64,000 bases of DNA. It comes from a virus. The stretch spans positions 7,824-71,823 of IMG/VR virus record IMGVR_UViG_3300033407_000001, one strand, 5' to 3'. Below are positions 1 through 64,000 of this stretch, one piece after another (positions within the stretch are counted from its first letter, which is position 1; every line of letters begins with the position of its first letter). The notes under the pieces are model-generated. The model worked only from the letters and a program-made list of their open reading frames with translations. It did not search any database and had not been told where the DNA came from. The position numbers were made by a program, and so were the translations under genes.

Positions 1-8
1 CCCATGAC

Positions 9-740
9 GTCTCGTTATCAAAGCCAACGAGCAAGCTATTTAAAGATGCGCTCGCATTCTGCGGAGGTTAGGTAGTCTCGTCATCAAAGCCAAACGAGCA
101 GGCTTTTAGGATTGGCAGGAGTGATGGCCAAATGCAGACAGCTGCGGTCTCGTTATTAAAGCCAACGAGCAAGCTTTTAAGATCAAATATCTCTGTGGAA
201 ATGTCGTAGAGTGTAGGGTCTCGTTATAAAAGCCGACGAGCAAGCTGTTTAAGCGAGGACCCTTGAGCAAGGCGATGTTGAGCGCATTGTCTCGTTATAA
301 AAGCCAACGAGCAAGCTGTTTAAGTCGTACTCAGGTAGGCACCGTCAACCTGCCAGTAGAGGTCTCGTTATCGAAGCCAACGAGCAAGCTATTAAGTTGG
401 TAGCGTTGCCTGGCTCGGACCGGACCGCAGGACGTCTCGTCATCAAAGCCAAACGAGCAAGCTGTTTAAAGGTGATGTCGTTGATAGCGCAAGGCTTTCG
501 ACTGGCCGTCTCGTTATTTAAGCCAACGAGCAAGCTATTTAAGATCGCTCTTCACCAGTGTGGAGTCTCGTCCTTTAAGCCGACGAGCAAGCTGTTCAAG
601 GAGCACGGGGGCTTCTGGCTCGTTGCCAACTACACCGGTCTCGTTCTTTAAGCCAACGAGCAAGCTGTTCAAGGTGGCGAGTGATGCTGATCAAAGCCAA
701 ACTTGTCTCGTCATCAAAGCCGACGAGCAAGCTATTCAAG
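9..740 (-). CRISPR. Type V CRISPR array, 11 degenerate 35-38 bp repeats and 10 spacers (21-37 bp); probably continues beyond the left edge
   Basis: Repeats start at 9, 75, 147, 218, 289, 362, 434, 508, 565, 638, 705. Plus-strand consensus GTCTCGTYATCAAAGCCRACGAGCAAGCTRTTYAAG; minus strand ends ...GAGAC with hairpin CTCGTY-9nt-RACGAG. Lies 41 bp downstream of the Cas12m-like gene on the same strand. Confidence 0.97.
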
Positions 741-781
741 GGCTATCCTAGAAACTATTCAATTATCAAAGAGTTATGTAG

Positions 782-2803
782 CTAATTTCGAGAGGTGGCT
801 TTTCGGACTCTTTTAGCAGGTTCTGCTGGTCCGATTGTTTCCTGGAAAATCCAATCATATTTAGTATTTACAGCCAATGATGGGATGCCTGACTTCCTCG
901 GGTCACCTGGGGTCTCGAAATCGGGTGGGGTTCCTCCGCCGCTGCGGCAGAGGTTGATAGCAGCATTCGCATCCTGGTCCCAGAAGGCACCGCAATCCGA
1001 GCACCAATGATTGATGGATAGCGCATGATCCCAATCGTTAATCACTCCACATTGATGGCACATAGCAGTTATGTGCTTAGAGTCCAGCGCTTCGAATATC
1101 GCGCCATGGTTTCCGCAGGCGTTATTGATGAGGATCCGCATTTTCCCAGGAGATGCGAGTGAGGCTTGTTTTCTGACGATTTTGCTGTTCAGCTCACCGT
1201 CGAAATTTTCCTTGGTCTTGAATTTTGCGTAATTTGTATTATCGACTACAACCTTGCCATATTCACGGGCAAGGAAGGCAGCAAATTTTCGATATGCGTC
1301 TTTCTTGCGTAGCTGGCAGCGGTACTCGATGCCGCGTGTCCTATTATATGCAGCCTTGTCCAGACTTCGCCAGGTTTCCAGTTCGCCAAACATGGCTTCA
1401 TCGCCATCGAAGCGATTTTTTCTCCAATGAAGAACGAATGACGCTAGCTTACGTTGAGATTCCCAGTTTCTAATCATACTGATGCCGCGCCATCCGGTTA
1501 GCCACTGCGGAAGGCTGTCTTGCTCTTTTTTATGACGAGACAGCCAGACCGCAAAAGACTCTTTAATCTGATTGAGTGCCAGGTCTCGCGCCGCCTGCTT
1601 TATGCACATCGTTTCCATCTTTTTGCTGTATTCACCCTCAAGGATGACTTCGCCGTGGCGACCATCGTCTCCGTACCAGTAGGCTGCGCGGATGTTATTG
1701 TCACCGACTCTTCTCCAGCCCAGATTCACTGCGACGACCCCAGGGCGCTGAACTTCTTTTGCCTTATCCTTGCTTAGAGTCAGTTGCAGGTAAAATCGGT
1801 AGGTGGTGCCTGATCTTTTCTGCACAATCTTGGCCCATTTGATTTTCACATCATCTGGGATACTCCTATGCATTGTAATGGGAAATTCCACCCATATTGG
1901 CTTCATGCGATTGGTTGGCGAAGATCCAACACGTATGCGCACCGTTGTTCGACAGTTTTTGCGCCGGAAGGCCCGGTCTGGGGTGCCATCCGGTCTATTC
2001 TTGGTCCAAGGATTGTCCTCCGGGGTCGAGAACGGTTTTGTGATCTGAAGGAATTTGCTACCACCCCATGCCTGCTCGGCGGTGATACCTTTCTGCAGTT
2101 GGACTGAGACAATACCGTCACCAGACCAATGTTTGAATTTTGGATCTTTCCTTCTCCCAGGAGCATATTGGGCCGCCCTAGCGGCTCTTTCGTTTGCCCC
2201 GTAGGTGCCCCAGCATATCTTATGCTGCTCCCTGAACTCATTGCGTATCCTTTTGATTTCCGCAGCGAGTTTCTTATTGTTGGCCGTTATCTTATCTTCA
2301 ATCTCTGGGCGCTGTTTGATTTCCTCGCGTATATCCTTTCGCTCAGAAGTAGCAACCTTCTTCTTAGCCGTAAGCTTTTTCTTGAGATCTTTTGCTCCCT
2401 TATTGGTCTTGTCGGCCTTGAGGATGGCCTTGAGTGATTTGATTTCTTCGGATAGCTCGTCGATCGTTGAATTCAACTCCTCCATGCGGAGGCTAGGGGC
2501 TTCACCTATGATTTCCCTGTATAGCTTCGTTGAGGCTCGATAGGCCTCAGTGAGCTTGTTCCGATGGTCGTGCCCCAGGCGCAGTTGATAGATGAGAGTG
2601 TGACCATTGCACAGGTCACCATCGGTGTCCTGATTACATTTTGGACAGTCGCTCTCCGGTCCCGCGAATGTCGGTCTCCCAAGGCGGAATTCAATAGTAT
2701 TTTCGACTGTTTTATGGCTTTCGATTTTGCAAATCGAACAGACCTGAATCAGTTCTTTTTTTGGATCTGGATGGTCTCCCCACCTGTGTTGATGTGTAGG
2801 CAT
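782..2803 (-). CDS. cas12m: Type V-M CRISPR effector, Cas12m-like (TnpB-derived; RuvC predicted inactive)
   Basis: RuvC-I VAVNLGWR (Asp replaced by Asn), RuvC-II VVVDNT (Asp for Glu), Zn finger CHQC...CSDC, RuvC-III DQDANAAINL, WGTY and GDGIVSVQLQ motifs, long Lys/Glu coiled-coil REC insertion. These match MmCas12m motifs as recalled (ALHLGWR, VLVDDT, GSGTIAVQLQ). Abuts the array. Confidence 0.85.
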   Translation of the reverse strand: MPTHQHRWGDHPDPKKELIQVCSICKIESHKTVENTIEFRLGRPTFAGPESDCPKCNQDTDGDLCNGHTLIYQLRLGHDHRNKLTEAYRASTKLYREIIGEAPSLRMEELNSTIDELSEEIKSLKAILKADKTNKGAKDLKKKLTAKKKVATSERKDIREEIKQRPEIEDKITANNKKLAAEIKRIRNEFREQHKICWGTYGANERAARAAQYAPGRRKDPKFKHWSGDGIVSVQLQKGITAEQAWGGSKFLQITKPFSTPEDNPWTKNRPDGTPDRAFRRKNCRTTVRIRVGSSPTNRMKPIWVEFPITMHRSIPDDVKIKWAKIVQKRSGTTYRFYLQLTLSKDKAKEVQRPGVVAVNLGWRRVGDNNIRAAYWYGDDGRHGEVILEGEYSKKMETMCIKQAARDLALNQIKESFAVWLSRHKKEQDSLPQWLTGWRGISMIRNWESQRKLASFVLHWRKNRFDGDEAMFGELETWRSLDKAAYNRTRGIEYRCQLRKKDAYRKFAAFLAREYGKVVVDNTNYAKFKTKENFDGELNSKIVRKQASLASPGKMRILINNACGNHGAIFEALDSKHITAMCHQCGVINDWDHALSINHWCSDCGAFWDQDANAAINLCRSGGGTPPDFETPGDPRKSGIPSLAVNTKYDWIFQETIGPAEPAKRVRKATSRN

Positions 2804-3423
2804 TATGCCACCGCCTTAGGCTTAGCAGGAGGCTGGTGACCAACCTCTATGAGTATCGACTCAGCGTAATCACCTATGCTGCTGGGTGGGGTATTGTAGA
2901 AGCCCATCTGGCAGATTTGCCTGAGGCTCTCGACGAGCTTGCTGTACTTCTCCTTGGCAGTTAAATCTCTGTCCTGAGAAAAGAGGATTCCGTTCTGCTT
3001 TGCAGCATTCCTGACAAGAGCAACCTGTGTCTGCTTGGACGGATGGTAGCCATGTTCGGAGCGATATTTCTCGACACTGATCAGTGTCGCTGCATAGATG
3101 GGTACGGCGTGCTTGTGGGCGCTGGCGTTAGCACGCATGATTTTGACGAACTCGCGAACAGCCCCCAGTCCGATGGCAACCATCTCATCATGGGTCATGA
3201 ACTGGTGAGCGGCATGGTAGTACTCGTACTCACTGGATTGAATACCAAAATGTTTGAGGGAAAATTGCCGAAAGGAAGCTGCCCCAGTCGTTCGCCACTC
3301 TTGAGATTCTTCAAGGGTGCGCATTTTACCCCATATTACAAAGAGTTCTGCTCGGCGAGCCTCTATAAGGTTGCGGATTTCTTCTATTTTGACTGTGAGG
3401 GCTTTTGATTTTTTGTCACTCAT
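2803..3423 (-). CDS. Hypothetical protein, probably co-transcribed with cas12m
   Basis: Stop overlaps the cas12m start; start moved to MSDKK (3423) because a TTGACAATT box lies at about 3471-3481. Confidence 0.7.
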   Translation of the reverse strand: MSDKKSKALTVKIEEIRNLIEARRAELFVIWGKMRTLEESQEWRTTGAASFRQFSLKHFGIQSSEYEYYHAAHQFMTHDEMVAIGLGAVREFVKIMRANASAHKHAVPIYAATLISVEKYRSEHGYHPSKQTQVALVRNAAKQNGILFSQDRDLTAKEKYSKLVESLRQICQMGFYNTPPSSIGDYAESILIEVGHQPPAKPKAVA

Positions 3424-3498
3424 ACTGGAACTCTCTTTAAGAGGAGATTCCACGTTCTTATGGGTGCGGTCAATTGTCAAGTCGCCCAATGATTTTGA

Positions 3499-3954
3499 TC
3501 AAGACTGATGCATCGTCGTCTGGAGCAGGTCCAGGGTGATTCCTAGCTCCTCGGCTACAGAGAAGATTTTATCGTCTCGGTAGAATTCAGCGTAAACAAT
3601 GCGCTTCATTCCAGCGTTGGCAATCATCTTGAAGCATGGCCAGCAGGGGCTTGCTGTGGTGTAAAGCATCGCGCTATCAATAGAGGTGCCATTCTTGGCA
3701 GCCTGGATGATGGCATTTTGCTCTGCGTGGATGGTCGCCACACAGTGGTTGTCCTCCATCATGCAGCCGACGCCAGGGTCATCGCAGTGAGGCAAGCCTT
3801 TGATCGATCCATTGTAGCCAGTGGCTAGGATGGACTTGTCGCGGACGATCACAGCACCGACATGCTTACGCGGGCATGTGGCGCGAGTGGCCACGTCTGT
3901 GGCTATGTTCATAAAATAATGATCCCAGGATGCTCTTTCCATGGCCGGGACCAT
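3499..3954 (-). CDS. dCMP deaminase (ComEB/DCTD family)
   Basis: HAEQNA and SPCWPC zinc-binding motifs; RATCPRKHVGAVIV...ATGYNG. Confidence 0.93.
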   Translation of the reverse strand: MVPAMERASWDHYFMNIATDVATRATCPRKHVGAVIVRDKSILATGYNGSIKGLPHCDDPGVGCMMEDNHCVATIHAEQNAIIQAAKNGTSIDSAMLYTTASPCWPCFKMIANAGMKRIVYAEFYRDDKIFSVAEELGITLDLLQTTMHQS

Positions 3955-3975
3955 GACTCAAGGTTTGCCTATTGT

Positions 3976-5040
3976 CTATAGGGCGCCGCCAGCGGATATC
4001 TTTGATTGCTGCTCCAGCCAAAGCTTCTTAGCCCATTCACCCCTGGTGGTGAGTTCATAATGCATAGGATCGACAAAATCGATTGATTCCCATTCTCCCA
4101 TGGCCCGCTTGAAGGCGTCTGTAGAGTTGATCGCCTGATCGTTCTGGTCATATCCAATGCCAAAGTCTCTCACCAAGTGTAGCCACTCCATCCGACCCCA
4201 GTTCATCCCACAGGAGAAGCCAACGGAGATGAAGGCGATGAATAGCTCCAGTGGCATGCTGTCTGGATACACCTCGAAGTATTGCTTGGAGAATGGGAGG
4301 ATCGTATGAATCGGTCCTCGATCAGCGATGTTAGGGGTGCAAGGTATCCATTTGATCTTACCGTTGATCTTCACCTTGCGTTGCCACTTGTGATGCTTGG
4401 AGACGCCACGATTCATCTCCATGTTCTGATCAAATGCAAAAGCCCATGAGTGATAGCTCAGTGGATTGGATTTGTTATGGCGGATGTGTCGAGGGGAATA
4501 GGCGCCAATTTTGGTCAGGTAGCTGAGGACTTTGTAGACTATGCCCATGATGGAAGAGGTTCGCGCCTCCAACTCCTCACAACGAGATAGACCCTCCCGG
4601 AAGTAGATGCCGGCCCGATTCTCCATATACAGACGAGGCCTGTCGTTGTTCCAATTGCCGGGCAGATTCTCGTGTACCTTCAGGTTGGCCTTCGGGAATT
4701 GCTTGTTGCCGGTGTCGTTTGATGGTCGTCCGTAGACGCCATAGACACTGAGTTCACCCTCCTTTGGGTAGCGGCGGGACGGAAGGGCATCCAGGGGGCC
4801 GTCAAATGGCCTGTAGAGGACCTCCATCATCAGATCCCATCTCAGCTTCCATTCGGATGGCTCCGGCTCAGAGGGCTCCACAGGAGGCGCAGGAGTGACC
4901 ACCTCCCCAGAAGCCTCGGTTGGTGGGCTTTCCACGGGAACCTTTTCAGGAAGGACCGGTATGTCCTCTTCGGTTGGCTTCTGCGGGTTCTCGATAGCAC
5001 CGAAGATCTTAAGTATCAGGTTCCATATGGCTGCGATCAT
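3976..5040 (-). CDS. M15-family Zn peptidase (endolysin-like) with Pro/Glu-rich N-terminal linker
   Basis: R...SYHSWAFAFD and DPMHYE motifs of M15 peptidases. Confidence 0.7.
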   Translation of the reverse strand: MIAAIWNLILKIFGAIENPQKPTEEDIPVLPEKVPVESPPTEASGEVVTPAPPVEPSEPEPSEWKLRWDLMMEVLYRPFDGPLDALPSRRYPKEGELSVYGVYGRPSNDTGNKQFPKANLKVHENLPGNWNNDRPRLYMENRAGIYFREGLSRCEELEARTSSIMGIVYKVLSYLTKIGAYSPRHIRHNKSNPLSYHSWAFAFDQNMEMNRGVSKHHKWQRKVKINGKIKWIPCTPNIADRGPIHTILPFSKQYFEVYPDSMPLELFIAFISVGFSCGMNWGRMEWLHLVRDFGIGYDQNDQAINSTDAFKRAMGEWESIDFVDPMHYELTTRGEWAKKLWLEQQSKISAGGAL

Positions 5041-5072
5041 GTGCGCAGTCTACACCCATGATCACCCATATG

Positions 5073-5130
5073 TCTCATCGAAGCCTATGCCTAGGCTTTA
5101 CAGCGGCATAGGTGATGCCGCAACATGAGA
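5073..5130. ncRNA. Candidate structured RNA (three-way junction with alternative fold)
   Basis: Perfect stems TCTCAT/ATGAGA, AAGCCTA/TAGGCTT and GCGGCAT/ATGCCGC in an intergenic region; alternative helix CCTATGCC/GGCATAGG. Confidence 0.5.
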
Positions 5131-5254
5131 AGAAAATTAGCGCCGCAAAGGATTGCGTTGTAACCACCTCGTAAAGCCCGTAGATGATTGCAGCGGAGCA
5201 TATTTTCCAACCATTCGTGGTGGTTTTAGACGGCAAGGTCATGGTAACGTTCAA

Positions 5255-5290
5255 AGTGAAAAGCCTGCTTGATGGCTTAGAAATCAAGAC
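5255..5290 (+). CRISPR. Solitary variant CRISPR repeat (unit A)
   Basis: AGTGAAAAGCCTGCTTGATGGCTTAGAAATCAAGAC; last 31 nt identical to 33075-33105 (minus) and 23/31 identical to the array consensus with a compensated stem; extended -10 TGGTAACGT at 5242-5250. Confidence 0.7.
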
Positions 5291-5304
5291 CAACCCATAG
5301 TCCC

Positions 5305-5838
5305 TCACTTGGGGCTAATCATCATTGTCATGACGCGGTTTTCATACCGAGCAGCCCTCTCTAGTTTCGCTATGTCTACCAGCTCAACCATGATCTTGTC
5401 CAATATGGCCTTGCCAACCTCCGGGTGAGCGTTCTCACGTCCCCGAAATCTAACCTCAAATTGGACTTTGTTCCCTTCTTCTAGGAACTTGCGGGCATGC
5501 TTGGATTTGAAGGCAATATCGTGAACGTCAGTCTTAGGTCTGAGCTTAATCTGCTTCAGCTCAACCTTGGTCTGGTTCTTTTTGGCAACGTTTTTGCGCT
5601 TTTTCTCTGCATATAAGAATTTACCGTAGTCTATGATCTTGCAGACAGGCGGCCTAACCTCTGGAGATATCTCAACTAGATCCATCTCCATCTCTTCAGC
5701 CTTAGCTAGCGCTTCGGCGATGGGCATGATCCCCTGTTGCGTACCATCCGCAAGAACAACACGTACAGAGGACACTCTGATGCTTTTGTTCATGCGTGGA
5801 CCCATTGGCTTCTTGGGTCGCCTCTCGTTACCTCTCAT
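5305..5838 (-). CDS. infC: Translation initiation factor IF-3
   Basis: MNKSIR..VRVV, DLVEISP...PPVCKIIDYGKFLY, KQIKLRPKTDVHD, FLEEGNKV..EVRFRGRE. Confidence 0.97.
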   Translation of the reverse strand: MRGNERRPKKPMGPRMNKSIRVSSVRVVLADGTQQGIMPIAEALAKAEEMEMDLVEISPEVRPPVCKIIDYGKFLYAEKKRKNVAKKNQTKVELKQIKLRPKTDVHDIAFKSKHARKFLEEGNKVQFEVRFRGRENAHPEVGKAILDKIMVELVDIAKLERAARYENRVMTMMISPK

Positions 5839-6074
5839 TCCATATCTCCGAATCCTGTCTTGGGCTTGCTGCCATGGAACGCTTCTATGTCGGCAGCCAG
5901 CTCGCCGGACTTGTCAAAAGTTCCATTACTGACGCTTTCTTGCATTTCAGCCCTGCTGCGCCTCTTGAGTTCCTCGGCATGGTCTTCACACAGGTGTGAC
6001 TCAATGCTGCAGGGATCGCCGCATTGAACGCAGTGCTCTTTACCGAATGGCCATGGATTGTCTGTGATGCTCAT
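5835..6074 (-). CDS. Hypothetical protein
   Basis: Overlaps infC start; CxxC...C-H motif. Confidence 0.6.
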   Translation of the reverse strand: MSITDNPWPFGKEHCVQCGDPCSIESHLCEDHAEELKRRSRAEMQESVSNGTFDKSGELAADIEAFHGSKPKTGFGDME

Positions 6075-6076
6075 AG

Positions 6077-6262
6077 TTATTCCGGCTTGTAGTCAAATGC
6101 CATGTCTATGCATTTGTCGCGCAGGGTGTCAAAATCTTTTTTGAACTCATCGTTTGTTCCTTCGAAGGGCACGTCTCTGTCTCGCAGGGAGTCGATTAGC
6201 TTCCAAACTAACCAGCGTTCCCGCTTAGTAATTTTCGCTATCCGTTTCTTCTGTTGCATCAT
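6077..6262 (-). CDS. Hypothetical protein
   Basis: Tiles between neighbours on the coding strand. Confidence 0.5.
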   Translation of the reverse strand: MMQQKKRIAKITKRERWLVWKLIDSLRDRDVPFEGTNDEFKKDFDTLRDKCIDMAFDYKPE

Positions 6263-8018
6263 TTTTCACTGGTATGAACTGAAGCACCTTGGCTACGTCC
6301 GGTTCCTTAACTTCGAGTCCACGCTGCTTCATGAATGCTTCGGCGAGTTTCTTGGAGTTGTGCCCCTCGGTATTGCTGCGTGCGATGAGGCTTGCATTGG
6401 GATCTCTGATGCCTTGCATTTGAGATCTCTTCACGCCTAGGACGTCGGCAATGATCGGATCACTGCCAAATTCCGAGAGTAGGTAATAGGCCATGACTGG
6501 GTCTGGTTGACCATCCCTGTGGGCTCGCCCTGTACATTGATCGTGGACCCCTGGCGACCAGTCTAGCTCACCGAACACAACGGTTCTGCAGCAGTACTGC
6601 AGTCCATCCAATCCGGCGCCGGCACGGAGGGACATCATCAGAATTTTGCTTTCGCCCTCAACAAACCTTCGCTTGGATTCGATCTTCTGTGCCGTACTTT
6701 GCCTGCCCGTGTACATGGCCGGGTTGAGGTCTTTCAGCTTTGCCTGCCATATTCCATAAACCTCATGGTGCCATCCATATAGAAGAACGGATTCACCAGA
6801 TTCTACGAGTATTCTTACAAAGTCTGCAACATACGGCGCCTTCGCAAGGCCGGTGGCCTGCCTGAGTACGTTCGATAGCTGCTCTGCAGCCATCATCTTC
6901 ATGCCCTTCTTGGCTTCGCCTTGGGCAAGGATTATCTGGGCCAGCTCAGCCGCTGAGTCCTCAATTTTACTGAGTTCTTCAGTGTTGGCTTCAATGGCGT
7001 GGGGAATCTTAGTGAGGGGCTCAAGCTCACGGCCAACCTCGCTTCTAGTCCGCCTGATCATCAATCCGATTTCCCTGAGATAAGATCCAAAACCCTTTGG
7101 ATCTGTTATCGATGGTTTATCTCCAGATGATCCACTGCACCATTCTCTGAGAAATTCTGCGCGAGTCCCTAGTACGTCAGGAGCAATCGATGACATGACG
7201 TTAAAGAATTCTCCACCGTAGTTGTAAATCGGAGTCGCGCTCAATCCGACGCGAGTCCTGGAATGGCCGGATACGTGCGCCGCTGCAATAGTCTTCTGTG
7301 ACTCAGATCTGCGCAATTCTTGGCACTCATCGAAGATAACACTCTTGGTCACACCAGCGAGAGTCTCTGCCCAACCACGAAGTTTGTGGTAGTTGATGAT
7401 GATAACGTCAGGGAAGAGGACCTTTTTCTCTTCTTTGTTTTTACCCCTGCCGACGGTTACTTTGGTCATGTCGTACGGAGAACTCTTCTTTACGATATGA
7501 GTACGAAGTCCAGGAAGGAACTTGTTTACTTCACTCTCCCATTGCTTAGGAAGGTGAGTCAGCGTGACGACGAGCGCTGGTAAATTAGACGGGTCAGTGA
7601 AAATACACATGCCGGTGATCGTCTTGCCAAGTCCAAGATCATCAGCAACGAGAAGTCTGCCAGTTCGCATCGCAAGGGCGGCTGCTACCTTCTGGTATTC
7701 TCTCGGCGGTAAAGCCATTTCCATCTCTGGCGGCTCGTATCCATCGGCTAGGATATCTGCAATGGCTGAGTCCTTAGCTCTCTGTTCATCGGCTTTTTCC
7801 GTCAGAACCAGCTGATCATTGGCCTCGATCTCCATTGGATACCGAGACATGAACCACTCAAGCTCCCTTGAGTTGTCAGTGGTCGCAGATAGCCATTGTT
7901 CGCCATACTGGCCTTTGTCTATCTGTTTGAAGATTCTCTTAAGTCGGAGAGCCACTTGTGGCTCGCATTGTATGACCCAGGTATCTTTGACTAGTGCTAC
8001 TTTTCCGTACGTTCTCAA
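6225..8018 (-). CDS. SNF2/DEAD-like SF2 helicase
   Basis: ADDLGLGKT, FDECQELR, LSATPIYN, MSLRAGAGLDGLQ, DQCTGRAHRDGQ. Confidence 0.93.
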   Translation of the reverse strand: MRTYGKVALVKDTWVIQCEPQVALRLKRIFKQIDKGQYGEQWLSATTDNSRELEWFMSRYPMEIEANDQLVLTEKADEQRAKDSAIADILADGYEPPEMEMALPPREYQKVAAALAMRTGRLLVADDLGLGKTITGMCIFTDPSNLPALVVTLTHLPKQWESEVNKFLPGLRTHIVKKSSPYDMTKVTVGRGKNKEEKKVLFPDVIIINYHKLRGWAETLAGVTKSVIFDECQELRRSESQKTIAAAHVSGHSRTRVGLSATPIYNYGGEFFNVMSSIAPDVLGTRAEFLREWCSGSSGDKPSITDPKGFGSYLREIGLMIRRTRSEVGRELEPLTKIPHAIEANTEELSKIEDSAAELAQIILAQGEAKKGMKMMAAEQLSNVLRQATGLAKAPYVADFVRILVESGESVLLYGWHHEVYGIWQAKLKDLNPAMYTGRQSTAQKIESKRRFVEGESKILMMSLRAGAGLDGLQYCCRTVVFGELDWSPGVHDQCTGRAHRDGQPDPVMAYYLLSEFGSDPIIADVLGVKRSQMQGIRDPNASLIARSNTEGHNSKKLAEAFMKQRGLEVKEPDVAKVLQFIPVKNDATEETDSENY

Positions 8019-8416
8019 AGAAGGCTGCCAACTAAACTGTGAATAAGCACGGGTTTGCCGTTGATCATCTGAGGTATTTGATTAAGTCTCGCCTTGGCGC
8101 TCACAATCAAGATCCCTCTGATGGATTCATGCTGAACATATCTATGCACTTGGCGAGTAAGAGCGCTTAGTGAGTGCTTGATCTTGACCTCGACACCAAT
8201 CATGGTCTCCGGCCAGTAGAAATCTATCCGATCTTCCTTGGACAGAATACATTCAGATTGGAAGGGGGATTCCAGAGTCTCAAATACTTCCTTGATTCCG
8301 ACTTGAAGATCAGCCTCACAGGTGTAATTGAAGTTGTACTGCTTGAGCAGGCTATCAAGCTCTTTGAGCCACGTTTCGGCTTTAATACGAGGCTCAAGTT
8401 TGACAATATCACTCAC
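8015..8416 (-). CDS. Putative PD-(D/E)XK nuclease-fold protein
   Basis: RIDFY...GVEVK...RQVHRY pattern; coupled to the helicase gene. Confidence 0.5.
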   Translation of the reverse strand: MSDIVKLEPRIKAETWLKELDSLLKQYNFNYTCEADLQVGIKEVFETLESPFQSECILSKEDRIDFYWPETMIGVEVKIKHSLSALTRQVHRYVQHESIRGILIVSAKARLNQIPQMINGKPVLIHSLVGSLL

Positions 8417-8783
8417 TATCGGCTTCGGTTTGTCCTGAGCGGAGTCTTGCGCCTTCCAGCTCTGCTGGTGTCACTCCTGTGCCGATGCCCAGGGTATGTT
8501 CGACTGGTGACATGGCCACGAGGACTTGGATGCTCATCTCTTCGATCGCCTTGATGTTGTCATCTAGCAGTTTGATGTATGACCTCATGTCGGCTACCGG
8601 CCAATCCCTGGCCGTGATGTTATTGGCCATGCAGAGTTGAACCCTGGCAAATGCGGCCAGAGCCTTCTCCTTGTGCTGCGCAATAGATTGGTTTAGCGCC
8701 TGAATCTTCTTGAGATTCTGAGTTCCCTCCGGGTGTCTAACGCCGAGGAAAGACTTAGCTACGTCGGTGTATTTCTCGTCCAT
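8409..8783 (-). CDS. Hypothetical protein
   Basis: Tiling ORF downstream of a TTGACAATT box (about 8810-8818). Confidence 0.6.
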   Translation of the reverse strand: MDEKYTDVAKSFLGVRHPEGTQNLKKIQALNQSIAQHKEKALAAFARVQLCMANNITARDWPVADMRSYIKLLDDNIKAIEEMSIQVLVAMSPVEHTLGIGTGVTPAELEGARLRSGQTEADSE

Positions 8784-8814
8784 GGTGAAACCATCGTGTT
8801 AGATGGCACAATTG

Positions 8815-9156
8815 TCAAGTGTTCTGCTCAGCATCTATTATATCTCGCAGCTTGGCCAGTTCAAGATTACACAAGTCAACCGCTGCCCTGGTTGGCGTTG
8901 ATTCATCCTCCTGGGAGGTGATCACAAACCACTCGTCACTGCACATGAAGAATTTTGTGATCCCCCAGTAACCAGACGAAATTCTCCACTCTTCCTGATC
9001 TAGGCTATTGCCGGTCTCGGCCATCTGATGAACAAAGGCAAGTCTTTGCTGATGGTCTGCATTGGCATGTTTGATCAGCAGACGGTAGACGCGCTCAGCG
9101 ACATCCTTTGTGATCGTTACTTGCTGTACCCTGTCGCCGACATCTACTTTGGCCAT
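8815..9156 (-). CDS. Hypothetical protein
   Basis: Tiling ORF. Confidence 0.6.
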   Translation of the reverse strand: MAKVDVGDRVQQVTITKDVAERVYRLLIKHANADHQQRLAFVHQMAETGNSLDQEEWRISSGYWGITKFFMCSDEWFVITSQEDESTPTRAAVDLCNLELAKLRDIIDAEQNT

Positions 9157-9185
9157 GCGGCCAGTATATCATTGCAGTGGCGTGA

Positions 9186-9536
9186 TTATGATTTATTGGT
9201 AGTTATGAAAGAGTTGATAGAATCTACATCATACCCGAGAAGCAAACCTTCAATCATAGGCGCGAAGTCACCCATGGACGATGTTGCATCTGCAAGATCA
9301 AATATCCATCTATGTTTTGCAACCTCGACGGTTCCGCCGTCGTTGTCCCCGTTGTAGCGGATGACTACATTGTGAATCCTTTCGATGTCAACTATGCATG
9401 GCTGCATGTACTCCACCCAGTGCTTTCTTGAGACCTCGCCAGCGTAGCCAAGCGAGCGGACTCCTCTGGAGATAAGATAGCAACAATCGTCTAGCCAAAA
9501 TTGCCAGCTATTTTCATATGTAGAAATTTCATTCAT
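9186..9536 (-). CDS. Hypothetical protein
   Basis: Tiling ORF. Confidence 0.6.
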   Translation of the reverse strand: MNEISTYENSWQFWLDDCCYLISRGVRSLGYAGEVSRKHWVEYMQPCIVDIERIHNVVIRYNGDNDGGTVEVAKHRWIFDLADATSSMGDFAPMIEGLLLGYDVDSINSFITTNKS

Positions 9537-9548
9537 AGCTTACTCCGA

Positions 9549-10007
9549 TCAGTCTTCACGTAGGCTTTCTTCGTCGTAGTATGGAAGGCTTAGGCGGGTT
9601 TCGTGGAGCGCTTCCTCCGCATTGGTAGCCGTCATAGCCGCAGTGGATACCCATAGATTGCCTGGTTTCTTCTGTGTTACAAACCAAGAGCCACCCTCTT
9701 CGGTTGGCGGTTTTGCTTCTCGACCTGGGAACTCCTTAATCAGCCCGCGCAAGCGCTTGCGCTCCTCGAACAGTTCGATAGCCTCAGCGCTCGGGTAGTA
9801 GCGACTGCCAACAAAGAACGCGCTACTCCTGATTGATTCAACTGAGTATCTAGGTATCCGGATGCACGGTCCGCCGCCACAGTTGTAGCAGTAGTTGCTA
9901 TCAACAGCTTCGCCCCATGAGCTGTTGTCGCTAGATCCAAAGCATCTCTCGCAGAAGTAGACGAGTTCTTTGCGGTGGGCTATTTCCTCTTGGGTCTTGT
10001 CGCTCAT
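9549..10007 (-). CDS. Hypothetical Zn-ribbon protein (CxxC...CxxC)
   Basis: Start moved to MSDKTQ to avoid overlap with the upstream ORF. Confidence 0.6.
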   Translation of the reverse strand: MSDKTQEEIAHRKELVYFCERCFGSSDNSSWGEAVDSNYCYNCGGGPCIRIPRYSVESIRSSAFFVGSRYYPSAEAIELFEERKRLRGLIKEFPGREAKPPTEEGGSWFVTQKKPGNLWVSTAAMTATNAEEALHETRLSLPYYDEESLRED

Positions 10008-10009
10008 GG

Positions 10010-10387
10010 TTACCTTTGGTCCTCTGGATCCTGATCGGGCATGTTCGGGCCTTCGCCCTGGTATGGGACCACTCCGGAAAATGGCCCGGTTTGTACTGGC
10101 AGAGTTCGATCCCAGTTCTGCGTGCTGTCGGATAGCACCTGATTTTCTAGATCTTCCTCGAAGTCGTAGCACTCAAGAGGATTGAAGTTATGACCATTTC
10201 TGGTGCAATAGTCCTGGAATCCTTGGCGTGGCTTAGTCCTTGGTGGGAGGAAAACGTAGACCTCTTCAAGCGAGACGGTATTCTCCATGCGGAGCATATA
10301 TCCGGCACCTCGCTGTCGTCCCTCCTGGAGCTTGAGTCTGATTGTGCTAGCTGCAGCTAACTTTGCTTCGTTGAATCCTCTTGCCAT
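10010..10387 (-). CDS. Hypothetical protein
   Basis: Tiling ORF. Confidence 0.55.
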   Translation of the reverse strand: MARGFNEAKLAAASTIRLKLQEGRQRGAGYMLRMENTVSLEEVYVFLPPRTKPRQGFQDYCTRNGHNFNPLECYDFEEDLENQVLSDSTQNWDRTLPVQTGPFSGVVPYQGEGPNMPDQDPEDQR

Positions 10388-10396
10388 AGCGTTAGT

Positions 10397-10768
10397 CTAG
10401 CGGCTCTCCGGCGCGGAGGGTATTCTCGCATGGGCAATCGATCGCTCTTTACCCCAGATGCCATGCTTATCTTTTGCTTTCACCAGCTCCCGATAGGTTT
10501 CCTTGGAGACAGAAATAGGCCTAGGCGACCCACACACCCTGGTGTACTCAGGGGGAGTAACGCCACGCCCCAGTCGGCCATCGAAATATTCCTTCTGCCT
10601 ATGAAGGTAATCCTCGACAAAGTGCCTGTGGTCGTCCTCGGAGAGATGCATCGTATAGCCATCTGGCCTTACGCCCCATCCAGCCTCAGATTCTTCCCAG
10701 TTCTGAGCAACGACGAGATAGGTGCTTGAGAGGACCTCCAGGGCTGATTTTCTACGCTTGAATCCCAT
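10397..10768 (-). CDS. Conserved-looking phage hypothetical protein
   Basis: WEESEAGWGVRPDGY motif; TTGACAATT box upstream at about 10794-10802. Confidence 0.65.
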   Translation of the reverse strand: MGFKRRKSALEVLSSTYLVVAQNWEESEAGWGVRPDGYTMHLSEDDHRHFVEDYLHRQKEYFDGRLGRGVTPPEYTRVCGSPRPISVSKETYRELVKAKDKHGIWGKERSIAHARIPSAPESR

Positions 10769-10804
10769 ATCTAACGCTCACAGGTGGCGGTTCAATTGTC
10801 AATA

Positions 10805-11227
10805 TCAGCAATACTGGAAACAGCTGGCTTCGGTATCGATGAAATTCACTATATCTGGGTACCAGACGTAGGTTGCCGGAAGGCAAGCTAGTTGCTTGCG
10901 AGCTTGCAATGGATTGACCCAGCATAGCTCCTGGGACTCCAGTGGCTTGGGCTCTCCATTTATGATCCAGCAGTGGTAGAGCAGCATGTGGAGCCGATCG
11001 TCCCAGGTGAATGAGCTTGTCGATATGAGCCGACCTACGCCAACCTCGACGCCGAGTTCTTCTCGCATCTCTCTCATTAGTGCATCGCGCTCAGTCTCCC
11101 CTGGCTCGACCTTACCACCTGGGTTCTCCCAGCGATTTGGCGGGACCTGAGTAGAATGGCGTAAGGCCATGAGCATCTCCATGCTGTCGTTGAGTATCAG
11201 TGCGCTAACTACGATTATGTTTTGCAT
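10805..11227 (-). CDS. Nudix hydrolase, MutT-like
   Basis: Nudix box GGKVEPGETERDALMREMREELG. Confidence 0.92.
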   Translation of the reverse strand: MQNIIVVSALILNDSMEMLMALRHSTQVPPNRWENPGGKVEPGETERDALMREMREELGVEVGVGRLISTSSFTWDDRLHMLLYHCWIINGEPKPLESQELCWVNPLQARKQLACLPATYVWYPDIVNFIDTEASCFQYC

Positions 11228-11233
11228 ATGTTG

Positions 11234-11494
11234 TTATTTTTCACGAATCGCCGTGACGATATCTTCATGGGCTCTCTTCCATGACTTGGCTTTGTAGTCT
11301 CCGAGCAGGCTTGTTGCCGCCAACGGTACGCCAGCCAACAGCCATAGCATGTTACCTGTAATCGAGAACAAGATGGCCATCAGCGATGTTGGCAAGGTGA
11401 CAGCGCGGAGAGCCAGCCAATAATTTCTAATCCTAGAGCACCTCATCAGCCCAAGGATCTGATCCTCATTGATGTAGAGCAGTTTTTTACTCAT
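11234..11494 (-). CDS. Small two-TM membrane protein
   Basis: Two hydrophobic segments. Confidence 0.6.
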   Translation of the reverse strand: MSKKLLYINEDQILGLMRCSRIRNYWLALRAVTLPTSLMAILFSITGNMLWLLAGVPLAATSLLGDYKAKSWKRAHEDIVTAIREK

Positions 11495-12663
11495 TCTTCT
11501 ACCCTGATCTTATGCATAGGCTTAACCATGCCAGCTCGGTTTACTTTAATCTTCCAGTAATCCCCAGTTAGATACGTGATGAATTCATCAGCTGTCTCAG
11601 GGCTGTGATCCCATTTTTCACCACTATCCTCGGTGTCTTGGAATTTGACCCCGTATTTGGATATGGATTCGATCTTCTGGTGCTCCTGGGATGTCTCTAG
11701 GATTGGCCATTTCATATCATGGTTGTTCACACCTGAGGAGACCTCGGTCTGGATGATTGGCCAAGTGTAGTAATCGTATTCGCACCACTCATCGTAGACA
11801 GGGCATTGCTCATAACAGGTGTCGTAAACAGTCTCGTAGCAGGTGTCGTAGCAGGTTGAGCAGCTTTGGGTACAGCTGGAGTAGCCATTCCCCTGATCGG
11901 TGCATACGTTGGAGCAGTTGCACTCGTGTGGACGGCATGAGCTGCTCTGTTGGCGCGGGTTGCAGTTGTATGGGTGGCAATTTTCGGTCCCACGCTGCCT
12001 GGTTTCACACTGGTCATTGAAGTGCGATGATGGTCTGCTGTCCTCCCAATCAGATCCGTGGTGGGTTTCCCGCTGCTTGAGATGCTTGGTATACTCCCAG
12101 GAGACTTGAGTGACTTTAGCGTCAACCTCCATCGGCACGAACAGCCAGTAGCCAAGCCAGGTGACCATCACCGTGACGGCTGCTATCAATACAGCCGCAG
12201 CCTGGTTTTTGCGACGATGCCACCATCGTCTGGGTTTGACGGAGGGGATCCGTGCAGCTACGGACTCAGGCTGCTCTTCAAGGGTTTCTTTTGGTGTGTA
12301 TCGAAGGCCACCCGTGCGGCGCTGCGAGCTATTTACCGTCTCAGCCTCTATCTCTTTCTCGCCTGCGCAATAGCGGCACTTGCCGTGAAGGGTTCGTTCT
12401 TGCTTCCCGCAGTATTCGCAAATCCAGTTGGCGCCAGCTTTTGCTTCGCGGACCCTGGCCAGATCTATTATAGGCGTCTCGGTGTCAGGATCTCCTATGC
12501 GGTCAATGACGTCTTTCTTCTTCGGGGCGCCACAGTTAGTGCATTCAAGATGTCTCCCAAGCTGCTCTGAGCTTCCGCAGGAGTCGCAGCTCCATTTGTT
12601 CTCGATGTACCAGACTTTGCTCAATTTTCTACTTTTTGCTGGCGTGCCAGTCTTCAGCAGCAA
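11491..12663 (-). CDS. RanBP2-type Zn-finger membrane protein with Cys-rich predicted exterior domain
   Basis: WSCDSC...CTNCG and WICEYC...CRYC, one TM helix, about 14 Cys in the CxxxC/CYDT repeat region. Confidence 0.7.
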   Translation of the reverse strand: MLLKTGTPAKSRKLSKVWYIENKWSCDSCGSSEQLGRHLECTNCGAPKKKDVIDRIGDPDTETPIIDLARVREAKAGANWICEYCGKQERTLHGKCRYCAGEKEIEAETVNSSQRRTGGLRYTPKETLEEQPESVAARIPSVKPRRWWHRRKNQAAAVLIAAVTVMVTWLGYWLFVPMEVDAKVTQVSWEYTKHLKQRETHHGSDWEDSRPSSHFNDQCETRQRGTENCHPYNCNPRQQSSSCRPHECNCSNVCTDQGNGYSSCTQSCSTCYDTCYETVYDTCYEQCPVYDEWCEYDYYTWPIIQTEVSSGVNNHDMKWPILETSQEHQKIESISKYGVKFQDTEDSGEKWDHSPETADEFITYLTGDYWKIKVNRAGMVKPMHKIRVEE

Positions 12664-14602
12664 GAAGTAGCGGGGCCCATTTCAGATAGTTCTTGCGGGT
12701 CCTTGGATCGTTGTAGAAGATGCGAAAGTCTCCTGGTGTGTAGGCATCGACATTCAGCACACCGTTTGCTGAGCACTTAAATCTTGCCGTCAGAGTGGAG
12801 TCATCAATCTTTTGGTAGCCAGGATTGTCCGGATCGGAAACCCATCGTGCATTGGTGCGCTCCCGCTGCCATTCAAAGTGAACCTGTCTGTCGCGACCTA
12901 CCTTCGTGGCCTGGGCGATTAGTCCAGGGCCAGGATTGCCATAGATGCTTATGTGACTCTGGCGATACGGAGTCCTAACGCGGTAGTCATCCCGCTGTCT
13001 CTCGTAGTCCTTGTTGGCTTCATATCGCTCCCATAGGTCTTGCTGGCCAACTATATTGGTGCCCTTGGCAATGCTTGCGTTGAGGCGATTGCGATACGCT
13101 TCGAAGTCCGGTGCATCGCCGTCGGTTATCGCCCTAGAATTGTCGTGGATTAGCTCAATACCATTGGTAAATCCATCAGCCTCCCAGAGTCTCCATGGTG
13201 GGTGTGGAATGAATGCAGGCGACCTATCTAGCAGGCCCTGGAGGACAACAGCGACTCTGTTGTGAGCCTTGGCGTCTGCTGCCACCAGCTTCATGGCATC
13301 GTCGTAGTAGATGTGATTTGGTTCTACCATTTCCAGTCTTGAACTTGGAGTAGGGAGCCATGGCTCGCACCTATTCTCGCGCTGCTTATCAGAGAGATTT
13401 TTCCATTCCTCCATCTTCCTCCAATGTTCTTCGAGGTGCTCTTTATGGCGCTCCATGATGCCCTGATACTCTTGCTCTCCTATGATCTTACCAACGCGCC
13501 CAGCAAAGATATCCATATAGAGGTTGCCGCCACCCAGGATGCTGGAATGGTCTGTGTCTGGAAATAGTTCCTCACCAAAGTCTATATTTGTCACAAGACG
13601 AAAAACCTGAGAGCCGTTGCGGATATAGAGGAATGTCTGTTTATCGTATTCCTCTTCATTCATGATCGAAATGAAGTTGAACAGGGTCATATCTTCTCGA
13701 TTTTTGCGCTCGCGGCGAATCCTGAACGCCACCACGCACCGAGGGTGAGGTAGGATACGGTCCAGGTTGCCCTTCCTTGTAAGCCATCGATCGAATGACT
13801 TGAGCGATTTATAGCTCATTCCGCCCGCTTCATATTCCGCCAGACACTCTTCGTCCATGTAGTGCCGGCGCTGGAAGATGCGTATCTTCTCATCATTATC
13901 GGCTGGCTTGCCCTTCTTGATCTGAGTCAACTCCTCAGTAAGTCCAGCATATAGTTCAACGGTGAATATTCGATCATCAATAGCATCGCATCTCTTGCGG
14001 AGTCTGCTGCCCTCTGCTGCCATCGGAATGAGGGATGCCTTCATCCACATGGCCATTTCAGCGTGTTCTTCTTCGATCTTCTTAAACAAATCTGGAAGAG
14101 TCTCCTCTTTTGCTTTGATCAAAGCATTCTTGTGCTCAGCGATGTCGGCAGTGCCATGGGCCACCGCCAGTGCGGTCGAGGTGGTATCACTCTCATCGGC
14201 CAGTTCTGCTCGCGGGGCAATCCCTAGACGTGCCGTCAGTTGTTTTACGCGGTCCATTAGCTTATTTGCCTGGTCGCCGTGTTGAGCTATCTTGCTTGCA
14301 ATTACGGGCTCAGGAGCAATCTCTCTAACGCAAAGGTCATTGAACTCATCGAAATGAACTCGCTGATGGTTATCCCCTGGGCCACGAAACTCTGCGAAGT
14401 TAGAGCCTATGTGGACAACGCAGGCCAGCCATGGGTCCGTTTCGTAGGCAGGTCCAAGTCCTTCATCGTCATCCAGCCAATCTTGCTTGAATTGCTTGAC
14501 CCAGAACCACTGCCCGACCTCCAGATCACTGTCTCGATCAATGGCCTGGGTAGAGTTCCTGTCGGCTGGATGTTTGAGTATCTTGTTCATAGCTTCGATC
14601 AA
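12629..14602 (-). CDS. Large hypothetical protein with coiled-coil segment
   Basis: 657-aa uninterrupted ORF on the coding strand. Confidence 0.8.
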   Translation of the reverse strand: MIEAMNKILKHPADRNSTQAIDRDSDLEVGQWFWVKQFKQDWLDDDEGLGPAYETDPWLACVVHIGSNFAEFRGPGDNHQRVHFDEFNDLCVREIAPEPVIASKIAQHGDQANKLMDRVKQLTARLGIAPRAELADESDTTSTALAVAHGTADIAEHKNALIKAKEETLPDLFKKIEEEHAEMAMWMKASLIPMAAEGSRLRKRCDAIDDRIFTVELYAGLTEELTQIKKGKPADNDEKIRIFQRRHYMDEECLAEYEAGGMSYKSLKSFDRWLTRKGNLDRILPHPRCVVAFRIRRERKNREDMTLFNFISIMNEEEYDKQTFLYIRNGSQVFRLVTNIDFGEELFPDTDHSSILGGGNLYMDIFAGRVGKIIGEQEYQGIMERHKEHLEEHWRKMEEWKNLSDKQRENRCEPWLPTPSSRLEMVEPNHIYYDDAMKLVAADAKAHNRVAVVLQGLLDRSPAFIPHPPWRLWEADGFTNGIELIHDNSRAITDGDAPDFEAYRNRLNASIAKGTNIVGQQDLWERYEANKDYERQRDDYRVRTPYRQSHISIYGNPGPGLIAQATKVGRDRQVHFEWQRERTNARWVSDPDNPGYQKIDDSTLTARFKCSANGVLNVDAYTPGDFRIFYNDPRTRKNYLKWAPLLLAAEDWHASKK

Positions 14603-14818
14603 ATCGCTTCAACATCGCCCTAACTTCAGGCGGGACCTTTGGCTCTATCGCTTTGGCTGCCAGGTTAGGATTATTGGTTATAGTCTCCCGCAGGCAACGG
14701 TGTGCGATACGGAGGATTTCAACAGGTACTCTCTGTGGGTCGTTCATGGTGCTGGCCTTGGTGTCGAGGTGGACCAGTATCCTCATAGGTGGCAGGTTTA
14801 TTGTCAAGAACAGGTTAT

Positions 14819-15253
14819 CTACCAGTCATCTCCAAACATGCGCCTGTCACGCATTTCTTCGCCTTTGGCTTCCATGGCTGCCTCATATGCGTCGTCGGCT
14901 GCCTCTTGGCAGTGCATCAGGCATTCCTGCTCGATGTCATCCTGGGCCTTGGTCATCGCGGTTTTGCCGTATTTCTTGTCCTTGGGGTCGTCTTTGAACT
15001 TCTCGGCGTATCCTTCCAGGAAGATGGCGAATGGGACCGTCTCCCATGGGGGCTCCGTCCCGTCGGCTAGGCGGCGCTGAACGGTCTCATCGTTGAACTC
15101 ACAGGATGCGGGATCATCCGGGTAGCAGTCTTCTGGCGGACCATACATTCTGCCGGGATGGAGTGGTTCGAAGTTGTAGATCTCTACTTCGTACTCATAT
15201 TCGACCCACTCTTCGCCGAGCTGATGTTCTACATAGAATAATTTACTCTGCAT
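14819..15253 (-). CDS. Acidic hypothetical protein
   Basis: Start moved to MQSKLFY; GRMYGPPEDCYPD motif. Confidence 0.6.
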   Translation of the reverse strand: MQSKLFYVEHQLGEEWVEYEYEVEIYNFEPLHPGRMYGPPEDCYPDDPASCEFNDETVQRRLADGTEPPWETVPFAIFLEGYAEKFKDDPKDKKYGKTAMTKAQDDIEQECLMHCQEAADDAYEAAMEAKGEEMRDRRMFGDDW

Positions 15254-15449
15254 TTTCGTCGGTATCCTCTCTGTACATTCCGTAGACATCTTGCCATGCC
15301 TCAGTGAATTCAACGTTTGCCTTCTTGCACTCTTTCCTGGAGTCGGCGAGGTCCAGTAAATCGCTGGTAGCATAGAGGGCACGACGTAAGATCTTCTTGT
15401 GCCTCTGCAATTGTTCAATCTTCTCTTTGTCTGTCATCGTTTGCTTCAT
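15243..15449 (-). CDS. Hypothetical protein
   Basis: Tiling ORF. Confidence 0.5.
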   Translation of the reverse strand: MKQTMTDKEKIEQLQRHKKILRRALYATSDLLDLADSRKECKKANVEFTEAWQDVYGMYREDTDENAE

Positions 15450-16372
15450 TGCTTTACCTGATAGATGCGGGAGAACGCCTGCCCCTCTTCTGGGCCTTTG
15501 ACATAGGGCTTAATCCACTTGCGAACCCTATCCTCTCGGCCTGTGCCGCAGGCTTGGTTTCTCCAGTGGCCGCGAACCATAAATCTCTTTCCTATTCGGA
15601 ACGTAGAGGGAGGTGCTTCGCCGCTGCTGATGTATTCCCTGGCGATTCCGAGAGGAATATCCGTAGAGGTTGCCTCGACGTTCCAGATGTTGACCTTGGC
15701 GTTGGTACTCTTAGCGATTTTGTCGTAGCCAATGCGCTTGCCAGCCTTCGTTTTGCTGCCGCCTTCATTGATGAGCAGGCAGAGGTTGGTCAACAAGGAT
15801 CCAATCGCTGAAGTTCCGTTTGCCATCGATATCTGATTATTCGCCACGTCGCTGACGGTGAGGTATGTGAGTGACCAATCGGCGGAATTGTTTGTGATGT
15901 CGGCGAATGGTATCGCTACAGCCACGGTGAAATGCTCCGTAGACCCTCCCGCTACTGGAGTAGCCGTAGCATATGGAAGCTCGATGGCGAAGGCTGGGTA
16001 TGGGATATTCCAGTTGGCCCGGCAGGACTCTGGCGAGTCGTAGCCGTCCATCGGCGCAAGCTCGCTGAGTGGCGGCGCTGCCGTACAGGCGAGTAGATCT
16101 AATACACTCTCTCTCAGCGAGAATGTCTGGCACCCAGACTCCTTCCATGCGAGCAGGGTGTTGATGCAAGTTAGCTCTGTGCTGAACCCAATATCGCCAA
16201 ATTTGTCCATCATGGCGACGAGACTTGGAATGCTGTGTCCGCGCAGATCATTCGGTGACATACCATAGGTAGTTCCCAGGACGGCCATTACTCCCGCCCT
16301 GTGCCTATCCGTGGTTCGCATTGCCATCGCTTTATAGAGATGCTTCAGCGATGTTGTCCTCGTGTCGGTCAC
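15446..16372 (-). CDS. Phage hypothetical protein with C-terminal VRGHWRNQ...WIKPY.KGP motif
   Basis: Motif recalled from phage hypothetical proteins; 308-aa tiling ORF. Confidence 0.7.
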   Translation of the reverse strand: MTDTRTTSLKHLYKAMAMRTTDRHRAGVMAVLGTTYGMSPNDLRGHSIPSLVAMMDKFGDIGFSTELTCINTLLAWKESGCQTFSLRESVLDLLACTAAPPLSELAPMDGYDSPESCRANWNIPYPAFAIELPYATATPVAGGSTEHFTVAVAIPFADITNNSADWSLTYLTVSDVANNQISMANGTSAIGSLLTNLCLLINEGGSKTKAGKRIGYDKIAKSTNAKVNIWNVEATSTDIPLGIAREYISSGEAPPSTFRIGKRFMVRGHWRNQACGTGREDRVRKWIKPYVKGPEEGQAFSRIYQVKQ

Positions 16373-16893
16373 TTGGTTTCCTTTGCGAGCATGGCGCGGA
16401 CCTTGGCCAGCTCATCCTCAGTGTGGACAACGCCGCCTTCATTTAGATCTAGGTACCACTGGAGCACTTCAGCATGGGTTTGGAGATCATTGACGTGAAC
16501 CACGAAGTCGGGCCCACTAAGCGAACGAAGGCGACCCTCCATATCCTTTTTCAAGACTCCGAAGGCTGGTATTTCGCTCGCAAGCCACTTGCGTACAGCG
16601 TCGAGCCTTTGCTTCCCATCGACGAGTTGCATAGCTCCCTCGACCCCACTGCCAAGGTAATTGGCGCAGTTGAAGTAGATGTCGTGCGAGGATTGTCCGC
16701 CGCGAAGGATGTATTCGACATAGCGAATCCTCTTATGGTCGTCCCATACATGTCCACGTTGGAATTCTGGGTCAAGCTCAAACCCGACACAGTCTCTCTC
16801 CTGCGCCTCCAGCCAACTCTCCAGGTAGGCCCACGACACATTCACGCAATAACGAGAGCTGCGCGTGAATGGTTTGATGTCTTTGTAGTTCAC
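16369..16893 (-). CDS. DUF262 (GmrSD N-terminal, ParB/Srx-like) domain protein
   Basis: PEFQRGHVW and LVDGKQRL motifs. Confidence 0.8.
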   Translation of the reverse strand: MNYKDIKPFTRSSRYCVNVSWAYLESWLEAQERDCVGFELDPEFQRGHVWDDHKRIRYVEYILRGGQSSHDIYFNCANYLGSGVEGAMQLVDGKQRLDAVRKWLASEIPAFGVLKKDMEGRLRSLSGPDFVVHVNDLQTHAEVLQWYLDLNEGGVVHTEDELAKVRAMLAKETK

Positions 16894-17183
16894 TTTGATT
16901 CCGTTCCAGAAAAGTCAGTCCTTGAGAAGACCCGGCCAAGGCTTTGAATAAGCCAGTAGGCGTGTTTCCTGGTCATAGTGCAGCCCTCGAATTCAATGCT
17001 GTCATCGTCGCCGCACTCGTCGGCAAGCTTTTGAATGGCTTCAAGCTTAGCTGGGGTCCAGTCGGTGATGTAGGCAGTCATGTTCTGAGATTCTCCTATG
17101 GATTTCCTATTGTCTAGTCCAGTGGCCGTACACGCATCGCGCTCCATCTCTGGATGAATCATGGGAGTCATGCAGTACGCCAT
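16890..17183 (-). CDS. Hypothetical protein
   Basis: Tiling ORF. Confidence 0.5.
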   Translation of the reverse strand: MAYCMTPMIHPEMERDACTATGLDNRKSIGESQNMTAYITDWTPAKLEAIQKLADECGDDDSIEFEGCTMTRKHAYWLIQSLGRVFSRTDFSGTESK

Positions 17184-17574
17184 CTATCACTGTCGCGATA
17201 TGGCGTGAGAGGCGCACAATGACGACTCCAGAAGGTAATTCATCTGAACGGAGGTGAACTTTGCAGCCAGCACCGATGAACATGGTCGGGGTCCAGACCC
17301 ATCCAAGCTCGGTCAGGTATGGGCCATAGACTGCCTTGTGGCTCCCATTCCTGGGGCTGGCCTTGCCCATGGACAGGCCCTTGGATTCATGATGAAGACG
17401 GTTCCTGCGGAACATCTCATCATAGACAGACTGATAGTCCATTTTGGTTGCTATGCAGATTGCGCGGACTACGCAATCGCCGGTGTTCCCTTTGAATCCG
17501 GCTGCGGCTCTGCCGCCATCGTCCAGAACGAAGCCTATAGTGGAGTCGTCGAGATTATTGATTGTGTTCGCCAT
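17107..17574 (-). CDS. Conserved phage hypothetical protein (DDGGRAAAG..G..GDCVVRA motif)
   Basis: Preceded by a class-B promoter motif. Confidence 0.75.
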   Translation of the reverse strand: MANTINNLDDSTIGFVLDDGGRAAAGFKGNTGDCVVRAICIATKMDYQSVYDEMFRRNRLHHESKGLSMGKASPRNGSHKAVYGPYLTELGWVWTPTMFIGAGCKVHLRSDELPSGVVIVRLSRHIATVIDGVLHDSHDSSRDGARCVYGHWTRQ

Positions 17575-17606
17575 TAGTAGGTAAACACCTCAGCTCTGCT
17601 GGAATT

Positions 17607-18440
17607 TCACCGTATAGGTCCGAAAATCGATTTTGGTCGTTTCCCACGTTTGTCCATGCCACGAATCTTATTCCCGTGTATGTGCGGCAACCTGGGCTTA
17701 ACTTTTTTGAGAAGGTCCCTCATGGCTTCAGATCGATCACCATCGTCGCTGCGCCCGGCACCCCATGACTTGGTTTCCATGCGACCGTCGATCGATGCAC
17801 ATGACTTCAGCGAGACCTGAATGCCTTTTGCAGACCTCCAGTCGTCCGACCTGACTCCGCAGTACAGTTCCCAGTCGAGATGCATACTCTCGACTTCATG
17901 GGCCAGGATATGGTCTATCCGACGACGACGATCATCCATCCATTCGAAGTGGAGCTTGCGCTCACGTATCCAGTGCTCCCAGCGTCTTGAGGCGTCGAAG
18001 TCTGAGATACGCATGGTTCGATCGGCCCACCAGGTCCAATCGACATCAACTTCGCCAGGGTACTCCCAGCTGCAGTTGTAGTAGTGAGGTGGCATAAGAT
18101 GGATACGGAAAGGCTGGTACGGGGCAATGCCATTCTCTAGCGCCCAGGTGGCGTTATGGCCTATACCTTCCTTGTCGTAGTGCGTGCTGCACTCAGTGGA
18201 GCCACCAAAATCGTAAATATCAGTACCAGCGTAGGATATCTCTTCCTCTAGCCACTCCGGGCGGGTGCCTTGTTCTTCGTTGGCGCACTCTTCTAGCAGA
18301 AGATCTGCCCCCTCTTCCGTGAAGAGGTACCAGATGTAGCATTCCTTCTCATCGTAGAAGTCAACGAGCCTGGGATTGGGCAGGCATGGTGGCCACCAAT
18401 ATTCATTGGCCCACTCTTCCGGGTTTTTAAGGAGATTCAT
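17607..18440 (-). CDS. Hypothetical Trp/Glu-rich protein
   Basis: 277-aa tiling ORF. Confidence 0.7.
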   Translation of the reverse strand: MNLLKNPEEWANEYWWPPCLPNPRLVDFYDEKECYIWYLFTEEGADLLLEECANEEQGTRPEWLEEEISYAGTDIYDFGGSTECSTHYDKEGIGHNATWALENGIAPYQPFRIHLMPPHYYNCSWEYPGEVDVDWTWWADRTMRISDFDASRRWEHWIRERKLHFEWMDDRRRRIDHILAHEVESMHLDWELYCGVRSDDWRSAKGIQVSLKSCASIDGRMETKSWGAGRSDDGDRSEAMRDLLKKVKPRLPHIHGNKIRGMDKRGKRPKSIFGPIR

Positions 18441-18593
18441 CGACGCTTACGGCTTTGCGAGTAGCCGCCCGGCATCTATAGGTGGCCATCGCTGCGTCTA
18501 CAGAGCTATACCGATCACCGCAGCTACAACATGTGTAATCTCTTGAAAACGAGGCCCACAGTAGACCACCACATATCATGTTCCGATTCTTGC

Positions 18594-18842
18594 TCATGAA
18601 AATTCATTATCCCGATCACCAATGAGTGCTTTCGCCGTCATCTTCTTCTGGAGGCTTGCATAGATGCGAGATGTTGACCTTAGGTCTACTGCGGCCTTGT
18701 CTAAATTTCGCATAGTATCCTCGGGTACGATCCCAGCACCATCAGCCCCACGGGCGCGGTATACAGCTGACTCCGCTGTATGATGAGCAAGTGAGGCAGC
18801 CAGAAGGTTGTCCATGGCTTTCTGTAATTCAGTCAGGCTCAC
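18594..18842 (-). CDS. Hypothetical protein
   Basis: Tiling ORF. Confidence 0.55.
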   Translation of the reverse strand: MSLTELQKAMDNLLAASLAHHTAESAVYRARGADGAGIVPEDTMRNLDKAAVDLRSTSRIYASLQKKMTAKALIGDRDNEFS

Positions 18843-19183
18843 TTTTTCTTCTTCTCCCTATCCTCTACAGCGCGGCCAAGTCGTTCCCTGAACTCCATTG
18901 CTTCGGGGCCGGAAAGAACTTCTGAAAGGAAGAATTGACCGACAGGGCTCCCTAGCCATTGAATGGCTGTATTGGCGACCAGCCAGTCTCGCTGCGAGAG
19001 CTGCGGATCAGGGATTCCCTTATTGGACTCATCCATGAGGTAGTCCAGGGTTGACTTGGCATTCACTGCCGACGGAGAAAATGAGCTGTTGATCGTCTGC
19101 CAAGCCTCGGCAAACCGTTTTTCGAGCGGATCACTGGCATAGCGATGTTTGCCCATGCCCTGGAATTGCTTTTTTATCTTCAT
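18839..19183 (-). CDS. Hypothetical protein; partial paralogue of 20457..20918
   Basis: Class-B promoter; shares RDWLVANTAIQWL / [13 protein letters not shown] motif with 20457..20918. Confidence 0.75.
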   Translation of the reverse strand: MKIKKQFQGMGKHRYASDPLEKRFAEAWQTINSSFSPSAVNAKSTLDYLMDESNKGIPDPQLSQRDWLVANTAIQWLGSPVGQFFLSEVLSGPEAMEFRERLGRAVEDREKKKK

Positions 19184-19215
19184 AATCGGTTAAACACTTC
19201 AAAGGCCTGATAATT

Positions 19216-19551
19216 TCAGGGATATCTGGCTTTCTTATCCTCTTTTTGTTTTTCCCTGTATTGACGCTGATATTCGCGACAGTCATTGCACATTTTCATG
19301 CCCCTAATCGCAGGGGCTTTCTTGCATTGCCTGCAAATCTGCTGGCGTGGACCGACCGATGGCGCATCCTTAGTCTGGTCTTCTTCTCGATACAGGATTA
19401 TGACTGCTCCGCAGTCTCGATCTGGCCCGGCATTACCAAGGGGGACACATCTGTCTATTTGGATATCCCCCTCGGCCTCAAGCCACTCATTGAGGCGGTC
19501 CTCGATAGCCTGGACGTTGGCCAGGTTATATGAGATCACTTTAGCCTTCAT
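19216..19551 (-). CDS. Hypothetical protein with C-terminal CxxC...CxxC
   Basis: Tiling ORF. Confidence 0.6.
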   Translation of the reverse strand: MKAKVISYNLANVQAIEDRLNEWLEAEGDIQIDRCVPLGNAGPDRDCGAVIILYREEDQTKDAPSVGPRQQICRQCKKAPAIRGMKMCNDCREYQRQYREKQKEDKKARYP

Positions 19552-19567
19552 CGCTGGCAGATCTGAC

Positions 19568-19912
19568 CTAGGTGTAGTTGCCGGTGGCTGGAGTTTCCTG
19601 TTTTTGCTCTTTTAGTTTATTTCTGATCCACTCATGCAGCATGGGAGCCTTGAACTCCCACCTGCTTGAGCCAATAGGAGCGATGATGTCTCGTTGAAAA
19701 TCTTGGTATAGATTCAGCGCCATATCATCACCGCAGAAGTCCGCGAGAATTGCCAACGCTAATTGACCGGAACCCGAACTCTCTAATCCCCATTCATAAC
19801 CAGTGTTCGACAGGGGTCGGATATCAGTGCGAGCTGGCAGCTCCACATTGTCGCAAGTCACAAGACATCCGTTTGGAGTCCTGAGACCTCGATAGCTAGC
19901 TTCTGCTTTCAT
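19568..19912 (-). CDS. DUF6166-like protein
   Basis: YEWG..SSGSGQLALAILAD motif. Confidence 0.6.
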   Translation of the reverse strand: MKAEASYRGLRTPNGCLVTCDNVELPARTDIRPLSNTGYEWGLESSGSGQLALAILADFCGDDMALNLYQDFQRDIIAPIGSSRWEFKAPMLHEWIRNKLKEQKQETPATGNYT

Positions 19913-20460
19913 AGATTGTTCTCTTGCTGAGACGTGGTCGTCTCTTTGTGATACGGCGCTTTGCAGCCCCGTTCAAGTTCATAGGAATATATAGCCTGGT
20001 AGAGTTGCCTATTCCAGTGCGCATCCGCAAGGGCATTGTGCGCATCGGTTGGATCTGTCGGCTTAATTTCTGGTCTTCCGCACTGAATCCACCATTGCTG
20101 GAGATCCATGCATAGCATAGGGAAGCCATGCGGTAGGTCAATCATGCCGCCCCAAAGCCAACAGAAAGCGACCCAATCATAATCGGCATAATAAGCCCAG
20201 AACTCAGCGAGTAAGTCGCCACCTACGAAGGCAGCTATCTCGTCCCTGATGGTGGCTCTTGTTTTGCGATGTTCCTCTGGCCCAAGGAGAGGGATAACGT
20301 TTGCCCTGACCCAGTCATTGCAGTTGAAGATAGCGAACTCATTCGACTCGGCATAATACTCCCTGCCATCCTCCGCCACGAGACCTATGCTGATGAGATC
20401 GATAGTCGGAGAATGGTCGGATCCAGTTTCGGCGAACTCTGTATCTAAGTAATATTTCAT
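19909..20460 (-). CDS. DEDDh 3'-5' exoribonuclease (Rv2179c/DUF5051-like)
   Basis: YYLDTEF, LISIGLVAEDGREYYA, HNALADA. Confidence 0.85.
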   Translation of the reverse strand: MKYYLDTEFAETGSDHSPTIDLISIGLVAEDGREYYAESNEFAIFNCNDWVRANVIPLLGPEEHRKTRATIRDEIAAFVGGDLLAEFWAYYADYDWVAFCWLWGGMIDLPHGFPMLCMDLQQWWIQCGRPEIKPTDPTDAHNALADAHWNRQLYQAIYSYELERGCKAPYHKETTTSQQENNL

Positions 20461-20918
20461 GATTTATCTTCTCTACTCTCTCTATCCTCGTCCCACTTGG
20501 TGTATTTGAAGCCTGCTGCTTCGAGCACACTCATGCCGACGTTGGTGGCCAGCCATTGGACAACCGACGTCGCTACATACCAATCCCTGGCTGATGGCCG
20601 TGCCGGATGTTCACTTTCACGTCTTTCGTCTAGAATCTGCGAAAGTCTATGATCGTCAATGGCCTTCTTCCAGGCCATCACTATCCTGGTTTCCCTAGGG
20701 TTGTGACCATTGTGAACGCGGTAGTTCATAGCCCCTTCGTATCGCCACTCGGTTGAGTGGCGCAGAGCAGCTACGGCGCGGCATGGACTGCAATAGCATG
20801 GAACTTCTTTGTCCTCCGGGAATTCCAGGAACTCGCACTCATCCATGGCGACACGCTCTAGGACGGCTCGCATATGGAACATCTGAGCTTCAATAGACTC
20901 GTATTGAGGATCTGTCAT
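20457..20918 (-). CDS. Hypothetical protein
   Basis: Tiling ORF; motif shared with 18839..19183. Confidence 0.65.
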
Positions 20919-21760
20919 ACCGAAATCTGAAACTTGATCGCAGGGTCAGGGTCGTAACCGACGAGGCGAATATCTTCGGCAACCATCCTATCCAGTGGCC
21001 TGCCGTTAAGATAAACCTGCGGCAACTGGCGAGGCTCACGAGTGAGCTGCTCTCGAATGCCTTCTATGTGATTTTGGTAGATGTGAGCATCGCCAATGGT
21101 GTGTACAAGGACACCAGGATTAAGGCGAGTGAAGTTGCCGGGTTTCATACTGCATTCCTGCGCTATCATGTGCATAAGGAGTGCGTAGCTTGCGATGTTG
21201 AAAGGGACGCCTAAGGCCAAATCAGCGGAGCGCTGGTACATTTGGCAGTCTAGGTACTCACCCTGGCGAACATAGAACTGAAACATAAGGTGACACGGAG
21301 GAAGGGCCATGTCATCAAGGGCGGTGACATTCCATGCGCTCACGATATGCCGACGGGACTCGGGGTTGGTTTGAATGGAGTGAATCACCTCGGATATCTG
21401 ATCGATCCCAGGTTCGAGTAATTGCTCCTCAGCCTCTGCTCGGGTCTTGCTCCAATCCTCTGCACCCCAGTTTCGCCACTGGCTTCCGTAGATAGGCCCG
21501 ACATTACCATCGGCATCGGCCCATTCATTCCAGATTTTGGAGTCGAGAGTATTTATGTTGGTGCCACCCCTAAGGAACCAGAGCAACTCGGCGACGATAG
21601 CCTTGAAGTTGACCTTCTTAGTGGTGAGGAGAGGGAACCCTTTCTGCAGATCATAGCGGGTTTGGGTGCCAAAAATGGACCGTGTGCCAGTGCCAGTGCG
21701 GTCGCCGCGATCTGTGCCATCCTTTAAGACTTGTTCTATTAGTTCAAGATACTGTTTCAT
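20915..21760 (-). CDS. thyA: Thymidylate synthase
   Basis: [36 protein letters not shown]. Confidence 0.98.
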
Positions 21761-21769
21761 GGTGTCGCC

Positions 21770-22372
21770 TTATGAAGATCTAATAACAATCGCTCTACTA
21801 TTATCTCGGCATGCTCGGAGCAGGTTGTAGCATTTTTCTTTGCTAAGCTTCTTTTTTGATTCATATAGAGACTCAATTTGATCCCAATTGTCAATCAGGA
21901 GAGCCCATTCAGGGAATTTCTCGGAGACCTCGCTTAACCTGCTCTTCCACTCAGGGAAGAGCTGAAGCAAGCGATAACATCGGCCAAAGTCATCTAAATC
22001 GTATGGTATTCCATTGGAGCGAACAGGAATATCAGTCATCACTCCGAAGATAGTTTCCGAGCTAATGCCTGTATCGAGACCGTAATACCAGGAGAGATGC
22101 TTTTCTCGGTCTGAGTCCTTGGCCTTTAGGGTCGCCAGTTCAGCTTCAAGTTCGGCTATTCGTGCCCTGGCTATTGTCTGATACTCCACGTCCCCGCATT
22201 GAACGCACAGCCAGTTGTTCTCATCGCCTGCCTTGTAGTCATCTTCGGTCATTTCTTCGCAACCTTTACAGGGTCCCTTGGCGTATCCTAGGATCTCTTC
22301 ATCATTTCTCAGCATATAATCTGAGAAGAGTTCGATACTGAGCGTGCCTCTTTTGGCTTTTATAATGCTCAT
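21770..22372 (-). CDS. Phage hypothetical protein
   Basis: DTGISSETI...PYD.DDFGRCYRLL motif. Confidence 0.65.
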   Translation of the reverse strand: MSIIKAKRGTLSIELFSDYMLRNDEEILGYAKGPCKGCEEMTEDDYKAGDENNWLCVQCGDVEYQTIARARIAELEAELATLKAKDSDREKHLSWYYGLDTGISSETIFGVMTDIPVRSNGIPYDLDDFGRCYRLLQLFPEWKSRLSEVSEKFPEWALLIDNWDQIESLYESKKKLSKEKCYNLLRACRDNSRAIVIRSS

Positions 22373-22566
22373 TTGTTTCTCGGCAGGGTGTTCCGCAGCT
22401 TGACGGCATCAGGTTGGCTAATCCCAGTTGGACCTCTCATCCCGCAAAAGTCGCAGACAACCCATCCGTACCAGGCGAAAGGAAATGGATCTCTAGTCAC
22501 CACAGGCGGCCCACCTGAGCATTCAGGGTTTGGGCACGATTTTAGATCTGATTCTTCTCTGCCCAT
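22369..22566 (-). CDS. Small Zn-ribbon protein (Lar-like CP.C...CxxC)
   Basis: LKSCPNPEC...VVCDFCGMRGP. Confidence 0.45.
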   Translation of the reverse strand: MGREESDLKSCPNPECSGGPPVVTRDPFPFAWYGWVVCDFCGMRGPTGISQPDAVKLRNTLPRNK

Positions 22567-23063
22567 TTTCTTGCTTTAACAACTTTGTCAGAGGGTCCCA
22601 TGAAGCGAAACGTATGGCCACCAAACGTATGGCCAATAACTAATTTACCTCGATCAACAAATCTCTGAGATAACATCACAGCCTGGGGCCTATCAAAAGC
22701 ACCGGGCTCTATTTCGTAGGCTTGAATTTCCTGCTGCTTAGTGAACTCGGTCTTCCCATTGGTTGGCGCAAAAATGACACCGAGCTTATCTGGTCTATCG
22801 CCGCTACCACCGAGTCCATTCTGCCAGAGACAATAGAAGCTGCGGCAATGCTTTGGCCTAGTCGCGTAAATGCCGCAGCCTTCGTGGCTCAGATGGTCGC
22901 ACGGCACCCAGGGATCTTTTTCAATTTCCTCGACGCCTAGTACGGTACAGCATTCCGTGCAGCCATCACATGGTCGTACTTGATCGGCTATTGGTAGCTT
23001 CTTAAGCTGCGCAAGCTTGGTTTTCTTACGAACCTTACGCTTCTCTTTGTTATTCTTTCCCAC
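22542..23063 (-). CDS. YkgJ/UPF0153 Cys-cluster protein
   Basis: CDGCTECC...C..L...GCGIYATRPKHCRSFYC. Confidence 0.8.
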   Translation of the reverse strand: MGKNNKEKRKVRKKTKLAQLKKLPIADQVRPCDGCTECCTVLGVEEIEKDPWVPCDHLSHEGCGIYATRPKHCRSFYCLWQNGLGGSGDRPDKLGVIFAPTNGKTEFTKQQEIQAYEIEPGAFDRPQAVMLSQRFVDRGKLVIGHTFGGHTFRFMGPSDKVVKARKWAEKNQI

Positions 23064-23520
23064 GGTCTATCTTGCCCAGGCGATTATACCAGCCAGCAAC
23101 CTCTCGGTCGGAAACCCATCTCTCCGGAACGCAGCCATGTGGACATCGCATCCTGTTATTGTCAACCATTCCGTAAAGACGGCAGATAAGTGGGCGGGAC
23201 TCATGAATGCCGCACCGTTTATCTTTGGTCAACGCCGGGCAGGTATAGTCGTCATGTCCGCATAAAAGATTGCCATCTGGCATCTCTCCAAGAAGAGGAT
23301 TTGTTGAATTATTGGATGGGTTGGCGACGAATCGTACGACTTCTCCTAGGTATCCTTTATGAGCCTTTCTGACGATAGGCATTTCGGCATCGACAACGGG
23401 TATGGTTCCGCACGTCCCATGGCATAGTCCTTTACACCAGATCCCAGGTATCTCCTTGTACAGCGCAAGAACCTTGGCGCGAGCGTCTCGACGCCGTTGC
23501 TTATCCTTTTTGCTGCTCAA
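23050..23520 (-). CDS. YkgJ/UPF0153 Cys-cluster protein
   Basis: CKGLCHGTC...CPAL....CGIHESRPLICRLYG. Confidence 0.8.
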   Translation of the reverse strand: MSSKKDKQRRRDARAKVLALYKEIPGIWCKGLCHGTCGTIPVVDAEMPIVRKAHKGYLGEVVRFVANPSNNSTNPLLGEMPDGNLLCGHDDYTCPALTKDKRCGIHESRPLICRLYGMVDNNRMRCPHGCVPERWVSDREVAGWYNRLGKIDRGKE

Positions 23521-24109
23521 CTTGCTCGCTTTGAAGCTCGGTAATCAGCAGTGGTAATAGGTTCTCGCGTAGGATCGTCAGGCATGGCGCCTCTTTGAGT
23601 GCGAAGTAGTGCTCGTAGATGTCAGATCCCAGGACTTTGAATATTGATTCTGGCATAGCCCAGTATGCGACCGATGGTCCGCCCTCGGAATACTCCATCA
23701 TAAGCATTTCAACGTCGTCCCAGGCTTCCCTGGCATCTTCGGCGGTGACACTGCCATCCCTCCGCAGTTCTAAGATACGATCACGAATTGCTTTCTCTGT
23801 GCCTTCTTCGTCTGGAAGCCTCCTTGCATCAGATGGCATGGAATAGCTGAGCTTGTTGGCCAGATAGTCAGCGTGCTCCGGATCCCTATCCCTTATGAAT
23901 TCAGTGAGGGTTGCGCCGTTACCAAGGTGTTCAATATTCCAGCGGTGACCCCAGCATCCCCAGTCAGACTGTACCGATAGCTCGCCGGTCTCATCGCAGA
24001 TAGTGAAGATGACCCATCCGCTTAAAGATCCCCTGAATACGAATCGATAGACATCGGCGGTGTGCCGGCACTTGGAATGAACCTGGAATTCCTGATTACG
24101 TCCAGTCAT
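23501..24109 (-). CDS. Phage hypothetical protein
   Basis: GELSVQSDWG motif; start moved to MTGRNQ. Confidence 0.65.
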   Translation of the reverse strand: MTGRNQEFQVHSKCRHTADVYRFVFRGSLSGWVIFTICDETGELSVQSDWGCWGHRWNIEHLGNGATLTEFIRDRDPEHADYLANKLSYSMPSDARRLPDEEGTEKAIRDRILELRRDGSVTAEDAREAWDDVEMLMMEYSEGGPSVAYWAMPESIFKVLGSDIYEHYFALKEAPCLTILRENLLPLLITELQSEQVEQQKG

Positions 24110-24965
24110 CGCCATCGCCCTCTGCCACGAACCTGTCAATTGAGTAAGAACCGTCATCGGCTATCACGAAAGTCCCCTGAACCCTCGGTAGATAGTATTC
24201 GGCGGCCCCCGTATAGACCTCGATGTCATCCGTGATCTGAGACCTCCCTGCGCCGTGCGTATGCCCGCACAGGACCGTTATCTTCTTCCCAGGGTGCTGA
24301 GCCGACCGTTCTTCGATCAGTTCTCCTGTGGCCTTACAGGAGAACCAGGGGAGCCAATCATCATTACTGTGCTTGCCCTGATGCCAGGTAGCCTCTCGCC
24401 ATGGTGGGACATGAGTCATTACGTACACATGTTGGCTTTGCGCAAGCGCTTGCGCGAGTATCGGGCCAAGGATGCTAGCCTCTTCATGGCCAAGTTTCTT
24501 TAGCATGGCCAGTCTCTTTGATCGGTCGCGCAAGATTCCAGCCTTTCTCATATCCTCGATAACATCCCAATCGTTGAGAATGACATTGGAATGGAGTCCA
24601 TCGCCAAGGAGTCCGTCCCCCCAGCCGTCAACTCCGATCAGTGACGCATGCGAGTTCATCTGGATGATGTTGCCAGATATGTAGAAGAGCTTGCCGTTAC
24701 CGGAGATTGTTTTTTTGTTGGCCCATCTCCTAACCCCTCCGATAGATCCACCATAGAAGTCATGGTTGCCAAGTACGTAGAAGATCGGAACTCCAACTCG
24801 CTCTTGTAGCTCAGGGAGTAGTGTCTTGATCTTGCTAGCGTTTGCTATATCACCCGTGATGAGAACGTTGTTTGGATTCTGAAGTGAAATCTCATCGGCC
24901 AGGCGCTTCCGCCCAGCATCGCTCGGGAACTCAAGGTGAATGTCGGTCAGCCAAGTCAATCGCAT
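24096..24965 (-). CDS. Calcineurin-like metallophosphoesterase (CpdA/Icc-like)
   Basis: TDIH, GDI, GNHD, HVPP, GHTH motifs. Confidence 0.92.
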   Translation of the reverse strand: MRLTWLTDIHLEFPSDAGRKRLADEISLQNPNNVLITGDIANASKIKTLLPELQERVGVPIFYVLGNHDFYGGSIGGVRRWANKKTISGNGKLFYISGNIIQMNSHASLIGVDGWGDGLLGDGLHSNVILNDWDVIEDMRKAGILRDRSKRLAMLKKLGHEEASILGPILAQALAQSQHVYVMTHVPPWREATWHQGKHSNDDWLPWFSCKATGELIEERSAQHPGKKITVLCGHTHGAGRSQITDDIEVYTGAAEYYLPRVQGTFVIADDGSYSIDRFVAEGDGDDWT

Positions 24966-24968
24966 GGT

Positions 24969-25256
24969 TCATACTCGATCTTTCTCGCCCACTACGATCG
25001 ATAGCGTGTACTTCTCTAGGGGATCGTCGATCACATTGCCACGTCCGTTGTCCACTTTGTAAGCAAATTCCATATGCCCATACTCAGTGTTGATGCCATG
25101 GTGGTTGCTCATCCATTCAACAATGGCTTCGAAGACTTCGAGCTGGGTCAGCTCATATATGGATTTCACGGCTTCACTTTCAACATACAAGGGGCGGAAC
25201 GGCCCATCCTGGTTGGTGGATGATTGCTTGGGCTGCGCTACGTGTATTGTTTTCAT
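24969..25256 (-). CDS. Hypothetical protein
   Basis: Tiling ORF. Confidence 0.5.
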   Translation of the reverse strand: MKTIHVAQPKQSSTNQDGPFRPLYVESEAVKSIYELTQLEVFEAIVEWMSNHHGINTEYGHMEFAYKVDNGRGNVIDDPLEKYTLSIVVGEKDRV

Positions 25257-25525
25257 TCCGGCTTAGGGATGGCCCGGACATCGGGAACTGGACTTAAGAT
25301 CTTCCGCTCCTGAATGTTGATTGTATTGCCAGACTCGATAAGGCTTGCAACGCAGATTTGTCGCCTGGCAGGTGACATGGCGACTACGTCATCGCTGGTG
25401 ATGGTGATGTTTGCAAATCCAGCATCACGTAGGGCTTCGTGGATAATATCCGCTATCGTTGATTTCCCAACCCCCGCCATACCAGCGACGATAATCTGAA
25501 TATGCTTTTCCTCGTTCATCAGCAC
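25253..25525 (-). CDS. Small protein with Walker A-like motif
   Basis: GMAGVGKST; too short for a full NTPase. Confidence 0.5.
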   Translation of the reverse strand: MLMNEEKHIQIIVAGMAGVGKSTIADIIHEALRDAGFANITITSDDVVAMSPARRQICVASLIESGNTINIQERKILSPVPDVRAIPKPE

Positions 25526-25550
25526 GTCATATTGTGCGGAAGGCCTATTG

Positions 25551-26297
25551 TCAATTACCCTGAGACAGGGCGCGGAGATACTCGATGGCCTGCTCTTTGC
25601 CGTAGGCGTGAGCCCCAGTCTCCCATATAGTGATGCGGTTGTCGTAAGCCTTCTTGAAGAGCACGGTGCCGTCGTGCTTAATCTGTGAGTTGCTCCAGTC
25701 GATATTGATCACTCGCTTGCGCCAGCCCATTCGAATGGGACCCCATTGTGTCTCCACGATGAACCATGGGTTGCTGTAGAGACCGGAGTGGTACTCGTTG
25801 GGGATGGCACGCATGGAAGTGTAGGGCATCTCTGAGCGTTCCATGACCTCCCTGAAGAACTCTTGCTCTCTCTCTATGACCCATAGCTTGTGACAGCTCT
25901 CATGGCGATGAGGAGCATCATCGCTTCTGTGCGGATGATAGTCGCTCACATTACGTAGATCCCATCCGCGAAGGCATCTGTCGCATCTCTCAACGATGGG
26001 CGGAAGATGGGCGTTGGTAGCCGACCATGAGCCTCCAGTAACCTCAGTCATTTCGGCCATGGTTGCCACAGTTCCAAGCTTGTAGCCCTTGGGATGATCC
26101 TTCGGAGCCCCCTCAATCAGCATGTCAAAGTTGCCATTGCAGGAGAGGCGGAAGTACCCGAGGACGCACCATTCCTCCATGGTCTCATTGCGTTTATACC
26201 CAGCCTCATGGCGGGCCTTGCGCAGTTCCTCTAGGCCGCCGATGCCCTTATTGGTGGCTTCCTCGATTCCCTCTTTTGTGTCGTACCAAGGTGTCAT
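25551..26297 (-). CDS. Phage hypothetical protein
   Basis: PNEY...PWFIVET.WG.I..GWRKRVINIDW motif; start moved to MTPWY. Confidence 0.7.
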   Translation of the reverse strand: MTPWYDTKEGIEEATNKGIGGLEELRKARHEAGYKRNETMEEWCVLGYFRLSCNGNFDMLIEGAPKDHPKGYKLGTVATMAEMTEVTGGSWSATNAHLPPIVERCDRCLRGWDLRNVSDYHPHRSDDAPHRHESCHKLWVIEREQEFFREVMERSEMPYTSMRAIPNEYHSGLYSNPWFIVETQWGPIRMGWRKRVINIDWSNSQIKHDGTVLFKKAYDNRITIWETGAHAYGKEQAIEYLRALSQGN

Positions 26298-26878
26298 CGC
26301 TTTTGCTCCGGTAATGAAAGTTTGTGGCAAAACAGCTCGCATCGGCACGGGTAGCACCCGCATGGACCGGATGCAATTGTGGCCTTTGCCGGTCTGCGGC
26401 GAAGGAGTCTATCCAGCCATGTTCTACGGCGCCGAGGCTCGATGAGGACAAATTTGATCTTGTCCTGGCTCTCGTTGAGATTATCGATGAGCTTCCTATG
26501 ATAGCTGGTCGGGGGGACTACATTTCTCCTTGGTGCCTGCGGATAGACTTCGACGATGCGACGGAAGTCGAGACCTGCTTGCTCCATTAGCTGGCTGAGG
26601 GGGATCTTTGCCGGGGCTCTGTACGAATGGTCCGGATTGGTAACTACCTCATCGTCCAGAAGCAGCTTGGAAATCCCATAGTATTTGCTGGAGGCATTGA
26701 GTTCCATGAGGGCTTTGTAAGAAACCACATTATTCTTTACGGCCTTTTTAGTAACGCCAGACAGTTCTGCTAGGGCCTTATATTGAGTGAGCCCTTCAAG
26801 GTCCTTCAACATGCCCTCCATCAGTTTCTGCGCAGCGGTAGCTCGCTCTTCATCACTCATCGGTGGTCCATAGGGCAT
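26294..26878 (-). CDS. Hypothetical protein
   Basis: Class-B promoter 6 nt before the ATG. Confidence 0.75.
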   Translation of the reverse strand: MPYGPPMSDEERATAAQKLMEGMLKDLEGLTQYKALAELSGVTKKAVKNNVVSYKALMELNASSKYYGISKLLLDDEVVTNPDHSYRAPAKIPLSQLMEQAGLDFRRIVEVYPQAPRRNVVPPTSYHRKLIDNLNESQDKIKFVLIEPRRRRTWLDRLLRRRPAKATIASGPCGCYPCRCELFCHKLSLPEQKR

Positions 26879-26909
26879 ATCCAGTAAACACTTGAGCTGG
26901 TTGAGAATT

Positions 26910-27230
26910 TCACTCGGTGTCTTCTAAATCAAACATTGCATCGTATTTTTTGGCATTTTCTTTGACCTCAGCTATCTCCTCTTCGGTCCAGTATTTTTGA
27001 TGCCAGCCAGGGCCATTCTCATGCCCGTCTTCGTTGCGAAACCATAGCTCTCCACACAGGTCACAGTGGACGCCTTTGACCTCGGCGGGAATCTCCTCAA
27101 GGCTCATGCCATACCAGTCCACGTCATCCTGCGTGAACCGCCAGCCGTTACTATGACGGCAGGGCCCCTCATCTGCATAGCGAGGCATGGCGGGTACTAC
27201 GATATGGGTGTCGCCTGGTTTCACCCGCAA
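26910..27230 (-). CDS. Hypothetical protein
   Basis: Tiling ORF. Confidence 0.55.
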   Translation of the reverse strand: MRVKPGDTHIVVPAMPRYADEGPCRHSNGWRFTQDDVDWYGMSLEEIPAEVKGVHCDLCGELWFRNEDGHENGPGWHQKYWTEEEIAEVKENAKKYDAMFDLEDTE

Positions 27231-27706
27231 TTCATCACAGCTTTGACTTTGACTGGCAGTTCGATGCCGAAGGCTTTGAATGCACCGTCTACCTGATTCA
27301 GGTATGACTGTAGTTGATCGCCGTCCAGGGTATCCTTGTCATTGTTTGGCCTGTCATCCGATCCAGCCTCAGCGACAGCTGCTCCGAAGAGCTGATTGTC
27401 GTTCTCGTAGCCAAACCGCCAGAAGCCAATGTCACCCCTGTCGGCTCTGAAGTATTTGCCACCATCCTCCATGAGTGACTCCCAAAGCTCCTCAGGCGAC
27501 TGCTCGTAGGCTTTTGCGGCGCGAAGCATTGCCTCAGTCCAGAGAAACTCAGCTTCTATGGTGCATTTCTTTCCGCAGTTACCGCAGAATGGTTTCTCCT
27601 GTTGACCATGCGCATAGCAGGAGAGCTTCTTCTCCCCTTCTTCGTAGAAGTGAGAGACTGGAACCTTTGCTCCGATGAATAGGTATGCTGTGTAATGTAC
27701 GCTCAT
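27221..27706 (-). CDS. Hypothetical protein with CxxH...CxxC
   Basis: Tiling ORF. Confidence 0.6.
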   Translation of the reverse strand: MSVHYTAYLFIGAKVPVSHFYEEGEKKLSCYAHGQQEKPFCGNCGKKCTIEAEFLWTEAMLRAAKAYEQSPEELWESLMEDGGKYFRADRGDIGFWRFGYENDNQLFGAAVAEAGSDDRPNNDKDTLDGDQLQSYLNQVDGAFKAFGIELPVKVKAVMNCG

Positions 27707-28563
27707 ACTTCAAGGTCCTGGTTGTCTACCCACCAGGTGATCAGGAAGCTCACGGCCTTCTCCTGGTAGCCTTTGCCTTTGTAGACGATCTGTCCGATCA
27801 CCATTGGGTCTTGGTTCCTGGCTCTACGGTTGGGTGAGACTCCGATTTGATCGAAGATCATCCGAGCCATCGCTGTTGATGTGTCGGTTAAGATCTGCGG
27901 CTTGGCCAGCTTGTACGGGAAGTCAACATCTCGCCAATCCTTGGCTACAGCCATGTTCTCGGTGTGCGACTTTCCTTCGCCGTCATCGATCTTCTTAACC
28001 GTGTGAGTCAGCTCCGGCCAAGGGTCAACATATTCTCCCTCACCAAGCACTGAGCGGTCGGTTTTATTCTCAAACTCACTGGGATCTGGCATCCCATATC
28101 GTCTAGAGGTGGACTCTGCCTTTGGTCTGAACTTGGTGGTTCTGATCGCAAAGATGTCCAGATCGAAGTTAGGGACGATGACATATCCAGCTTCGAGAGC
28201 TGCCCTCACCTTGAGGTAGTAATTGTATCGCTCCCTAGCATACCGGACGTTAGTCACAAAGCCAGTCTGTCGCCATCTTGACTTTTTAGCCTGCTCAAGG
28301 CTTTCGTTGGCCTCGGTTAGTTCGGCGAGCGACGTTTCCACCTTGTGAGAAGCCCAGTCACAGAGCTTCTTCTGCGCGACTTGCATCTCTGCAGGGTTTC
28401 GTGCAATTACGACTAACTTATCATCTCCTACCGGCTCATCCATGGGCAGATCTTTCCTGGGCAGTGGTTTCTTGGCTTTAGGCCTGACCGTCCGACCCTG
28501 AGAAAACCGCCCTTTGCGGGCAATGCTCTCACGGATTTGTTTTCTGTCCTTGCTGGCGGCCAT
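27703..28563 (-). CDS. Hypothetical protein
   Basis: 286-aa tiling ORF. Confidence 0.75.
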   Translation of the reverse strand: MAASKDRKQIRESIARKGRFSQGRTVRPKAKKPLPRKDLPMDEPVGDDKLVVIARNPAEMQVAQKKLCDWASHKVETSLAELTEANESLEQAKKSRWRQTGFVTNVRYARERYNYYLKVRAALEAGYVIVPNFDLDIFAIRTTKFRPKAESTSRRYGMPDPSEFENKTDRSVLGEGEYVDPWPELTHTVKKIDDGEGKSHTENMAVAKDWRDVDFPYKLAKPQILTDTSTAMARMIFDQIGVSPNRRARNQDPMVIGQIVYKGKGYQEKAVSFLITWWVDNQDLEV

Positions 28564-28626
28564 TACTGTTCGAGAACACCATCCAATGATGGGTGCCTAT
28601 TGTCAATCGCATCCGCCCATAACACA

Positions 28627-29118
28627 TCATCCATTTCTGAGCGCCTCCCATTCCTCTGGGGTTAACTTGTCCCTGGCGCTAACAATCAACTCTTCGCGCT
28701 TCTCTTGCATTCTGCGGGCTGCTGTAGCCCTATTGTCTTTGAGGGATTCCCACCAATCGAAGGCGTTGTCAGGTAGCAATTCGATCTGTCCCTTGTCCTC
28801 CAAGATTTGGCACGTAATCTCCAGCATGTTAGACACCCTCTCAAGATGAGCTGAGAGGTGAACTGGGTCTAAATCTTCTTCATCAAACATAGTAATAACC
28901 TTGTCTTGCTTAGGTTTTGGTTCTGTTTTATTCCACTTCCCTCGGTAGCGACTGATTACGTTTAGGGCTCTCCCGATGAATGAGGCAAGCTGCAGGGCAT
29001 GAGGGCTACATTTTTTACAGAACTTGTGATCGATAGCATTTGCCCACCAGATATTATTCTCTAGCGCATCTGCATCGTGCGACAATTGGCTTCGTGTCGC
29101 TGGGCGGCCCCTCCTCAT
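28627..29118 (-). CDS. Hypothetical protein
   Basis: Tiling ORF. Confidence 0.55.
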   Translation of the reverse strand: MRRGRPATRSQLSHDADALENNIWWANAIDHKFCKKCSPHALQLASFIGRALNVISRYRGKWNKTEPKPKQDKVITMFDEEDLDPVHLSAHLERVSNMLEITCQILEDKGQIELLPDNAFDWWESLKDNRATAARRMQEKREELIVSARDKLTPEEWEALRNG

Positions 29119-29456
29119 AGCGCTTTTTGTGCAAGGCGGAAATCCTCAACCTGTTTGACTATGGATGGATGCAGGCCATCTACGGTGGCTAGTATTGGTC
29201 CGCATTGCTCTATCCGCAGGCGCCAGCCATAGAACATTTGACACGCAACATCCTCAGCTTCAATCTCATCCCTGACACTAGCCGATACACAGGGAAAGTG
29301 AGTCCAGCGATTGTCTAGCGTGCTTAGATATTCTAGCCCGATATATAGACGTTTATTTGGGGCCAGCTGGATGACAGCACGCAGGCGATTGTCACATTCT
29401 CCGATATGGTAATGCCACTCCTGCGAGGTTGGCTGAGGCAAAATCTTGTCAATCAT
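29115..29456 (-). CDS. Hypothetical protein
   Basis: Tiling ORF. Confidence 0.55.
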   Translation of the reverse strand: MIDKILPQPTSQEWHYHIGECDNRLRAVIQLAPNKRLYIGLEYLSTLDNRWTHFPCVSASVRDEIEAEDVACQMFYGWRLRIEQCGPILATVDGLHPSIVKQVEDFRLAQKAL

Positions 29457-29806
29457 GCTGCCTCTTGCTTCCGTGGAGCCATGAGAATTCTATGGCTGCA
29501 ATTCATGCATTTGTAGGACAAATGCTCTGGCATTCTAAGGGCAACATTTCGCTCTCTATATACAGGGTCAAAGAAAGTGGTCGAGCGAACCATGCCCATA
29601 GGATGGCTTTTTGAGTTGCCACACTTTGGGCATTCAGTGGGCACGCCGATTGGTAGGGATTTCTCCATGGCGATCACATCCGTAAGCTGCTTTTCCTTGA
29701 CCTTCCTGAACCCACGCATGAATCCGAAATAGCCTAACCAAATCATTACAGCTATGAAGATTATGTTGATGAAGGTAGCGAAGCCGCTTAGATCTAAGTC
29801 ACTCAT
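29453..29806 (-). CDS. Membrane-anchored Zn-ribbon protein
   Basis: N-terminal TM, CPKC...CMNC. Confidence 0.6.
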   Translation of the reverse strand: MSDLDLSGFATFINIIFIAVMIWLGYFGFMRGFRKVKEKQLTDVIAMEKSLPIGVPTECPKCGNSKSHPMGMVRSTTFFDPVYRERNVALRMPEHLSYKCMNCSHRILMAPRKQEAA

Positions 29807-29809
29807 TTA

Positions 29810-30118
29810 CTAATCATCCTGTTCTTGATGCCACTTGAGGAACAGGCTGAGCTTTTCGCTACGCCGATCCATGATCTTATCTATATCGAGACCGTTGAGT
29901 TGAGTGACGAATCTGCATGCGGCGAGGACATCGGCAATCTCGTCTTCAAGGCGCTCCTTGAGATTACTTCCATCCCAATGTTCGACTTCACCTCGGCTAC
30001 CGAGAAGCTTGCCTCCTACCTGGACAACCTCTCCGCACTCTTCGATAAGCTTGCTGATACCAGGCCAATAGTTAGATCCAATGCTGAAGTCGCCGCTTCC
30101 TTTGTTACTCATAGGCAC
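29810..30118 (-). CDS. MazG-like NTP pyrophosphohydrolase
   Basis: KLIEECGEV...LEDEIADV (EExxE...ExxD). Confidence 0.75.
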   Translation of the reverse strand: MPMSNKGSGDFSIGSNYWPGISKLIEECGEVVQVGGKLLGSRGEVEHWDGSNLKERLEDEIADVLAACRFVTQLNGLDIDKIMDRRSEKLSLFLKWHQEQDD

Positions 30119-30722
30119 CGGCTTGTAACAATAGTTTAGCCAGATGGCCGTTGGCGCAGACGCAATAGACTCGCCAGCCTACTCCCTCTTCGCCCCAGGC
30201 ATATGGACGAGACTGTCCGTGGAGCCGGGCTTCTTCTCGGTGGGCAAAGACCTTCTCGGTGCGCCAATGTTTGGTGCCGATCTCATGGTCTTCCATCATC
30301 TCATTGGTGACCTTTTCAGCGTCCTCAGCGTCCGAGGTATGCCAGCCCCCTCCATCCTCTACACAGTGCCAATCAAGATCCTCCATGGCGCTATAGTCAT
30401 GCGGGGATAGACCATATTCCACGGTCTGAAATAGGAAGATAGGGTCTCGCGTGGACTCACGGTAGGCAACCATACCCCTCGGCGAATTTAGAGCCTTGTC
30501 GGTTGAATTGGCGGGGCCACCCGGATCTGGGGTAAACCTTTTCCCACCAGCCTCAAAGCATTGCCTACCGTACTCCAGGAGTAGATCTTGTGTCAGATCT
30601 ATTGAAAATTGCTGTACTCCATTCTGCCCAGCAAGAGCTATCTGGCTCAGAGTTGGCGGCTCCAGGATGCCTCTTAGTAGCTTTTTAATGATGACTGATG
30701 ATTCTATGCGATCGTCTGACAT
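30105..30722 (-). CDS. Hypothetical protein
   Basis: Tiling ORF. Confidence 0.65.
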   Translation of the reverse strand: MSDDRIESSVIIKKLLRGILEPPTLSQIALAGQNGVQQFSIDLTQDLLLEYGRQCFEAGGKRFTPDPGGPANSTDKALNSPRGMVAYRESTRDPIFLFQTVEYGLSPHDYSAMEDLDWHCVEDGGGWHTSDAEDAEKVTNEMMEDHEIGTKHWRTEKVFAHREEARLHGQSRPYAWGEEGVGWRVYCVCANGHLAKLLLQAGAYE

Positions 30723-31433
30723 CTAGTCCCAGTAGGCAGCAGGATCGAGGTAGTCTGGGTAATTCTCCAAGAGATAGGCCCGTGCAGCTTCGTCTGCGAG
30801 TTCGCCGCCCGACAATCTATAGCCACTTCCAGGGCGCGGCTCAGTTTCCTTGTCAAATGGACCAAAGCGATGAATCTCTTCTCCGTTATCAGAAATGGTG
30901 GCGAAGTACGGACCGTTGTAGTCCTCGCCGACGCTGGTGCTGCCAGCGCTGTATCGACGGATTGGCGAGATGCTGCATGATCTGTCGTAGAAGGCAGCCT
31001 TGTAGAAGATCTGGGCACGTTTCCTGCCCTTGTCGTCGAGAAGGTTGCTCCACATGGCGTGGCCAGTTCCGTCGAGCTTCCATCCATCTGGGAGCTGTGC
31101 TTCAACCCAGATCTCATCTCCGCTGACTGGTTTTCCGATTTTCACTCCGATACTTGACCAGTCAAACGGCTCCTGGCCTAAGCGTCCTTCGTTGATGGTA
31201 CCGTCTGCTGGCAGTCGCGTACCGTTGGCTTTAACCAACTCTGCCTGTCCGGTAGCTTCCATCTCCTCGATGAAGCCCTCGCCGCCACGACCTTTTCGCA
31301 TTGCCACGAGAATGTGCTCGGCTGCGTGCTGGGCTGAGGTGTTGGTGATAGGAGCACCCTGCGTTCCATTTTCGATTCTCTCGGCGAGAGCCATCATCGC
31401 TCGAATCTCCAGGTTTTTTTCAAATTCATCCAT
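30723..31433 (-). CDS. Phage hypothetical protein
   Basis: LPDGW....HAMWSNLLDDKGRKRA.IFYKAAFYDR motif. Confidence 0.75.
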   Translation of the reverse strand: MDEFEKNLEIRAMMALAERIENGTQGAPITNTSAQHAAEHILVAMRKGRGGEGFIEEMEATGQAELVKANGTRLPADGTINEGRLGQEPFDWSSIGVKIGKPVSGDEIWVEAQLPDGWKLDGTGHAMWSNLLDDKGRKRAQIFYKAAFYDRSCSISPIRRYSAGSTSVGEDYNGPYFATISDNGEEIHRFGPFDKETEPRPGSGYRLSGGELADEAARAYLLENYPDYLDPAAYWD

Positions 31434-31447
31434 GTCATCAATTCTTT

Positions 31448-31921
31448 CTAGCTATGTGTAGGGCGCAGGAAACTGAGCCAGAGTTCTGCGTGGGATTTTT
31501 CCTTAAAGAGAGTGAACGACGGATCCGAGTCGAGGGCCCACCAGCCATCGCACTTCACGCCGTGCAACAGGTCACTGCCACGTTTATACGTTGACCTTAT
31601 GTACGATGCCTCCTTTAGACGGACCTTGCGTTCTTCAAGTTGATCTTTGAAGAAGTGAGACGCTGCTTCAAAGCTGCTGCCGTCTCCAACAAGATAGCAA
31701 GTGTAGGGCGGAGAATCCTTATCGACGACTACTGTAACACTCTGAATTGCCCAGGCGTGGGCGAGTGAGCGTATTGTCTTAAGTGTCTTGGGCAGGGTGC
31801 CGAACTCGAACTCAGAAGCTCCCATGTAATCGAACTCGAACTCAACATCGATACCCTTGCGAGCATCGCATGGATGTTCACGACGTTGGATTCGTTGGAC
31901 TAGATATGGCTGGTCTTTCAT
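31448..31921 (-). CDS. Phage hypothetical protein
   Basis: FDYMGASEFEFG motif. Confidence 0.7.
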   Translation of the reverse strand: MKDQPYLVQRIQRREHPCDARKGIDVEFEFDYMGASEFEFGTLPKTLKTIRSLAHAWAIQSVTVVVDKDSPPYTCYLVGDGSSFEAASHFFKDQLEERKVRLKEASYIRSTYKRGSDLLHGVKCDGWWALDSDPSFTLFKEKSHAELWLSFLRPTHS

Positions 31922-31937
31922 CGTTGCTTTCTGCCTT

Positions 31938-32240
31938 TCAGCACTTTTTTACGTGTACTTCGGCCCATGAGCCCCCATTCGCCACCATGTACACGAGATG
32001 CATGACTTGATAATGAGTCACATTGGGGCCAGCGCCTATGGCGGTCTGGATGATCGAATCTTTCGTGGGAACTGGACCGTCGAATTGTGCTATCAAGTCC
32101 CCGGATACAAAATCACGTAGTTCATTGAGTCTCACTGAGATAGCTCCTGACGGCGAGTGTTGACCAGCTCGCGGTCCATGCATGGCACTTTTTTTAGCTC
32201 TGCCAAGCTTGGCTGGCTGCCACTTTTGCCGAGCAGGCAT
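31938..32240 (-). CDS. Hypothetical protein
   Basis: Tiling ORF. Confidence 0.45.
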   Translation of the reverse strand: MPARQKWQPAKLGRAKKSAMHGPRAGQHSPSGAISVRLNELRDFVSGDLIAQFDGPVPTKDSIIQTAIGAGPNVTHYQVMHLVYMVANGGSWAEVHVKKC

Positions 32241-32370
32241 AGCCCTTTGAAGCCCTTTTTGCCAAGCCCAGACTGAGAATCCAGCGAACTATAAGATTGG
32301 CAGCCCTGACAGTCGGATAGGAGAACGAGGCCCTGCCTATCCCAGACATTCTTGTTGCAGGTGCTCATAG

Positions 32371-32748
32371 TTACTCTTGTTCACCTCTGATCTCATTGCA
32401 AAGAGCAATCACTCGATCGTCATCTGTTGAGTCTTCAGGAAAGTCTATAGACGATGAGCACATGAAGTTATCGACTCCCCATTCTTCACACCAAGCAGTC
32501 AATTGCCCCATGGTGTGGACTACCGCTTTGGATGGCTTGGGATATTTCTCGTGCATCTTATAGACATGTAGTCCGTCTTTGTGGACGACCAGGTATCCCG
32601 GAGCAGAAGGTGTCATGGCCTTTTCTGCCGCATTGACAGCATCCTCAAACATTGATTCTGAACATGTTCCCGTATCGACACCGAGAGCCTTGGCTACGGC
32701 ATCCACTACGTTCTCAAGTCTTGACCTGTCCATATTCGGTAAACACAT
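32371..32748 (-). CDS. Hypothetical protein
   Basis: Tiling ORF. Confidence 0.55.
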   Translation of the reverse strand: MCLPNMDRSRLENVVDAVAKALGVDTGTCSESMFEDAVNAAEKAMTPSAPGYLVVHKDGLHVYKMHEKYPKPSKAVVHTMGQLTAWCEEWGVDNFMCSSSIDFPEDSTDDDRVIALCNEIRGEQE

Positions 32749-33019
32749 GACGCGGCTGATAGTTTCAGCTAATCGTCATCCTTTTTAGCCAGCCAGGTCT
32801 CTGGGTCAACATTATCAACGTTGATGGGAACTGGCTTAGTAGGATGTACCCAGGCGATGAGAGCGATTCAATCCGGTGAATCACTTGGCCTTCCACTCTT
32901 CAATGTGGGCTGCCCAGAGGGCTAAAATCATGTATTTCCACCACATTCGGCATGAGTACGTCGAATCGAACAGCTCTTTGATGCGGGAAATCATGGTTTT
33001 ATCTCACTTCGTTGAGAGC

Positions 33020-33184
33020 CAATTGTCAAGCTGGCCTAGGGTAGGTCGAGGGCGGAGTTGATTTTCTCTTCCTTGTCTTGATTTCTAAGCCATCAAGCAG
33101 GCTTTGCAGCTATTTATTGCTGAATGCTGCAATTGTCAAGCTGGCCTAGAGTAGGTCGATGGCGAAGTTAATTCGCTCTTCTTT
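33020..33184. repeat. Imperfect 55-bp direct repeat (33020-33074 and 33130-33184) bracketing solitary repeat unit B
   Basis: 48/55 identity at a 110-bp offset; each copy contains TTGACAATT; copy 2 encodes the recombinase C-terminus. Confidence 0.9.
33075..33110 (-). CRISPR. Solitary variant CRISPR repeat (unit B)
   Basis: GCTGCAAAGCCTGCTTGATGGCTTAGAAATCAAGAC; 33/36 identical to unit A; TTGACA (33134-33139)-N17-TAAATA directly upstream. Confidence 0.75.
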
Positions 33185-33718
33185 GAAACTCAGGTATTGG
33201 GATGTGGAGGTAATCCACTTGTGCCCAAGTGCTCCTTGGAGCTGCTTCAGATCACCATCAAGGAGGTCATGCATTCGATCGGCAAAGGTCTTGCGCATGC
33301 AGTGAGTCCCGAGAGTTCCGGTCATACCGATAGATTTAAATGCCTTATCGAAGATCCGCCACACCTGAACTCGTGATATCCTCTTGTGGGCGGTTGAGCA
33401 GAATAGAGGAGTCTCCCCCACACACCCTCCTATCTCCTCGATCCAAGCAGCAAGGGCAACCTTAGCCTTGGAGTTCAGCTTGACCGTCCTCCCCTCCCCC
33501 TTGCCTTTCATGGCAGACCGTCTTACAGAGACGGTATCGACAATTCGATCGAACTGAAATACATCAGACACATTGAGGGATAGAAGCTCACTGATGCGAA
33601 ATCCAGTCATCAAGCCGACCGTGAATAGGCAGGCATTCCTAACTCCATTGCTTCCGCAGTGGAGAGTCGCAGTAACCAATTCCGATTCCTGCTTTGTCAA
33701 TGGCCTGCATCCCTTCAT
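33146..33718 (-). CDS. Small tyrosine recombinase (catalytic domain only)
   Basis: RNACLF...TGFRISELLSL, HCMRKTF, LGHKWITSTSQY (R-H-R-H-Y catalytic set); class-B promoter. Confidence 0.92.
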   Translation of the reverse strand: MKGCRPLTKQESELVTATLHCGSNGVRNACLFTVGLMTGFRISELLSLNVSDVFQFDRIVDTVSVRRSAMKGKGEGRTVKLNSKAKVALAAWIEEIGGCVGETPLFCSTAHKRISRVQVWRIFDKAFKSIGMTGTLGTHCMRKTFADRMHDLLDGDLKQLQGALGHKWITSTSQYLSFKEERINFAIDLL

Positions 33719-33751
33719 CTTAGGTAAACACCTCAGTCGGCATAGAATTTC

Positions 33752-34135
33752 ATGAAAAAGACATCAGAATGGGATGGTTTCAATCGTTCCACCGCTCGCC
33801 CATCGGCGCTCAAGATGCTTGAGCAGGACGACGAATTTCATAAAGTATTGACGTCCTTAAAGCCTGAGCCCGAATGGGACAGTTCTATCCCGCATGTGAC
33901 TCTAGTGATCGAGTTCAGCCAAAGAACCGCCACACTCAGAGCCTGGGAAGATGTCCCTGAGCCAATGATGTTCTATCTGCTAGATTGCCTGCAGCAGAGA
34001 ACTGGTTTCGAGAGGTCCCAGGCAACCAGAAACTCTCTTCGGGAGATCAATCAATGGATAAAAGAACAGCTAGTAAGAATGCAGAGGGAGAACATACTCT
34101 GGAAGGAGGACGGGAAATGGGTCTTCGAGGGGTAG
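33752..34135 (+). CDS. Hypothetical protein, divergent from the recombinase
   Basis: 127-aa ORF filling an otherwise empty gap; against the local strand trend. Confidence 0.5.
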   Translation: MKKTSEWDGFNRSTARPSALKMLEQDDEFHKVLTSLKPEPEWDSSIPHVTLVIEFSQRTATLRAWEDVPEPMMFYLLDCLQQRTGFERSQATRNSLREINQWIKEQLVRMQRENILWKEDGKWVFEG

Positions 34136-34247
34136 ATTTACCCATTTACGGCACCAACTCTATCCCACTGCAGCTGTACAGGTTTCTCCGCCAGGAGCAG
34201 ATATTGTTAACCTGGTGTGAGAAGAGATCGAACTGTTAAGGATTCCT

Positions 34248-34673
34248 TTACAGTTCAAGATCGAATACGACGTATGGCATGCCTCCCGGCAGGATGCTCC
34301 ACATTTCCCTGGGCATGCAGTACTGCCCTACGCCAGCCGCGAGGGCAAGGATAACCAGCTGATCCATGGTTGGGTGTTCACCCCATTGTGTGCCGTCCTT
34401 ATCGACGCACATGCTCAGGAATGACATTCCGCCACCCTTTCCCTTGTGAAATTCATCGGGGAGCTGTTTGACCATTTCGATGATGGCAGGCTTAGAATCT
34501 GCGATTCGACCCTGATGAAAGGCGACCATTGTCATAATCCCTCTCGTGACCTCCATTCCTGCCGGGGCCTCACCTTTCTTGGTGTCCTTCATCAGAAGCT
34601 TTGCTTCCTCGTCGGTGTGCAAGCATTTCCTGAATATCTCATCTACGTTTGCTGCTGTTAATTTTGTGCTCAT
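34248..34673 (-). CDS. Phage hypothetical protein
   Basis: GGGMSFLSMC.DKDG.QWGEH...LPGGMPY motif. Confidence 0.75.
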   Translation of the reverse strand: MSTKLTAANVDEIFRKCLHTDEEAKLLMKDTKKGEAPAGMEVTRGIMTMVAFHQGRIADSKPAIIEMVKQLPDEFHKGKGGGMSFLSMCVDKDGTQWGEHPTMDQLVILALAAGVGQYCMPREMWSILPGGMPYVVFDLEL

Positions 34674-34838
34674 AGGTTCTTCTTTGTGGGTAGATTTTGA
34701 GGCATGTCCTACAAGGCGTATGCTTCTTCATTGGGATTCTCAGATTGAATGAGATGCCCATCCTCCCGCATGCAGAGACTGTGGAGTTGTCCTTAAATGC
34801 ATGCGAGCACAAGGTCATGCAGTGAACTCGCCATACGA

Positions 34839-35177
34839 TCATGCGACGGTCATCCTCCGTTGCATAGGCGATGGAGCGGTTAGGATTCCCTCCTGGGTCT
34901 TAGTCTTGCTCTTACGGGCCCGTAGGACAGGGCTGGGGACGTTATCAGTGGCGGCAGTGCGATAACCCTCATCGTAAGCCCAGCCTGCATCCAGCCAGCG
35001 TAGGTGGTGATAGGCGGGATCGATGTTCCCGGTCTTAGTCCTGCATCTTTGATGGGGAGCTGCCCCACAGTACCGGCATTCAAAATCTAAGACGATTCGA
35101 TCTACCTTGGCTCCAAGGCAATTGGGGTGCTCTCTGAAGTCTTGAGAGGTCAAGTTTACGGCTCTGTACAGGTGCAA
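34839..35177 (-). CDS. Hypothetical protein with C.YC.A....C...H motif
   Basis: Tiling ORF. Confidence 0.5.
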   Translation of the reverse strand: MHLYRAVNLTSQDFREHPNCLGAKVDRIVLDFECRYCGAAPHQRCRTKTGNIDPAYHHLRWLDAGWAYDEGYRTAATDNVPSPVLRARKSKTKTQEGILTAPSPMQRRMTVA

Positions 35178-35442
35178 GGCTGTAGGTAGCCCTCAGTCTT
35201 AGCCAGGCGAACGCTGAAGGCTCCGAGGTTGGCTATGGTTTGATTGGTAGCTAACTCACGGGCAATGTACTCACCCTTTGCGTTCATCTCACAGGCGAGG
35301 ACGATCAGTGACTTAGCTCTATCTTCACAGCAGACGCTGTGTACTGGAAGGTGACCTTTGGGCGGGGTACGACCGTACCCAACAACAACGGCTCAAAAGA
35401 TTTTTATTGGCTTGTCTAGATCATACATAGAGATTGTTTCGC

Positions 35443-36060
35443 TTAGTTGATGAAGATCGAGATAGGTGGTGAAATATCAAAGTCGTATGAGGTCAGGTAT
35501 GCCTCATTGACTGCTTCATTGAATCCGCCTGCCTCCGTCACGCATGTGCCAAAGTAAACGCTCCTGTAGCTAAACATGGTCTCCATGGCAAATGGTTGAG
35601 CGAAATTGGCGAATCCATACCAGGCGCCGTTGTGGTTATAGAACGAGTCGAACGATTCGCTGGTCCTAAAGTGATTGAAATACGGGGTTCCAGAGCAATC
35701 CATTGATTTGTAGTACATGTTATCCATGCTCGCGGTAACCATAGTGAGACCCTCCGGAAAATTCGGTGGCGGGTCGTCCCTGTGAGCCACGATGGCCATC
35801 GCCGTGCCGTAGAGGGTGTCGATAGTGACCTGATATCCAAGTTGCTCACCGGAGGCGCTGGAAAGCACTGGAGTGCCAGGCCCGGCTGGTCCTTCGGGCC
35901 CCTGTGGTCCGGCAGGTCCTTGCGGTCCCTCTGGGCCAGTAGGACCTTCAACCTCTATTGGGTCAGGCTCGGGTTCGTCATCCATGGGACCGTCAGCACA
36001 GGCCATGAAGGCAAAGGAAAGAAGGAAAGAAAGGATGATTGTATGTATGTTTGTTTTCAT
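35443..36060 (-). CDS. Predicted lipoprotein with short collagen-like (GPX)n repeat
   Basis: Signal peptide ending FAFMA-C; GPTGPEGPQGPAGPQGPEGPAGP. Confidence 0.75.
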   Translation of the reverse strand: MKTNIHTIILSFLLSFAFMACADGPMDDEPEPDPIEVEGPTGPEGPQGPAGPQGPEGPAGPGTPVLSSASGEQLGYQVTIDTLYGTAMAIVAHRDDPPPNFPEGLTMVTASMDNMYYKSMDCSGTPYFNHFRTSESFDSFYNHNGAWYGFANFAQPFAMETMFSYRSVYFGTCVTEAGGFNEAVNEAYLTSYDFDISPPISIFIN

Positions 36061-36143
36061 AATCTAAGTATCAAGTCCTATATCCCGATTGTCAATGTAT
36101 GAGAATACGAGGCATTAAGCATTTGCCTTGGCCATCGGTTTCC

Positions 36144-36407
36144 TCAGTCCTGAGCCGGATCACACCAGTCGCAGCCCGGTTCAGTACATGGTTCAGGCGT
36201 ATAGTGATCGAGTCTGGCAAATGCCTCTGCGATTGCCTCCTTGCGCCACTCAGATTCGCCGATATCATAGTGCTCGCAGTAATAGTGAAGACCGTCTTCC
36301 AGCTTCATTCCTGGTGGTGTTTGTACATAGATGATGCAGGCAACCCTGTCATCTTCGACTTCGAGCCCGAGCTTGGCTGCTGCTCGTCTTAATTTGTCGA
36401 GTCTCAT
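36144..36407 (-). CDS. Hypothetical protein
   Basis: Class-B promoter. Confidence 0.75.
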   Translation of the reverse strand: MRLDKLRRAAAKLGLEVEDDRVACIIYVQTPPGMKLEDGLHYYCEHYDIGESEWRKEAIAEAFARLDHYTPEPCTEPGCDWCDPAQD

Positions 36408-36744
36408 ATTAAATAAACACCTCAGCTCACGTAGAATTTCACCATTTGGTGCGCAAGCGCTTGCGTTACTAACCTATATAGGAATTATAAAGTTCTCAGC
36501 CGGGTTCTTGGGATGGCATTGAGTGCATCGATCATGTCGAAAGCATCTTGCCCGTCGTGCCAGCGTTCTATGACAATCGATATGACCGTCTTAATTTGAT
36601 CGTAGTCATGATCGTCAATGGATATCCAAGGCTCTGAGGTTGGCCAATACTTTTGAGGCAGGGGCGCAGCTATGTATCCCTGGGCTCCGCATATGCAAAC
36701 GAGATGCTCGCAGCGATAGCAGCACATTGCTTTCCCAGGGTGGT

Positions 36745-37164
36745 TCATCGGCGGTTCCTGGCCTTTGCCTGGCGGATGGCCTTACGCTCTGCCTTGCTTG
36801 GTAGGTGCTCCCGAGACGCAAGGGTTGCCTTTATATTGTTGATCATGGTGTCGATGGTGAGCCTGGTCTCGGCGACACACTGCCTCATGCCATCATCTTC
36901 GACCCATCGCTCGCCGAAGTCCTCGACGAGCCTTCTAATCCTGGCATTCAGCCTGGATTCCTCCTTGCGGTACTCCTGAAGCCACCTAAGTAATGATCTG
37001 GTGTCGATGCACTCGTACATGTAGAGGTTCCCTCTGGACTGGTCAGCTATCCTCATCTTTGCTGTTAACTTCAATGATCGATTGGCGGCAAAGACGGCAT
37101 GATAGATCTGCTCCAGGTGTTCTCGTACGTCTGTCAATACTGCCGCTTTCCGGACGGTGAGCAA
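36745..37164 (-). CDS. Hypothetical protein
   Basis: Tiling ORF. Confidence 0.55.
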   Translation of the reverse strand: MLTVRKAAVLTDVREHLEQIYHAVFAANRSLKLTAKMRIADQSRGNLYMYECIDTRSLLRWLQEYRKEESRLNARIRRLVEDFGERWVEDDGMRQCVAETRLTIDTMINNIKATLASREHLPSKAERKAIRQAKARNRR

Positions 37165-37441
37165 TCTCTACCATCCCATTCGCATTCTTGGCCTAACACA
37201 TGACACCAGTTGCCACACCTTGAGCAGACGAAGCTATATGCGGCCAGTGGCTTCTCGTACTCCTTGACCTCCTGCCATGCTTCCAGCTTGATCTTCTCTG
37301 AGTCCACGGAGCCATGCTGAGCCCCATGGCGCTTGCTGAGCACCTCTACGGCGAGCGACCCATTCCTATAGCGCCTCACGAGCCGCACCCTTTGGATAGA
37401 CCCATTCAGTCTAACTTTGATGTACTCGTTGCCCATACTCA

Positions 37442-37660
37442 TTATCCATTGTCAGGGTAGCGGGCGACTTTCTCCAGTAGACGTAGAATGCCTTTCTTGG
37501 TTGGCTCGAAGCTGATCTCCTCGGCAATCTCTGCCAATTCACCAGTGTAGAGTTCTGGCTCATTCTTGGCGTCCTGGACAGCCTCCTTCTTCGAGGCGAA
37601 CCAGCGAAAGCCAATCGAGCATTCGAAGTCGAGGTAGAGATGGTTTCTGTAGAGCTTCAC
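37442..37660 (-). CDS. Hypothetical protein
   Basis: Downstream of a class-A-like box at about 37700. Confidence 0.6.
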   Translation of the reverse strand: MKLYRNHLYLDFECSIGFRWFASKKEAVQDAKNEPELYTGELAEIAEEISFEPTKKGILRLLEKVARYPDNG

Positions 37661-37700
37661 TTGGTCACACTCACCATTTCAGACCTATATTCATCAATTG

Positions 37701-38060
37701 TCAATGTCGCGACTCATGGAGTCTCTCTGATTCCAGGTTCATGGTCAGGAGTAGCCGTCTCATGCTCCAGTAGAGCTTCTTGTCCGCCAAGAATCCTTCT
37801 AGGATCTTGCAGAGAGTGTCAACTTGATCCCCGCTCAGGGTAGATGGCGACGGGGTCTCGTCGGCCATGGCATTGCTCATCCGCCTCTGTAGCCGATAGA
37901 GGAAACCGACCTCAGTCGAGGCATGTTGGCAACGCCCGTCGTAATGCTCCCTGGAGCACGTCATCATGTTCTCTACCTCCTCTGTGGTAAAGGTGACATT
38001 GGCGTAGACCTCGTAGGTGAATGGGCTCTCAGTCATCGCCCAACCTGAGGCGCCGTTCAA
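37701..38060 (-). CDS. Hypothetical protein
   Basis: Tiling ORF. Confidence 0.55.
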   Translation of the reverse strand: MNGASGWAMTESPFTYEVYANVTFTTEEVENMMTCSREHYDGRCQHASTEVGFLYRLQRRMSNAMADETPSPSTLSGDQVDTLCKILEGFLADKKLYWSMRRLLLTMNLESERLHESRH

Positions 38061-38186
38061 GATCAGTCAGGCGCCGAATCGCCTCCCTGTTTGCGGCCTT
38101 GCATGCCGGGTCATCGGTGAGGTCGATGTTGCGCTGGCAATATTTGATAACATTGGAAAAGTATTTCTGCTCAGCTTCGCTCATGC

Positions 38187-38591
38187 TTAGTAAACACCTG
38201 AGGAGCTACAGAATTTCAGGAGTCGCGACTCAAACCTCCTGCCAGCCTGAAATGCTTTGAGTTCTGCTTCCGTGCAGTAGCAGGTGAAGTTGTACCAAGC
38301 GCCGCATGGACATATGGGATTGGGGTTCTTAGTACATTCCGGGCAGGACTTCCTTGGTCCACAGTCACAGGGATCATCATCGGGGCTGGCAGGAACGGTG
38401 TAGACGGCCTCTTCGCCGAGGATATCCAATGGCTGCATCCCTAGAGAAAAGTGAGTAACCATGGCTGTGCAATCACCTCTTCTCGCATGACGATAAGAGG
38501 TCAAGACATGACCGGAAACCTGCCGAAGTATCACATCCTCGTTGCAGACCCTGCACCTGTAGGGGCTCCTGTGTTTGTCAGGATGGGTCAT
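38187..38591 (-). CDS. Cys-rich hypothetical protein
   Basis: Tiling ORF. Confidence 0.5.
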   Translation of the reverse strand: MTHPDKHRSPYRCRVCNEDVILRQVSGHVLTSYRHARRGDCTAMVTHFSLGMQPLDILGEEAVYTVPASPDDDPCDCGPRKSCPECTKNPNPICPCGAWYNFTCYCTEAELKAFQAGRRFESRLLKFCSSSGVY

Positions 38592-38811
38592 GGTTTTGAC
38601 TCGTTGATTAGGATTTCTAAGACCTTGCCCAGGATATAATCGTGCATGCCTTTTGGGCGTATATTTTCGCGATGAGTGTTGATGGTCTCTACGGCGAGCT
38701 TCACTCTTGCATGAAGATCTCTGGCATCTAGCTGTCGAATGTACAGACAGCTGTCGCAGTAGTCGGGCTCAGCATCGTGGCTGCAAAAGTCAAAACCATC
38801 TCGCTTTTCGC

Positions 38812-39285
38812 TCATGCCATCATCATTTCCCTGCCAGTAGGCCAGGAGTCAAGGCAGTCTTGGCAAAGCTTGTTAAACGGCGCGTAGATATCACCCCAAT
38901 GCTTTCCAGCCTCTTCGCTTCCAAAGTTCCAGGTGAACCCCTCTTCGTTGCACATGGAGATTGCCTCCTTCAAGCATTCCTTACTTCCTTCGATAACGGC
39001 TTTGATTCCTAAGTTGAAGGCGATGCCAGATTGCACGTACCAGTCGCCCTCAAGGTACGTCCCGTGGGTCTCTTGGACTCGTCGCATTTCCAAAGTCATC
39101 TCGGTGATGAAGTGAAATCGACGGTCTTGCTCCTTTCGGTCCTGGTTGGTCCATGAATTTTTGAACCTGGCAATGCCTTGGGATGTGAGCCAGTCTGTCA
39201 TGGTCATCCCTGAGCCACAGAAGTCGTCGCTGGCCGGGTTGAGCCATCCGAGGAGATCTTTCTTCTTTGGGCTGTCGCTACTCAT
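38812..39285 (-). CDS. Hypothetical protein
   Basis: Start moved to MSSDSP. Confidence 0.55.
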   Translation of the reverse strand: MSSDSPKKKDLLGWLNPASDDFCGSGMTMTDWLTSQGIARFKNSWTNQDRKEQDRRFHFITEMTLEMRRVQETHGTYLEGDWYVQSGIAFNLGIKAVIEGSKECLKEAISMCNEEGFTWNFGSEEAGKHWGDIYAPFNKLCQDCLDSWPTGREMMMA

Positions 39286-39607
39286 TGGTAGCGGCCTCTG
39301 GCGACATGACCAGGGACGTATCTTTGCCAATATTGATGATGTCTGAGATCTTAAGCAATGGATCTTCACCGGGGAGCGGGACATACCGACCGGTGCGAAG
39401 GTCATCGCAGTATTCCTTGACCAATTCCAATAGGCCCAGACGACTCTCGGATATGGTCTTATCGTCATTAGCCTGATACCCAGCCTCAAACCAGGACCAT
39501 GCTGTCTCCTTCGCTTCCAGAGAATAGGTACGACCCTCCATCTCCTTCTCAAAGGCCATTCCGGCAGGTGTTTTATGTATTGCGTCCCAATCAGTATAAT
39601 CAGTCAT
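39278..39607 (-). CDS. Hypothetical protein
   Basis: Class-A promoter places the start at MTDYT. Confidence 0.7.
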   Translation of the reverse strand: MTDYTDWDAIHKTPAGMAFEKEMEGRTYSLEAKETAWSWFEAGYQANDDKTISESRLGLLELVKEYCDDLRTGRYVPLPGEDPLLKISDIINIGKDTSLVMSPEAATNE

Positions 39608-39639
39608 AGTAGCTATCTCATGGCATATATCGTCAATTG

Positions 39640-39861
39640 TCAAGGTCGCGACCTGAGTCGCTGGATGACAGTGGCAAACCATTGCTTCTTAGTCGGAACT
39701 TGATGCGGCCTACTATTGGACGCACAGTCAGTGCAGAGGGCGACATCCTTTGGCGTATACCAGTGGGCAGTCAGCCTCATGCAGATAGCACATGGCTCAC
39801 GATCACAAGGGTCTTCGCACTTTGGATTTACGATGATTCTGAGAGACATACATCTGGCCAT
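39640..39861 (-). CDS. Small Cys-rich protein
   Basis: Tiling ORF. Confidence 0.5.
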   Translation of the reverse strand: MARCMSLRIIVNPKCEDPCDREPCAICMRLTAHWYTPKDVALCTDCASNSRPHQVPTKKQWFATVIQRLRSRP

Positions 39862-40274
39862 TACCGGCGGTTGTAGTGCTCATCTTTTAGAGCTTTCAGA
39901 TCAGCCTTCCTGGTCCGTATTTCAGCATTGAGCGTATCAAATACCATGGCACCAATTGACCCCTTGCTATTAAGCGCCGCCCCCATTGCAGATACAAAAA
40001 GGCTGCGCTTGGTCTGCGAGCAATCAACTAGACGCTTTGGTTCATCCCACTTCTGGTTAATAGAATCGAACTCATGGCTGATCAGATCCCAGTCTGGCTG
40101 TCCATTCCTTTCTTTCGGCATGCGTCCCCAGAATACAGCCGACGTGAGCTGGATTTTCACTTGTGGGTCATACGAGGACAGCTCGCATCGCATCTCGTTG
40201 ATTACTGAATTGATTTGATTGTTGAGTTCACCGAGATCTTTCTTCAGTTCCTCAATCTGTTCTTTCATAACCAT
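39861..40274 (-). CDS. Hypothetical protein
   Basis: Tiling ORF. Confidence 0.55.
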   Translation of the reverse strand: MVMKEQIEELKKDLGELNNQINSVINEMRCELSSYDPQVKIQLTSAVFWGRMPKERNGQPDWDLISHEFDSINQKWDEPKRLVDCSQTKRSLFVSAMGAALNSKGSIGAMVFDTLNAEIRTRKADLKALKDEHYNRR

Positions 40275-40599
40275 GTCAGATATCCCTTATGAATCGACCT
40301 GGATCGGAGAAGATCTCAGCCATGAGCAGGAGCGTCCTGGCGTCGATGTCACGTCGCTCCTGATCGATAATGGGCCAGAGCAGTGGTGGTTTCAGGCGAT
40401 TCATTGCTTCCTCCTGTGGCACTCTCCGCATAGTCTGCGGCAAGCTGATTCTGGGTAGCCAGGTGCTCGTATCTTCCATGATGACCCTGGTGCGGCTCGC
40501 GCTCCACAGATGGCGCACAGCGTAATGTTACGCTCAGGATCAAGCGTCACCTTAGCCTTTGCCTCTTCTAGGACCATAGCTAGCTCATCCAAGGCACTC

Positions 40600-40860
40600 T
40601 CAGCGCTGCGGCCCATAGGCTTGGCCTTCACTGGGAACCAGGCCCGTCTTTGAGTGCTCCATGACATCTGCGAGAGAGAATGTACCACTGCCGACGAGCA
40701 TTCCCTGGCAGAAGCCAAGCCATCGCATGGCCTTCGAGATGTCCCCATCCTCTGGAAATCTGTCTCGTATGGTGAAGAGAAGATATAGCTTATCCTCACC
40801 ATGTTCATTGGCTATCGCCTGGTATTGCTTGATGAGGTCAAGAGCGGTATCCCTGGTCAT
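40600..40860 (-). CDS. Phage hypothetical protein (KAMRWLGFCQG motif)
   Basis: Class-A promoter places the start at MTRDT. Confidence 0.7.
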   Translation of the reverse strand: MTRDTALDLIKQYQAIANEHGEDKLYLLFTIRDRFPEDGDISKAMRWLGFCQGMLVGSGTFSLADVMEHSKTGLVPSEGQAYGPQR

Positions 40861-40925
40861 GACTACGACTTGAAGGCATATATCGCCAATTGTCAAGGTC
40901 GCGACCTGCGCAAGCGCTTGCGTGA

Positions 40926-41282
40926 CTATTGTCTTCGATGTGGTCCGCCAGCGGCCTCTAAGGTTAGCCATAGTCCCACGGCAGCCTTGTTCCCAAGTCG
41001 ATGAGAGACCTGGACATCGTATTTCTCGGTAAGGGCCCCAAGAACCTCCAGAGGGATCAGGTAGCGACCCTTTGATGTCCAGAGAATCGGATCGAGTATG
41101 TCGGATGGGATGACTTCTCGCCCGAGGTGGTTAAATCCCATGACAAGGATATGCTCCTCTTCCATACATGATTCGCAGGGGATCTCCTGTTGGTCAGCCC
41201 CAGATGCCACAGGACAGTCGCTTTTCCCATACTTGCATCCATGCCGAAGGCAGCAGTGTTCTATGTGGGGCATGGTCCCCAT
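40926..41282 (-). CDS. Hypothetical protein (HCCLRHGCKYG motif)
   Basis: Tiling ORF. Confidence 0.6.
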   Translation of the reverse strand: MGTMPHIEHCCLRHGCKYGKSDCPVASGADQQEIPCESCMEEEHILVMGFNHLGREVIPSDILDPILWTSKGRYLIPLEVLGALTEKYDVQVSHRLGNKAAVGLWLTLEAAGGPHRRQ

Positions 41283-41453
41283 ACCCTCTTATGGAGAATG
41301 TCGAGGATCAAGGCAGATGGCCTGGGAGGATCTACAATCCGATAGTGACTCTTACAGGATTCACAGAAGAGGTAGGGGAGAATCCATGCCGTGGTGCAGT
41401 CGTATCGTTCCCTTGGCAAATAGCCGAGGGTCCAGACGCAGTCGCGATTTAAC

Positions 41454-41768
41454 CTATATTTCTTCATTGTCAAGGTCCGGGGCCTCCCGGAGCACGATGA
41501 TCTTGTATGCCTGATCAATAACGGAATCTATGGCCACGAGAACAGCTGGACCATTTACGGCGAGTTCATGGGCAATGTCGTCATCTTCGTAAGCACAAGT
41601 GATGCTCACGTTGGGGAGGCCAGGATGAACATTGAGCATCTCCATCTCGAAAGCCCCGCCGCCATCAATAGCAGCATGGGCCTTTTCCTCGATTTCTGGA
41701 GGACGTTCGATGGACTGGGGAGATTTACGTCCGTGAGGCATCAAGTATTGGGTGAATACGATAGACAT
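41454..41768 (-). CDS. Hypothetical protein
   Basis: Class-A promoter places the start at MSIVFTQY. Confidence 0.7.
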   Translation of the reverse strand: MSIVFTQYLMPHGRKSPQSIERPPEIEEKAHAAIDGGGAFEMEMLNVHPGLPNVSITCAYEDDDIAHELAVNGPAVLVAIDSVIDQAYKIIVLREAPDLDNEEI

Positions 41769-41940
41769 GGCTCCGACTTCAGGACATATATCGTCAATTG
41801 TCAAGAGTGCGACTGCTCTTCGTACTCTTCGTACTCTTCGTCTGCCAGTTGACACAGGCAGTCGTCGCAGAAGGTCTCATCTGGGTCAGTCATTTGCGCA
41901 TCGCACCGCTCACACAGCTGTGGTTGTGGCAAGGTTGCCA

Positions 41941-42180
41941 TCAGGTCTTATCTAGCGTTTTCAGGCTATGCTTCATGAATTTACCGATGCCAGGGGCGGA
42001 GACCAGCATCTCCATGATCACCTCAACCCCGTGACCTTCGGCCAGCGCGGCGTCCATTCCCCGGAGGATGCAGGAATATCGGTTAGCTAGGATCATGTCG
42101 TTTCGACGGCAGTCAAGACAGGTGCTGATTTCATCGGTGCAGCCGCAGATGTCGCATGGGTCGGCAGAGCTTCGTGTCAT
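41941..42180 (-). CDS. Small Cys-rich protein
   Basis: Tiling ORF. Confidence 0.5.
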   Translation of the reverse strand: MTRSSADPCDICGCTDEISTCLDCRRNDMILANRYSCILRGMDAALAEGHGVEVIMEMLVSAPGIGKFMKHSLKTLDKT

Positions 42181-42189
42181 CGGTTAGCC

Positions 42190-42732
42190 TCAGGCTGTTT
42201 CATAGTAGCTAGGTCCATTGGTGCCCTGCTTCTCAAACCATCTATGGATCACATCATAGTGCAGGGAGAAAGCGAACTCATCTTTTAGCCCTTCAGATCC
42301 GTAGATGATACCTCTCTCTGAGACTTCCTCGTTGGGCTTGAATGGAGGGAGCGAGTAGTCCACGTCGATGCCATCGGCTTCACCGAAGAGAAGGATACGG
42401 TTTGGCCTGGGTTTGGTTGAAGAGATCCAGAAGGGGACTATGTTGCTTACCGATAGCCCTGTCTCTTCTCGAACCTCACGGATACCTGCCTGCACCCAAG
42501 GCTCATCCCTATCAACAAATCCTCCTGGAAGCGCTAACTTACCCTTTCCAGGCTCAATGCCACGGCGCACCGTGAGAAGTCCAAGTCCACGCACACTCGG
42601 CAGGGGTACCAGTACAACGGTAACTGGTACCGGGTTCTCCCAGACGATGAAACCGCAGGAAAGACAGGAGGGATGAAGGGAGCCATCTGGTGCATGGATG
42701 GTCCCGCATTTTGGGCAAAAGCTTCGTGTCAT
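42190..42732 (-). CDS. Nudix hydrolase with N-terminal Zn ribbon
   Basis: FCPKCG...CLSCG..WENP; LPGGFVDRDE...REVREETG; class-A promoter. Confidence 0.92.
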   Translation of the reverse strand: MTRSFCPKCGTIHAPDGSLHPSCLSCGFIVWENPVPVTVVLVPLPSVRGLGLLTVRRGIEPGKGKLALPGGFVDRDEPWVQAGIREVREETGLSVSNIVPFWISSTKPRPNRILLFGEADGIDVDYSLPPFKPNEEVSERGIIYGSEGLKDEFAFSLHYDVIHRWFEKQGTNGPSYYETA

Positions 42733-42758
42733 TGATTTAGACTTCAAGACATATATCT

Positions 42759-42995
42759 TCAATTGTCAAGGAGCCGACACTTTTCCTCATGGAGCCTAGC
42801 GAGTTCACGTCGATGACGAGTAATGTCATCGTCCCGTTGTCGGCAGCGGGTGCAATAGAAAATATTTCCCTCTGGTAATAGTTTATGACTGTAGGTCACA
42901 TCTCCACAGGAGAGAGTTATCAGGTAGAGGCCAGTCTTAACCTTCCCCTGCTTCTTGATCGTTTGCCCGTAGTTGGTTCTTGTTTTGAAACCCAT
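42759..42995 (-). CDS. Hypothetical protein
   Basis: Class-A promoter; start MGFKTR. Confidence 0.55.
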   Translation of the reverse strand: MGFKTRTNYGQTIKKQGKVKTGLYLITLSCGDVTYSHKLLPEGNIFYCTRCRQRDDDITRHRRELARLHEEKCRLLDN

Positions 42996-43039
42996 AAATG
43001 GAATCCTCGACATATATCTGCAATTGTCAATGTCGCGGC

Positions 43040-43336
43040 TCAGATGGCCAATACACAGAACTGATGATGCTTCTCGGCGGGCCATGGCTCATCCTCTGGA
43101 CCCTTGGCCTGCGTCCCGCAGATACCGCATCGCGTGAAGCGATAAGGTTTATCTGGGCTCCACCCCATGTCATTTGGATCTACCTCTGGATAGTGAGTGC
43201 GACGAAGAATAGCCTGCTCGCGGACCAGATCTAGCTTCGCTGATAGGTTTTTCACCTCCAGCAAGAGGGCGTTCCGCTCCTCGATTATTGCCAAAGCATT
43301 GTCTACCTGCACATCATCTAGCTTCACTGAGATCAC
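43040..43336 (-). CDS. Hypothetical protein
   Basis: Tiling ORF. Confidence 0.55.
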   Translation of the reverse strand: MISVKLDDVQVDNALAIIEERNALLLEVKNLSAKLDLVREQAILRRTHYPEVDPNDMGWSPDKPYRFTRCGICGTQAKGPEDEPWPAEKHHQFCVLAI

Positions 43337-43536
43337 TCCCTATTGCTGGCTTTTGCCTTCTCAGCGGCAGCCATCAAAGCTCTCCCAAGCCTCTCAGCCT
43401 CGACAGGGGTCAGCATAATGTCTTCAATGAAGTCATTATGCTGCCAGATGGTCACCAGTGGTCTACCCGTAAATGCATCATGAGTTGCATCTACGATGAT
43501 TTCCGGGTTATGCCGACATTTGATGCTCTTGCCCAT
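43333..43536 (-). CDS. Hypothetical protein
   Basis: Class-A promoter; start MGKSIK. Confidence 0.65.
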   Translation of the reverse strand: MGKSIKCRHNPEIIVDATHDAFTGRPLVTIWQHNDFIEDIMLTPVEAERLGRALMAAAEKAKASNRE

Positions 43537-43568
43537 ACTGTTCACTTCAAGACATATATCTTCAATTG

Positions 43569-43877
43569 TCAAGGTCGCGGATGGTCATCTTCACTATGAT
43601 CCACAGGACCACAGCAGTTCAGGGCTGAACACTGAAAACCACCAGGTGAAGTAACCAGGCGGTCAACTACTTCTCTCTTTCCACAAATATTAAGCAAAAC
43701 ACTCTCCAGAGAGATGCTGAGTGCGAATGGTAGAAGCAGTAGACATCTTGAGGCTAGGCTAGGAAGTGTTTCCATGTACTCATTTTCGATTTTTTCGATA
43801 ATGACGTGTTCGTACCGGCAGTCGCAGACTGAATCTCCTACTTTCAGGGACATCACCCAGTCCAGTCGTTCACTCAT
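43569..43877 (-). CDS. Hypothetical protein
   Basis: Tiling ORF. Confidence 0.55.
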   Translation of the reverse strand: MSERLDWVMSLKVGDSVCDCRYEHVIIEKIENEYMETLPSLASRCLLLLPFALSISLESVLLNICGKREVVDRLVTSPGGFQCSALNCCGPVDHSEDDHPRP

Positions 43878-44131
43878 CAGCTGAGATTGTCACTCTGCTC
43901 TGTGAGCCAGGGAATAATCTTGTCGATTTCCCCTGGCGCCTGGTGCGAGGTGAAGACATCGAAGCCACCCATTTCGTAGACGAGGAAGATCACTGGCAAT
44001 TGGCCAACGAGCCAGCACTCCGCCATGTGGTCTGGTCCTCGAACGTTTGATTGCCAAAGGCAGCGAGACTCTGCAGCCAGCAGAAGCTTCTCGAATTGTT
44101 CCCATTGTTGATTTGGTTTCTTTTTCTTCAT
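43877..44131 (-). CDS. Hypothetical protein
   Basis: Tandem class-A plus class-B promoter. Confidence 0.75.
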   Translation of the reverse strand: MKKKKPNQQWEQFEKLLLAAESRCLWQSNVRGPDHMAECWLVGQLPVIFLVYEMGGFDVFTSHQAPGEIDKIIPWLTEQSDNLS

Positions 44132-44194
44132 ATCCAGTAAACACTTCAGCTCTCGTGGAATTTCACCTATATCTCACAATTGTCAACGGCGCGG

Positions 44195-44404
44195 CTATGT
44201 TCCCCATCCAGGAAACAACTTCTTGGCTATCCCTTCCAGGTGCTGTGCGTGTGATAGGTGCCAGTCGAGTTGGCTTTGCGTGATTTCCCCGGCAACATGG
44301 GATAAGCGGGCCTCTTCACGATGCTTTGTGATTGCCTCCCGAAGAAGTGACGCGAGGTTTTCGCGTTCAAAGTCGTCTAGCTCATTCATCTTCACCCATT
44401 GCAC
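44195..44404 (-). CDS. Hypothetical protein
   Basis: Tiling ORF. Confidence 0.5.
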   Translation of the reverse strand: MQWVKMNELDDFERENLASLLREAITKHREEARLSHVAGEITQSQLDWHLSHAQHLEGIAKKLFPGWGT

Positions 44405-44588
44405 GCTCGTAGGCGATCACCGCCTCATAGAGGCTCGTGGTCTTGAAGCCCATGGCAGCAACCTTTGCGCAGAGGGAGTCAGGGCCAGAGAATGGAAGCA
44501 TGCCTTCGGCGCAGTCCTTGATGAGGGACCCGATGGTGTCGTTCCTGGGTACAAGGATGAGTTGCGGATCACTACTGTTTGATTGCAT
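44382..44588 (-). CDS. Hypothetical protein
   Basis: Class-A promoter. Confidence 0.6.
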   Translation of the reverse strand: MQSNSSDPQLILVPRNDTIGSLIKDCAEGMLPFSGPDSLCAKVAAMGFKTTSLYEAVIAYERAMGEDE

Positions 44589-44618
44589 GCCTCACTTCAA
44601 GACATATATCTGCAATTG

Positions 44619-44891
44619 TCAAGGGCGCGGTTTAAGGTTATCATCGAAGAAAACAAGCCATTGGTCCCTGGAGAGACCAGTAGCTAAGGTGAGAGGAGCC
44701 TTCGCCCATGCAACCATAATGAGGTCACAGAGTATCTCGTCGGAGGTTGTTTCCATGACGTTGAAGAAGTAGGGGCGGTCACCGCTGAACTCTTCGGCCA
44801 ATTCGTTGATGGCATCCTGGGTAGCGCAGCACTCCAGCTCGCTTTTGCCAATGAGTCTCGTAAGGAAGTTCTGTGTGATTTGTCGTTCCAT
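44619..44891 (-). CDS. Hypothetical protein
   Basis: Tandem class-A plus class-B promoter; start MERQI. Confidence 0.7.
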   Translation of the reverse strand: MERQITQNFLTRLIGKSELECCATQDAINELAEEFSGDRPYFFNVMETTSDEILCDLIMVAWAKAPLTLATGLSRDQWLVFFDDNLKPRP

Positions 44892-45057
44892 ATTCAGTAA
44901 ACACCTGAGGCCCCGTACAATTTCACCTATATTTAGCAATTATCAAGGGCGCGGGTAGATGGAACTAAAAAAGAAACCTCTGAAAGATTACCTAACCCCA
45001 ATAGAAGATCAGAAGAAGAACCAAAGGAAGAAGGAAAAGCAAAACCACTGCTGTCAC

Positions 45058-45093
45058 GTCTCGTAATCAAAGCCAACGAGCAAGCTTGTTCAG
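45058..45093 (-). CRISPR. Solitary CRISPR repeat of the array type (unit C)
   Basis: Plus strand GTCTCGTAATCAAAGCCAACGAGCAAGCTTGTTCAG, 28/29 identical to array repeat 1; TTGACA (45136-45141)-N17-TGTAGT upstream; no second repeat nearby. Confidence 0.88.
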
Positions 45094-45950
45094 AAAGACA
45101 CTTCGTCAAAGAACTACATCACCTGCTATTTCCATTGTCAATATTTCTAAGGGTGCAGTATCGCGAGGGCTTAGTATGAAAGTATTTTCCTGGACAATAG
45201 CAGATGATGTATTAAGGGGGAATTGTCCATAAAATCGATCCCTTGATCCATTGGCAGATGATCTGGTAATCATAAGGGGTGATGATGAAAATACTTTCAT
45301 GGTTGATTTTGTAACACTGGGTAATTGCTGGAGTTAGGTGGTTGGATATAGTGGGAGGATCTGCTTTCGGCCTCCCTCGCCGGGGCAAAAAAGTTCACAA
45401 AAGATCGAACGCAAATGGACGCAAGTGCAGGAAAACTCCTGAGTTTTCCGAATTTCTCACTGTTCAGGGGAGGGTCAAAAGCTAACGCAAACGAGCCCTG
45501 CATTGTCAAAGCGATTGTCAAGGCAGGGCTCGGATCAGGAAAACTCCTGAGTTTTCCTTATGTATCAGGGAGGTAGTGGTTAGGTTATGGTCTCGTCCCA
45601 GACTGCCCCGTGTTGGCTCCAGGGTAGACAAGCGTCTGAGTTTTCTCTAGGCCCCTACGAGGAAAACTCAAGCCATCACCACTGCTTACCTCTGGGCGCT
45701 CGTCCAGCTCCTTCTTTTTCCTCTTGCCAGCAGCGACTAGATCTCTACCTTCAGCTATAAGCTTCCTGAACATAGCTTGAGTATACCATGAACCCCCAAA
45801 TGGGTGTACCTTGACAATGCAGATCTGATCTCATCCTGAAAAGTTCAAATCCTCGGGGTTTTTCTAACTAACTACCTGAAATGTCGTCATTGACAATTGC
45901 TCGGATTACCAATAATCCACCCTTTCTCTACTATATAAAAACAGATACTT

Positions 45951-46817
45951 ATGGCACCCAAACGCGGCACTGGTGATATTTCAGTCAAACAGGAGGTGTA
46001 TGAAGCCTATCGGGCTCACTGCACAACCCATGAACTCTCGATGCGGAGGGAGATGGATAAGCTGATCGATGGGGTGCTTGATGGTGACCTGAGTTCAGAG
46101 AATGCTCATTGGGCAGCTGTGAATGCGGAGAAGAGGAAGCGGAAGAAGGAACCCACTTTCCGGGAGTCAGTCAGGGAATTCGCTTCCAAAAATGACAAGG
46201 TTCCACCTGAGATTCGGGCTCTGTCTGGTGTGCCAGCTCTGGTTGAGCGTGAGCCAACCAAGGCTGAGCTAATCTCCACTGAGGAGATTCTCGCCAACTT
46301 CTATCGTATTTTTGACGATGGATGTCCCTTTGGTCAGGCGGACCCCTACTTCGTCAAGGTGCTCAGGAAAGATCCGGTGCCAGTTGATGTCACCATTGAG
46401 CTTGGCCTGCCAGCCGCTGATGCTGCCCGCACTGCAAAAGACTTCAAGCTTGAGCCGCAAGATCATCCTGAGCCCTCGCCTATGCCAAGGCCGAGCGCTG
46501 AGCTATTCAAGACAGACCCGGAGATTGCTGAACTCGATGCAGAGATTCAGGCTCGTGTTGCAGACGCCAAGCAGCGAGGGTTGGTATCCAAGCCAACCAA
46601 GGCTGAGTGGGATGCTGAGCTTAGGGAGGAAGCCTTGAAGAAGATGAGGCCGTACCACGCTGGCCCAGCTCTGTTCTCGCCCGAGGGCCTAGAAGAGGCA
46701 AAGGCCGCCCCGAAGGACGACCCTGTTACTCCATCTGCACCTGGCAGGCGAGATATGGGAACCGTATCACTTGGGGAGTTGAAAAGCTGCATCGATCCTA
46801 CTTGGGGCAAGAAGTAA
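45951..46817 (+). CDS. Protein with N-terminal ribbon-helix-helix-like DNA-binding domain and Pro/Ala-rich tail
   Basis: DISV-KQEVYEAYRAHC-LSMRREMDKLIDG strand-helix-helix pattern; TTGACA...TAAT promoter at about 45891. Confidence 0.5.
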   Translation: MAPKRGTGDISVKQEVYEAYRAHCTTHELSMRREMDKLIDGVLDGDLSSENAHWAAVNAEKRKRKKEPTFRESVREFASKNDKVPPEIRALSGVPALVEREPTKAELISTEEILANFYRIFDDGCPFGQADPYFVKVLRKDPVPVDVTIELGLPAADAARTAKDFKLEPQDHPEPSPMPRPSAELFKTDPEIAELDAEIQARVADAKQRGLVSKPTKAEWDAELREEALKKMRPYHAGPALFSPEGLEEAKAAPKDDPVTPSAPGRRDMGTVSLGELKSCIDPTWGKK

Positions 46818-47537
46818 TCTCTGCTAGAGTAGAATCTTGCTCGCTTCGGTGGGTTTCGGCGCTGCATATGTTTGACTTGATGCACCAGGACCAGGTTTTT
46901 TTGATCGCATATTGTTTCCCTGGTCCGACTTCATAGGGTGAGTAGTCGGTCTTCACTTCAATTGAGTCATACCGGCAACACGTTTGAAGGCTACCTTCCT
47001 GCAAGAGGGTAGCCTTCCTTGTTTTCGGTAGATCTTCCGTGTAGGGTCGCCTCACTCCCATAGTAGCGACTATAGGAGCCCGGCACTGAAGTCTCGCCGT
47101 TTGTGCGATGTATCAGTGCCGGGGTTTCATTTGAGCAGGTAACGTTTTGCCCTTTTGTTACCTTTGACTCCCAAGTAGCCATGATCAAACACTTACGATC
47201 ATGGGCGCTTCCCCAGGTCATAGTGGGTGGATGATCTGTCCTCGCTGTTAATATCGTGAGCGTCTACCAACCTGTAGACGATCTGTCTACTACACTAGAG
47301 ACACCCACCGTATATGGATCAGGAAAACTCCTGAGTTTTCCATTCCTCCCCTGGAAAATCCTGGCCAAATTTTTGGCGCGGCGGAGCGCTGTTCAATGTC
47401 AGACTGTCTGGCTGTTCAGTATGGGTGTGTGCGATAAGTAGGATATGGAAAACTCAGGGCTCCTGCCCGGCGCCCGATCGGGCGGCCAGTCTGGGACAAA
47501 GCCTGAAATTCTGTCTGGTCTGAGGTGTTTACATACT

Positions 47538-48806
47538 ATGGCAGCATTACCAATTCACTTAGGCCGGAGCGTATCCGGGGAACCGTTCACCCTTCCACTC
47601 TCAGCGCTTAAGCGACACTTTCTCGCGCTCGGTGGCACGGGCTCGGGCAAAACCGTGCTTTGCAAAGCCTTGATTGAAGAGTGCATCCGGTATCGATTGC
47701 CGTGCGTCGCGATTGACCTGCAAGGGGATATCCTTTCCCTTGCCCTGCAATCCATGGATTGCCCCGAAGGTGCCGTTCCCGTTTCCGACGTGACCCGTGA
47801 GAAGTACGCGGAGCGCCTCGATGTCAAGGTTTGGACCCCCGGCTCACGGGATGGAATTCCCGTGTCATTGGCGCCAGATATGACCATTCCAAACATTGCC
47901 GGCGTGGAGGATAGGGTTGCTATCATGGAGTCCATTGCCTGCGGTATCGGTACTATGCTTGGCAATTCCAAAGATGGAACGATTGCAGGCTTTTACACTA
48001 TCCTTGAGTATGCCGACCAGCACGGACTAGAGTGCAGCAATCTCGGTGACTTGGAGATGTTTCTCGCGGACCCACCGAACGAGCTAGCCGACGAGCTAGA
48101 GCATATTATGCCGGCCAAAGTGCGGGCCAACATGCTGGCATCGTTGAAGATTCGTCTCAAGGGGATGAATGGCCTCCTGTATGCCATGGGTCAAGGCATT
48201 GATATTGATGAATTATTCGGGCTTCGCTTGCCCGGTCCGCTTACCTACGGTAAGGCGCGGCTATCGATTATCTACCTTGCCCACTTGACGCAAGAGCGCC
48301 AGCAAGAGTTCCTGGCCCTATTGTTTTCAGCTATGTATCGCTGGATGCTGCGGCAAAGCGATGCTTTGTCTGGTGTTTTGTACCTGGACGAAATAGCCCC
48401 GTTTTGTCCCCCAGTGAGCAAACCCCCTGCTAAGGCGGGGCTGATGATGCTCTTGCGTCAAGCCAGAAAATACGGTCTCTGCACTGTACTTGCAACGCAA
48501 TCGCCGGGCGACCTGGATTATAAGGCGCTTGGCCAGATTGGTACGGTTGCGCTCGGTCGTATTACTCAGGGCCGGGACATTGGCAAAGTGGACGGTATGC
48601 TCTCGACCATACCTAACATCGATTCAGGGGCCATTGTAGCGGCTCTGCCTGGCCACAAGCGAGGCGAATTCGTGATTGTGAATCCAGACCACCTAGCGGC
48701 GCCAGAGTCCATCCAGGCGCGATGGTTGGCCACCGAGCATCGCATTGTGGAGCGCCAGAGCATCGGGTTGCTCGTTTCCGACGATGACCGTGAAATTCTA
48801 GGCTAG
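47538..48806 (+). CDS. HerA/FtsK-like P-loop ATPase (DUF87/DUF853-like)
   Basis: HFLALGGTGSGKT, LYLDEIA, RQARKYG...LATQSPGDLD; start fixed by class-B promoter. Confidence 0.88.
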   Translation: MAALPIHLGRSVSGEPFTLPLSALKRHFLALGGTGSGKTVLCKALIEECIRYRLPCVAIDLQGDILSLALQSMDCPEGAVPVSDVTREKYAERLDVKVWTPGSRDGIPVSLAPDMTIPNIAGVEDRVAIMESIACGIGTMLGNSKDGTIAGFYTILEYADQHGLECSNLGDLEMFLADPPNELADELEHIMPAKVRANMLASLKIRLKGMNGLLYAMGQGIDIDELFGLRLPGPLTYGKARLSIIYLAHLTQERQQEFLALLFSAMYRWMLRQSDALSGVLYLDEIAPFCPPVSKPPAKAGLMMLLRQARKYGLCTVLATQSPGDLDYKALGQIGTVALGRITQGRDIGKVDGMLSTIPNIDSGAIVAALPGHKRGEFVIVNPDHLAAPESIQARWLATEHRIVERQSIGLLVSDDDREILG

Positions 48807-48824
48807 CTGAGGTGTTTACTAGGC

Positions 48825-49007
48825 ATGAGCAAGACAGCCAAAGAGTTCTGGGCCGACGCCGAGAAGCGGAGCGCCAACCTTAACCGGGCCTTTGTTGAGA
48901 TTCAGCAAGGCCCGAATCCTCTCACCCCGGATGAAATCCGGATCTTGATCAACAAGCGGCCAGAGCAGTATGGGCGCTTCGAGAAGTATGCGACCCCGAA
49001 GGGCTGA
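48825..49007 (+). CDS. Small hypothetical protein
   Basis: Class-B promoter, downstream hairpin. Confidence 0.75.
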   Translation: MSKTAKEFWADAEKRSANLNRAFVEIQQGPNPLTPDEIRILINKRPEQYGRFEKYATPKG

Positions 49008-49100
49008 TCCCTCCGGGGCTTCGCCCTGTCGGCCTGAGTTTTCCTCCCAGGCTGGCTGATTTTCTCTGAAATTCCGCATGAGCTGAGGTGTTTATCTACT

Positions 49101-49289
49101 ATGAGCAACAAAAGCCAAACATACAGAGAGCTACTCCAATCCTTACTCGCACTCGATGAGAAGCAATTGTCCATGACTGTCACCGTGGAGATGGGTCCAG
49201 AGGATGAGTATTATCCGGCGGAGCTGAGGATCACAGATTCAGGTCATGAAGTTCTTGACGAGAATCATCCCGTTATTTTCGTCCCATAG
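49101..49289 (+). CDS. Small hypothetical protein
   Basis: Class-B promoter. Confidence 0.78.
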   Translation: MSNKSQTYRELLQSLLALDEKQLSMTVTVEMGPEDEYYPAELRITDSGHEVLDENHPVIFVP

Positions 49290-49396
49290 ATGAGCCCTGC
49301 GATCAAATCGCAGGGCTTCGCCCTGTTGCCATGAGTTTTCCTCCTAGGCTGTGCGCTTTCGCTGAAATTCTGGCGGAGCTGAGGTGTTTACTAGAT

Positions 49397-49786
49397 ATGA
49401 GCAACTCACTGAAACCAAAAATTGAAATGGTCCCAATGATTCCCTTCACCATCACCGAGAAGATGGCCGAGGCCGTGAACAAGCACTTCGAGTATGGGAC
49501 TGGACCGGCGCGACTGATAATGATTCGCAGCGGGCTTATCCAGGAGATTCGTATCCCAGGGATGCGGATGACTTCCAAGGCTCCCAAGTGTTCGACCATT
49601 CTCCGTAAGGAGTTCGGGATGAGTGGTAAGCCGGTCAAGCTGTTGCACCAGTTCGAGATTCTCCTTCAGATGACGGAAGTTCTCGATGGATGGGATTCGA
49701 CTACCATCGTTGAGAATGGGACCCTGCGAATCCTCACCGGGGAAGAGTCCGACGAGCTGAAGGCTCAGCACAAGGGCGTGGCATAA
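49397..49786 (+). CDS. Hypothetical protein
   Basis: Class-B promoter; terminator at 49789. Confidence 0.78.
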   Translation: MSNSLKPKIEMVPMIPFTITEKMAEAVNKHFEYGTGPARLIMIRSGLIQEIRIPGMRMTSKAPKCSTILRKEFGMSGKPVKLLHQFEILLQMTEVLDGWDSTTIVENGTLRILTGEESDELKAQHKGVA

Positions 49787-49788
49787 TC

Positions 49789-49811
49789 AGGGGGGCTTAG
49801 ACCCCCTTTTT
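49789..49811 (+). terminator. Intrinsic terminator
   Basis: GGGGGG-CTTAGA-CCCCC-TTTTT after the stop codon. Confidence 0.75.
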
Positions 49812-49917
49812 GTGATCAGGGATGGAAAACTCAGACTGTCTGTGGATATGCCCTGAGTTTTCCACAACAAGCTTTGCGTTGGGTGAAATTCCACAAGAGC
49901 TGAGGTGTTTACTGAGC

Positions 49918-50406
49918 ATGAGCAACAACTACACACAATTTTCTTTTGATTTCATCGTGCCGGAGAGCCAGCGAGGCTGGGTCTGTGAGGTGGTGGAACT
50001 CATTGACGAGCACACCGGTGATGAGCTGGAGGATGCTAGTCCACTACTTGTGGCTATTCCCGATTGGAATGAATACCAGGAACCAGGCTTCGACATCAGC
50101 ATCGACATGGAGAATGGGTGCTGCTGGATCTACGCTGAGGAGACCGGGAACGTGGACAACGTTATCGCCTTTCTCATGGCCCTGTTGATCAGGCTTGCCG
50201 ACGAGAGCCAGCGTGAGTTCGGGTTTATCAAGCGTGATTCTGCGCATCTCAAGGAGGTGGGATTCACCTACGCCGATACGTGCAGTTCCATGCGGGTCAA
50301 TGAGTTCGGAGGCGGGGCGGTTCGCGTCTATCTCAATGGAGGTGGCGTTTCCTTCCAGACCATGAGTGCCCACCAATGGCTCGCCGACGCGATGGCGGCG
50401 GATTAA
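49918..50406 (+). CDS. MGE-type hypothetical protein (TCS..R..EFGGGAV motif)
   Basis: Class-B promoter. Confidence 0.8.
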   Translation: MSNNYTQFSFDFIVPESQRGWVCEVVELIDEHTGDELEDASPLLVAIPDWNEYQEPGFDISIDMENGCCWIYAEETGNVDNVIAFLMALLIRLADESQREFGFIKRDSAHLKEVGFTYADTCSSMRVNEFGGGAVRVYLNGGGVSFQTMSAHQWLADAMAAD

Positions 50407-50441
50407 CTGAAATTCCGCATGAGCTGAGGTGTTTATTTACC

Positions 50442-50801
50442 ATGAGCAATGCAAAAAAAGAGTTCCGCTGTACTCGAAACAGCCCATATCAACATGAGTG
50501 TGCAGGCCAGCATGATCTGAAGGCCCGCCAAGGTCACTACATCCGCGCCGAGTCAAAGGAACAGGCCCTCACCGAGATGGCCCGTATCTTCATCGAAGAC
50601 AAGCATGGTTTCACTGCTGATTGCAAAGACAGGTGGGATGACAATGAGCTTCAGTTCGCCAGGCTACTCTCAGAGCTGGTGGCTGCCGGGCTTGACCACG
50701 AGACAATCGCTGGCGCGGCTGAGTCGATGGACTTGGACCCCGCCGAGGTGCAGGAAATTCTCGCTAGAGCTGAGACTGTCTTCGAGAAAGCAAAACCATA
50801 G
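50442..50801 (+). CDS. Hypothetical protein
   Basis: Class-B promoter. Confidence 0.78.
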   Translation: MSNAKKEFRCTRNSPYQHECAGQHDLKARQGHYIRAESKEQALTEMARIFIEDKHGFTADCKDRWDDNELQFARLLSELVAAGLDHETIAGAAESMDLDPAEVQEILARAETVFEKAKP

Positions 50802-50805
50802 GGAT

Positions 50806-50824
50806 AGGGGCTTCGGCCCTTTTC
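50806..50824 (+). terminator. Intrinsic terminator with cUUCGg loop
   Basis: AGGGGC-TTCG-GCCCTTTT. Confidence 0.75.
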
Positions 50825-50888
50825 CTATATATGGAAGAGTTTTCCTTGATAAGATGAAATTATGGGTTCACTCAGGTGTTTATAGACT

Positions 50889-51077
50889 ATGAGTACAAAC
50901 AGCAAGACAACCATCAGCCCGCCAACGGACACGGAGAGAATTGAGTCCCTCGAAAAACGTGTAGGCATCCTTGAATCGCAACTGCTCGTCTGTATGCGCT
51001 GGATGCGTCGGGAGGCGGAGAAGGAAGCCGTACTGAAAGATCCGGATTTCAAACCGATGGTGGTGGGTTTATCCTAG
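50889..51077 (+). CDS. Small hypothetical protein
   Basis: Class-B promoter. Confidence 0.72.
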   Translation: MSTNSKTTISPPTDTERIESLEKRVGILESQLLVCMRWMRREAEKEAVLKDPDFKPMVVGLS

Positions 51078-51289
51078 TAGTAGAACAACCAGGCACCTGC
51101 CGCAGACGACCCTACAGAGATGATCAGAAGGACCCATGGCACTCGCCTCGGGTTCCTTCTCTTTGGCATTGGAGTGATCAGTCCTTGATGAATGCTTCTT
51201 TTATAGTCCACGGTTACTGAGACTCTCTATGACCATCATCCAATTGTCTAGAGTCTGAAATTCTGGCGGAGCTGAGGTGTTTACTAGAT

Positions 51290-51760
51290 ATGAGCAACCA
51301 AATTAAAGTCAGCCCAGGTTCAGAGCTTATTGGCCTTTTGGGGCCAAAGGCTCTGCCCTCCATCGACACTTTTCGCGAGCTGGTTATCGCAGCGGCAATG
51401 AGCGATGACCACCTGCCGCCAGAGGTTCTTGCTGGAATCCTCACTGCATACATCGAGATGAACTCTCATCTGTGCGAGAATGAGGATGCCGGCTCCGACT
51501 TCGATCTCATCTACATGCCTGAGTCTGAGCAACTCTATCGAGAGTTCGCCGTCAAGGGGTTTCGCAAGGGCATGCGCAAAGACACCAGTGAATTCGATGA
51601 TGATGAAATATTCGAGAGGTGTTGTATGTATGAGTTCGAGGTTGCCGCATGGCCCGATCAACTGTTGGCCGACATTGCATTCGCTATCGGCTACCGCGAC
51701 GCAATGCAGGCCCAGGAGTTCTATCGCTATGCCAGTGAACAGAAGGGAGGGATGAGCTAA
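51290..51760 (+). CDS. Acidic hypothetical protein
   Basis: Class-B promoter. Confidence 0.78.
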   Translation: MSNQIKVSPGSELIGLLGPKALPSIDTFRELVIAAAMSDDHLPPEVLAGILTAYIEMNSHLCENEDAGSDFDLIYMPESEQLYREFAVKGFRKGMRKDTSEFDDDEIFERCCMYEFEVAAWPDQLLADIAFAIGYRDAMQAQEFYRYASEQKGGMS

Positions 51761-52092
51761 TGATGTTACTTTGCTACCTGTTCCCACCCCTTGCTGTTCT
51801 GCTTATGGGTAAGCCGGTCAGCTCCCTCTTCAACGCTTTTTTGACCTTCGGGTGTTTCTGGATGCCCGGTGTGCGACATGCTCTCGCCTGCTATGTTGAG
51901 TATGCCGCCGACAAGAAGTTCACGAAGGTGGTGGACGCAATCAACGACCCGGCCCATGCTCGCAGAGGTGCGAAGTCAGGCCCAGACGGCGTGACCCATG
52001 TAACCAATAACTATTACGGTCAGGCTCCATCCAGTGGAGGCCATGACCCCGGAGTCGGTGCCAACGGCACGGTATTCCGCAGAAAATCGTAG
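51760..52092 (+). CDS. YqaE/Pmp3-family small membrane protein with C-terminal extension
   Basis: LLCYLFPPLAVLL.GK....N..LT...W.PG..HAL. Confidence 0.75.
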   Translation: MMLLCYLFPPLAVLLMGKPVSSLFNAFLTFGCFWMPGVRHALACYVEYAADKKFTKVVDAINDPAHARRGAKSGPDGVTHVTNNYYGQAPSSGGHDPGVGANGTVFRRKS

Positions 52093-52362
52093 GGGTAATG
52101 TTGCTCATTATAAATGTCGGGGGAGGGTGGTTCCTCCCCCGGCGCCCCGCTTAAGCAATGGAAAACTCTAAGAGTTTTCTTTGCCGCGCAAGCGCTTGCG
52201 CTGGTACGATGTGATTCCACCGGGGCGGATAACACGCACCCATATTGATCGGCCTGCTCGCTGGCTTCGATGGCGAGACTGCCTACCTATAGAACACCTG
52301 AGCCAGAGTGAAGTTTCTGCGTTTTCGCTGAAATTCTGCGAGAGCTGAAGTGTTTATGTACC

Positions 52363-53799
52363 GTGAGCAATTCAATCACCAACAAGAACCCTTCCTTTTC
52401 TCTTTCCGACGCACCCGTGGGTGAGGTCCTATTCGACGCGGCGCGGCCAAAGCCGCTCGCACAAGAGGTCATTCCTGAGCGTGATGGCTCTTGGAATTCT
52501 CCAGGCGTTTCCGCCGAGGGCGCCGCTCGCGCCAAAGAAGACGAGCAAGCTGCTACTGCTGCGGGCTTCACCGTCGCCCCGCCGATCTACGAGATTGGCT
52601 CCCTGGTCAATCAGACCGGAGTTGAGAATTTCCGCGCATCTCGCGAGGAGTTCGAGGCAATGCCTACCGCTTTTGAGGCGTGCAGCAAGCTGGCCGCGCA
52701 AGTCCAGGCCGAGCAACGTCGCGACATCGTTATCGAAGTTCCGAATCTTCGGATGCTCGATGATGGTCGCCTTACTCGCGGCACGGGTGCCGGCATGCCC
52801 ATGAGCGAACGTGCCATGACCGGCCTGGCAACCCATGTTACCCCCGGTGGTGGTGGGTACCTTCGGGAGTGCCCTACGGAGCTTCGCGCTCTCAACGTCA
52901 ATCACTGGTGTGAGAACGGGTATCGTGAAGATGTCCGCGCGACCAATCGACTCATGCGCGAGTGGCAAGAGCAGGGCTGCTTTGATGCTCAGCCCGCCCC
53001 GGTGATTGTCCCTCGCGAGATCACTCTTCGCACCCGTATCAACGGGTCCGATGGTCGCCGCGAGAATTTCGCCGTGGTCGGCCCTCGCTACTCTGCGCAT
53101 GACATTGACGCCATTGCCAATCAGGTGATGTCCAGCGAGGCGATTCCCGCCGATGCTCGCGCCAACGTCACCTATGACGGGTACCGCTCGCGCATTGACG
53201 TGCTGTTTCACAGCAATGTCCAGCCGGAGCGAGTCGTCGCTGGCGAGATTTTCAAGGCCGGAATCATGCTGAAGACTGCCGATGATGGCAGCGGTTCGAT
53301 TCAGATTGCTGCCCAGCTATGGCGCAACCTGTGTCTCAATCTCATCATTGTGGACCACGCCAGAGACATGGTGATGCGCCGCTCGCACCGTGGCGACGGA
53401 ATCGCCGATGCTGTCAATATTGGCATCCGGGACGCCATGAAGAAGGTGGAGTATTTCTGCCAAAAATGGAGCGAGGCAACCCTGGAGAACGTCCTGGAGA
53501 AGTACGGATGCGCCGATATCGAATCCGTGTTCCGTGGACTCATCTTCAACAAGGTGGTCAACATTGGTGGCGTTGCCCCCCAGGCCATGCACGCTCGCCT
53601 GATGAGGGCATGGGAAGCTGAGCCTGGCAATGACAAGACGGCTATCGTCAATGCCATCACTCGCTCGGCTCACACCGAGACCTGGAAGCGCTGGACCATC
53701 GTTGAGGAGCTTGAGACCCTCGGCGGGGCGATGCTCTTCGCCAAAGATTGGAAGGTGTCCATCCCTGAAAAGGTGGACCTGGCCAAGCTGGGCTACTAG
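52363..53799 (+). CDS. DUF932-like protein
   Basis: FAVVGPRY, LKTADDGSGSIQI...WRNLCLN; GTG start fixed by class-B promoter. Confidence 0.65.
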   Translation: MSNSITNKNPSFSLSDAPVGEVLFDAARPKPLAQEVIPERDGSWNSPGVSAEGAARAKEDEQAATAAGFTVAPPIYEIGSLVNQTGVENFRASREEFEAMPTAFEACSKLAAQVQAEQRRDIVIEVPNLRMLDDGRLTRGTGAGMPMSERAMTGLATHVTPGGGGYLRECPTELRALNVNHWCENGYREDVRATNRLMREWQEQGCFDAQPAPVIVPREITLRTRINGSDGRRENFAVVGPRYSAHDIDAIANQVMSSEAIPADARANVTYDGYRSRIDVLFHSNVQPERVVAGEIFKAGIMLKTADDGSGSIQIAAQLWRNLCLNLIIVDHARDMVMRRSHRGDGIADAVNIGIRDAMKKVEYFCQKWSEATLENVLEKYGCADIESVFRGLIFNKVVNIGGVAPQAMHARLMRAWEAEPGNDKTAIVNAITRSAHTETWKRWTIVEELETLGGAMLFAKDWKVSIPEKVDLAKLGY

Positions 53800-53916
53800 T
53801 CCAGGCGGGACGGCGGGGGCTCAGGCCCTCGCTTTTCCTTTGGTGCCATGAGTTTTCCGATTAGATCTGCCTGCGCTTTCGCTGAAATTCCATAGGAGCT
53901 GAAGTGTTTACTAGGC

Positions 53917-54123
53917 ATGAGCAACAAACAAAAATTCATAGTCGAGGTTAGGGAGGTCCACGTCGCGACCCACGAGGTTGAGGCCATGTCTGTCGATCAG
54001 GCCATCCACCTTGTGAAGCGAGGATTCTCGGAGGCGGTCGATACTGAGTACAGCCACACGCTCCCGGAGGGGACGTGGGTTGTCACGGATGACGATGGCG
54101 CCGTCCTGAAAGATCAGGAGTAG
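53917..54123 (+). CDS. Small hypothetical protein
   Basis: Class-B promoter. Confidence 0.75.
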   Translation: MSNKQKFIVEVREVHVATHEVEAMSVDQAIHLVKRGFSEAVDTEYSHTLPEGTWVVTDDDGAVLKDQE

Positions 54124-54127
54124 GACC

Positions 54128-54298
54128 ATGAGTGACTACAGAGCAAATCGCACCGCCGCCTTGCTTGTCTTTGGTGAGCATGTCACTGAGAAGCAAATCG
54201 AGAAAGCCCTGGCGACTTTGGAGCATTTGCTGGAGCGTGAGCCACGAGTCGAGGATTACGACAATCGGTATGCCGACCCGGTCCTCTACTTCCCATAG
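54128..54298 (+). CDS. Small hypothetical protein (56 aa, not in ORF track)
   Basis: ATG 4 nt after the previous stop; followed by a hairpin and GAGTTTTCC. Confidence 0.55.
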   Translation: MSDYRANRTAALLVFGEHVTEKQIEKALATLEHLLEREPRVEDYDNRYADPVLYFP

Positions 54299-54402
54299 CA
54301 GCCCTAAGCCGAAAGGCTTGGGGCTTTGCCCTATGGGCCTGAGTTTTCCTGTATCCTCGGCGGTTCGCTGAAATTCTGCGAGAGCTGAAGTGTTTATTGG
54401 CC

Positions 54403-54564
54403 ATGAGCAAGCAAACCATCAAGACCATTTCTCGCGTCGAGGTCATTCTCGCTAAGGCTAAGGCTCCCTGTGGAACCTATCCTGGCGCGAATCGCTCGCG
54501 CAAATTCGTGGACCGCAAGCGCAAGGCAAACAAGAATGCCTGTCGCGGCAAGGTGAAATTCTAG
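54403..54564 (+). CDS. Small basic protein (53 aa, not in ORF track)
   Basis: Class-B promoter; MSKQTIK...RKRKANKNACRGKVKF. Confidence 0.7.
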   Translation: MSKQTIKTISRVEVILAKAKAPCGTYPGANRSRKFVDRKRKANKNACRGKVKF

Positions 54565-54587
54565 CGTTGCTGAGGTGTTTATAATAT

Positions 54588-54884
54588 ATGAGCAACAAAC
54601 AAAATAACCCTGCCAACCCTACCGTCGAACTCGATGGCCTGGAAGTGGAAATCACCAGAGGTGTCGATGGCGCCCTGGTGGTATCTATCTCCGGTCCTGG
54701 TGATGACGACACGACCGCGCTCGGCTCGCCGGACATCCGTGTCTGGCTGAACGATGCCCTTATCTACGCCCACGGGGAGACCGGCGATGATCTGCAATGG
54801 ACGCCACCGACCGCGCCAGATCAGATTGTCGTCAATCCAGACCCGAGGGCGATCTCAAAGAAGCATTACGGAGATGACCAATGA
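54588..54884 (+). CDS. Hypothetical protein
   Basis: Class-B promoter. Confidence 0.75.
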   Translation: MSNKQNNPANPTVELDGLEVEITRGVDGALVVSISGPGDDDTTALGSPDIRVWLNDALIYAHGETGDDLQWTPPTAPDQIVVNPDPRAISKKHYGDDQ

Positions 54885-55222
54885 GTGAGCATCGAGAGAT
54901 CAATTGTCCCATTTGTCCTGGCCCGATATGTAAGCTGGACGGGAGCGTGGCCCCTGATTACGGGGATAAGGTCTACGTCTTGACCTACACTCACAAGCAC
55001 GGTGAAGATCATGCAGTCCATATAACCTATGAAGGTGCCCTCAAGGCGGCATATGCGCTGGCCGATGAGCGTGTCGATGAGTCCTGGTGTGATTCCGAGA
55101 ACGAGGCGAAATTCAAGGGGATTGAGGATAAGACAGCAGCCCTCGCCTTTTTCCATGACATCGAGAACGAGACCAGCTACGGGGAGATACTGGAGATCTA
55201 CGAAACGCCACTGAGGGACTAG
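54881..55222 (+). CDS. Hypothetical protein
   Basis: ATGA-coupled to the upstream gene. Confidence 0.7.
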   Translation: MSEHREINCPICPGPICKLDGSVAPDYGDKVYVLTYTHKHGEDHAVHITYEGALKAAYALADERVDESWCDSENEAKFKGIEDKTAALAFFHDIENETSYGEILEIYETPLRD

Positions 55223-55325
55223 TTCCCTCGGCCCTTCGGGGCCTATGTATTGGAAAACTCTATGAGTTTTCTACTATTAGCAACAGAAAGTCGCCAAGGG
55301 AGATGATCTCCCCGGCGACTTGGCA

Positions 55326-55679
55326 CTACTGTGCGGCTTGGTTTTCGACTGCTTTCCGTGGCTTCGCGAGGCGACGCAAGCGGTCTTTCGCAGCCGAGGT
55401 GAGACGATATTGGCCGTCTCCGATCTCCTCGGGATGCTCAATCCACTTGGCTTTCACCAGGCGACGAACGGTGTTGCGAACTCGTGAATTTGCCTTGGCT
55501 TTGCCGAGGCCCTTCCATTTACATTCAACGATCAGTTCTTTGATGGTCAAGATGGGGCGGCCTGGTTTGGCGAGCGCTTTAACGATTTTCAGTTCGTTGT
55601 CGCTTAGCTCCGAGTAGTGGAGCTTCAGCTCCCCCCCTCGCTGCCCTTGCTTCGATTTCAGCTCGGTTTGTTTACTCAT
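55326..55679 (-). CDS. Winged-helix DNA-binding protein (paralogue of 56049..56750)
   Basis: SRVRNTVRRLV...IGDGQY; class-B promoter. Confidence 0.72.
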   Translation of the reverse strand: MSKQTELKSKQGQRGGELKLHYSELSDNELKIVKALAKPGRPILTIKELIVECKWKGLGKAKANSRVRNTVRRLVKAKWIEHPEEIGDGQYRLTSAAKDRLRRLAKPRKAVENQAAQ

Positions 55680-55920
55680 AATTCATAAACACCTATTGGT
55701 TCTCATAATTTCACAATCATTGAGGAATTATAAAAAGTCTAACATTATTACGGCTCTAGTCAATGCAAAGTACAGATCGAGGCTACTTTATTTTTACAGG
55801 CTCATTTAACCCACAGCCTGTGGACATAAAAAAATAGATCTCCGGTAACATTACTAGTTTGAGAAACCTTCAATGAAGTCAACGCAGTTAGATCTTTATC
55901 CACAGATACATCCACAATGC
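55680..55920. promoter_or_regulatory. AT-rich region with DnaA-box-like 9-mers (candidate origin or control region)
   Basis: TTATCCACA at 55896-55904; near-boxes at 55807, 55819 (reverse) and 55908; two TAGATCT. Confidence 0.4.
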
Positions 55921-56048
55921 CTCGTTTTTGCTGGACAAATAGGTGCCTGGATTTTGTTGACCACGATCTCTGGCTGATGCTAGGTAGGTTCTCGGGAGAT
56001 AGTCCGCCGGATACTGAAATTCTGTCGGTTCTGAGGTGTTTACTGAAC

Positions 56049-56750
56049 ATGAGCAAGCAACTGCATGTCATTGATAATGGTGTGGTATTCAACTCTGGGC
56101 AGAGGGGTAAGCCTCTCGATTTAGAGTTCAGCCAACTGAACAAGGATGAGCAGGCTGTTTTGCAGACGCTCCGCCAGTCCGGGGATCGAATGAAGATCAT
56201 ATCCATCATGGAGGCGCTCGAATGGGACATCCCAGTTGTGCCGTTCTCGCCAGAGTATTGCAAAGTCAAAGGGTATAGCAGGGTTCGCAACGCTGTGCGG
56301 CGCCTTGTTCGCTCTGGGATGATCATGCACAGTAGTGCCATTGGTGACGGAACCTATATGGTTCCCGATATCGTTCCGGTTGCTACCATTGCCCCGGTCA
56401 AGCTCTTGCCGGTTGCCAATCCCCTGCCGGTTGACATCGATAGCATCACCAAAAGGGCCATGGCGGCTGGCAGGAAGAGTGACTGTGCATTCTACAATGC
56501 CTGCCTAGATCAGGCTATCAGTAACAAATGGGATGGTTTCTCGTGCCATGGATGTAGGGCTTACGCTGAGCCCGATGAGTTCCAGAAGGAACAGAACATT
56601 CTTGGGCTTCGCGCCGTTCAGACAGCCGCAGATCTGGTGGCCAAACATGGCAAGGTCAACCGGATTCGTGGCGTGAAGCCTGGCGCAGATGCAAAGCGTA
56701 ACTCCGGCGAGATGGTGAGTCTGTCTGAAGTCATGGCGATGACGGACTAG
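56049..56750 (+). CDS. Winged-helix protein with C-terminal Cys-cluster domain
   Basis: SRVRNAVRRLV...IGDGTY; C..Y..C...SCHGC; class-B promoter. Confidence 0.75.
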   Translation: MSKQLHVIDNGVVFNSGQRGKPLDLEFSQLNKDEQAVLQTLRQSGDRMKIISIMEALEWDIPVVPFSPEYCKVKGYSRVRNAVRRLVRSGMIMHSSAIGDGTYMVPDIVPVATIAPVKLLPVANPLPVDIDSITKRAMAAGRKSDCAFYNACLDQAISNKWDGFSCHGCRAYAEPDEFQKEQNILGLRAVQTAADLVAKHGKVNRIRGVKPGADAKRNSGEMVSLSEVMAMTD

Positions 56751-57015
56751 CTACAGCTGGGGCAATCGTCCGAGCTTGAGATAGAAGATCCCGCATATCG
56801 CAACGACGAGCACTGCCCAGAGGATCTTCTTCGACTTGGTGATCTGAACATTGGGAAGATAGGCATCTATCAGGCTTCCCAGCGACCATCCAAGTAGGCC
56901 GCTGAGCAGGGATATAATGATCAGTCGAGTATCTGGATCCATAGTGGATCCTTTTACCCTTGGGGATCTGAAAACTCTATGAGTTTTCCTGTCTTGGGCC
57001 GGAGGCCGCGATGGC

Positions 57016-57270
57016 TCAGCTCTCAACGGGGGAGATGATGATTTTCACCAGGATGAGGTCAAGGTCATCAAGGTCATCTCCATAGATTTCCTCTTCTTTG
57101 CACATACCAAGGTGTTCTTTGGCTTCCTCGGGTGTGTCAAACAGATGATCGAATGGGTGCTCATATCTCATGGGATCGTCCAGGGGTATGACGTAAAGTG
57201 GTTGGCCATCGCCACAGACAAGCTGGCGATAGGCATAGTGTGTAGTTGATGGCTGTTTTGCATTGCTCAT
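57016..57270 (-). CDS. Hypothetical protein
   Basis: Class-B promoter (divergent pair). Confidence 0.75.
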   Translation of the reverse strand: MSNAKQPSTTHYAYRQLVCGDGQPLYVIPLDDPMRYEHPFDHLFDTPEEAKEHLGMCKEEEIYGDDLDDLDLILVKIIISPVES

Positions 57271-57348
57271 GGCTGGTAAACACCTCAGCTAGCCCAGAAT
57301 TTCAGTGAATTGTCTGAAATTCTATCGGCTCCCAGGTGTTTACTAAAC

Positions 57349-57984
57349 ATGAGCAATGCAATCGACAACAAGAGTATCGTCCGCGACCTTCGCAATGATA
57401 CCGTGGACGTTCAGTCCCGGCACATCGACTGGGCAGCAACACTCGGCGAAGACCTGGAGGGCTGGGAAGCCTTCGAGGCTGTTGATTGCGACGAGTGCGA
57501 CCGGGTCACGGTCCTTACAACGGCCATGGGTGGCGATGAGCATCGCTACATTGAGCCAGAGTTTGAGAATGAAGACGGCGAAGTGGTCGAGAATGAGTGC
57601 ATGGGGCATCTCTACTTTGAAGGCCCAATGATGAATAGCTTTTACCCTTGCCCCTTCAACGATACCGACGAAGCGGCACGGGCGATTGCCAGCCTTCCCC
57701 TCTGTGTGATTGTCCTGCAAGACGGCGAGACCGGCTTTGCCCTCACGGGTGGCGGCATGGACTTGAGCTGGGAGATTTGCGACGCCTACATCCGTTGCGG
57801 TTTCCTTCCCCCATTCCAGTTCTGTTGCCTACCAGACATGGCCGGCAAAGACAGGGAGAGCCGAACTCAGCTCATTCTCACAGCCTGCCAGCGCACAGCC
57901 GATGTCCGGGGGAGCCAAGCCGAGTACCGCCGCATCGAACTTAAGCAGATGGCTACCAAGTACAAGAATCCAAACGCCGCGTAA
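57349..57984 (+). CDS. MGE-type hypothetical protein (LTGGGMDLSWEI..AY motif)
   Basis: Class-B promoter. Confidence 0.8.
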   Translation: MSNAIDNKSIVRDLRNDTVDVQSRHIDWAATLGEDLEGWEAFEAVDCDECDRVTVLTTAMGGDEHRYIEPEFENEDGEVVENECMGHLYFEGPMMNSFYPCPFNDTDEAARAIASLPLCVIVLQDGETGFALTGGGMDLSWEICDAYIRCGFLPPFQFCCLPDMAGKDRESRTQLILTACQRTADVRGSQAEYRRIELKQMATKYKNPNAA

Positions 57985-58160
57985 ACGGCGAGTGGTTGCT
58001 CTAGGTGGCCGGGGAATTCTCCTCGGCCACCGTTTTTGCGTGTGCTCCGATCGGAAAACTCTATGAGTTTTCCTTGTGACAGAAAAGAACTGCCCCCCAA
58101 GGCTATGCTGAACACAACGGCCGAATTGCCACTGATTCAACCCTGGAGGGCAGAAAAGCT

Positions 58161-58580
58161 TTATGAACAGTTGACTGGACAAAAGAGGCCAGAGCTGTAG
58201 CGCCCCGACTGGTATTCCACCCGGTCTGCTGGCATGGCCACAAGTCTTTCAGGGCCATTCTCGCCGGCTATTGTGCCAATTTCAACACAATAGCCATAAT
58301 CATACTCTTTGGGAGCGCGAGTGCGCAGGAGCCCATATTTCTTAGAGTGGTCGATGACCTGCCATTTGCCACTCTTGCCACCGTCGCCAAATAGTGAGCG
58401 GAGACGTTGCTCCATCTCAAAGTAGCCTGGCGATGTCGTTGCCATCGCCTTAGAGGAGAAGGCGCCATCATATCGGCCCAGTTCGCCGATTTCTTGCAGA
58501 GCCCGTACTGTGCTCATATGAACATCAGCGCTTGCTATGAGTGCCTCCTGGTCAATTTCAAATCTGATTATTCTGAACAT
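58161..58580 (-). CDS. Hypothetical protein
   Basis: Class-B promoter; start MFRII. Confidence 0.75.
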   Translation of the reverse strand: MFRIIRFEIDQEALIASADVHMSTVRALQEIGELGRYDGAFSSKAMATTSPGYFEMEQRLRSLFGDGGKSGKWQVIDHSKKYGLLRTRAPKEYDYGYCVEIGTIAGENGPERLVAMPADRVEYQSGRYSSGLFCPVNCS

Positions 58581-58658
58581 GCATAGTAAACACTTCAGGA
58601 ATCTGAAAATTTCAGCAGATTCTTTGAAATTACACAAAGGCTGAGGTGTTTACTGGGC

Positions 58659-59024
58659 ATGGGCAATAGAGCCCACCCGAATCAACCGGCCCCGCGAGGG
58701 TGTCCGACCGAAAGTAGGTTGCTGATGTTTGTGATGGATGGGGATGTAATCCCGGTTAGTCTTGATGAGTCGATTGATCGAATCGTTGCCTTACAGAATG
58801 AGCGCAAGCTCCTGAATGCGAAGATCGACAATCTCAAAGCAGTGGCAAAGCTTCACTTGAAGAAGCTTGAGGTCACTGAGTACGAAGCGCCCTCTGGCCA
58901 CTCTGCGAAGTATTCGTCTAAGCAGATGCCAAAGTATGACAAGGAGGCAATCCTTGAGCTTACAGGTGAGGACTTCGCCCTCTGTGTGAGCTTCACGAAC
59001 GTCACAGCGTTCACGGTCAAGTAG
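58659..59024 (+). CDS. Hypothetical protein
   Basis: Class-B promoter. Confidence 0.72.
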   Translation: MGNRAHPNQPAPRGCPTESRLLMFVMDGDVIPVSLDESIDRIVALQNERKLLNAKIDNLKAVAKLHLKKLEVTEYEAPSGHSAKYSSKQMPKYDKEAILELTGEDFALCVSFTNVTAFTVK

Positions 59025-59124
59025 GCCAGTCAGGCGGGGAGAGATCCCCGCCCTCTTTGCTTGTGTGACATTGGAAAACTCAATGAGTTTTCCGACTCCC
59101 CGGCGAGGCCGAGGCCCCGAAGGG

Positions 59125-59586
59125 TTAGGCCCATACGATGAGCCTGTCACCTGCCCGCTCGCACGTTGCTAGCAATTGCTCGCAGCGCTGGCGGAGATAG
59201 CCGCCCTCGCGTCCCATGGTGATGAATCGATCCGAGTTCTCAAGGCCCATGGACTCGGCCCGCTCGTCATTGCTCATGGGAGCATCGTGGTTGCGCTCCA
59301 CGTCCCACAGACGACGGCGCAGCATTGGTGCCAGTTCTTTGGCAGGAATCTCCCCACAGTAGTCAACCGTGAGATTGAGCCAGCGCAAGAGATCGAGCGC
59401 GTTGCCATTGGCCATGTTGATCTCCGCATCGCAGATATCACACGAGTACATTTCTGGTGTGTCCTGGTCAAGCTTCCAGGCAGCATCGCAATCGTCGCAC
59501 CATCGGCGCGAGCAATCACAGGACTCAGCGGGCTCAGTGTAGCCCTTGGACTCGTTCTTGACTCCGATGAAGAATGTTATGCTCAT
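59125..59586 (-). CDS. Hypothetical Cys-rich protein
   Basis: Class-B promoter; hairpin after the stop. Confidence 0.78.
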   Translation of the reverse strand: MSITFFIGVKNESKGYTEPAESCDCSRRWCDDCDAAWKLDQDTPEMYSCDICDAEINMANGNALDLLRWLNLTVDYCGEIPAKELAPMLRRRLWDVERNHDAPMSNDERAESMGLENSDRFITMGREGGYLRQRCEQLLATCERAGDRLIVWA

Positions 59587-59664
59587 ATATTGTAAACACC
59601 TCAGCTCTTGCAGAATTTCAGCGAATAGTCTGAAATTCCAGCTGCCCTCAAGTGTTTACTAGGC

Positions 59665-60180
59665 ATGAGCACAATAACCGCACGATACGTCGATACCTGT
59701 CTGTCTGATTACCTTCAGGACAGTTACTCTCGCCCAGGCCAGGCTCTTTGCCTTGCATCTCTTGGGTGTTCCATTGAGCAGACCGTTGAGGAGTTGCTCA
59801 ATTCCCTTGATGATTCCGACAGCGGGTTCCCTGAGACCATCGGCAACGATGAGATCAAGGAGGTACTGGCCGAGGCTATTGAGGCTATCGATCTCCGTTA
59901 CATCGATGAGAACGGCAACCGATGCCAGACTCCTCCCGAGGAAGATCGTGATTGCGAGGAGCCGATGCTCTATGTCCTCATTGAGTGGGATGCCAGTGTG
60001 GTCAAGCTCCGCATGACCGTCGATGTCGAATACCAAGCGAATGGAGTGGACTCGTATGAACTCAAGCTCATGCTTGAAGATGCGATCCGCCAGGCCTCGG
60101 CCAATGGTGCTCTTACTGGCGGCACGGGTGCCACCGTAACATCATGGGGAGCGAGCGCCGAGGTAGTACCCGAGGAGTAG
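59665..60180 (+). CDS. Acidic hypothetical protein
   Basis: Class-B promoter; UUCG hairpins at 60181-60200. Confidence 0.8.
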   Translation: MSTITARYVDTCLSDYLQDSYSRPGQALCLASLGCSIEQTVEELLNSLDDSDSGFPETIGNDEIKEVLAEAIEAIDLRYIDENGNRCQTPPEEDRDCEEPMLYVLIEWDASVVKLRMTVDVEYQANGVDSYELKLMLEDAIRQASANGALTGGTGATVTSWGASAEVVPEE

Positions 60181-60200
60181 CCCTTCGGGGCTTCGGCCCC
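60181..60200 (+). terminator. Overlapping UUCG hairpins followed by the GGAAAACTC palindrome
   Basis: CCCTTCGGGG / GGGGCTTCGGCCCC; no U-tract. Confidence 0.55.
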
Positions 60201-60286
60201 CCTGGGAATTGGAAAACTCTAAGAGTTTTCCGACCTACGCAAACGCTTGCGCGGCGAGGAGTTACCCTGCCGCGCAGCCCGCCCGC

Positions 60287-60697
60287 CTATTCCTTGAGTA
60301 GCGCATTGCATTTGTCGCAATTGGCAACGAAGTGCCGATCGAGCCAGGCAACAGTTTCGCCCTGTGTCTCATTGCCGCACAGTGGCAAGCTATCGTTGTC
60401 CATGTCGGGTATATGGCGCGGAGCGTCATATACTTCGACTCGGAAATAGCCCTCGGGGTCAATCCAAACGTCAACAGGGCTGGAGAGTGTCCCGCAGGTA
60501 TCTGTTTCCTCAATTTTCTCAAGCACGGTTTCGGCAGTCAAGAATTGAGGTTCACACCCGAACACCTCACGGGCTAGCTCGGCGTAGCGTTCTTCAGGCA
60601 TGGCGTTGATCGCCTGCTCGACCGTGAATGGTCGTTCCTGGCTGAACTCGTCGTCGGAGATGAAGAATTCGGGGCTGAATGATAGTGAGTAGCTCAT
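60287..60697 (-). CDS. Hypothetical protein
   Basis: Class-B promoter. Confidence 0.78.
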   Translation of the reverse strand: MSYSLSFSPEFFISDDEFSQERPFTVEQAINAMPEERYAELAREVFGCEPQFLTAETVLEKIEETDTCGTLSSPVDVWIDPEGYFRVEVYDAPRHIPDMDNDSLPLCGNETQGETVAWLDRHFVANCDKCNALLKE

Positions 60698-60818
60698 ATA
60701 TAGTAAACACTTCAGGACTTACGGAATTTCAGTAAAAGATCAGCAAACGCAGTGCTTTATGAGTTTTCCAATTCGGAACGCAAAAACCGCCCCGAAGGGC
60801 GGCGCGGTCTGGCTCCTG

Positions 60819-61034
60819 CTATGCTGGGAGTAGCAGATGGCCCTGTTTGCGAATCTTCCCAGCTTCCACCAGGGTTCCGACGATGGTATTGAACTGCTCA
60901 AGAGAGCATCCGATGCCCATGAGAGTCGCGTACAGATGGCCGGCTGGTAGGCCCTGCTCGCCCAATTCCTCGACTGTTTCAACAATTGCCGAGGCGATTG
61001 CCATGAGTGCTTTGATTGCTTGTGTGTTGCTCAT
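60819..61034 (-). CDS. Small winged-helix-like protein
   Basis: G.LYATLMG..CSLEQFNTIVGTLVEAGKI; class-B promoter. Confidence 0.7.
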   Translation of the reverse strand: MSNTQAIKALMAIASAIVETVEELGEQGLPAGHLYATLMGIGCSLEQFNTIVGTLVEAGKIRKQGHLLLPA

Positions 61035-61112
61035 ATTATGTAAACACTTGGGGACTGATAGAATTTCAGCGAAAAGAGTGAAATTCTAGCCTGGCTGGCG
61101 TGTTTATTAACC

Positions 61113-61697
61113 ATGAGCAAAACCACCAAAACCATCCGAATCCGCCTCGATGATGATGCTGAGTCGCCGCGTGAATATGCCGGCGAATTCAGCACCATGG
61201 CTTGCTGGCACAACCGTTACAACCTTGGCGACGTACAGCCCCGCGAAGAGCCGCAAGAATGGCTCAAGGAGAATGCGCCCAAGGGCTCCGTGGTTCTTTG
61301 CCTGTATCTCTACGATCACAGCGGAATTACCATGAGCACTGGCCCGTTTTCTTGCGGCTGGGATTCTGGCCCTGTTGGCTACATTGTGTCAACGCCAGAG
61401 CAGATTCGCGCAACCTTTATGGTCAAGCGTATCACCAAAAAGATTCGTGAGCAGGTCACGAAGAATCTCGAAAATGAGGTCAAGGTTTACGCGGAATATC
61501 TCGAAGGCAATGTCTATGGTTTTGAAATCATTGAGACAACCGAGTGTGACTCATGCCAACACGGGGAGCCAGAAGTGATTGACTCGTGTTGGGGATTCAT
61601 TGGCAACGATTGGGCGCTTGAAGCTATGGCCGACCATATCGACCCGGAGCTTCGCCCTCAGCTTGAGCAGGCTTGGGAAAATAGGTTCGACGGCTAG
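61113..61697 (+). CDS. Conserved phage hypothetical protein (SPRE...H.RY.LGD; YLYDHSG...WDSG motifs)
   Basis: Class-B promoter. Confidence 0.82.
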   Translation: MSKTTKTIRIRLDDDAESPREYAGEFSTMACWHNRYNLGDVQPREEPQEWLKENAPKGSVVLCLYLYDHSGITMSTGPFSCGWDSGPVGYIVSTPEQIRATFMVKRITKKIREQVTKNLENEVKVYAEYLEGNVYGFEIIETTECDSCQHGEPEVIDSCWGFIGNDWALEAMADHIDPELRPQLEQAWENRFDG

Positions 61698-61791
61698 GCC
61701 CTTCGGGGCTGCGGCCCCAGGTCGCCTGAGTTTTCCTGTAAGAGAATGAGATCTCAGTGAAATTCCACAAGAGCTGAGGTGTTTACTAGAT

Positions 61792-62097
61792 ATGAGCAAC
61801 ACCGACGAACAGCAAGAAACAATCGAAGAAGAGGCACGCCAGATCATGGTGGAGATCCTCTATCATCACTTCGGCGATGATTTCATTACATCGGATCGCG
61901 TTGACGGTTCAGTCTGCGGCGGAGATCCGCACGGATGGACTCAGGGCGCGGTGGCAACAATTCTCACTGAGAGCTGCTTGCCAGATCCGGTCTATGGTCC
62001 TGTTGAGGCATGGTGCCGAGTATTCGAGGATGCTGCCGAGCGTGGCCTACACTGCGAGCCAATCAATGGGGCGGTGATCGGAGTCTACCCCCTCTAA
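61792..62097 (+). CDS. Hypothetical protein
   Basis: Class-B promoter. Confidence 0.78.
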   Translation: MSNTDEQQETIEEEARQIMVEILYHHFGDDFITSDRVDGSVCGGDPHGWTQGAVATILTESCLPDPVYGPVEAWCRVFEDAAERGLHCEPINGAVIGVYPL

Positions 62098-62189
62098 GGG
62101 AAGGGGCTTCGGCCCTGTTTGCCCTGAGTTTTCCTTGAACTTATTGATTCACAGCTGAAATTCTAGCGCTTCTGAAGTGTTTACTAGAT

Positions 62190-62435
62190 ATGAGCAACAC
62201 CGGAAATCAATTCAGACTTATCGATCGTGGCAGCGGAGCATGGTCCGCTATCCTGAAGCGTAAGGCTGGAAGCCTTGCCGTACGGGTCATCACCGAACAG
62301 GGTGGCTATCGCATCGACTTTACCAAGAGCGTCGGCGCGGCTTGGCAACCCTGGGAGCCTATCGCGACCACTGTCTTTTCTACCTTCGACGAAGCCGAGA
62401 AGGCTCTACGAAGTTCTGTTACCGGGCTCCTGTAA
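62190..62435 (+). CDS. Hypothetical protein
   Basis: Class-B promoter; UUCG hairpin at 62440. Confidence 0.75.
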   Translation: MSNTGNQFRLIDRGSGAWSAILKRKAGSLAVRVITEQGGYRIDFTKSVGAAWQPWEPIATTVFSTFDEAEKALRSSVTGLL

Positions 62436-62576
62436 CTGCAGGGGCTTCGGCCCTTGTGCGAATTGGAAAACTCTATAAGTTTTCCTGCCTGCACAGTAAA
62501 AAGAGCGAGGGGATTGGACTTTGTACACTCGGGCCGGAGCCACTCGGACATAGTACACACACCCCTCACTCAAAAC

Positions 62577-62777
62577 CTACTCGGCGGCAGCTTGCTCCTC
62601 TTCGCGGTCCCGGCACAATTCCTCGAATTGCTCTTCGGTGTATTTGAACTGCGAGCAGAGGTCGCGCAAGTCCTGGTCATCTTCACAGATGAGAAGGTCT
62701 CGGTAAAGGTGCTCAGTATTGAGGACATGGAGGCTCAGCTCTTGTTCCCCGTACATTGTGATGTCTATCTTGCTCAT
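62577..62777 (-). CDS. Small acidic protein
   Basis: Class-B promoter (divergent pair). Confidence 0.75.
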   Translation of the reverse strand: MSKIDITMYGEQELSLHVLNTEHLYRDLLICEDDQDLRDLCSQFKYTEEQFEELCRDREEEQAAAE

Positions 62778-62855
62778 ATTCAGTAAACACCTCAGCTCGC
62801 CTAGAATTTCAGCGAATTGTCTGAAATTCTATCGGCTCCCAGGTGTTTACTAGAT

Positions 62856-63680
62856 ATGAGCAACACAAAACAATTTGGTGAGTCCGGTGTCTGGCGCGGC
62901 TGGGTTGAACTCGGCGGCGATATCAACTGGGAGGAGCATGGCGGCAAGTGGTGTCGCAAAGATCCGAATCTTTCTCGCGTGTTCTACGTGATTGAGCATA
63001 TGAATCTCGTTGAGTGCATGGGCGAGCGCGATGTCGAGGCCGGCGGCCTTGATAAATACGTGAGTAGCATCTCACGGATCGATCTCGATGAGATCCCGGA
63101 GTCTGAAGTGGAATCCGCGCTTGAGTCATGCGGCATCGAACTCGCCAACTATGACAGCGACGAGACTGATCTTGTTGTCGTTGAAGCTCTCACGGGCTAC
63201 GGATGCGCGGCCCCCATGGGAGAGTATTCAGATCCATCCTATCCCGAGCGGTCACGGGCGGCAGCAAGGCGCGAAGTCGAGGAGCTTATCGCCGATTCCG
63301 TCAAGTGCGAGGATATGCTTGACCGGCCAGTGAATGCCATCGGTTCCACGGCCAGGGACTTCGGCCAGGGTAACATCATGGCGGGGCTTGACCGATACAA
63401 GGTGGAGCAAGAGACAAGGGCTCTGAAGGTCCGACTCAAGAGGGTTCCCAGCGATGACCCGATTGCATTCGCTCATGGATTCCAGACGGGTTGCGCTGGC
63501 GGTGCATTCCCCGCCGATGAGAGTGACCTGGCCCCAGAATGGCTCAGAGGGCATGAGCTTGGGCTTAAGGTCCGCAACGGTGACGAGGACATTCGCGAGC
63601 TGAATCACTGGGTAGAGCCGGATACGAGCAACACCTCCATGGATCTCATGGTCAAGCTGCAAAGCGCGGCAAGAAACTAA
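62856..63680 (+). CDS. Acidic hypothetical protein
   Basis: Class-B promoter. Confidence 0.8.
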   Translation: MSNTKQFGESGVWRGWVELGGDINWEEHGGKWCRKDPNLSRVFYVIEHMNLVECMGERDVEAGGLDKYVSSISRIDLDEIPESEVESALESCGIELANYDSDETDLVVVEALTGYGCAAPMGEYSDPSYPERSRAAARREVEELIADSVKCEDMLDRPVNAIGSTARDFGQGNIMAGLDRYKVEQETRALKVRLKRVPSDDPIAFAHGFQTGCAGGAFPADESDLAPEWLRGHELGLKVRNGDEDIRELNHWVEPDTSNTSMDLMVKLQSAARN

Positions 63681-63685
63681 ACACT

Positions 63686-63720
63686 CGGCGGGGGTCGGAA
63701 TTGCCGGCCCCCGCCGTTTT
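63686..63720 (+). terminator. Intrinsic terminator, possibly bidirectional
   Basis: CGGCGGGGGTCGG-AATTG-CCGGCCCCCGCCG-TTTT between convergent genes. Confidence 0.75.
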
Positions 63721-63762
63721 GCTGTACAGAATAGGAAAACTCTAAGAGTTTTCCTTCCCGCG

Positions 63763-63933
63763 CTACCGCCGCCAGTTCTCCTTGACTTGTTCCCATGCCT
63801 CAATCAGCTCGGCTTCGGCTTGTTCCATCTTAGCCCATGAGCGCTGGACCATTGGGTCATTCTCAACTTCATAGACGATAGACCAAAATATGCGGCGAAC
63901 CTTCCAGTAAAGAAGGAGAACGAAGTTACTCAT
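63763..63933 (-). CDS. Small hypothetical protein
   Basis: Class-B promoter; start MSNFVLL. Confidence 0.65.
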   Translation of the reverse strand: MSNFVLLLYWKVRRIFWSIVYEVENDPMVQRSWAKMEQAEAELIEAWEQVKENWRR

Positions 63934-64000
63934 AGTATGTAAACACTTCAGAACCCATGTAATTTCAGGCATTGTTAACTACCGATTTCATTGATGTATT

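Follow-up and report, generated by a model that had tools for sequence, protein, structure and literature searches.

Besides a cas12m homologue and its CRISPR array, the 199.6-kb phage record considered here, which includes a stretch of 64,000 nucleotides (the window), contains exactly five solitary repeat units (termed A, B, C, D and E), which are scattered over 120 kb and all of which keep the stem and pseudoknot characteristic of the array repeats. At paired positions every difference between a solitary unit and the array consensus preserves pairing, and the retention of this fold through compensatory changes, in three stem variants (an A/B/D-type, a C-type and an E-type), indicates that these units are selected RNA handles rather than products of decay. 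The preferred reading, which is tentative and is given somewhat less than an even chance, is that they specify crRNA-like RNAs that are hard-wired, serve the Cas12m encoded by the phage itself and are expressed apart from the array.

The effector gene (P0001; positions 782-2803, minus strand) encodes a protein of 673 residues and was identified through PDB sequence matches, a Pfam TNB domain and motif alignment. In phmmer searches of PDB sequences it matches the solved Cas12m chains 23vw (E = 9.3e-56, spanning P0001 residues 70-619), 8pm4 (9e-38), 8hio (2.4e-30) and 23vu (2.8e-18), which bears out the Cas12m-like gene proposed in an initial annotation of the window. Homology to Cas12m extends over the WED, REC, RuvC and TNB domains, the last detected in Pfam as a Cas12f1-like TNB domain, as is required of a type V-M effector; matches to TnpB and Cas12f occur only at E > 5e-4. 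Alignment with solved Cas12m proteins and four relatives yields a RuvC triad of N (RuvC-I), D (RuvC-II) and D (RuvC-III), within the motifs VAVNLGWR, VVVDNT and DQDANAAINL, respectively. The triads taken here as shown to be non-cutting are H-D-D, N-D-D, and D-E-D without activity; N-D-D variants of Cas12m bind PAM-flanked dsDNA without cutting it and process pre-crRNA independently of RuvC (PMC11013384). Because its triad is N-D-D, P0001 is predicted to be a DNA binder rather than a cutter, and the earlier proposal of a non-cutting Cas12m thus gains support at the level of sequence. In the same alignment, a Cys-rich N-terminal insertion of ~50 residues is common only to P0001 and its sister-phage counterpart. 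The record has no Cas12/TnpB-like gene besides P0001, so that the solitary units have no other cognate protein there, and neither cas1 nor other adaptation genes were found in the record. Directly upstream lies a conserved gene (2803-3423, minus strand), whose counterpart in sister phage L010, likewise adjoining cas12m on its upstream side, is 65% identical in amino acid sequence; the gene matches no Pfam, PHROG or Atlas family and probably shares one operon with cas12m. Ahead of this operon the motif list places the TTGACA of a TTGACAATTG promoter-associated motif (3475-3480, minus strand; genome position 11303).

The array begins 42 nt past the cas12m stop codon, downstream of and co-directional with the gene. 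The 11 repeats annotated initially are those within the window (9-740, minus strand, with a period of ~72 nt), whose edge cuts through the array; in the record as a whole it comprises 35 heterogeneous repeats (genome positions 6122-8563). Its RNA sense, that of the minus strand, is set by wobble pairs: the pair at positions 20-30 is U-A, U-G or C-G when read on the minus strand, whereas it would become C.A if the plus strand were the RNA sense, a possibility that was rejected. The full repeat is 36 nt long, with a 6-bp stem and a 5-bp pseudoknot. Pair counts over the repeats reveal that 98% of stem cells are paired, that three pairs have changed on both sides, and that the pseudoknot pair 11-21 (UG in 32 cases, CG in 8 and UA in 7) is never unpaired. 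This repeat-derived stem and pseudoknot agrees with the Cas12m crRNA scaffold. No anti-repeat or tracrRNA was detected, the only repeat-like matches on the opposite strand of the record being solitary units A and E, far from the locus. A TTGATAATTG motif (760-769, minus strand), recognized by reading the sequence and followed 17 nt downstream by a hexamer that abuts the first array repeat, is a candidate leader promoter. The sister phage has the same arrangement of cas12m and array and a nearly identical repeat.

The solitary units were located with a covariance model (R2) that was trained on array repeats only and searched against 400 kb, counting both strands; such a search of the whole genome had been proposed beforehand as a check. 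The five units score 40.3, 35.3, 29.3, 26.4 and 25.9 bits (E = 1e-10 to 6e-6), well above the best match beyond them (14.3 bits). None has a partner repeat nearby, and they lie 4.5, 32, 44, 51 and 118 kb from the array. The initial annotation had recognized three of them (A, B and C), each as a repeat without a partner, and this stands; it had overlooked E, within the window, and D lies outside. Unit A (5255-5290, plus strand; 29.3 bits) is a variant repeat with the stem CTTGAT/ATCAAG, is antisense to an infC-peptidase operon and ends 14 nt from the infC stop codon. Unit B (33075-33110, minus strand; 26.4 bits) is a variant repeat having a 31-nt core identical to that of A, and unit C (45058-45093, minus strand; 40.3 bits) is of the array type. 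Unit D (genome positions 126481-126516, minus strand), likewise an R2 match, lies inside a cluster of tRNA-like RNAs. Unit E (52244-52279, plus strand; 35.3 bits) has a third stem variant, CTCGCT/GGCGAG, and scores 34.4 bits with another model (R1), though absent from the R1 training set; it is in sense with a plus-strand gene block, 84 nt ahead of a DUF932-like gene.

Some of these units are associated with a promoter-like motif of the phage, TTGACAAT, which occurs 58 times in the genome, versus 6 expected, mostly 35-45 nt before start codons, and which precedes the cas12m operon, units B and C, and the cluster that holds D. At B, a TTGACA-N17-TAAATA sequence (33111-33139, minus strand) directly abuts the repeat, with the same geometry as that between the array leader and the first array repeat; at C, a TTGACA-N17-TGTAGT motif (45113-45141, minus strand; from the motif list) lies upstream. 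Of the three units for which a candidate promoter was initially placed just upstream, B and C lie downstream of TTGACAAT; at A only a weak extended -10 was seen by eye, E has no recognisable promoter upstream, and a generic sigma-70 scanner reported none at A, B, C or E. The sequence after C (44965-45057, minus strand) consists, as judged from its fold, of a 30-nt unique stretch, an imperfect hairpin (45027-44977) and a U-run (44976-44965), that is, of a candidate guide followed by a candidate terminator. Because it ends in this way, C looks like a stand-alone small-RNA gene.

Searches for protospacers of either the solitary guides or the array spacers found none in the phage record, in 122 kb of relatives, in INPHARED or in IMG/VR; the matches that the initial annotation had sought for the sequences after the units were absent from the same collections both with and without a flanking TTN, and the sequence after C matched nothing elsewhere. 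A search for RNA runs containing the phage found none. Within the record, exact matches of the five guides counted from the PAM-proximal end reach 9-10 nt at most, which is at chance level, and none of the guides has a seed match at the cas12m promoter or at another phage site. What follows the repeat is the end of infC at A, a copy of the integrase end at B, a tRNA-like arm at D and the remnant of a promoter/RBS cassette at E; the guides of these four units are parts of neighbouring elements and not clearly dedicated or acquired spacers. For B, the would-be guide (X; 33020-33074, minus strand) is a divergent copy of the 3' end of the integrase gene together with the next TTGACAATTG motif. Its partner (X'; 33130-33185, minus strand) comprises the final 13 codons of that gene (33146-33718) together with TTGACAATTG, and the two constitute a direct repeat (D18) with 88% identity over 56 nt. 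The first position of the B guide coincides with the start of a TTC-flanked site in integrase genes of the clade. It matches the integrase end at 15 of 20 positions in the phage itself and at 18 of 20 in the best case, a sister-phage allele (L066), both sites being TTC-flanked; the allele of the phage itself has a mismatch at position 3, within the PAM-proximal stretch, and none of the eight sampled integrase alleles matches perfectly.

These observations are consistent with the following model. The locus is a type V-M system that is carried by a phage and has no adaptation genes; the small conserved gene, cas12m and the 35-unit array all lie on the minus strand and would be transcribed from a phage promoter region of the TTGACAAT type. 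The five solitary units are additional, selected copies of the crRNA scaffold. Each unit would be bound by the phage's own Cas12m and, where transcribed together with upstream sequence, trimmed by it on the 5' side, and the ~20 nt after the repeat would serve as a fixed guide, sending a non-cutting Cas12m to a few constant targets in host genes or rival phages; the target of B may be the integrase-gene end of sister phages. An extended form, which taken as a whole is rather unlikely, would be a natural CRISPRi regulon: a nuclease-dead Cas12m programmed both by the array and by dispersed single-repeat guide genes with covarying scaffolds, with B aimed at the sister-phage integrase end and D embedded in a tRNA-like cluster that could supply its processing. 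Viral solitary CRISPR repeats have so far been known as mimics that hijack or jam host Cas proteins; here the virus owns both a DNA-binding effector and lone repeats whose foldability has been kept by compensatory changes. Should the units make guides, the virus would encode a programmable repressor whose guides are hard-wired, the natural equivalent of CRISPRi as engineered with Cas12m, and the units would provide compact guide-gene designs (promoter, 30-nt scaffold, 20-nt guide and terminator).

Absence of conservation in related phages had been named beforehand as evidence against the original proposal, and at syntenic sites the units are indeed not kept: A, B and E are missing from the same sites in relatives (A from the syntenic site of L010, E from four relatives), where the neighbouring proteins are 72-92% identical. 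The sister phage has a solitary unit at a different site, consisting of a handle, 19 nt and a terminator hairpin inserted between two terminators. Contig L026 has a handle followed by 29 nt and a strong terminator, and in contig L036 a solitary unit lies right behind a TTGACA promoter-like sequence, read by eye. The source of the present record is a huge soil phage.

An alternative, judged unlikely, is that the units are cis-acting sites for Cas12m binding and processing within phage transcripts: cleavage upstream of the handle would leave Cas12m on the new 5' end and alter the stability or translation of the downstream message, with no DNA target involved. Units B, C, D and E are in sense with local transcription, D within a co-transcribed cluster, and A is antisense to its operon; four of five in sense is not significant alone (p about 0.19). 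In the unrelated contigs L029, L040 and L036, an RBS and start codon follow within 1-25 nt of the handle, and such a stretch, used as a DNA guide, would match only its own PAM-less locus; in the present phage, however, the next start codons are 81-165 nt away rather than adjacent, and a hairpin and U-run terminate C ahead of the next gene. Moreover, the lack of positional conservation beside such similar neighbours would be odd for core gene regulation, and Cas12m is not known to have such a cis-acting activity. If the units do act on phage messages, this would be an RNA-level role of Cas12m not described so far; under either this reading or that of hard-wired guides, the three scaffold variants map the scaffold positions that tolerate change.

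It is improbable that the units are Racr-like RNA decoys, which as repeat mimics expressed at a high level would sequester the Cas12m of a host or of a rival phage infecting the same cell, or would buffer the phage's own. Viral solitary repeats right behind promoters are known RNA anti-CRISPRs, including for type V-A (PMC10651486); unit C and the sister-phage unit both have a promoter-repeat-terminator layout, and a decoy would be expected to have no targets, in line with the searches. A decoy would be expected to cross-react, since the sister phages use nearly the same repeat; because the cognate effector is phage-encoded, decoys would blunt the phage's own 35-guide array as well. Furthermore, no host Cas12m is known, and no array with the A/B/D stem variant turned up in 241 million metagenome records or in one genome each from ~186,000 species, even though the search pattern permitted it.

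That the units are functionless by-products is doubtful to the same degree; they would then be either single repeats that illegitimate recombination between copies of the promoter motif has spread, or survivors of decayed mini-arrays. Solitary units are gained and lost rapidly between sister phages, B lies within a 110-bp duplication of the integrase end and promoter motif, A and B do not differ even in that half of the loop in which array repeats vary freely (a sign of probable recent copying), and in the Thermomicrobiaceae contig L063 a decayed repeat with an identical spacer precedes the solitary unit, but every stem and pseudoknot pair is intact in all five units, the E and A/B/D types depart from the array by pair-preserving changes only, and no half-decayed copies score between 26 and 14 bits with R2, apart from one inverted, disrupted copy beside D.

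The proposed hard-wired crRNA-like RNAs and their locus can be compared with several known systems. Characterised type V-M systems (MmCas12m2, GoCas12m and MsCas12m; Wu 2022; Omura 2023, PMC10442227; Bigelyte 2024, PMC11013384) have a homologous effector and a co-oriented array; two characterised non-cutting orthologues share the N-D-D triad, and a short repeat-derived stem and pseudoknot scaffold with no anti-repeat found is a further likeness. In contrast, the present system is phage-borne and without cas1, has strongly heterogeneous repeats, an effector ~70 residues longer with the Cys-rich N-terminal insertion, and five cognate solitary repeats far from the locus. MvCas12m of myxophage MV-1 (bioRxiv 10.64898/2026.09.14.751636) is likewise a phage Cas12m beside an array, with no adaptation genes and no protospacers found; it differs in its length (610 residues), its D-E-D triad and its 8 spacers, and no solitary repeats were reported for it. 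Racr and other viral solitary repeat units (Camara-Wilpert 2023, PMC10651486) are single repeats in viruses, some of them promoter-adjacent and terminator-closed, but the known units mimic host repeats and occur in elements without cas genes, whereas in the present virus the matching effector is encoded together with a long array, and for one of its repeat variants no array is known. In this respect the present units depart from the Racr pattern of host-array mimics in cas-less elements. CreA, CreR and Cracr (bioRxiv 10.1101/2023.03.10.532045; 10.1101/2024.10.29.618823) are degenerate units of one repeat each that convert an effector into a transcriptional repressor of fixed targets; they either adjoin the cas operon or co-opt the effector of a host, and show partial complementarity to the promoter of a cas or toxin gene. 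The present units do not fit this type in location, being 4.5 to 118 kb from the array, nor in complementarity, as none of the PAM-proximal matches in the record lies at the cas12m promoter; B matches the phage's own integrase end at 15 of 20 positions. TldR proteins are nuclease-dead, TnpB-like RNA-guided repressors of prophages that have a fixed guide and are used as transcription factors; they employ one long omega-RNA beside their gene and are not known to have a CRISPR array or dispersed units. They resemble the present effector as nuclease-dead RuvC-family proteins of mobile elements; the difference lies in the array and dispersed units that this phage possesses.

P0001, the 673-aa product of an ORF at window 782-2803(-), finds its best matches among the sequences of all solved structures in four Cas12m proteins: 23vw (residues 70-619, E 9.3e-56), the GoCas12m entry 8pm4 (E 9e-38), Cas12m2 (E 2.4e-30) and 23vu (E 2.8e-18); TnpB and Cas12f match it weakly, through the zinc-finger end. 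When read from alignments with the solved Cas12m proteins and with four metagenomic relatives, its RuvC residues are N (VAVNLGWR), D (VVVDNT) and D (DQDANAAINL), and it is these N-D-D positions, together with the matches to four solved proteins, that bear out the Cas12m-like gene of the initial annotation. No other Cas12/TnpB-like gene, and no cas1, occurs in the record. Bigelyte et al. (PMC11013384) assayed Cas12m orthologues whose triads are D-E-D, H-D-D or N-D-D: each bound dsDNA flanked by a PAM, none cut it, and pre-crRNA processing was RuvC-independent in every case. Judged by sequence, the phage is rated as encoding a Cas12m, predicted to be non-cutting, together with cognate, dispersed single-repeat units (termed here solos).

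The window spans bases 7824-71823 of an IMG/VR virus record of 199,636 bp (completeness estimate 92%), and P0001 is also recorded on a second, 286.8-kb contig; only two sequencing runs contain the stretch, both of soil metagenome DNA and neither of RNA. Residues 20-70 of P0001 (window 2600-2803(-)) form a Cys-rich N-terminal insertion (CxxC ... CxxC ... C) that is common to P0001 and P0002, the Cas12m of a sister phage, and that neither the other Cas12m relatives nor the solved structures have. Directly upstream of cas12m lies a gene of ~206 codons (window 2803-3423(-)), which has a counterpart of 65% identity at the same position in the sister phage and no recognisable family match; it may encode an accessory protein of this Cas12m clade. 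Beside the locus are phage genes for IF3, dCMP deaminase and an SNF2 helicase. The IF3 (window 5305-5838(-)) is a full-length phage translation initiation factor with both Pfam domains; as a route to host identification it yielded nothing useful.

In the full record the array comprises 35 repeats of 35-37 nt, separated by spacers of 16-41 nt (mostly 35-37); an array was thus rightly noticed at the outset, but its count of 11 repeats was too low because the window begins inside it. Heterogeneity among the repeats is unusually high, at a mean column identity of 88%, and the 3' half of the loop varies freely. The array's RNA sense, like that of cas12m, is the minus strand, since the closing stem pair is U-A, U-G or C-G there, whereas the plus strand would give C.A; read this way, the repeat has its hairpin at the 3' end, and AC and then the spacer come next, which is also the arrangement of other type V arrays. 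An Rfam search of the window returned zero matches. In an alignment of 50 units--that is, 35 array repeats, 11 sister-phage repeats and four solos--98% of stem cells are paired and three of the six stem pairs show changes on both sides. A 5-bp pseudoknot joins 5' AAGCY to RGCUU in the loop; its variable pair is U-G in 32 units, C-G in 8 and U-A in 7, and is never unpaired. This fold matches the stem-plus-pseudoknot scaffold known from Cas12m crRNA.

A covariance model built from the 35 array repeats alone (R2), when run over the whole record, matches exactly five units outside the array, the next-best score being 14.3 bits. These are C (window 45058-45093(-), 40.3 bits), E (52244-52279(+), 35.3 bits), A (5255-5290(+), 29.3 bits), B (33075-33110(-), 26.4 bits) and, outside the window, D (genome 126481-126516(-), 25.9 bits); thus the three solitary repeats reported initially (A, B and C) are retained, and D and E are additional. 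E, missed at first reading, was detected by another covariance model of the repeat (R1) before being included in any model. C is an array-type repeat. In A, B and D two stem base pairs are swapped (CTCGTT/AACGAG to CTTGAT/ATCAAG) and the variable pseudoknot pair U-G is replaced by the better C-G; A and B match throughout a 31-nt core, from which D departs at a single base of the loop. The stem of E is a third variant (CTCGCT/GGCGAG), and its pseudoknot includes a G-U. In all five solos pairing is kept at every paired position that departs from the array consensus, which speaks for a selected RNA fold rather than for simple decay; it seems secure that the solos are selected Cas12m scaffolds. 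A and B agree even in the half of the loop that is under no constraint, which suggests recent copying of their variant; within the genome and metagenome scans this stem variant occurs in solos only and in no array. About 150 nt downstream of D, within the same tRNA-like cluster (genome 126325-126365, i.e., L014:2326-2366), there is a partial inverted copy consisting of the D hairpin, its loop broken by an insertion, and the first 11 nt of D's downstream sequence; it could pair with D within one transcript.

With 58 occurrences in the record where 6 are expected, most of them 35-45 nt ahead of a start codon, the octamer TTGACAAT is taken as a promoter-associated motif of the phage. It stands ahead of the cas12m operon (3480), B (33139), C (45141) and the tRNA-like RNA cluster within which D lies (genome 127032); a variant, TTGATAATTG, precedes the array, with a hexamer 17 nt downstream abutting the first repeat. 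Solo B copies this leader geometry, and a start ~7 nt past its second hexamer would yield an RNA beginning at the mature scaffold. A generic sigma-70 scan calls none of them owing to poor second hexamers (TGAAGT, TGAGAT), so that their candidate promoter status rests on the genome's own motif statistics. Of the candidate promoters noticed initially upstream of A, B and C, those of B and C have this motif; for A, whose orientation is opposite to that of the infC-peptidase operon, the most that can be seen is an extended -10. The reverse complement of A, within the infC-peptidase mRNA, scored as a weak terminator-like site, and because all of A's pairs are Watson-Crick its fold is silent on the relevant strand. 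E, which has no recognisable promoter, lies between a terminator-like hairpin and the promoter/RBS cassette of the next gene. After C come 30 unique nt, then a hairpin, long but imperfect, and finally a U-run, a layout suggestive of a stand-alone small-RNA gene. A GTG right after C (window 45034-45057(-)) opens a 21-codon frame that specifies a very hydrophobic peptide (MTAVVLLFLLPLVLLLIFYWG) and has no ribosome-binding site; this frame may be a mere effect of pyrimidine-rich composition.

The octamer sites, of the form TTGACAAT(TG), lie at window 3480, 8818, 10802, 33029, 33139, 36095-45141 and elsewhere, and usually precede an ATG by that distance with hardly any leader. Two further sequence families were observed around phage genes. 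A 38-57-nt cassette, CTGAAATTC-N13-GAGGTGTTTAC-N5-ATG, is set directly on start codons in more than 35 copies (window 47503-62877(+) and 17571-63967(-)), which form back-to-back pairs at divergent genes (families D1-D6); the cassette probably represents another class of phage promoter, joined to a ribosome-binding site. Hairpins of the form GGAAAACTC-N3-GAGTTTTCC, often preceded by a GC-rich hairpin, occur at gene ends (window 52157-52183, 55249-55275, 56966-56992, 58050-58076, 59070-59096, 60208-60234, 62462-62488 and 63731-63757) and are kept in the relatives L044, L068, L071 and L073; they are probably terminators or protein-binding sites.

Comparison of the 35 spacers and of the 40-45 nt after each solo with the whole record gave chance matches of at most 19 nt, except for the neighbour of B, and PAM-proximal seed matches in the record were at chance level (9-12 nt). 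Neither spacers nor solo downstream sequences match significantly within 122 kb of related phage sequence; among 50,697 phage records the array has a single match (30 nt, 90%, E 0.8), which is read as chance; and the exact guides of B (degenerate), C and E have no match in IMG/VR. The sister phage's spacers include none in common with this array and none matching this genome. Hence, of the TTN-flanked targets that had been sought for the 20 nt after each solo, no significant match was found, aside from one at the end of an integrase gene: the 56 nt downstream of B duplicate, at 88%, the final 13 codons of the adjoining integrase gene together with the motif that follows it. This homology starts exactly where the repeat ends, and the preceding integrase bases are TTC, a Phe codon that also fits the TTN PAM of MmCas12m and GoCas12m. 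Among eight related integrase alleles that of the sister-phage stretch L066 fits the B guide best (18/20, 21/24; first mismatch at position 12), whereas the phage's own allele fits at 15/20, with a mismatch at position 3; neither the eight nor the own allele matches perfectly. That the own allele has mutated to escape the guide was considered and rejected, its 15/20 standing against 14-18/20 in the eight relatives. The match is compatible with a guide against rival phages and equally compatible with a recombination scar.

In the sister phage, P0002 is 53% identical to P0001, the syntenic IF3, amidase and deaminase genes keep the same order, and the array has 17 copies of a very similar repeat. 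Conservation of the solos in related phages, which the initial annotation had looked for, does not hold at the sites compared: A is missing from the sister phage's infC site; B from a same-sample contig with a 92% identical integrase, where the integrase gene runs into the promoter motif and the next gene; and E from four relatives with a DUF932-like gene and the same intergenic layout. A contig from the sister phage's sample has a different solo (scaffold, 19 nt and a terminator hairpin), inserted between two terminator hairpins that adjoin in this phage (window 57960-58110). Together these observations point to fast turnover among close relatives. An IMG/VR search for close relatives found neither repeat type, and a general handle pattern gave a weak, probably coding match in two viral records only.

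The favoured, albeit tentative, reading is that the solos are hard-wired crRNA-like RNAs for the phage's own Cas12m: the sole cognate protein is the phage's own, the motif ahead of the cas12m operon also precedes B and C, the layout of C and of the sister solo is that of closed small-RNA genes, and rapid turnover fits elements of an arms race. That the solos instead act in cis on phage messages appears unlikely, though four units are in sense orientation and, on other contigs, the metagenome solos L029 and L040 immediately precede a ribosome-binding site with its start codon. A small probability is kept for some explanation outside the readings considered here. It is rather improbable that the solos are decoys, which would fit the absence of found targets but would blunt the phage's own array too. 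A purely neutral origin, improbable as well, would account for the turnover and for the duplication at B, yet would leave the perfectly preserved pairing unexplained.

On sequence-level tests the effector, array and scaffold are those of type V-M. The solos resemble Racr, the solitary repeat units of viruses, but this element encodes its own effector; they resemble CreA/CreR/Cracr as crRNA-like regulators, but lie far from the cas locus and do not partly match any cas or toxin promoter. Because these defining features fail here, the units are set apart from both. A phage Cas12m with an array has been described in one report, a 2026 myxophage preprint (D-E-D triad, 8 spacers; bioRxiv 10.64898/2026.09.14.751636), which, unlike the present case with its five solos, does not mention solitary repeats; a literature search found no paper describing a virus-encoded Cas12m with dispersed single-repeat units.

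Most single matches in the genome and metagenome scans were discarded as coding-sequence coincidences (L016, L017, L019, L023, L024, L028, L031, L032, L035, L037-L039, L041, L043, L045, L052-L059, L061 and L062). Other metagenome solos of the same scaffold family lie behind a TTGACA promoter-like sequence, as read by eye (L036), ahead of 29 nt and a strong terminator (L026), or just past a tRNA-like 3' end (L034). On a short metagenome contig (L050:110-220) the 22 nt past the solo scaffold equal codons 4-11 of a divergent gene 88 nt upstream, whose product is a very basic protein of 41 aa; either a local regulatory pair or a duplication could explain this. The 115-kb contig SDBT01000083.1 (L021, L048, L049) encodes a 31% identical Cas12m and has several mini-arrays 15 and 68 kb from that gene, with 28-nt repeats and spacers of 15-24 nt, some of them duplicated. 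L018, at first a candidate solo flanked by duplications, is actually a spacer within another CRISPR array (L018:1-1002, Ga0255342_1149767), which has 14 copies of a 36-nt repeat that starts with GTTTCCGTGG and ends with ATTGAAGC. This spacer (L018:893-927, minus strand) consists of an entire Cas12m scaffold from the present phage's scaffold family, implying that some host took up a spacer directed at the repeat of a related Cas12m array--a target present in many copies per phage.

What the first reader, a model, noticed from the sequence alone, without database searches (positions are those of the whole stretch)
9..740. All 11 array repeats differ, but stem pairing is conserved
Seen: no two repeats are identical (35-38 bp). 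Variation falls in the loop and distal end, while GTCTCGT, AAGCC and ACGAGCA are invariant, and the closing pair covaries (T..A in R1/3/5/6/8/10, C..G in R9/11). Established: Cas1-Cas2 adaptation copies the leader-proximal repeat and homogenises arrays. Inference: an old, adaptation-independent array kept by selection on each guide, with divergence limiting recombinational loss, as expected for fixed regulatory guides.
Basis: partly seen in the sequence, partly recalled or inferred. Interest (0 to 1): 0.6.

Follow-up and report, generated by a model that had tools for sequence, protein, structure and literature searches.

The report
Phage Cas12m array with near-unique repeats
A huge phage carries a non-cutting CRISPR protein (Cas12m) followed by a 35-repeat guide array in which almost every repeat is spelled differently, yet all keep the RNA fold the protein grips; this is an extreme case of a trait that also occurs in bacterial arrays of this CRISPR type.

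Summary
The full array has 35 repeats and 34 spacers (contig 6122-8563); only the last 11 repeats lie in the window. Of the 35 repeats, 32 are distinct.

The array lies 41 nt downstream of a 673-aa Cas12m (type V-M, RuvC N360-D521-D611). The phage record holds no cas1, cas2 or cas4.

On the minus (crRNA) strand, variation sits almost entirely at four positions: two in the 5' tail and two in the apical loop. The stem's closing pair also varies.

The 6-bp stem and a 3-bp pseudoknot are kept in 98.8% of cells. The pseudoknot explains the "invariant AAGCC". Both helices covary strongly across other V-M arrays. Within this array, closing-pair "covariation" is not significant (p = 0.35).

Tail, core and loop variants assort freely, so 32 distinct repeats is the expected number, not an excess.

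Six or more of 13 bacterial V-M arrays also have mixed repeats, and so does a sister phage.

No spacer matches the phage itself, sister loci, reference phages or plasmids.

Best reading: a working Cas12m guide array that is no longer homogenised by adaptation. Selection holds the scaffold, and free positions are scrambled by mutation and repeat-to-repeat recombination. "Fixed regulatory guides" and "selected anti-recombination divergence" remain untested. Earlier notes of this scan describe degenerate Cas12m repeats in other phages.

The parts
9..740 (-). Cas-proximal 11 repeats (R25-R35) and 10 spacers of a 35-repeat type V-M CRISPR array. The other 24 repeats lie before the window start, at contig 6122-7795 (window -1701 to -28).
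   Evidence: Repeat table. Covariance model R1 hits all 35 repeats at 46-62 bits. Repeat alignment A1.
705..740 (-). R35, the first repeat after cas12m on the crRNA strand. Closing pair C:G.
218..253 (-). R28, the only repeat outside R1-R3 with an unpaired stem cell: its closing pair is unpaired on the RNA strand (C.A).
674..704 (-). First spacer (31 nt). It contains a 13-nt fragment of the repeat core.
   Evidence: blastn-short against the repeats, E 3e-4
741..781 (-). 41-nt AT-rich interval between the cas12m stop codon and the first repeat. The array is probably co-transcribed with cas12m. One weak sigma-70-like match spans window 762-791, i.e. this interval and the last bases of cas12m.
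   Evidence: the promoter match is not above the shuffled expectation
782..2803 (-). cas12m, 673 aa. RuvC positions N360, D521, D611. CxxC...CxxC zinc finger at residues 582-604. About 70 extra N-terminal residues.
   Evidence: PDB 23vw_A Cas12m E 9e-56, 8pm4 GoCas12m 9e-38, 8hhl Cas12m2 2e-30. Pfam PF07282. Motif positions.
5255..5290 (+). Solitary repeat of the same family
   Evidence: model R1, 29.3 bits, E 2e-7
33075..33110 (-). Solitary repeat of the same family
   Evidence: model R1, 26.4 bits, E 1.5e-6
45058..45094 (-). Solitary repeat of the same family
   Evidence: model R1, 40.3 bits
52244..52279 (+). Solitary repeat with a compensated stem pair (U:A to C:G) and a compensated pseudoknot pair
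   Evidence: model R1, 35.3 bits, E 2e-9

Best explanation
This is the guide array of a phage-borne type V-M CRISPR-Cas12m system. It is transcribed on the minus strand, together with or just after cas12m.

Each 36-37-nt repeat folds into the Cas12m handle: a 6-bp stem closed by a G.A pair next to the guide, plus a 3-bp pseudoknot between GCU in the 5' part and GGC in the loop. Cas12m would cut the transcript into crRNAs and use them to bind, not cut, matching DNA. That binding would block transcription or replication of the targets, most likely competing mobile elements.

The phage has no Cas1-Cas2, so new copies of the first repeat are not being added and nothing homogenises the array. Purifying selection holds every position the protein or the fold needs. 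The few free positions are -33, -30, -12, -11 and the closing pair. Point mutation and recombination or conversion between repeats scramble these positions. Tail and loop variants therefore occur in nearly all combinations, and almost every repeat ends up unique.

Shown here: the anatomy, the fold conservation, the absence of adaptation genes, and the free assortment of variants. Inferred: transcription, processing, DNA-binding interference, and the nature of the targets.
For: - The effector is Cas12m: E 9e-56 to PDB 23vw and 9e-38 to GoCas12m. The N-D-D triad is one of the three triads characterised as binding-only in PMC11013384.
- The order cas12m then array, with repeats ending GAGAC before the spacer, is the same in the sister phage and in bacterial V-M loci.
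- The fold is kept. 98.8% of cells pair within the array. Across 34 repeats from 13 V-M arrays, 92.6% pair with 76 double-sided changes, and 0 of 500 shuffles reach this.
- The geometry matches the Cas12m2 scaffold of G.A plus a 6-bp helix plus a pseudoknot (PMC10442227).
- The three single-sided changes at pseudoknot pair 11:21 turn U.G into C:G or U:A.
- Minus-strand RNA folds better than plus-strand RNA (-6.8 against -4.8 kcal/mol). Twelve distinct repeats have G.U there, which would be C.A on the other strand.
- Constraint: 7 differences in 18 paired columns against 101 in 16 others, with 78 of those in 4 columns.
- The free tail positions sit at or beside the published 5' trimming site and in the disordered 5' end.
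- No cas1, cas2 or cas4, and only one Cas12m in the record.
- Free assortment: tail against loop columns give p 0.19-0.78. 32 distinct repeats are observed against 33.6 +/- 1.0 expected.
- Family trait: mixed repeats occur in L050, L051, L053, L055, L057, L059 and the sister phage L008.
Against: - No target was found for any of the 34 spacers, so interference is inferred from homology only.
- Loop positions -12 and -11 may correspond to nucleotides that contact the protein in Cas12m2, so 'free' is an inference from variability.
- Regular spacer lengths (26 of 34 are 35-38 nt) imply that a ruler-like acquisition machine once built the array, and this machine is unidentified.
- The record is about 92% complete, and a 286.8-kb contig with the same Cas12m exists. 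Adaptation genes could lie in unseen DNA.
Confidence: 0.62

Rival explanations
1. The heterogeneity is itself selected. Repeats are kept different so that the phage's recombination machinery cannot delete units. The array would be a recombination-hardened guide library.
For: - The median longest identical run between two repeats is 17 nt, and only 4 of 595 pairs share all 36 nt.
- A second assembly with the identical Cas12m has a cas12m-to-next-gene gap of 2488 nt against 2559 nt here. The 71-nt difference equals the start-to-start distance of R15/R16, the only adjacent identical repeats.
Against: - The number of distinct repeats is not above free-assortment expectation (P(>=32) = 0.97).
- Neighbouring repeats are, if anything, slightly more alike than random pairs (4.94 against 5.20 differences).
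- Three other adjacent pairs also have a 71-nt period, and the DNA of the second assembly could not be read.
- Mixed repeats also occur in bacterial V-M arrays.
Confidence: 0.17
2. The guides are fixed regulators. Each spacer silences a host or phage gene through Cas12m binding, and the array is kept by selection on each guide.
For: - Cas12m binds without cutting and represses transcription (PMC11013384, PMC10442227).
- The sister phage's 17-repeat array is identical in two samples and shows no spacer gain or loss in a third.
- Solitary repeats elsewhere in the genome show that the phage uses the handle outside the array.
Against: - No spacer matches the phage's own 199.6 kb. The best ungapped identities of 0.58-0.67 for full-length spacers lie inside the shuffled null.
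- The host is unknown, so host targets were not testable.
- Spacer GC of 53% is close to the phage's 51%, which gives no hint of a high-GC host source.
- The sister samples are only 0.18% diverged, so their stability says little.
Confidence: 0.12
3. The array is a decaying relic that no longer makes functional crRNAs.
For: - No adaptation genes and no identifiable targets.
- Three distal repeats carry stem-breaking changes.
- Some spacers are short (16, 21 and 27 nt), and the first spacer holds a repeat fragment.
Against: - 32 of 35 repeats keep all ten scaffold pairs, and the conserved core never varies.
- Differences per column are about 16-fold lower in paired than in other columns.
- cas12m is intact, with a conserved zinc finger and the N-D-D triad of active binders.
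- Published Cas12m guides are trimmed to about 17-20 nt, so short spacers can still work.
Confidence: 0.05

Closest known systems
Type V-M (formerly V-U1) CRISPR-Cas12m: MmCas12m2 (PDB 8HHL/8HHM/8HIO, PMC10442227), GoCas12m (PDB 8PM4, PMC11013384), PmCas12m (bioRxiv 10.64898/2026.03.26.714355)
   Same: - Homologous effector (E 9e-56 to 2e-30).
- An N-D-D RuvC triad, as in two characterised binding-only orthologues.
- A 36-nt repeat with G.A, a 6-bp helix and a pseudoknot, read directly before the guide.
- The array lies downstream of the gene, with no adaptation genes.
   Different: - Encoded by a roughly 200-290-kb phage.
- 35 repeats, where V-M arrays are described as short (PMC10691335).
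- 32 of 35 repeats are unique.
- The protein has about 70 extra N-terminal residues with two CxxC motifs.
- Extra solitary repeats are scattered in the genome.
MvCas12m of myxophage MV-1 (bioRxiv 10.64898/2026.09.14.751636), reported there as the first phage-encoded Cas12m
   Same: Phage-borne Cas12m next to an array, no cas1/cas2/cas4, no tracrRNA, and no protospacers found.
   Different: MV-1 has eight spacers and one consensus repeat, and it keeps a D-E-D triad. The locus here has 34 spacers, near-unique repeats and an N-D-D triad.
Cas12r-CRISPR of Thermus Lalka phages (bioRxiv 10.64898/2026.04.20.719267)
   Same: Phage type V effector followed by an array of 'degenerate' repeats, with no adaptation genes in the phage.
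   Different: - A different Cas12 family with 29-nt repeats and short arrays.
- The spacers there differ between isolates at the cas-proximal end, and most have matches in host-borne elements. Ongoing acquisition in trans is therefore inferred.
- Neither feature was seen here.
Trailer-end repeat degeneration in canonical CRISPR arrays (general knowledge; CRISPRDetect, PMC4869251, uses it to orient arrays)
   Same: The three repeats farthest from cas12m (R1-R3) are the only ones with broken stems.
   Different: Here variation is not a trailer gradient. It affects every repeat, including the first, and there is no positional trend.
Engineered non-repetitive guide arrays, such as extra-long sgRNA arrays
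   Same: Many guides are carried with handles that differ in sequence but keep the fold, which lowers homologous recombination.
   Different: Those arrays are designed. Here no evidence shows that the diversity is selected.

Membership tests
Type V-M CRISPR-Cas12m | Effector homologous to Cas12m over the WED/REC/RuvC/zinc-finger core | tested here: met
   phmmer: residues 70-619 align to 23vw_A (E 9e-56), 8pm4_A (9e-38) and 8hhl_A (2e-30). PF07282 is above its cut-off.
Type V-M CRISPR-Cas12m | RuvC site of one of the family's types (D-E-D, H-D-D, N-D-D) and a CxxC...CxxC zinc finger | tested here: met
   N360 is in VAVNLGWR, aligned to D of 23vw and H322 of GoCas12m. D521 and D611 follow. Cysteines at 582, 585, 601 and 604. 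Triad classes from PMC11013384.
Type V-M CRISPR-Cas12m | Adjacent CRISPR array whose repeat forms the stem plus pseudoknot handle directly 5' of the guide | tested here: met
   The array starts 41 nt after the stop codon. 98.8% of cells pair. Family-wide covariation gives 0/500 shuffles. The geometry matches PMC10442227.
Type V-M CRISPR-Cas12m | No adaptation module in the locus | tested here: met
   No Cas1, Cas2 or Cas4 profile hit at E <= 1 in the 199.6-kb record, with controls positive. The record may be incomplete.
Type V-M CRISPR-Cas12m | Self-processing of pre-crRNA and PAM-dependent DNA binding without cleavage | not testable with these tools
   Needs biochemistry or small-RNA data.
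Canonical adaptive CRISPR array (active Cas1-Cas2 acquisition) | Identical or near-identical repeats, with the newest at the leader end | tested here: not met
   32 of 35 repeats are distinct. The three cas-proximal repeats all differ. There is no positional similarity (lag-1 p = 0.16).
Canonical adaptive CRISPR array (active Cas1-Cas2 acquisition) | Spacer turnover between close relatives | tested here: inconclusive
   The sister phage array shows no gain or loss in three samples at <= 0.18% divergence. This phage shows a 71-nt length difference between two assemblies, but the DNA of the second was not readable.

The most novel reading that the evidence does not exclude
The array is a naturally 'de-repeated' guide library. 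In a recombination-proficient jumbo phage without Cas1-Cas2, selection favours repeat variants that break homology into runs of 18 nt or less while keeping the Cas12m pseudoknot handle. Units are reshuffled or exchanged between co-infecting phages by crossovers in the conserved 18-nt core. This would be a Cas1-independent way to maintain and remodel a large CRISPR memory.
Probability: 0.18. Interest if true: 0.65.

Novelty: new variant of a known kind. Interest (0 to 1): 0.45.

Why it matters
The array works as a natural mutational scan of the Cas12m guide handle. Thirty-five working-looking versions show which positions can change (-33, -30, -12, -11 and the closing pair) and which cannot. 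That is directly useful for designing stable multi-guide Cas12m arrays for gene repression and base editing.

It also shows what a large CRISPR array looks like when nothing homogenises it. It points to repeat-to-repeat recombination as a force shaping such arrays. And it adds a second, much larger example of Cas12m in phages, a setting reported only in 2026. It does not reveal a new kind of system.

Tried and rejected
- **Spacer targets.** blastn-short of all spacers against the phage's own genome gave only chance 14-19-mers. Ungapped scans against the genome and against 473 kb of sister-phage loci stayed within shuffled nulls. The whole array against the INPHARED phages and PLSDB plasmids, at word size 11, gave no match. 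Exact 22-mers of two spacers gave no match in IMG/VR.
- **Related arrays.** The repeat core in IMG/VR gave 33 single hits, none with the full repeat, so these are chance hits. The repeat pattern in JGI metagenomes found only the sister phage and one solitary repeat.
- **SNF2-based sister contigs.** In the up-to-10-kb flanks held around the SNF2 match in 27 contigs there is no Cas12m, but synteny is not kept there, so this is uninformative.
- **Rfam.** No family matches the array.
- **Promoter and terminator scan.** Nothing above the shuffled expectation.
- **The genome search 'relatives'.** Not available for virus records.
- **Ideas rejected.**
  - A DGR-like targeted diversification was considered and dropped, because the variable sites are not adenine-specific.
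  - A second effector using a subset of repeat variants was rejected, because only one Cas12m/TnpB-like gene is present.
  - A fourth pseudoknot pair (A8:U24) is invariant here, but 14 of 34 family repeats do not pair there, so it is not claimed.

Full report
**1. What is in the sequence**

Window 9-740 holds 11 direct repeats of 36-37 nt with a period of 57-74 nt, and no two are identical. The window is contig positions 7824-71823 of a 199,636-bp linear virus record that CheckV rates at about 92% complete.

The same repeat continues upstream of the window start. The whole array spans contig 6122-8563 and has 35 repeats and 34 spacers. A covariance model built from the repeats recovers exactly these 35 at 46-62 bits. 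It also finds four solitary copies elsewhere in the window.

Of the 35 repeats, 32 are distinct. R12, R15 and R16 are identical, and so are R5 and R8. Spacers are 16-41 nt long, and 26 of 34 are 35-38 nt.

**2. What the array belongs to**

The first repeat begins 41 nt after the stop codon of a 673-aa ORF at window 782-2803 on the minus strand. This protein aligns over residues 70-620 to solved Cas12m structures: 23vw E 9e-56, GoCas12m 8pm4 9e-38, and Cas12m2 8hhl 2e-30. It carries the Cas12f1-like TNB zinc finger.

Its RuvC positions are N360, D521 and D611. Bigelyte et al. characterised D-E-D, H-D-D and N-D-D Cas12m variants. All of them bind PAM-flanked dsDNA without cutting and protect by blocking transcription or replication (PMC11013384).

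The record has no Cas1, Cas2 or Cas4 and only this one Cas12m/TnpB-type gene. Lack of adaptation genes is the published norm for V-U1/V-M systems.

**3. Strand and fold**

In this phage, in the sister phage and in every bacterial V-M locus fetched, the array follows cas12m on the same strand. The repeats read ...GAGAC directly before the spacer. The crRNA strand is therefore the window's minus strand.

On that strand (alignment A1) each repeat has four elements:
- a 7-nt tail;
- the block AGCUUG;
- a 6-bp stem, CUCGUY with RACGAG;
- a loop that begins GGCUU.

Three of these features match the Cas12m2 scaffold described by Omura et al. (G(-23).A(-2), a 6-bp helix and a pseudoknot; PMC10442227):
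- G(-24) and A(-2) flank the stem;
- the stem occupies -23..-18 and -8..-3;
- GCU at -28..-26 can pair with GGC at -17..-15.

Within the array 98.8% of the 320 pair cells are standard pairs, against 20-55% when partners are slid. The only changes at pseudoknot pair 11:21 turn U.G into C:G (R7, R26) or U:A (R6).

Across 34 repeats from 13 V-M arrays the same ten pairs are 92.6% paired, with 76 double-sided changes. None of 500 shuffles reaches this, and slid controls give 32-45%. Three pseudoknot pairs are supported. The fourth (8:24) is not.

Minus-strand RNAs fold better than plus-strand RNAs (mean -6.8 against -4.8 kcal/mol). Twelve distinct repeats have a G.U closing pair there, which would be a C.A mismatch on the other strand.

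**4. Where the variation lies**

Relative to the consensus, the counts are:

| Column class | Columns | Differences |
|---|---|---|
| Scaffold-paired | 18 | 7 |
| Closing pair | 2 | 22 |
| Other | 16 | 101 |

Of the 101 differences in other columns, 78 fall in four columns: 4 and 7 (positions -33 and -30) and 26 and 27 (positions -12 and -11). Six of the 16 unpaired columns never vary.

Positions -36 to -30 are disordered in the Cas12m2 structure. PmCas12m trims pre-crRNA after the second or third repeat nucleotide. The tail sites therefore sit at the very 5' end of the mature RNA.

Stem-breaking changes occur only in R1, R2 and R3, the three repeats farthest from cas12m. R28 has the single C.A closing pair.

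The closing pair is U:A 15, U.G 12, C:G 4 and C.A 1 among the 32 distinct repeats. Its two columns are not significantly associated (p = 0.35).

**5. Why almost every repeat is unique**

There are 14 tail variants, 9 core variants and 17 loop variants. Tail and loop columns are statistically independent (p = 0.19-0.78), while columns within each module are linked.

Permuting the three modules among repeats gives 33.6 +/- 1.0 distinct sequences. The observed number is 32. Uniqueness is therefore the expected result of free assortment, not an excess.

Adjacent repeats are neither more nor less alike than random pairs (4.94 against 5.20 differences, p = 0.16). There is no block structure of the kind leader-end copying leaves, and there is no repulsion between neighbours.

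The longest identical run shared by two repeats has a median of 17 nt, which is the conserved core.

**6. Relatives**

The only close Cas12m relative (P0002, 53% identity) lies in a syntenic phage context: IF3, deaminase, cas12m, array, DFP. Its array has 17 repeats, of which 12 are distinct. Identical neighbours form blocks at the cas-proximal end (repeats 1-3, 6-7 and 8-9). The most divergent repeats lie further along. They carry a compensatory pseudoknot change from U:A to C:G.

That array is identical in two samples. In a third it differs at five sites and shows no spacer gain or loss.

Across the 5,044 nt shared with that third sample there are eight substitutions. Three of them fall within 16 nt of one repeat, at tail columns 5 and 7 and pseudoknot column 21. 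My estimate for such clustering by chance is about 6e-4. This points to patch-wise change of repeats on a short timescale.

For the phage studied here, a 286.8-kb contig from another assembly encodes the identical Cas12m. Its gap from cas12m to the next gene is 2,488 nt, against 2,559 nt here. The difference is 71 nt, which is one repeat-spacer unit.

Four adjacent repeat pairs have a 71-nt period. Only R15/R16 are identical. The DNA of that contig could not be read, so which unit differs is an inference.

**7. Is this special within V-M?**

I examined arrays next to 13 bacterial Cas12m homologues and one distant viral one.
- Uniform or nearly uniform repeats: L007, L048, L049, L054, L060.
- Mixed repeats, often with compensatory stem or pseudoknot changes: L050, L051, L053, L055, L056, L057, L059, L065.
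- L052 also shows mixed repeats, but with irregular spacing and copies on both strands, so it may not be a standard array.

Repeat heterogeneity is thus a recurrent trait of this adaptation-less subtype. This phage is the extreme case in both size and degree. The papers I could read do not describe the trait for V-M. They note short V-M arrays (PMC10691335), 'degenerate' repeats in a different phage type V system, and one consensus repeat in the only reported phage Cas12m.

**8. Targets**

No array spacer matches the phage's own record, sister-phage loci, reference phages, plasmids or IMG/VR. Spacer GC is 53% against 51% for the genome. The first spacer contains a 13-nt repeat fragment. Function against competitors versus regulation therefore stays open.

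**9. Verdict**

The system is a type V-M Cas12m locus on a jumbo phage.

The best-supported mechanism is loss of homogenisation, with strong purifying selection on the pseudoknot handle. Mutation and recombination among repeats scramble the few free positions.

'Old', 'fixed regulatory guides' and 'divergence selected against recombination' are not shown.

Earlier notes of this scan describe solitary and degenerate Cas12m repeats in this phage and in other phages. I confirmed the positions of three such solitary repeats and found a fourth.

Noticed in passing
window 52244-52279 (+) and the guide position from 52280: A fourth solitary Cas12m repeat, not among the three in earlier notes. Its stem pair is compensated (U:A to C:G) and so is its pseudoknot pair. 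The sequence in guide position carries TATAGAACACCTGAG...AAGTTTC. This resembles a motif, TAAACACCTGAG-N10-AATTTCA, found at window 38192 (+), 44899 (+) and 50871 (-). At those three sites a CAT triplet (ATG on the minus strand at 38192 and 44899, on the plus strand at 50871) lies just 5' of the motif; no ORF start was checked. The reverse complement, CTCAGGTGTT, looks like a ribosome-binding site.
   Followed up: partly
window 2594-2803 (-), residues 1-70 of Cas12m: About 70 N-terminal residues lie outside the alignment to all solved Cas12m structures. They contain CSIC (residue 22) and CPKC (residue 53). The sister phage protein has a similar cysteine pattern. This may be an extra zinc ribbon.
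   Followed up: no
window 674-704 and 601-637: The first spacer holds a 13-nt copy of the repeat core (E 3e-4). The third spacer from cas12m (between R34 and R33) contains CTCGTT directly followed by GCCAAC on the plus strand, like a repeat with its loop deleted. These look like traces of rearrangement inside the array.
   Followed up: partly
contig 6724-6760 and 6871-6911 (before the window start): Two spacers, S10 and S12, share a 10-nt 3' end, GCCACCTCTA. They may derive from related targets, or this may be chance (E 0.024).
   Followed up: no
L046 (Ga0210003_1035227), near its end: A solitary repeat of the sister phage's type lies on a separate 2.7-kb contig from the same metagenome as the sister array. 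The sister lineage therefore probably also scatters single repeats.
   Followed up: no
L052 5637-7818 (Dehalococcoidia MAG): Downstream of a Cas12m homologue lie more than 15 highly diverged repeat copies on both strands with irregular spacing. This is unlike a normal array.
   Followed up: no
window 3499-3954, 5305-5838, 6225-8018 (-): The neighbours of cas12m are a dCMP deaminase, a full-length IF3 homologue and an SNF2 helicase. The IF3-deaminase-cas12m order is kept in the sister phage.
   Followed up: partly

Follow-up and report, generated by a model that had tools for sequence, protein, structure and literature searches.

The 64,000-nt window analysed here, part of an IMG/VR virus record, carries a CRISPR locus which is real and well preserved. 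Its best explanation, to which we give a probability of about 0.8, is a preserved phage Cas12m locus with an N-D-D catalytic pocket, a co-directional array and no adaptation genes, whose effector would bind DNA without cutting it. The carrier is a soil phage of ~200–290 kb. The virus record (199,636 bp; CheckV 92%) encodes a portal (E 5e-67) together with a head maturation protease (E 9e-48) and is itself a fragment, the identical gene being present in the 286,833-bp ENA contig ERZ27256991 k141_280646. The sole public run holding this DNA is a soil metagenome, and no RNA run with it was found.

The cas12m-like gene (782..2803, minus strand) encodes a protein of 673 aa, P0001. In phmmer searches against PDB, its best solved relatives were all Cas12m, with E-values from 9e-56 to 3e-18 for the Cas12m chains (9e-56 for 23vw, 9e-38 for GoCas12m 8pm4 and 2e-30 for Cas12m2 8hio), compared to 5e-4 to 5e-3 for the best TnpB/Fanzor chains (TnpB, 5e-3). 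Cluster representatives similar to P0001 at E<=1e-30 numbered 1315, and the best-listed of these align to it over approximately residues 70–620, nearly its whole length. Identity to the non-phage relatives found did not exceed 37% and was mostly ~30%. The AF2 model (pLDDT 86.9, pTM 0.84) predicts four long REC helices (66–192) and a helical insertion in RuvC (390–514). As judged by Foldseek, this model is closest to Cas12m2 (8hhl, TMt 0.81) and GoCas12m (8pm4, 0.79), and reaches a TM of 0.6 or less with Cas12f/TnpB. In the family alignment, the TNB zinc finger C582/C585/C601/C604 is conserved (three positions invariant, C582 at >=90%), as is the crRNA-contacting pair H312/R313.

Pfam and PHROG call the C-terminus of P0001 a TnpB/Cas12f TNB domain or a 'transposase', as would be expected of an IS200/IS605-type TnpB working with an omega RNA. 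This identity is refuted, and we give it practically no weight: the NCBIfam TnpB models reach only 43 bits against cut-offs of 100–425, with a match confined to the C-terminal 130 aa, TnpB scores 50 orders of magnitude worse than Cas12m, no TnpA (Y1_Tnp) was detected in the 199.6-kb record, a true repeat-spacer array follows the gene and the Cas12m-specific REC coiled coil is present. Since sequence, fold, crRNA scaffold and lack of TnpA all agree, P0001 groups with Cas12m and not with TnpB. The Cas12m-like effector announced in a preliminary description of this DNA is thus confirmed as Cas12m by sequence and predicted fold, comparison with Cas12m and TnpB and structure prediction against MmCas12m, both proposed there, giving the same answer.

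Beyond these shared features, P0001 carries an N-terminal cysteine cluster (C22, C25, C53, C56, C65 and H68; 2600..2740, minus strand) revealed by sequence comparison. It flanks the first WED strand, in a region where AF2 confidence is low to moderate, and is kept in the protein of a sister phage (P0002, 53% identity to P0001) and missing in other Cas12m. We regard it as a candidate extra zinc-binding module.

The three catalytic positions of RuvC were located by HMMER alignment, in which P0001 residue numbers were counted and checked against the residues named in PMC10442227; their codons all lie on the minus strand. At the RuvC-I position stands N360 (VAVN360LGWR, codon 1724..1726), aligned to His317 of Cas12m2, where 23vw, a DED-type Cas12m, has Asp. 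The RuvC-II position is occupied by D521 (KVVVD521NT, 1241..1243), aligned to Asp485 of Cas12m2 and to a Glu in 23vw. The RuvC-III aspartate is D611 (WDQD611ANAA, 971..973), aligned to Asp579 of Cas12m2 and invariant across 96 aligned family members. The substitutions of Asp by Asn in RuvC-I and of Glu by Asp in RuvC-II, together with retention of the RuvC-III Asp, had all been read correctly from the sequence in the preliminary description. A literature search matched no paper to PDB 23vw or 23vu; an identity of 23vw with PmCas12m is at odds with the Asp and Glu of 23vw at RuvC-I and RuvC-II, PmCas12m being N-D-D.

The sister phage protein is likewise N-D-D, and this triad belongs to those documented for Cas12m (HDD, NDD, DED, NED and others). 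Among the 154 nearest cluster representatives, 110 are DED and 13 NDD, with many N/H-x-D, and the RuvC-III Asp is present in all. A tree of 163 sequences puts the number of losses of the RuvC-I Asp at 24 or more, showing that this loss is recurrent within the Cas12m family.

One could expect residual activity from such a pocket, with Asn and Asp at RuvC-I and RuvC-II sufficing to cleave DNA or RNA: P0001 retains the RuvC-III Asp and has an acidic residue at RuvC-II, and the Cas12m2 pocket still binds one Mg2+ (PMC10442227). We nevertheless consider a cutting effector very improbable. Neither target nor collateral cleavage was seen with any of the eight Cas12m that Bigelyte et al. 2024 assayed, two of them N-D-D and four D-E-D (PMC11013384), PmCas12m (N372/D494/D581, YTN PAM) is nuclease-dead (bioRxiv 10.64898/2026.03.26.714355), and conversion of Cas12m2 from H-D-D to D-E-D did not restore cutting (PMC10442227). 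N-D-D Cas12m are documented to bind PAM-flanked dsDNA without cutting it (PMC11013384; bioRxiv 10.64898/2026.03.26.714355 for PmCas12m), which agrees with the earlier statement that type V-M effectors with such substitutions act by DNA binding. For P0001, analogy to these proteins therefore makes silencing through DNA binding the best inference, with the caution of Omura et al. that triads other than H-D-D might act differently (PMC10442227).

Directly downstream of cas12m and on the same strand lies the CRISPR array. Its Cas-proximal part, identified by repeat search and scaffold pairing, comprises repeats R01–R11 (36 nt) and spacers S01–S10 (1..740, minus strand, repeats running from 740 to 9). 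The full array counts 35 repeats and 34 spacers and runs past the start of the window to record position 6122, with only 11 of the 35 repeats inside the window. The repeat pairs as a stem (-23..-18 with -3..-8) and a pseudoknot (-29..-26 with -14..-17), a fold in the register reported for the PmCas12m crRNA (stem -23..-20 with -3..-6, pseudoknot -28..-26 with -15..-17). In 49 repeat copies taken from the array, from solitary units described below and from the sister phage, 98.3% of stem and pseudoknot positions are paired, and compensatory changes occur at three pairs, matched by none of 500 shuffles. It is on the minus strand alone that the repeats show variants compatible with G-U pairing, as would fit transcription of the array together with cas12m. 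The repeat core has no reverse-complement copy in the 199.6-kb record, and there is therefore no anti-repeat; the 36-nt repeat handle sits 5′ of the guide, without tracrRNA. Rfam gave no match in window positions 1–900, which cover part of the array, a scan for sigma-70 promoters and terminators around the locus returned nothing above chance, and no array leader was recognisable.

The repeats are unusually polymorphic, three of them degenerate with a broken stem or 3′ end, and spacer lengths range from 16 to 41 nt, six of the 34 being short (16–31 nt); polymorphic repeats and short spacers could reflect partial decay of the array. These features, together with the missing adaptation genes and leader, might suggest that the whole locus is a decaying, non-functional relic. 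This is very unlikely. Variation among the repeats either spares the paired positions or comes as compensatory changes, both the H312/R313 pair and the zinc finger are conserved, and the cas12m frame (673 codons here) is intact in both phages despite their divergence to 53% identity. The locus is moreover syntenic in the sister phage, where IF3, dCMP deaminase, a 211-aa ORF, cas12m, a 17-repeat array and DFP follow each other. The counterpart of that ORF here, the conserved P0155 (206 aa; 2803..3423, minus strand; 65% identity), overlaps the cas12m start with its stop (TAATG), an arrangement suggesting that the two genes are co-translated. Sequence and structure searches assigned P0155 to no Pfam or PHROG family and gave nothing beyond a weak structural resemblance to DUF3102/ParB-N-type proteins.

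The genes upstream are of phage type (dCMP deaminase, IF3-like, SNF2 helicase and thymidylate synthase), and neither the window nor the complete 199,636-bp record gave a Pfam match to Cas1, Cas2 or Cas4 at E<=1; both points had been noted before for the window. This search covers 199,636 bp of the 286,833-bp contig, and of the other ~87 kb only 1.4 kb past the record end, on the array side, was visible. New spacers would presumably need host machinery. The array repeat has no match in 185,579 species representative genomes, and thus no matching host adaptation system was found; nor does it occur in IMG/VR, and in JGI metagenomes it was found in the sister phage only. As to the host, the phage adenylosuccinate synthase is 40–49% identical to both Actinomycetota and Myxococcota enzymes and so favours neither, and GC content (52.8% in the spacers, 50.8% in the phage) is uninformative.

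The spacers were compared with several collections. The 34 spacers gave nothing above chance against the phage's own 199.6-kb record, the whole array had no match in GenBank phages and PLSDB plasmids (blastn, E<=1), exact 24–25-nt prefixes of S02, S04 and S06 were absent from IMG/VR, and no cross-targeting was seen between the arrays of the two sister phages and the available contigs. In 401 Myxococcota genomes no true protospacer was found: the only matches were short and were rejected as such, lying inside repeats or across spacer-repeat junctions, one of them being a 22-mer spanning S02/R03 that occurs in at least seven Myxococcota genomes.

By analogy to N-D-D, H-D-D and D-E-D Cas12m, P0001 would process the array into ~50–60-nt crRNAs with a 5′ repeat handle and a 3′ guide. 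As characterised Cas12m do, it would then bind YTN/TTN-flanked dsDNA tightly without cutting, and once bound would keep any sequence matched by the 34 spacers from being transcribed or replicated. The likeliest targets would be rival phages or other mobile elements sharing the host, host genes being possible, and through solitary repeats the protein might have a second role, acting on transcripts of the phage itself or on near-kin phages. The preliminary description had proposed that the array silences host or competitor genes rather than cutting them: the N-D-D precedent for binding speaks for the mode of action, whereas the search for a silenced target gave no protospacer in the collections named above.

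Outside the array, five solitary repeats are scattered in the phage genome, the 'guides' following them being native flanking sequence; P0001 very probably binds these units too. Unit A (5255..5290, plus strand) has its stem swapped to CTTGAT/ATCAAG, whereas the loop, the pseudoknot and the 3′ GAC are unchanged; it runs antisense to the adjoining genes and is missing from relatives. Unit B (33075..33110, minus strand) carries the same stem variant and is preceded by TTGACA-N17-TAAATA. A TTC-flanked sequence 110 nt upstream recurs, in diverged form, as the guide of this unit. Unit C (45058..45093, minus strand), of the array type, lies in a strand-switch region and is preceded by TTGACA-N17-TGTAGT. 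Unit D (52244..52279, plus strand; stem CTCGCT/GGCGAG) occupies the 5′ leader of a conserved gene whose 478-aa core protein has more than 200 relatives. It sits 65 nt downstream of a palindromic motif in the promoter region, and a 91%-identical relative lacks it. The sister phage shows a clean 51-nt insertion with a repeat at a site which is repeat-less in the studied phage. In all four comparisons available, the repeat-less counterparts of the guides are preceded by TTC, CTC, TTC and TTT, which fit the YTN/TTN PAMs of known Cas12m, these being four flanks of a T-rich kind common between genes.

These units raise the question whether immunity is the main job of the system at all. Cas12m guided from them might instead regulate or mark the phage's own transcripts, or hit near-kin phages lacking the insertion. 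Scaffolds kept intact through compensatory stem changes, the promoter-like elements preceding three units (a TTGACA-N17 -10 pair for B and C, the palindromic motif for D), gain and loss among relatives and the PAM-like empty-site flanks all point this way. Yet the solitary guides have no good target in the 199.6-kb record (the nearby match of unit B is mismatched at 5 of its first 20 nt), the four flanks are a small sample, and such a role leaves a 34-spacer array of unrelated sequences unexplained. We hold it possible but doubtful as the main function; it is compatible with the array-guided Cas12m locus proposed above and does not exclude it. A more specific and more speculative version, which we consider rather unlikely, is that Cas12m works from hard-wired single-guide modules besides the array, a lone repeat 3′ of a YTN using the native downstream sequence as guide, so as to bind the repeat-less allele of co-infecting kin phages or to tune the phage's own transcripts. 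Such modules would share the geometry of TnpB with its omega RNA, where the element's own flank serves as guide and the empty PAM/TAM-flanked allele as target. If true, a nuclease-dead CRISPR effector would be a built-in viral device for kin competition or gene regulation.

The closest known systems are PmCas12m and the two N-D-D Cas12m of Bigelyte et al. (PMC11013384), of the same family and triad, which also use a single crRNA without tracrRNA and have no adaptation genes nearby. Those proteins are bacterial and ~600 aa long, in contrast to the phage-encoded P0001 with its 673 aa, N-terminal Cys cluster and C-terminal tail. The best fold matches, Cas12m2 of Mycolicibacterium mucogenicum (8hhl/8hio, PMC10442227) and GoCas12m (8pm4), with a TM of ~0.8 and ~21% identity over the structural alignment, share with P0001 the REC coiled-coil roof, the RuvC helical insertion, the TNB zinc finger and the crRNA-contacting H/R pair. 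They are H-D-D, and an Arg-rich pocket is described for them, whereas the roof of P0001 is Lys-rich (21 K and 11 R in residues 66–195). Phage-encoded relatives beside an array are also known: MvCas12m of myxophage MV-1 (bioRxiv 10.64898/2026.09.14.751636) and landfill-virome Cas12m/V-U1-like effectors (PMC12607003), likewise without cas1/cas2/cas4 and without spacer targets found. MvCas12m differs by its size (610 aa), its D-E-D triad and its 8 spacers from the present N-D-D locus with 34 spacers and polymorphic and solitary repeats.

More distant parallels exist. Cas12j (CasPhi) and Cas12l (Cas-lambda) of huge phages are compact type V effectors whose arrays also lack an adaptation module and which are thought to act against competing elements; they are active nucleases of other Cas12 subtypes, unlike P0001. 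TldR proteins resemble our reading of P0001 as RuvC-inactivated RNA-guided DNA binders used for gene regulation, with guides that are of the omega-RNA type and have no CRISPR link. Solitary repeat units, crRNA-like regulators and Racr RNAs are, as here, single repeats that viral genomes carry apart from any array. The Cas proteins inhibited by Racrs belong to the host, whereas in the present case the phage encodes the cognate Cas protein itself.

Taken together, both the N-D-D catalytic-site variant and phage-borne Cas12m have been described before, as have adaptation-less phage CRISPR loci, and homologs occur on 21 IMG/VR contigs; the novelty implied by the preliminary description was therefore overstated, and the effector alone is no surprise to a specialist. 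Specific to this lineage are the N-terminal Cys cluster, the polymorphic repeats, the putatively co-translated upstream gene and the five solitary repeats. With this locus a divergent, well-preserved N-D-D protein from a phage joins the Cas12m family, whose members are valued as compact 'dCas' proteins of natural origin, and it raises the questions of what benefit a large phage draws from a non-cutting CRISPR system with 34 guides, and why such phages repeatedly scatter single repeats across their genomes.

The 673-aa protein P0001, encoded at 782..2803 (-) and described preliminarily as Cas12m-like, has only Cas12m proteins as its best solved relatives in a search against the PDB (23vw, E 9e-56; GoCas12m 8pm4, 9e-38; Cas12m2 8hio/8hhl, 2e-30; 23vu, 3e-18). 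Matches to TnpB and Fanzor (5e-4 to 5e-3) were limited to the C-terminal RuvC-III/zinc-finger part, NCBIfam TnpB models reached 43 bits vs cut-offs of 100-425, and Pfam detected the Cas12f1-like TNB domain alone. For an AlphaFold2 model computed with 96 homologs (pLDDT 86.9, pTM 0.84), Foldseek ranked Cas12m2 (TMt 0.81) and GoCas12m (0.79) at the top, followed by Cas12f and TnpB at 0.6 or below. The Cas12m ‘roof’ has its modelled counterpart in four long REC helices (66-192), which contain 21 K and 11 R for a net charge of +10, and a long helical insertion is predicted within RuvC (residues 390-514). In the homolog alignment all four zinc-finger cysteines (C582, C585, C601, C604) are conserved, as is, within the P0001 family, the pair H312/R313, whose equivalent in Cas12m2 contacts the crRNA. 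PDB E-values, sub-cut-off TnpB scores and Foldseek ranking thus agree in placing P0001, by sequence and by predicted fold, in Cas12m rather than IS200/605 TnpB.

Residue numbers were counted in the HMMER alignment and verified against the positions given in Omura et al. (PMC10442227). N360 of RuvC-I (codon 1724-1726), D521 of RuvC-II and D611 of RuvC-III, all encoded on the minus strand, align to Cas12m2 His317, Asp485 and Asp579, respectively. The preliminary description was therefore correct in reading an Asp to Asn substitution at RuvC-I, an Asp at the RuvC-II Glu position and a retained RuvC-III Asp. An exhaustive HMMER search matched P0001 to 1315 cluster representatives with E<=1e-30, of which the closest was P0002 from a sister phage (~53-54% identity), which also carries N-D-D; the second closest showed just 37%, and farther relatives are N-E-D or D-E-D. 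Among the 154 nearest representatives, D-E-D occurs in 110 and N-D-D in 13, the others having N or H at RuvC-I and nearly anything at RuvC-II, while the RuvC-III Asp is present in all 154. A FastTree phylogeny of 163 sequences groups P0001 with P0002 with support, and places P0115 (N-T-D) as sister to the two. N-D-D arose at least 7 times and RuvC-I changed to a non-Asp residue at least 24 times, so that the substitution follows a recurrent trend of the family and is not peculiar to this phage. P0001 and P0002 have in common a Cys cluster on both sides of the first WED strand, made up of C-x1-2-C followed by C-x2-C and C-x2-H, which P0115 and other Cas12m lack.

Clades of Cas12m have been distinguished by triad as HEK/HQK, HDD, DED/NED and DED/DND/NED (Wu et al. 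2022, as cited by Omura et al., PMC10442227). Bigelyte et al. (PMC11013384) assayed four D-E-D, two H-D-D and two N-D-D proteins; none of the eight cut DNA and six showed PAM-dependent binding, from which they concluded that orthologs with any of these three triads bind dsDNA and leave it uncut. Such binding shielded E. coli from plasmids and phages (same study). PmCas12m (N372/D494/D581) is likewise nuclease-dead and binds YTN-flanked DNA (bioRxiv 10.64898/2026.03.26.714355). From this documented behaviour, it is a well-founded inference that P0001 would silence by DNA binding.

A CRISPR array of 35 repeats and 34 spacers (record 8563->6122, -) lies directly downstream on the same strand, starting at window position 740, 41 nt past the cas12m stop, and runs off the window start, leaving 11 repeats inside. 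Spacers measure 16-41 nt, mostly 35-37 nt. For a CRISPR array, the repeats (36-37 nt) vary to an unusual degree, with variation in the 5′ seven nt and four loop nt. A stem (-23..-18 with -3..-8) and a pseudoknot (-29..-26 with -14..-17) are 98.3% paired over 49 aligned copies, namely 35 array repeats, 5 solitary units and 9 sister-phage repeats, a level approached by none of 500 shuffles and by no slid register. Three scaffold pairs show changes on both sides, and pseudoknot pair 11-21 occurs as U-G, C-G and U-A, never as C-A. This register is identical to that of the PmCas12m crRNA (bioRxiv 10.64898/2026.03.26.714355). The U-G variants pair in the minus-strand transcript only, which orients the array with cas12m. 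The repeat core has no reverse-complement counterpart anywhere in the record, hence no sign of a tracrRNA; no recognisable leader was seen, and a DnaJ-kinase gene adjoins the distal end. At locus L118:3900-7830, P0115 (674 aa), the closest relative outside the phage pair, itself adjoins a 54-repeat array with polymorphic repeats and the same stem-plus-pseudoknot design, on a 25-kb contig carrying an integrase.

No protospacers were found for the array spacers in the phage's own record, GenBank phages, PLSDB plasmids and 401 Myxococcota genomes, nor for three spacer prefixes in IMG/VR. A 22-nt string across the S02/R03 junction (window 560-600) has exact matches in at least 7 of the 401 Myxococcota genomes, presumably in a conserved gene segment; it includes repeat sequence and is therefore not a protospacer, and the match probably arises by chance. 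None of 185,579 species genomes contains the repeat, and no host array able to lend Cas1-Cas2 was identified among them. The claimed lack of cas1/cas2/cas4 beside phage-type upstream genes held beyond the window: Cas1, Cas2, Cas4 and Y1 transposase profiles gave no match at E<=1 in the 199,636-bp record, itself part of a larger genome, while controls responded.

Five solitary repeats also occur, at window 5255 (+), 33075 (-), 45058 (-) and 52244 (+) (A to D) and at record 126481, their stems altered by compensation to CTTGAT/ATCAAG or CTCGCT/GGCGAG. The sister phage differs by a clean 51-nt indel, 15 nt plus one repeat (L119:2380-2737, -, vs the repeat-less window 58010-58090, -), with a palindromic motif on one side and a conserved hairpin on the other; the ‘guide’ 3′ of that repeat is native sequence here, preceded by TTC. 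Relatives also lack units A and D. Sequence comparison thus shows units gained and lost among relatives, which makes the ‘guide’ native flanking sequence. Its repeat-less counterpart follows TTC, CTC, TTC or TTT in 4/4 comparisons. Repeat B (33075-33250, -) has on each side one copy of a tyrosine-recombinase gene's 3′ end plus a TTGACA promoter element; the two copies have diverged by 7 differences over 54 nt, and the one upstream follows TTC. Native-flank guides recall the TnpB/omega-RNA arrangement, in few cases here. On these few cases, Cas12m might be served by lone repeats as well as the array, each a hard-wired single guide that would bind repeat-less alleles of kin phages or tune the phage's own transcripts; we hold this doubtful, at about one chance in four. 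The palindrome GAAAACTC-N3-GAGTTTTC has 8 plus-strand copies vs 0 expected (window 52161-63753, +); inspected copies are intergenic, upstream of plus-strand genes, one 65 nt before repeat D. Similar copies precede repeat C, and relatives have the motif too. This phage family probably uses it as a promoter or operator.

Phage-borne Cas12m was already known, from landfill viromes with virus-encoded effectors grouping with Cas12m/V-U1 (PMC12607003, where CRISPR-bearing phages nearly all lack adaptation genes) and from MvCas12m of a myxophage (September 2026 preprint, bioRxiv 10.64898/2026.09.14.751636). A scan of IMG/VR in this analysis gave homologs on 21 viral contigs of 7-210 kb (L090-L110). 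On most of these contigs an array begins within ~200 nt downstream; triads are mostly D-E-D, with N-G-D on three and the RuvC-III motif missing from two.

The record, of which the window covers positions 7824-71823, is linear (CheckV 92%) and encodes a portal protein and a head maturation protease; cas12m neighbours are a dCMP deaminase, an IF3 homolog, an SNF2 helicase and thymidylate synthase. ENA contig k141_280646 (286,833 bp) extends beyond the record's end, the IMG/VR record being part of a larger genome. Over 20.6 kb the contig matches the record exactly except that it lacks one 71-bp unit, R19+S19 (record 7166-7236, window -657 to -587), flanked by the only adjacent identical repeat pair of the array, reflecting either recombinational loss or gain or assembly collapse. 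The sister phage (JGI and ENA contigs L004-L007) keeps the order IF3, dCMP deaminase, 211-aa ORF, cas12m, 17-repeat array and DFP, its repeats belonging to the family found here. Here the 206-aa ORF P0155 (2803-3423, -) has a stop overlapping the cas12m start (TAATG) and is apparently translationally coupled to it. It matched no Pfam or PHROG family and in structure weakly resembles DUF3102/ParB-N-like DNA-binding proteins; at 65% identity between the two phages, above Cas12m itself (~53%), it may be an accessory of the cas12m module. A 478-aa core protein with a weak DUF932 match (52363-53799, +) has more than 200 metagenomic relatives (44-91% identity, contigs up to 298 kb) and marks a large family of big phages from soil and sediment. 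Just two lineages of that family carry this Cas12m; with one close relative in so large a family, the module is a sporadic accessory of these phages.

Follow-up and report, generated by a model that had tools for sequence, protein, structure and literature searches.

A solitary Cas12m-type repeat inserted beside infC of a huge soil phage as a possible stand-alone guide gene

The locus and the phage's own Cas12m

The window analysed here is a stretch of 64,000 nucleotides taken from a 199.6-kb IMG/VR phage record (bases 7824-71823; completeness rated at 92%); the 199.6-kb record is the one that was searched, and the ENA contig of the same phage measures 286.8 kb. Samples containing the phage are ENA ERZ27256991 and SRR10376053. 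A CRISPR array and a cas12m homologue lie at the left end of the window, and beyond them a single repeat, unit A, is found on a short insertion between infC and a small membrane-protein gene. The features of this region are the following.

8-739, minus strand: the part of the CRISPR array that lies in the window (35 repeats in all; downstream of cas12m; extends to genome position 6122)
782-2803, minus strand: cas12m homologue of 673 aa with RuvC residues N-D-D, the presumed partner of unit A
5075-5308, minus strand: open frame running across the insertion into a conserved small transmembrane ORF
5205-5207, plus strand: TTC at the left edge of the insertion
5213-5295, plus strand: insertion of 83 nt, leader and repeat, counted with one copy of a direct repeat
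5213-5255, plus strand: cassette leader of 43 nt, containing TGGTAACGT (5242-5250)
5256-5290, plus strand: unit A, a full-length variant V-M repeat with its 31-nt core at 5260-5290
5291-5314, plus strand: putative guide of unit A, native DNA that starts right behind the repeat and whose opposite strand carries the infC stop, the Shine-Dalgarno sequence and the original start of the small ORF
5305-5838, minus strand: infC (IF3, N- and C-terminal domains), its stop TGA (5307-5305) lying within the putative guide

The sequence belongs to a huge soil phage that carries its own Cas12m, about 40 tRNA genes and a tmRNA. The named IF3 homologues listed for infC came only from Kofleriaceae and Nannocystaceae (61-68% identity), which hints at a myxobacterial (Myxococcota) host. 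The best PDB match of the ORF at 782-2803 was "CRISPR-associated DNA-binding protein Cas12m" (E = 9e-56), with GoCas12m and Cas12m2 next in rank, and no other Cas12/TnpB-like gene was found in the 199.6-kb record. HMMER alignments identified the RuvC residues as N (VAVNLGWR), D (VVVDNT) and D (WDQDANAA). Cas12m proteins of the N-D-D class bind DNA without cutting it (Bigelyte et al.), and Cas12m silences transcription without cleavage; by analogy with the characterised N-D-D, H-D-D and D-E-D proteins, the phage Cas12m is probably a non-cutting, DNA-binding effector that blocks transcription. The array directly downstream of its gene comprises 35 heterogeneous repeats with spacers of about 35 nt, and no adaptation genes were seen near it. 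Unit A lies 2.5 kb from the effector gene, which also serves the array, and it is a single unit rather than an array member, the closest other repeat being 4.5 kb off.

A variant repeat at the edge of an 83-nt insertion

Unit A is composed of a 5' flank, the 6-bp stem CTTGAT, a 9-nt loop GGCTTAGAA, the stem ATCAAG and a terminal AC. An earlier note on this DNA had claimed that the 31-nt core is shared exactly with a second unit, and this was confirmed: the 31-mer at 5260-5290 (plus strand) is identical at 33075-33105 (minus strand; unit B), with matches in 0/100 shuffles. A third copy with one loop mismatch (30/31) was located outside the window, at genome positions 126481-126508 (minus strand). 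The homology of unit A to the array repeat spans 35 nt (5256-5290). Relative to the array consensus the stem CTCGTT/AACGAG has become CTTGAT/ATCAAG, pairs 3 and 5 being changed on both sides, and unit A retains the loop start GGCTT and the terminal G...AC of the array, in full agreement with the two compensatory swaps and the kept loop and 3' end that had been described before.

We then aligned, without gaps, 63 repeats from three phages, namely the phage's own array and five solo units, the array of a relative (L057) and, from a second Cas12m phage (G001), the array as well as the dispersed units. Nine columns were invariant, and unit A keeps all nine, including G12, A34 and C35. The 6-bp helix was paired in 98% of the cells and five of its six pairs were changed on both sides, a count that is biased to pairing since the repeats had been collected with a filter of at least 5/6 stem pairs. 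Outside this filter lies a second helix of 4 bp, in which the 5' flank (AGCY) pairs with the loop start (RGCU) to form a pseudoknot; its pair 10-19 occurs as U-G, C-G and U-A and was unpaired in none of the 63 repeats. The solved handles of Cas12m2 and GoCas12m contain a G:A(-2) pair and a C(-1) that are read base-specifically (PMC10442227 for Cas12m2), and going by position, without formal alignment, we equate G12, A34 and C35 with the bases read by the Cas12m2 WED domain (PMC10442227). Rfam gave no match at units A or B, and thermodynamic folding z-scores of the unit were not significant; ViennaRNA cannot model the pseudoknot. Judged from its terminal G...AC, its two-helix pseudoknot and the cas12m in the same genome, unit A is a structurally conserved Cas12m-type (V-M) repeat and no chance hairpin, and its variant stem should on structural grounds be acceptable to a Cas12m.

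A functional repeat had been proposed earlier in two forms, either serving the phage's own Cas12m or mimicking a host repeat, and the two fared differently. The former is in keeping with the conserved Cas12m-type repeat and with a cognate Cas12m in the same record. The latter would make unit A a Racr, a solitary repeat that mimics a host type V-M repeat and soaks up the host effector; a solitary repeat unit in a viral genome is the hallmark of Racrs (PMC10651486), and the stem of unit A does differ from that of the phage's own array. However, the variant stem was found in no array of the genome, viral or metagenome collections: 185,579 species genomes gave 10 single matches in unrelated taxa, none with the GCCTG flank and none in an array, the viral contigs gave one unrelated match and the metagenome contigs none. 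Moreover, the phage encodes its own matching Cas12m, and the dispersed units of G001 likewise differ from their own array by compensated stem changes; therefore a variant stem alone implies no foreign effector. The Racr proposal is weakened and to our judgement very improbable, the absence of a matching array being unproven for the host, which IF3 homology only places towards Myxococcota.

The nature of unit A as part of an insertion, with edges that fit a PAM/protospacer junction, is new beyond the earlier note. For the empty site we compared the DNA around close IF3 homologues (75-86% identity) on eight contigs (L053-L060) representing six distinct versions, and in all eight syntenic loci the insertion is missing at the same junction. 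These relatives keep the local synteny, with a helicase or a small ORF upstream of infC (where the contig reaches) and, immediately after infC, the small membrane ORF; a dCMP deaminase further along is conserved in the longer contigs, and L057 additionally encodes Cas12m and has an array. In five of the six versions a Shine-Dalgarno sequence and the start ATG of the small ORF come only a few bases after the infC stop. The 83 extra bases are present in this phage and in two other assemblies of the same phage, and the Logan contigs of the source run break at the 31-mer, with none skipping the insert. A 6-bp direct repeat, CCAACC, flanks the insertion (5207-5212 and 5290-5295), and the last base of the CRISPR repeat is the right boundary of the insertion. 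For the 43-nt leader we found no second copy in the genome or in the relatives' loci and no similarity to the regions upstream of the other units; the insert encodes neither a nuclease nor a transposase. The ATG from which the small ORF originally started (5298-5296) now opens a frame of 4 codons closed by a TGA. The minus-strand frame is open through the whole insert, with possible starts at TTG (5293-5291) and at an in-frame ATG supplied by the leader (5243-5241), an arrangement compatible with a rescue of the small ORF by the insert; the open frame across the insert is not statistically remarkable.

Guide geometry, transcription and proposed function

Guides of the array start right after GAC, and the guide of unit A is therefore expected to run from 5291 onward. 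The sequence downstream of the repeat had been described as antisense to the infC stop, and it does cover the TGA at 5307-5305. The three closest relatives (L059, L060 and L056) carry CTTC directly before the guide-matching sequence, which matches the guide at 20/24 positions with positions 1-9 identical; the known relatives mismatch it at positions 10-11. The carrier has TTC (5205-5207) followed by only 5 matching bases before the leader starts. The guide thus matches, imperfectly, related phages beside the candidate PAM TTC, and not the carrier. TTC, a Cas12m-type PAM, would be the PAM of the phage Cas12m; a point against this is that C-rich PAMs are among those published for Cas12m. The frequency of TTC in the genome is 0.0186, and its occurrence at the junctions of both units A and B has a joint expectation of about 3.5e-4 (3.5e-3 for any TTN). 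The 35 array spacers gave no protospacer in the relatives' loci, the phage's own genome or the phage database, nor did the 15 spacers of L057, with a 16-nt chance match only. Likewise, viral and metagenome contigs searched with a degenerate TTC-plus-guide pattern, and the contigs of the source run, contained no empty allele with a perfect match, the metagenome set also missing the known relative L059.

The window contains three further solo units.

33075-33109, minus strand: unit B, the same variant repeat, on a cassette (33075-33185) inside a recombinase gene
45058-45092, minus strand: array-type solo unit behind a promoter motif that is conserved in the relative L067, which lacks the unit
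52245-52279, plus strand: solo unit with a third compensated stem, CTCGCT/GGCGAG, replacing a terminator-like hairpin relative to L065

Read along the minus strand, unit B is arranged as TTTC, a 56-nt segment, 19 nt, the repeat and a second copy of the segment as guide. The segment covers the recombinase's final 12 codons and stop as well as the TTGACAATTG motif, and the cassette thereby also holds a recoded copy of the last 12 codons together with that motif; the second copy is 88% identical. As its guide (33074 to about 33045) the unit has the 3' end that the recombinase gene originally possessed. Translation of this guide copy gives KEEKINSALDLP and a stop, in essence the C-terminal residues of the closest recombinase homologue (92% identical; ends KEEKINSALDLL), and the working recombinase ORF ends in the recoded copy KEERINFAIDLL. 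All 7 differences between the two 56-nt copies fall within the first 36 nt, and the last 20 are identical, as would be the case if the coding copy that was kept had been moved beyond the reach of the guide. L063, a relative without the cassette, shows CTTC and then a 21/24 match to guide B. As far as can be judged from sequence, unit B is a second independent case of the geometry of unit A. Compared with their relatives, the units at 52245 and 45058 have replaced poorly conserved spacer sequence and are no clean insertions; the relatives' flanks there read a T-run and TGTC and speak neither for nor against the TTC rule.

The copy at genome 126481-126508 lies between Y-RNA-like tRNA mimics. A partial copy in inverted orientation, 104 nt further downstream, pairs with the last 13 nt of this repeat plus the initial 12 nt of its guide. 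No TROVE domain (Ro60 link) was found above threshold in the record.

The strongest rival explanation holds that unit A is a neutral relic: a repeat copied in by recombination or an unknown mobility process, untranscribed on the plus strand and without function, with an accidental PAM-like flank. The cassette was found only in this phage, the unit has no recognisable promoter and lies antisense to all neighbouring genes, and the unremarkable open frame across the insert fits as well. Against a silent relic, the three variant copies match at 31/31 and 30/31 despite unrelated flanks, while repeats of the array vary; no invariant base is lost and neither helix is broken, TTC stands at the junction of two independent cassettes, and unit B has a recoded target copy. 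We consider this explanation unlikely.

Unit A might instead give rise to a regulatory crRNA-like RNA of the CreR/CreA/crlRNA kind, which would pair partially with a promoter of the host chromosome, or of the part of the phage genome beyond the 199.6-kb record, and tune expression via Cas12m. Non-cutting silencing of transcription by Cas12m suits such a role, stand-alone repeats with regulatory guides are widespread, including subtype V-A (Shmakov et al. 2023), and the 286.8 kb of the ENA contig exceed the 199.6 kb searched. However, the best TTN-flanked match to guide A in the 199.6-kb record was 15/24, which is at chance level, and the five solo guides showed no self-target beyond chance there except for the adjacent recoded copy of unit B. 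Furthermore, no spacer was imported, the guide being simply the DNA next to which the cassette inserted, and a regulatory role of this kind appears improbable.

Transcription was then considered on both strands. The extended -10 that had been noted upstream of the repeat is present, TGGTAACGT at 5242-5250, but weak, with a match to 3/6 of the -10 hexamer, and a consensus promoter scan found no sigma-70-like promoter on the plus strand at unit A. The motif TTGAYAATTG precedes the array, unit B and the 45058-45092 unit and is absent at unit A, which is also the only one of the five solo units antisense to local transcription. A search of sequencing runs found the stretch in a single run, a DNA soil metagenome.

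The minus strand might have a role of its own, as a terminator-like hairpin after infC or as an anti-repeat (a sponge or an RNase III site) that captures crRNAs from unit B and from the third copy; a plus-strand RNA acting purely as antisense to the infC/small-ORF junction belongs with these proposals. A terminator scan called AAGCC...GGCTT with a T-rich tail at 5278-5261 (minus strand), and the insert alters the start of the small ORF. Read-through from infC would, as had been proposed, yield an exact anti-repeat of unit B, the 31-nt complement following directly from the sequence. On the other side, the called hairpin is the repeat's own pseudoknot helix and the scan has a chance expectation of 0.7 per region, characterised Cas12m do not require a tracrRNA, and the PAM/protospacer geometry is specific to the plus-strand reading. 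These roles seem to us improbable too.

The explanation that we favour, with a probability of about 0.4, is that unit A works as a solitary crRNA gene serving the N-D-D Cas12m of the phage itself and aimed at the uninterrupted allele of sibling phages, the carrier being immune. A small cassette, the 43-nt leader and the 35-nt variant Cas12m repeat, would have inserted at the junction of infC and the small membrane-protein gene. With the repeat ending at the right edge of the insertion, a plus-strand transcript would consist of a Cas12m handle followed by native phage DNA as guide. The partner would be the phage's own Cas12m, binding PAM-flanked DNA without cutting and blocking transcription. 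A cassette-free phage would present the guide-matching sequence directly after TTC, and the complex could bind there and silence the infC/small-ORF junction and downstream genes; in the carrier, the cassette would separate TTC from the protospacer and so confer immunity. The carrier of unit B would be protected by the recoding of its retained target copy. For a co-infecting sibling the effect would be silencing or a roadblock, possibly of the operon running from infC towards cas12m and the array. The cassette would follow the logic of homing endonuclease genes and of TnpB omega-RNA elements, with a binding-only effector acting in trans. Plus-strand transcription of unit A, loading of its RNA into Cas12m, TTC as the PAM and an effect on rival phages are what we infer, with binding of the variant stem by the phage Cas12m assumed. 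Our estimate for the crRNA gene is kept at about 0.4 because no plus-strand promoter and no TTGAYAATTG were found at the unit, it lies antisense to local transcription, and neither protospacers nor a perfect empty allele were detected. Taken together, what the earlier note had observed is confirmed and its interpretation partly supported.

A broader and more tentative proposal is that units A and B are both minimal selfish guide cassettes, inserted at a PAM/protospacer boundary, which would turn the sequence of the disrupted site into a guide against intact sites, patch the interrupted gene and use Cas12m in trans. The patches would be the new start of the small ORF at unit A and the recoded recombinase C-terminus at unit B. 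If true, such cassettes would be an RNA-guided counterpart of marker exclusion by homing endonucleases between co-infecting phages, and an extant intermediate connecting the omega-RNA logic of TnpB with CRISPR arrays.

The insertion geometry provides a testable rationale for single scattered Cas12m repeats: a repeat placed between PAM and protospacer would generate a guide against the ancestral allele and at the same time immunise its carrier. If this is confirmed, it would show a way in which sibling phages compete, and perhaps spread genes, by means of a CRISPR effector that does not cut, and a way in which guides originate without Cas1-Cas2, and the biogenesis of CRISPR guides would be tied mechanistically to TnpB ancestry. 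Moreover, single-repeat cassettes could be a compact way to programme Cas12m silencing.

Comparison with known systems

The scaffold of MmCas12m2 and GoCas12m (PDB 8HHL/8HIO and 8PM4) resembles unit A in its handle of about 30 nt, its 6-bp pseudoknot helix and second stem, and in the non-canonical pairing of a G with A(-2) and the base-read C(-1). The loop has 9 nt in unit A and 8 nt in Cas12m2, and the rest of the sequence is unrelated; unlike that scaffold, unit A is phage-borne and belongs to units scattered across the genome. To our knowledge, phage-encoded Cas12m was first reported in a September 2026 preprint. The system described there has one array and no dispersed units.

Racrs (Camara-Wilpert et al. 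2023, PMC10651486) are, like unit A, solitary CRISPR repeats of phages; unit A differs from them by having no host array match in the searched collections, its own cognate effector and a PAM-compatible guide context. CreA/CreR, crlRNA and the stand-alone V-A repeats (Shmakov et al. 2023) share with unit A a diverged lone repeat with a guide and a non-classical use of the effector. RNAs of the CreA/CreR type lie inside cas loci and partially pair with promoters of cas or toxin genes in the same genome, whereas unit A showed no such self-target in 199.6 kb.

Parallels are found in the virus-borne mini-arrays and solitary units of interviral conflict (Medvedeva et al. 2019; Faure et al. 2019). 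They too place a repeat and a guide in a viral genome, away from adaptation genes, and there too the guide matches close relatives and the carrier is without a targetable site. They differ in having a repeat-spacer-repeat structure, compared with the single repeat of unit A, in using host machinery rather than the phage's own Cas12m, and in carrying an imported spacer where unit A has native flanking DNA as guide.

TnpB/IS200-IS605 omega-RNA elements are the ancestors of Cas12, take their guide from the flank at the right end of the element and have the TAM at the left end. This geometry is identical to that of units A and B, in the order PAM or TAM, element and guide-matching flank; as would hold for unit A, the RNA is directed at the unoccupied site, and a site holding the element escapes it. 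In addition, the fold of the Cas12m crRNA resembles the triplex-pseudoknot core of the TnpB RNA. The differences are that the insert of unit A is 83 nt long and has no TnpB or TnpA gene of its own, that its N-D-D effector is expected to bind and not to cut, and that its mobility mechanism was not identified. Unit A is a case of viral solitary-repeat and mini-array biology combined with a TnpB-like geometry of guide capture.

Array and further solo units in the window

The analysis placed the following repeat-bearing features on the phage genome, the last of which lies outside the window.

Genome 6122-8562 (window 8-739 and upstream), CRISPR array of 35 repeats
Window 45058-45092, minus strand, solo repeat of the array type with one stem position mispaired
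Window 52245-52279, plus strand, fourth solo unit, whose stem CTCGCT/GGCGAG is the third compensated version
Genome about 126314-126515 (L003:1476-1535 and 1334-1371), minus strand, region with the third copy of the variant repeat

Repeats of the array were unusually heterogeneous, varying in the loop tail, the closing pair and the 5' end, and were separated by spacers of 15-40 nt. No cas1 or cas2 gene was found near the array, and its spacers matched no protospacer in any collection tried. The solo unit at 52245-52279 is followed immediately by a conserved promoter/5'UTR motif, and in L065, a 91% relative, a terminator-like hairpin takes its place. The array-type repeat at 45058-45092 is preceded by a TTGACA-N17-TGTAGT motif, which is kept in another related phage (L067) that lacks this repeat.

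Third variant copy and completeness of the record

The third copy lies 38 nt after tRNA-Leu(taa) and is flanked on both sides by Y-RNA-like, circularly permuted tRNA mimics. An inverted partial copy of the unit lies 104 nt downstream, and with it the 13 nt at the 3' end of the third copy and the 12 nt that follow form a helix of about 25 bp. The 5' hairpin of the next element resembles a reverse-complement unit whose loop holds an insert of about 30 nt. Since the same phage was assembled separately at 286.8 kb (ENA ERZ27256991, contig of 286833 bp), about 87 kb is missing from the 199.6-kb record and could hold further units or targets.

Neighbouring genes and intergenic motifs

Upstream of infC, the SNF2 helicase of the window (6225-8018) has 597 aa and no intein-splicing domain; that of one relative (L056:6829-9789) has 986 aa and carries such a domain. 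The tyrosine recombinase of 190 aa, consisting of the catalytic domain only (window 33146-33718, minus strand; also in the related loci L063 and L064), is conserved widely across the phage group, and the gene downstream of it varies among relatives. Between 47500 and 63970, CTGAAATTC-N10-GCTGAGGTGTTTAC-N6-ATG, a phage-specific motif, occurs more than 20 times across both strands directly 5' of start codons, often as divergent pairs back to back, and the same region has conserved hairpins (GGAAAACTC-NNN-GAGTTTTCC) and GCGCAAGCGCTTGCGC palindromes between genes.

Dispersed units in a second phage

The complete 94.5-kb phage G001 (IMGVR_UViG_3300042191_000299), whose Cas12m is 31% identical, likewise carries dispersed solo units and mini-arrays of 2-3 repeats (at 840, 3921-4023, 30658, 45202 and 49582-49681). 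The stems of these solo units and mini-arrays, CGCGCC/GGCGCG and CGCACC/GGTGCG, show compensatory differences from that of its own main array, CGCATC/GGTGCG.
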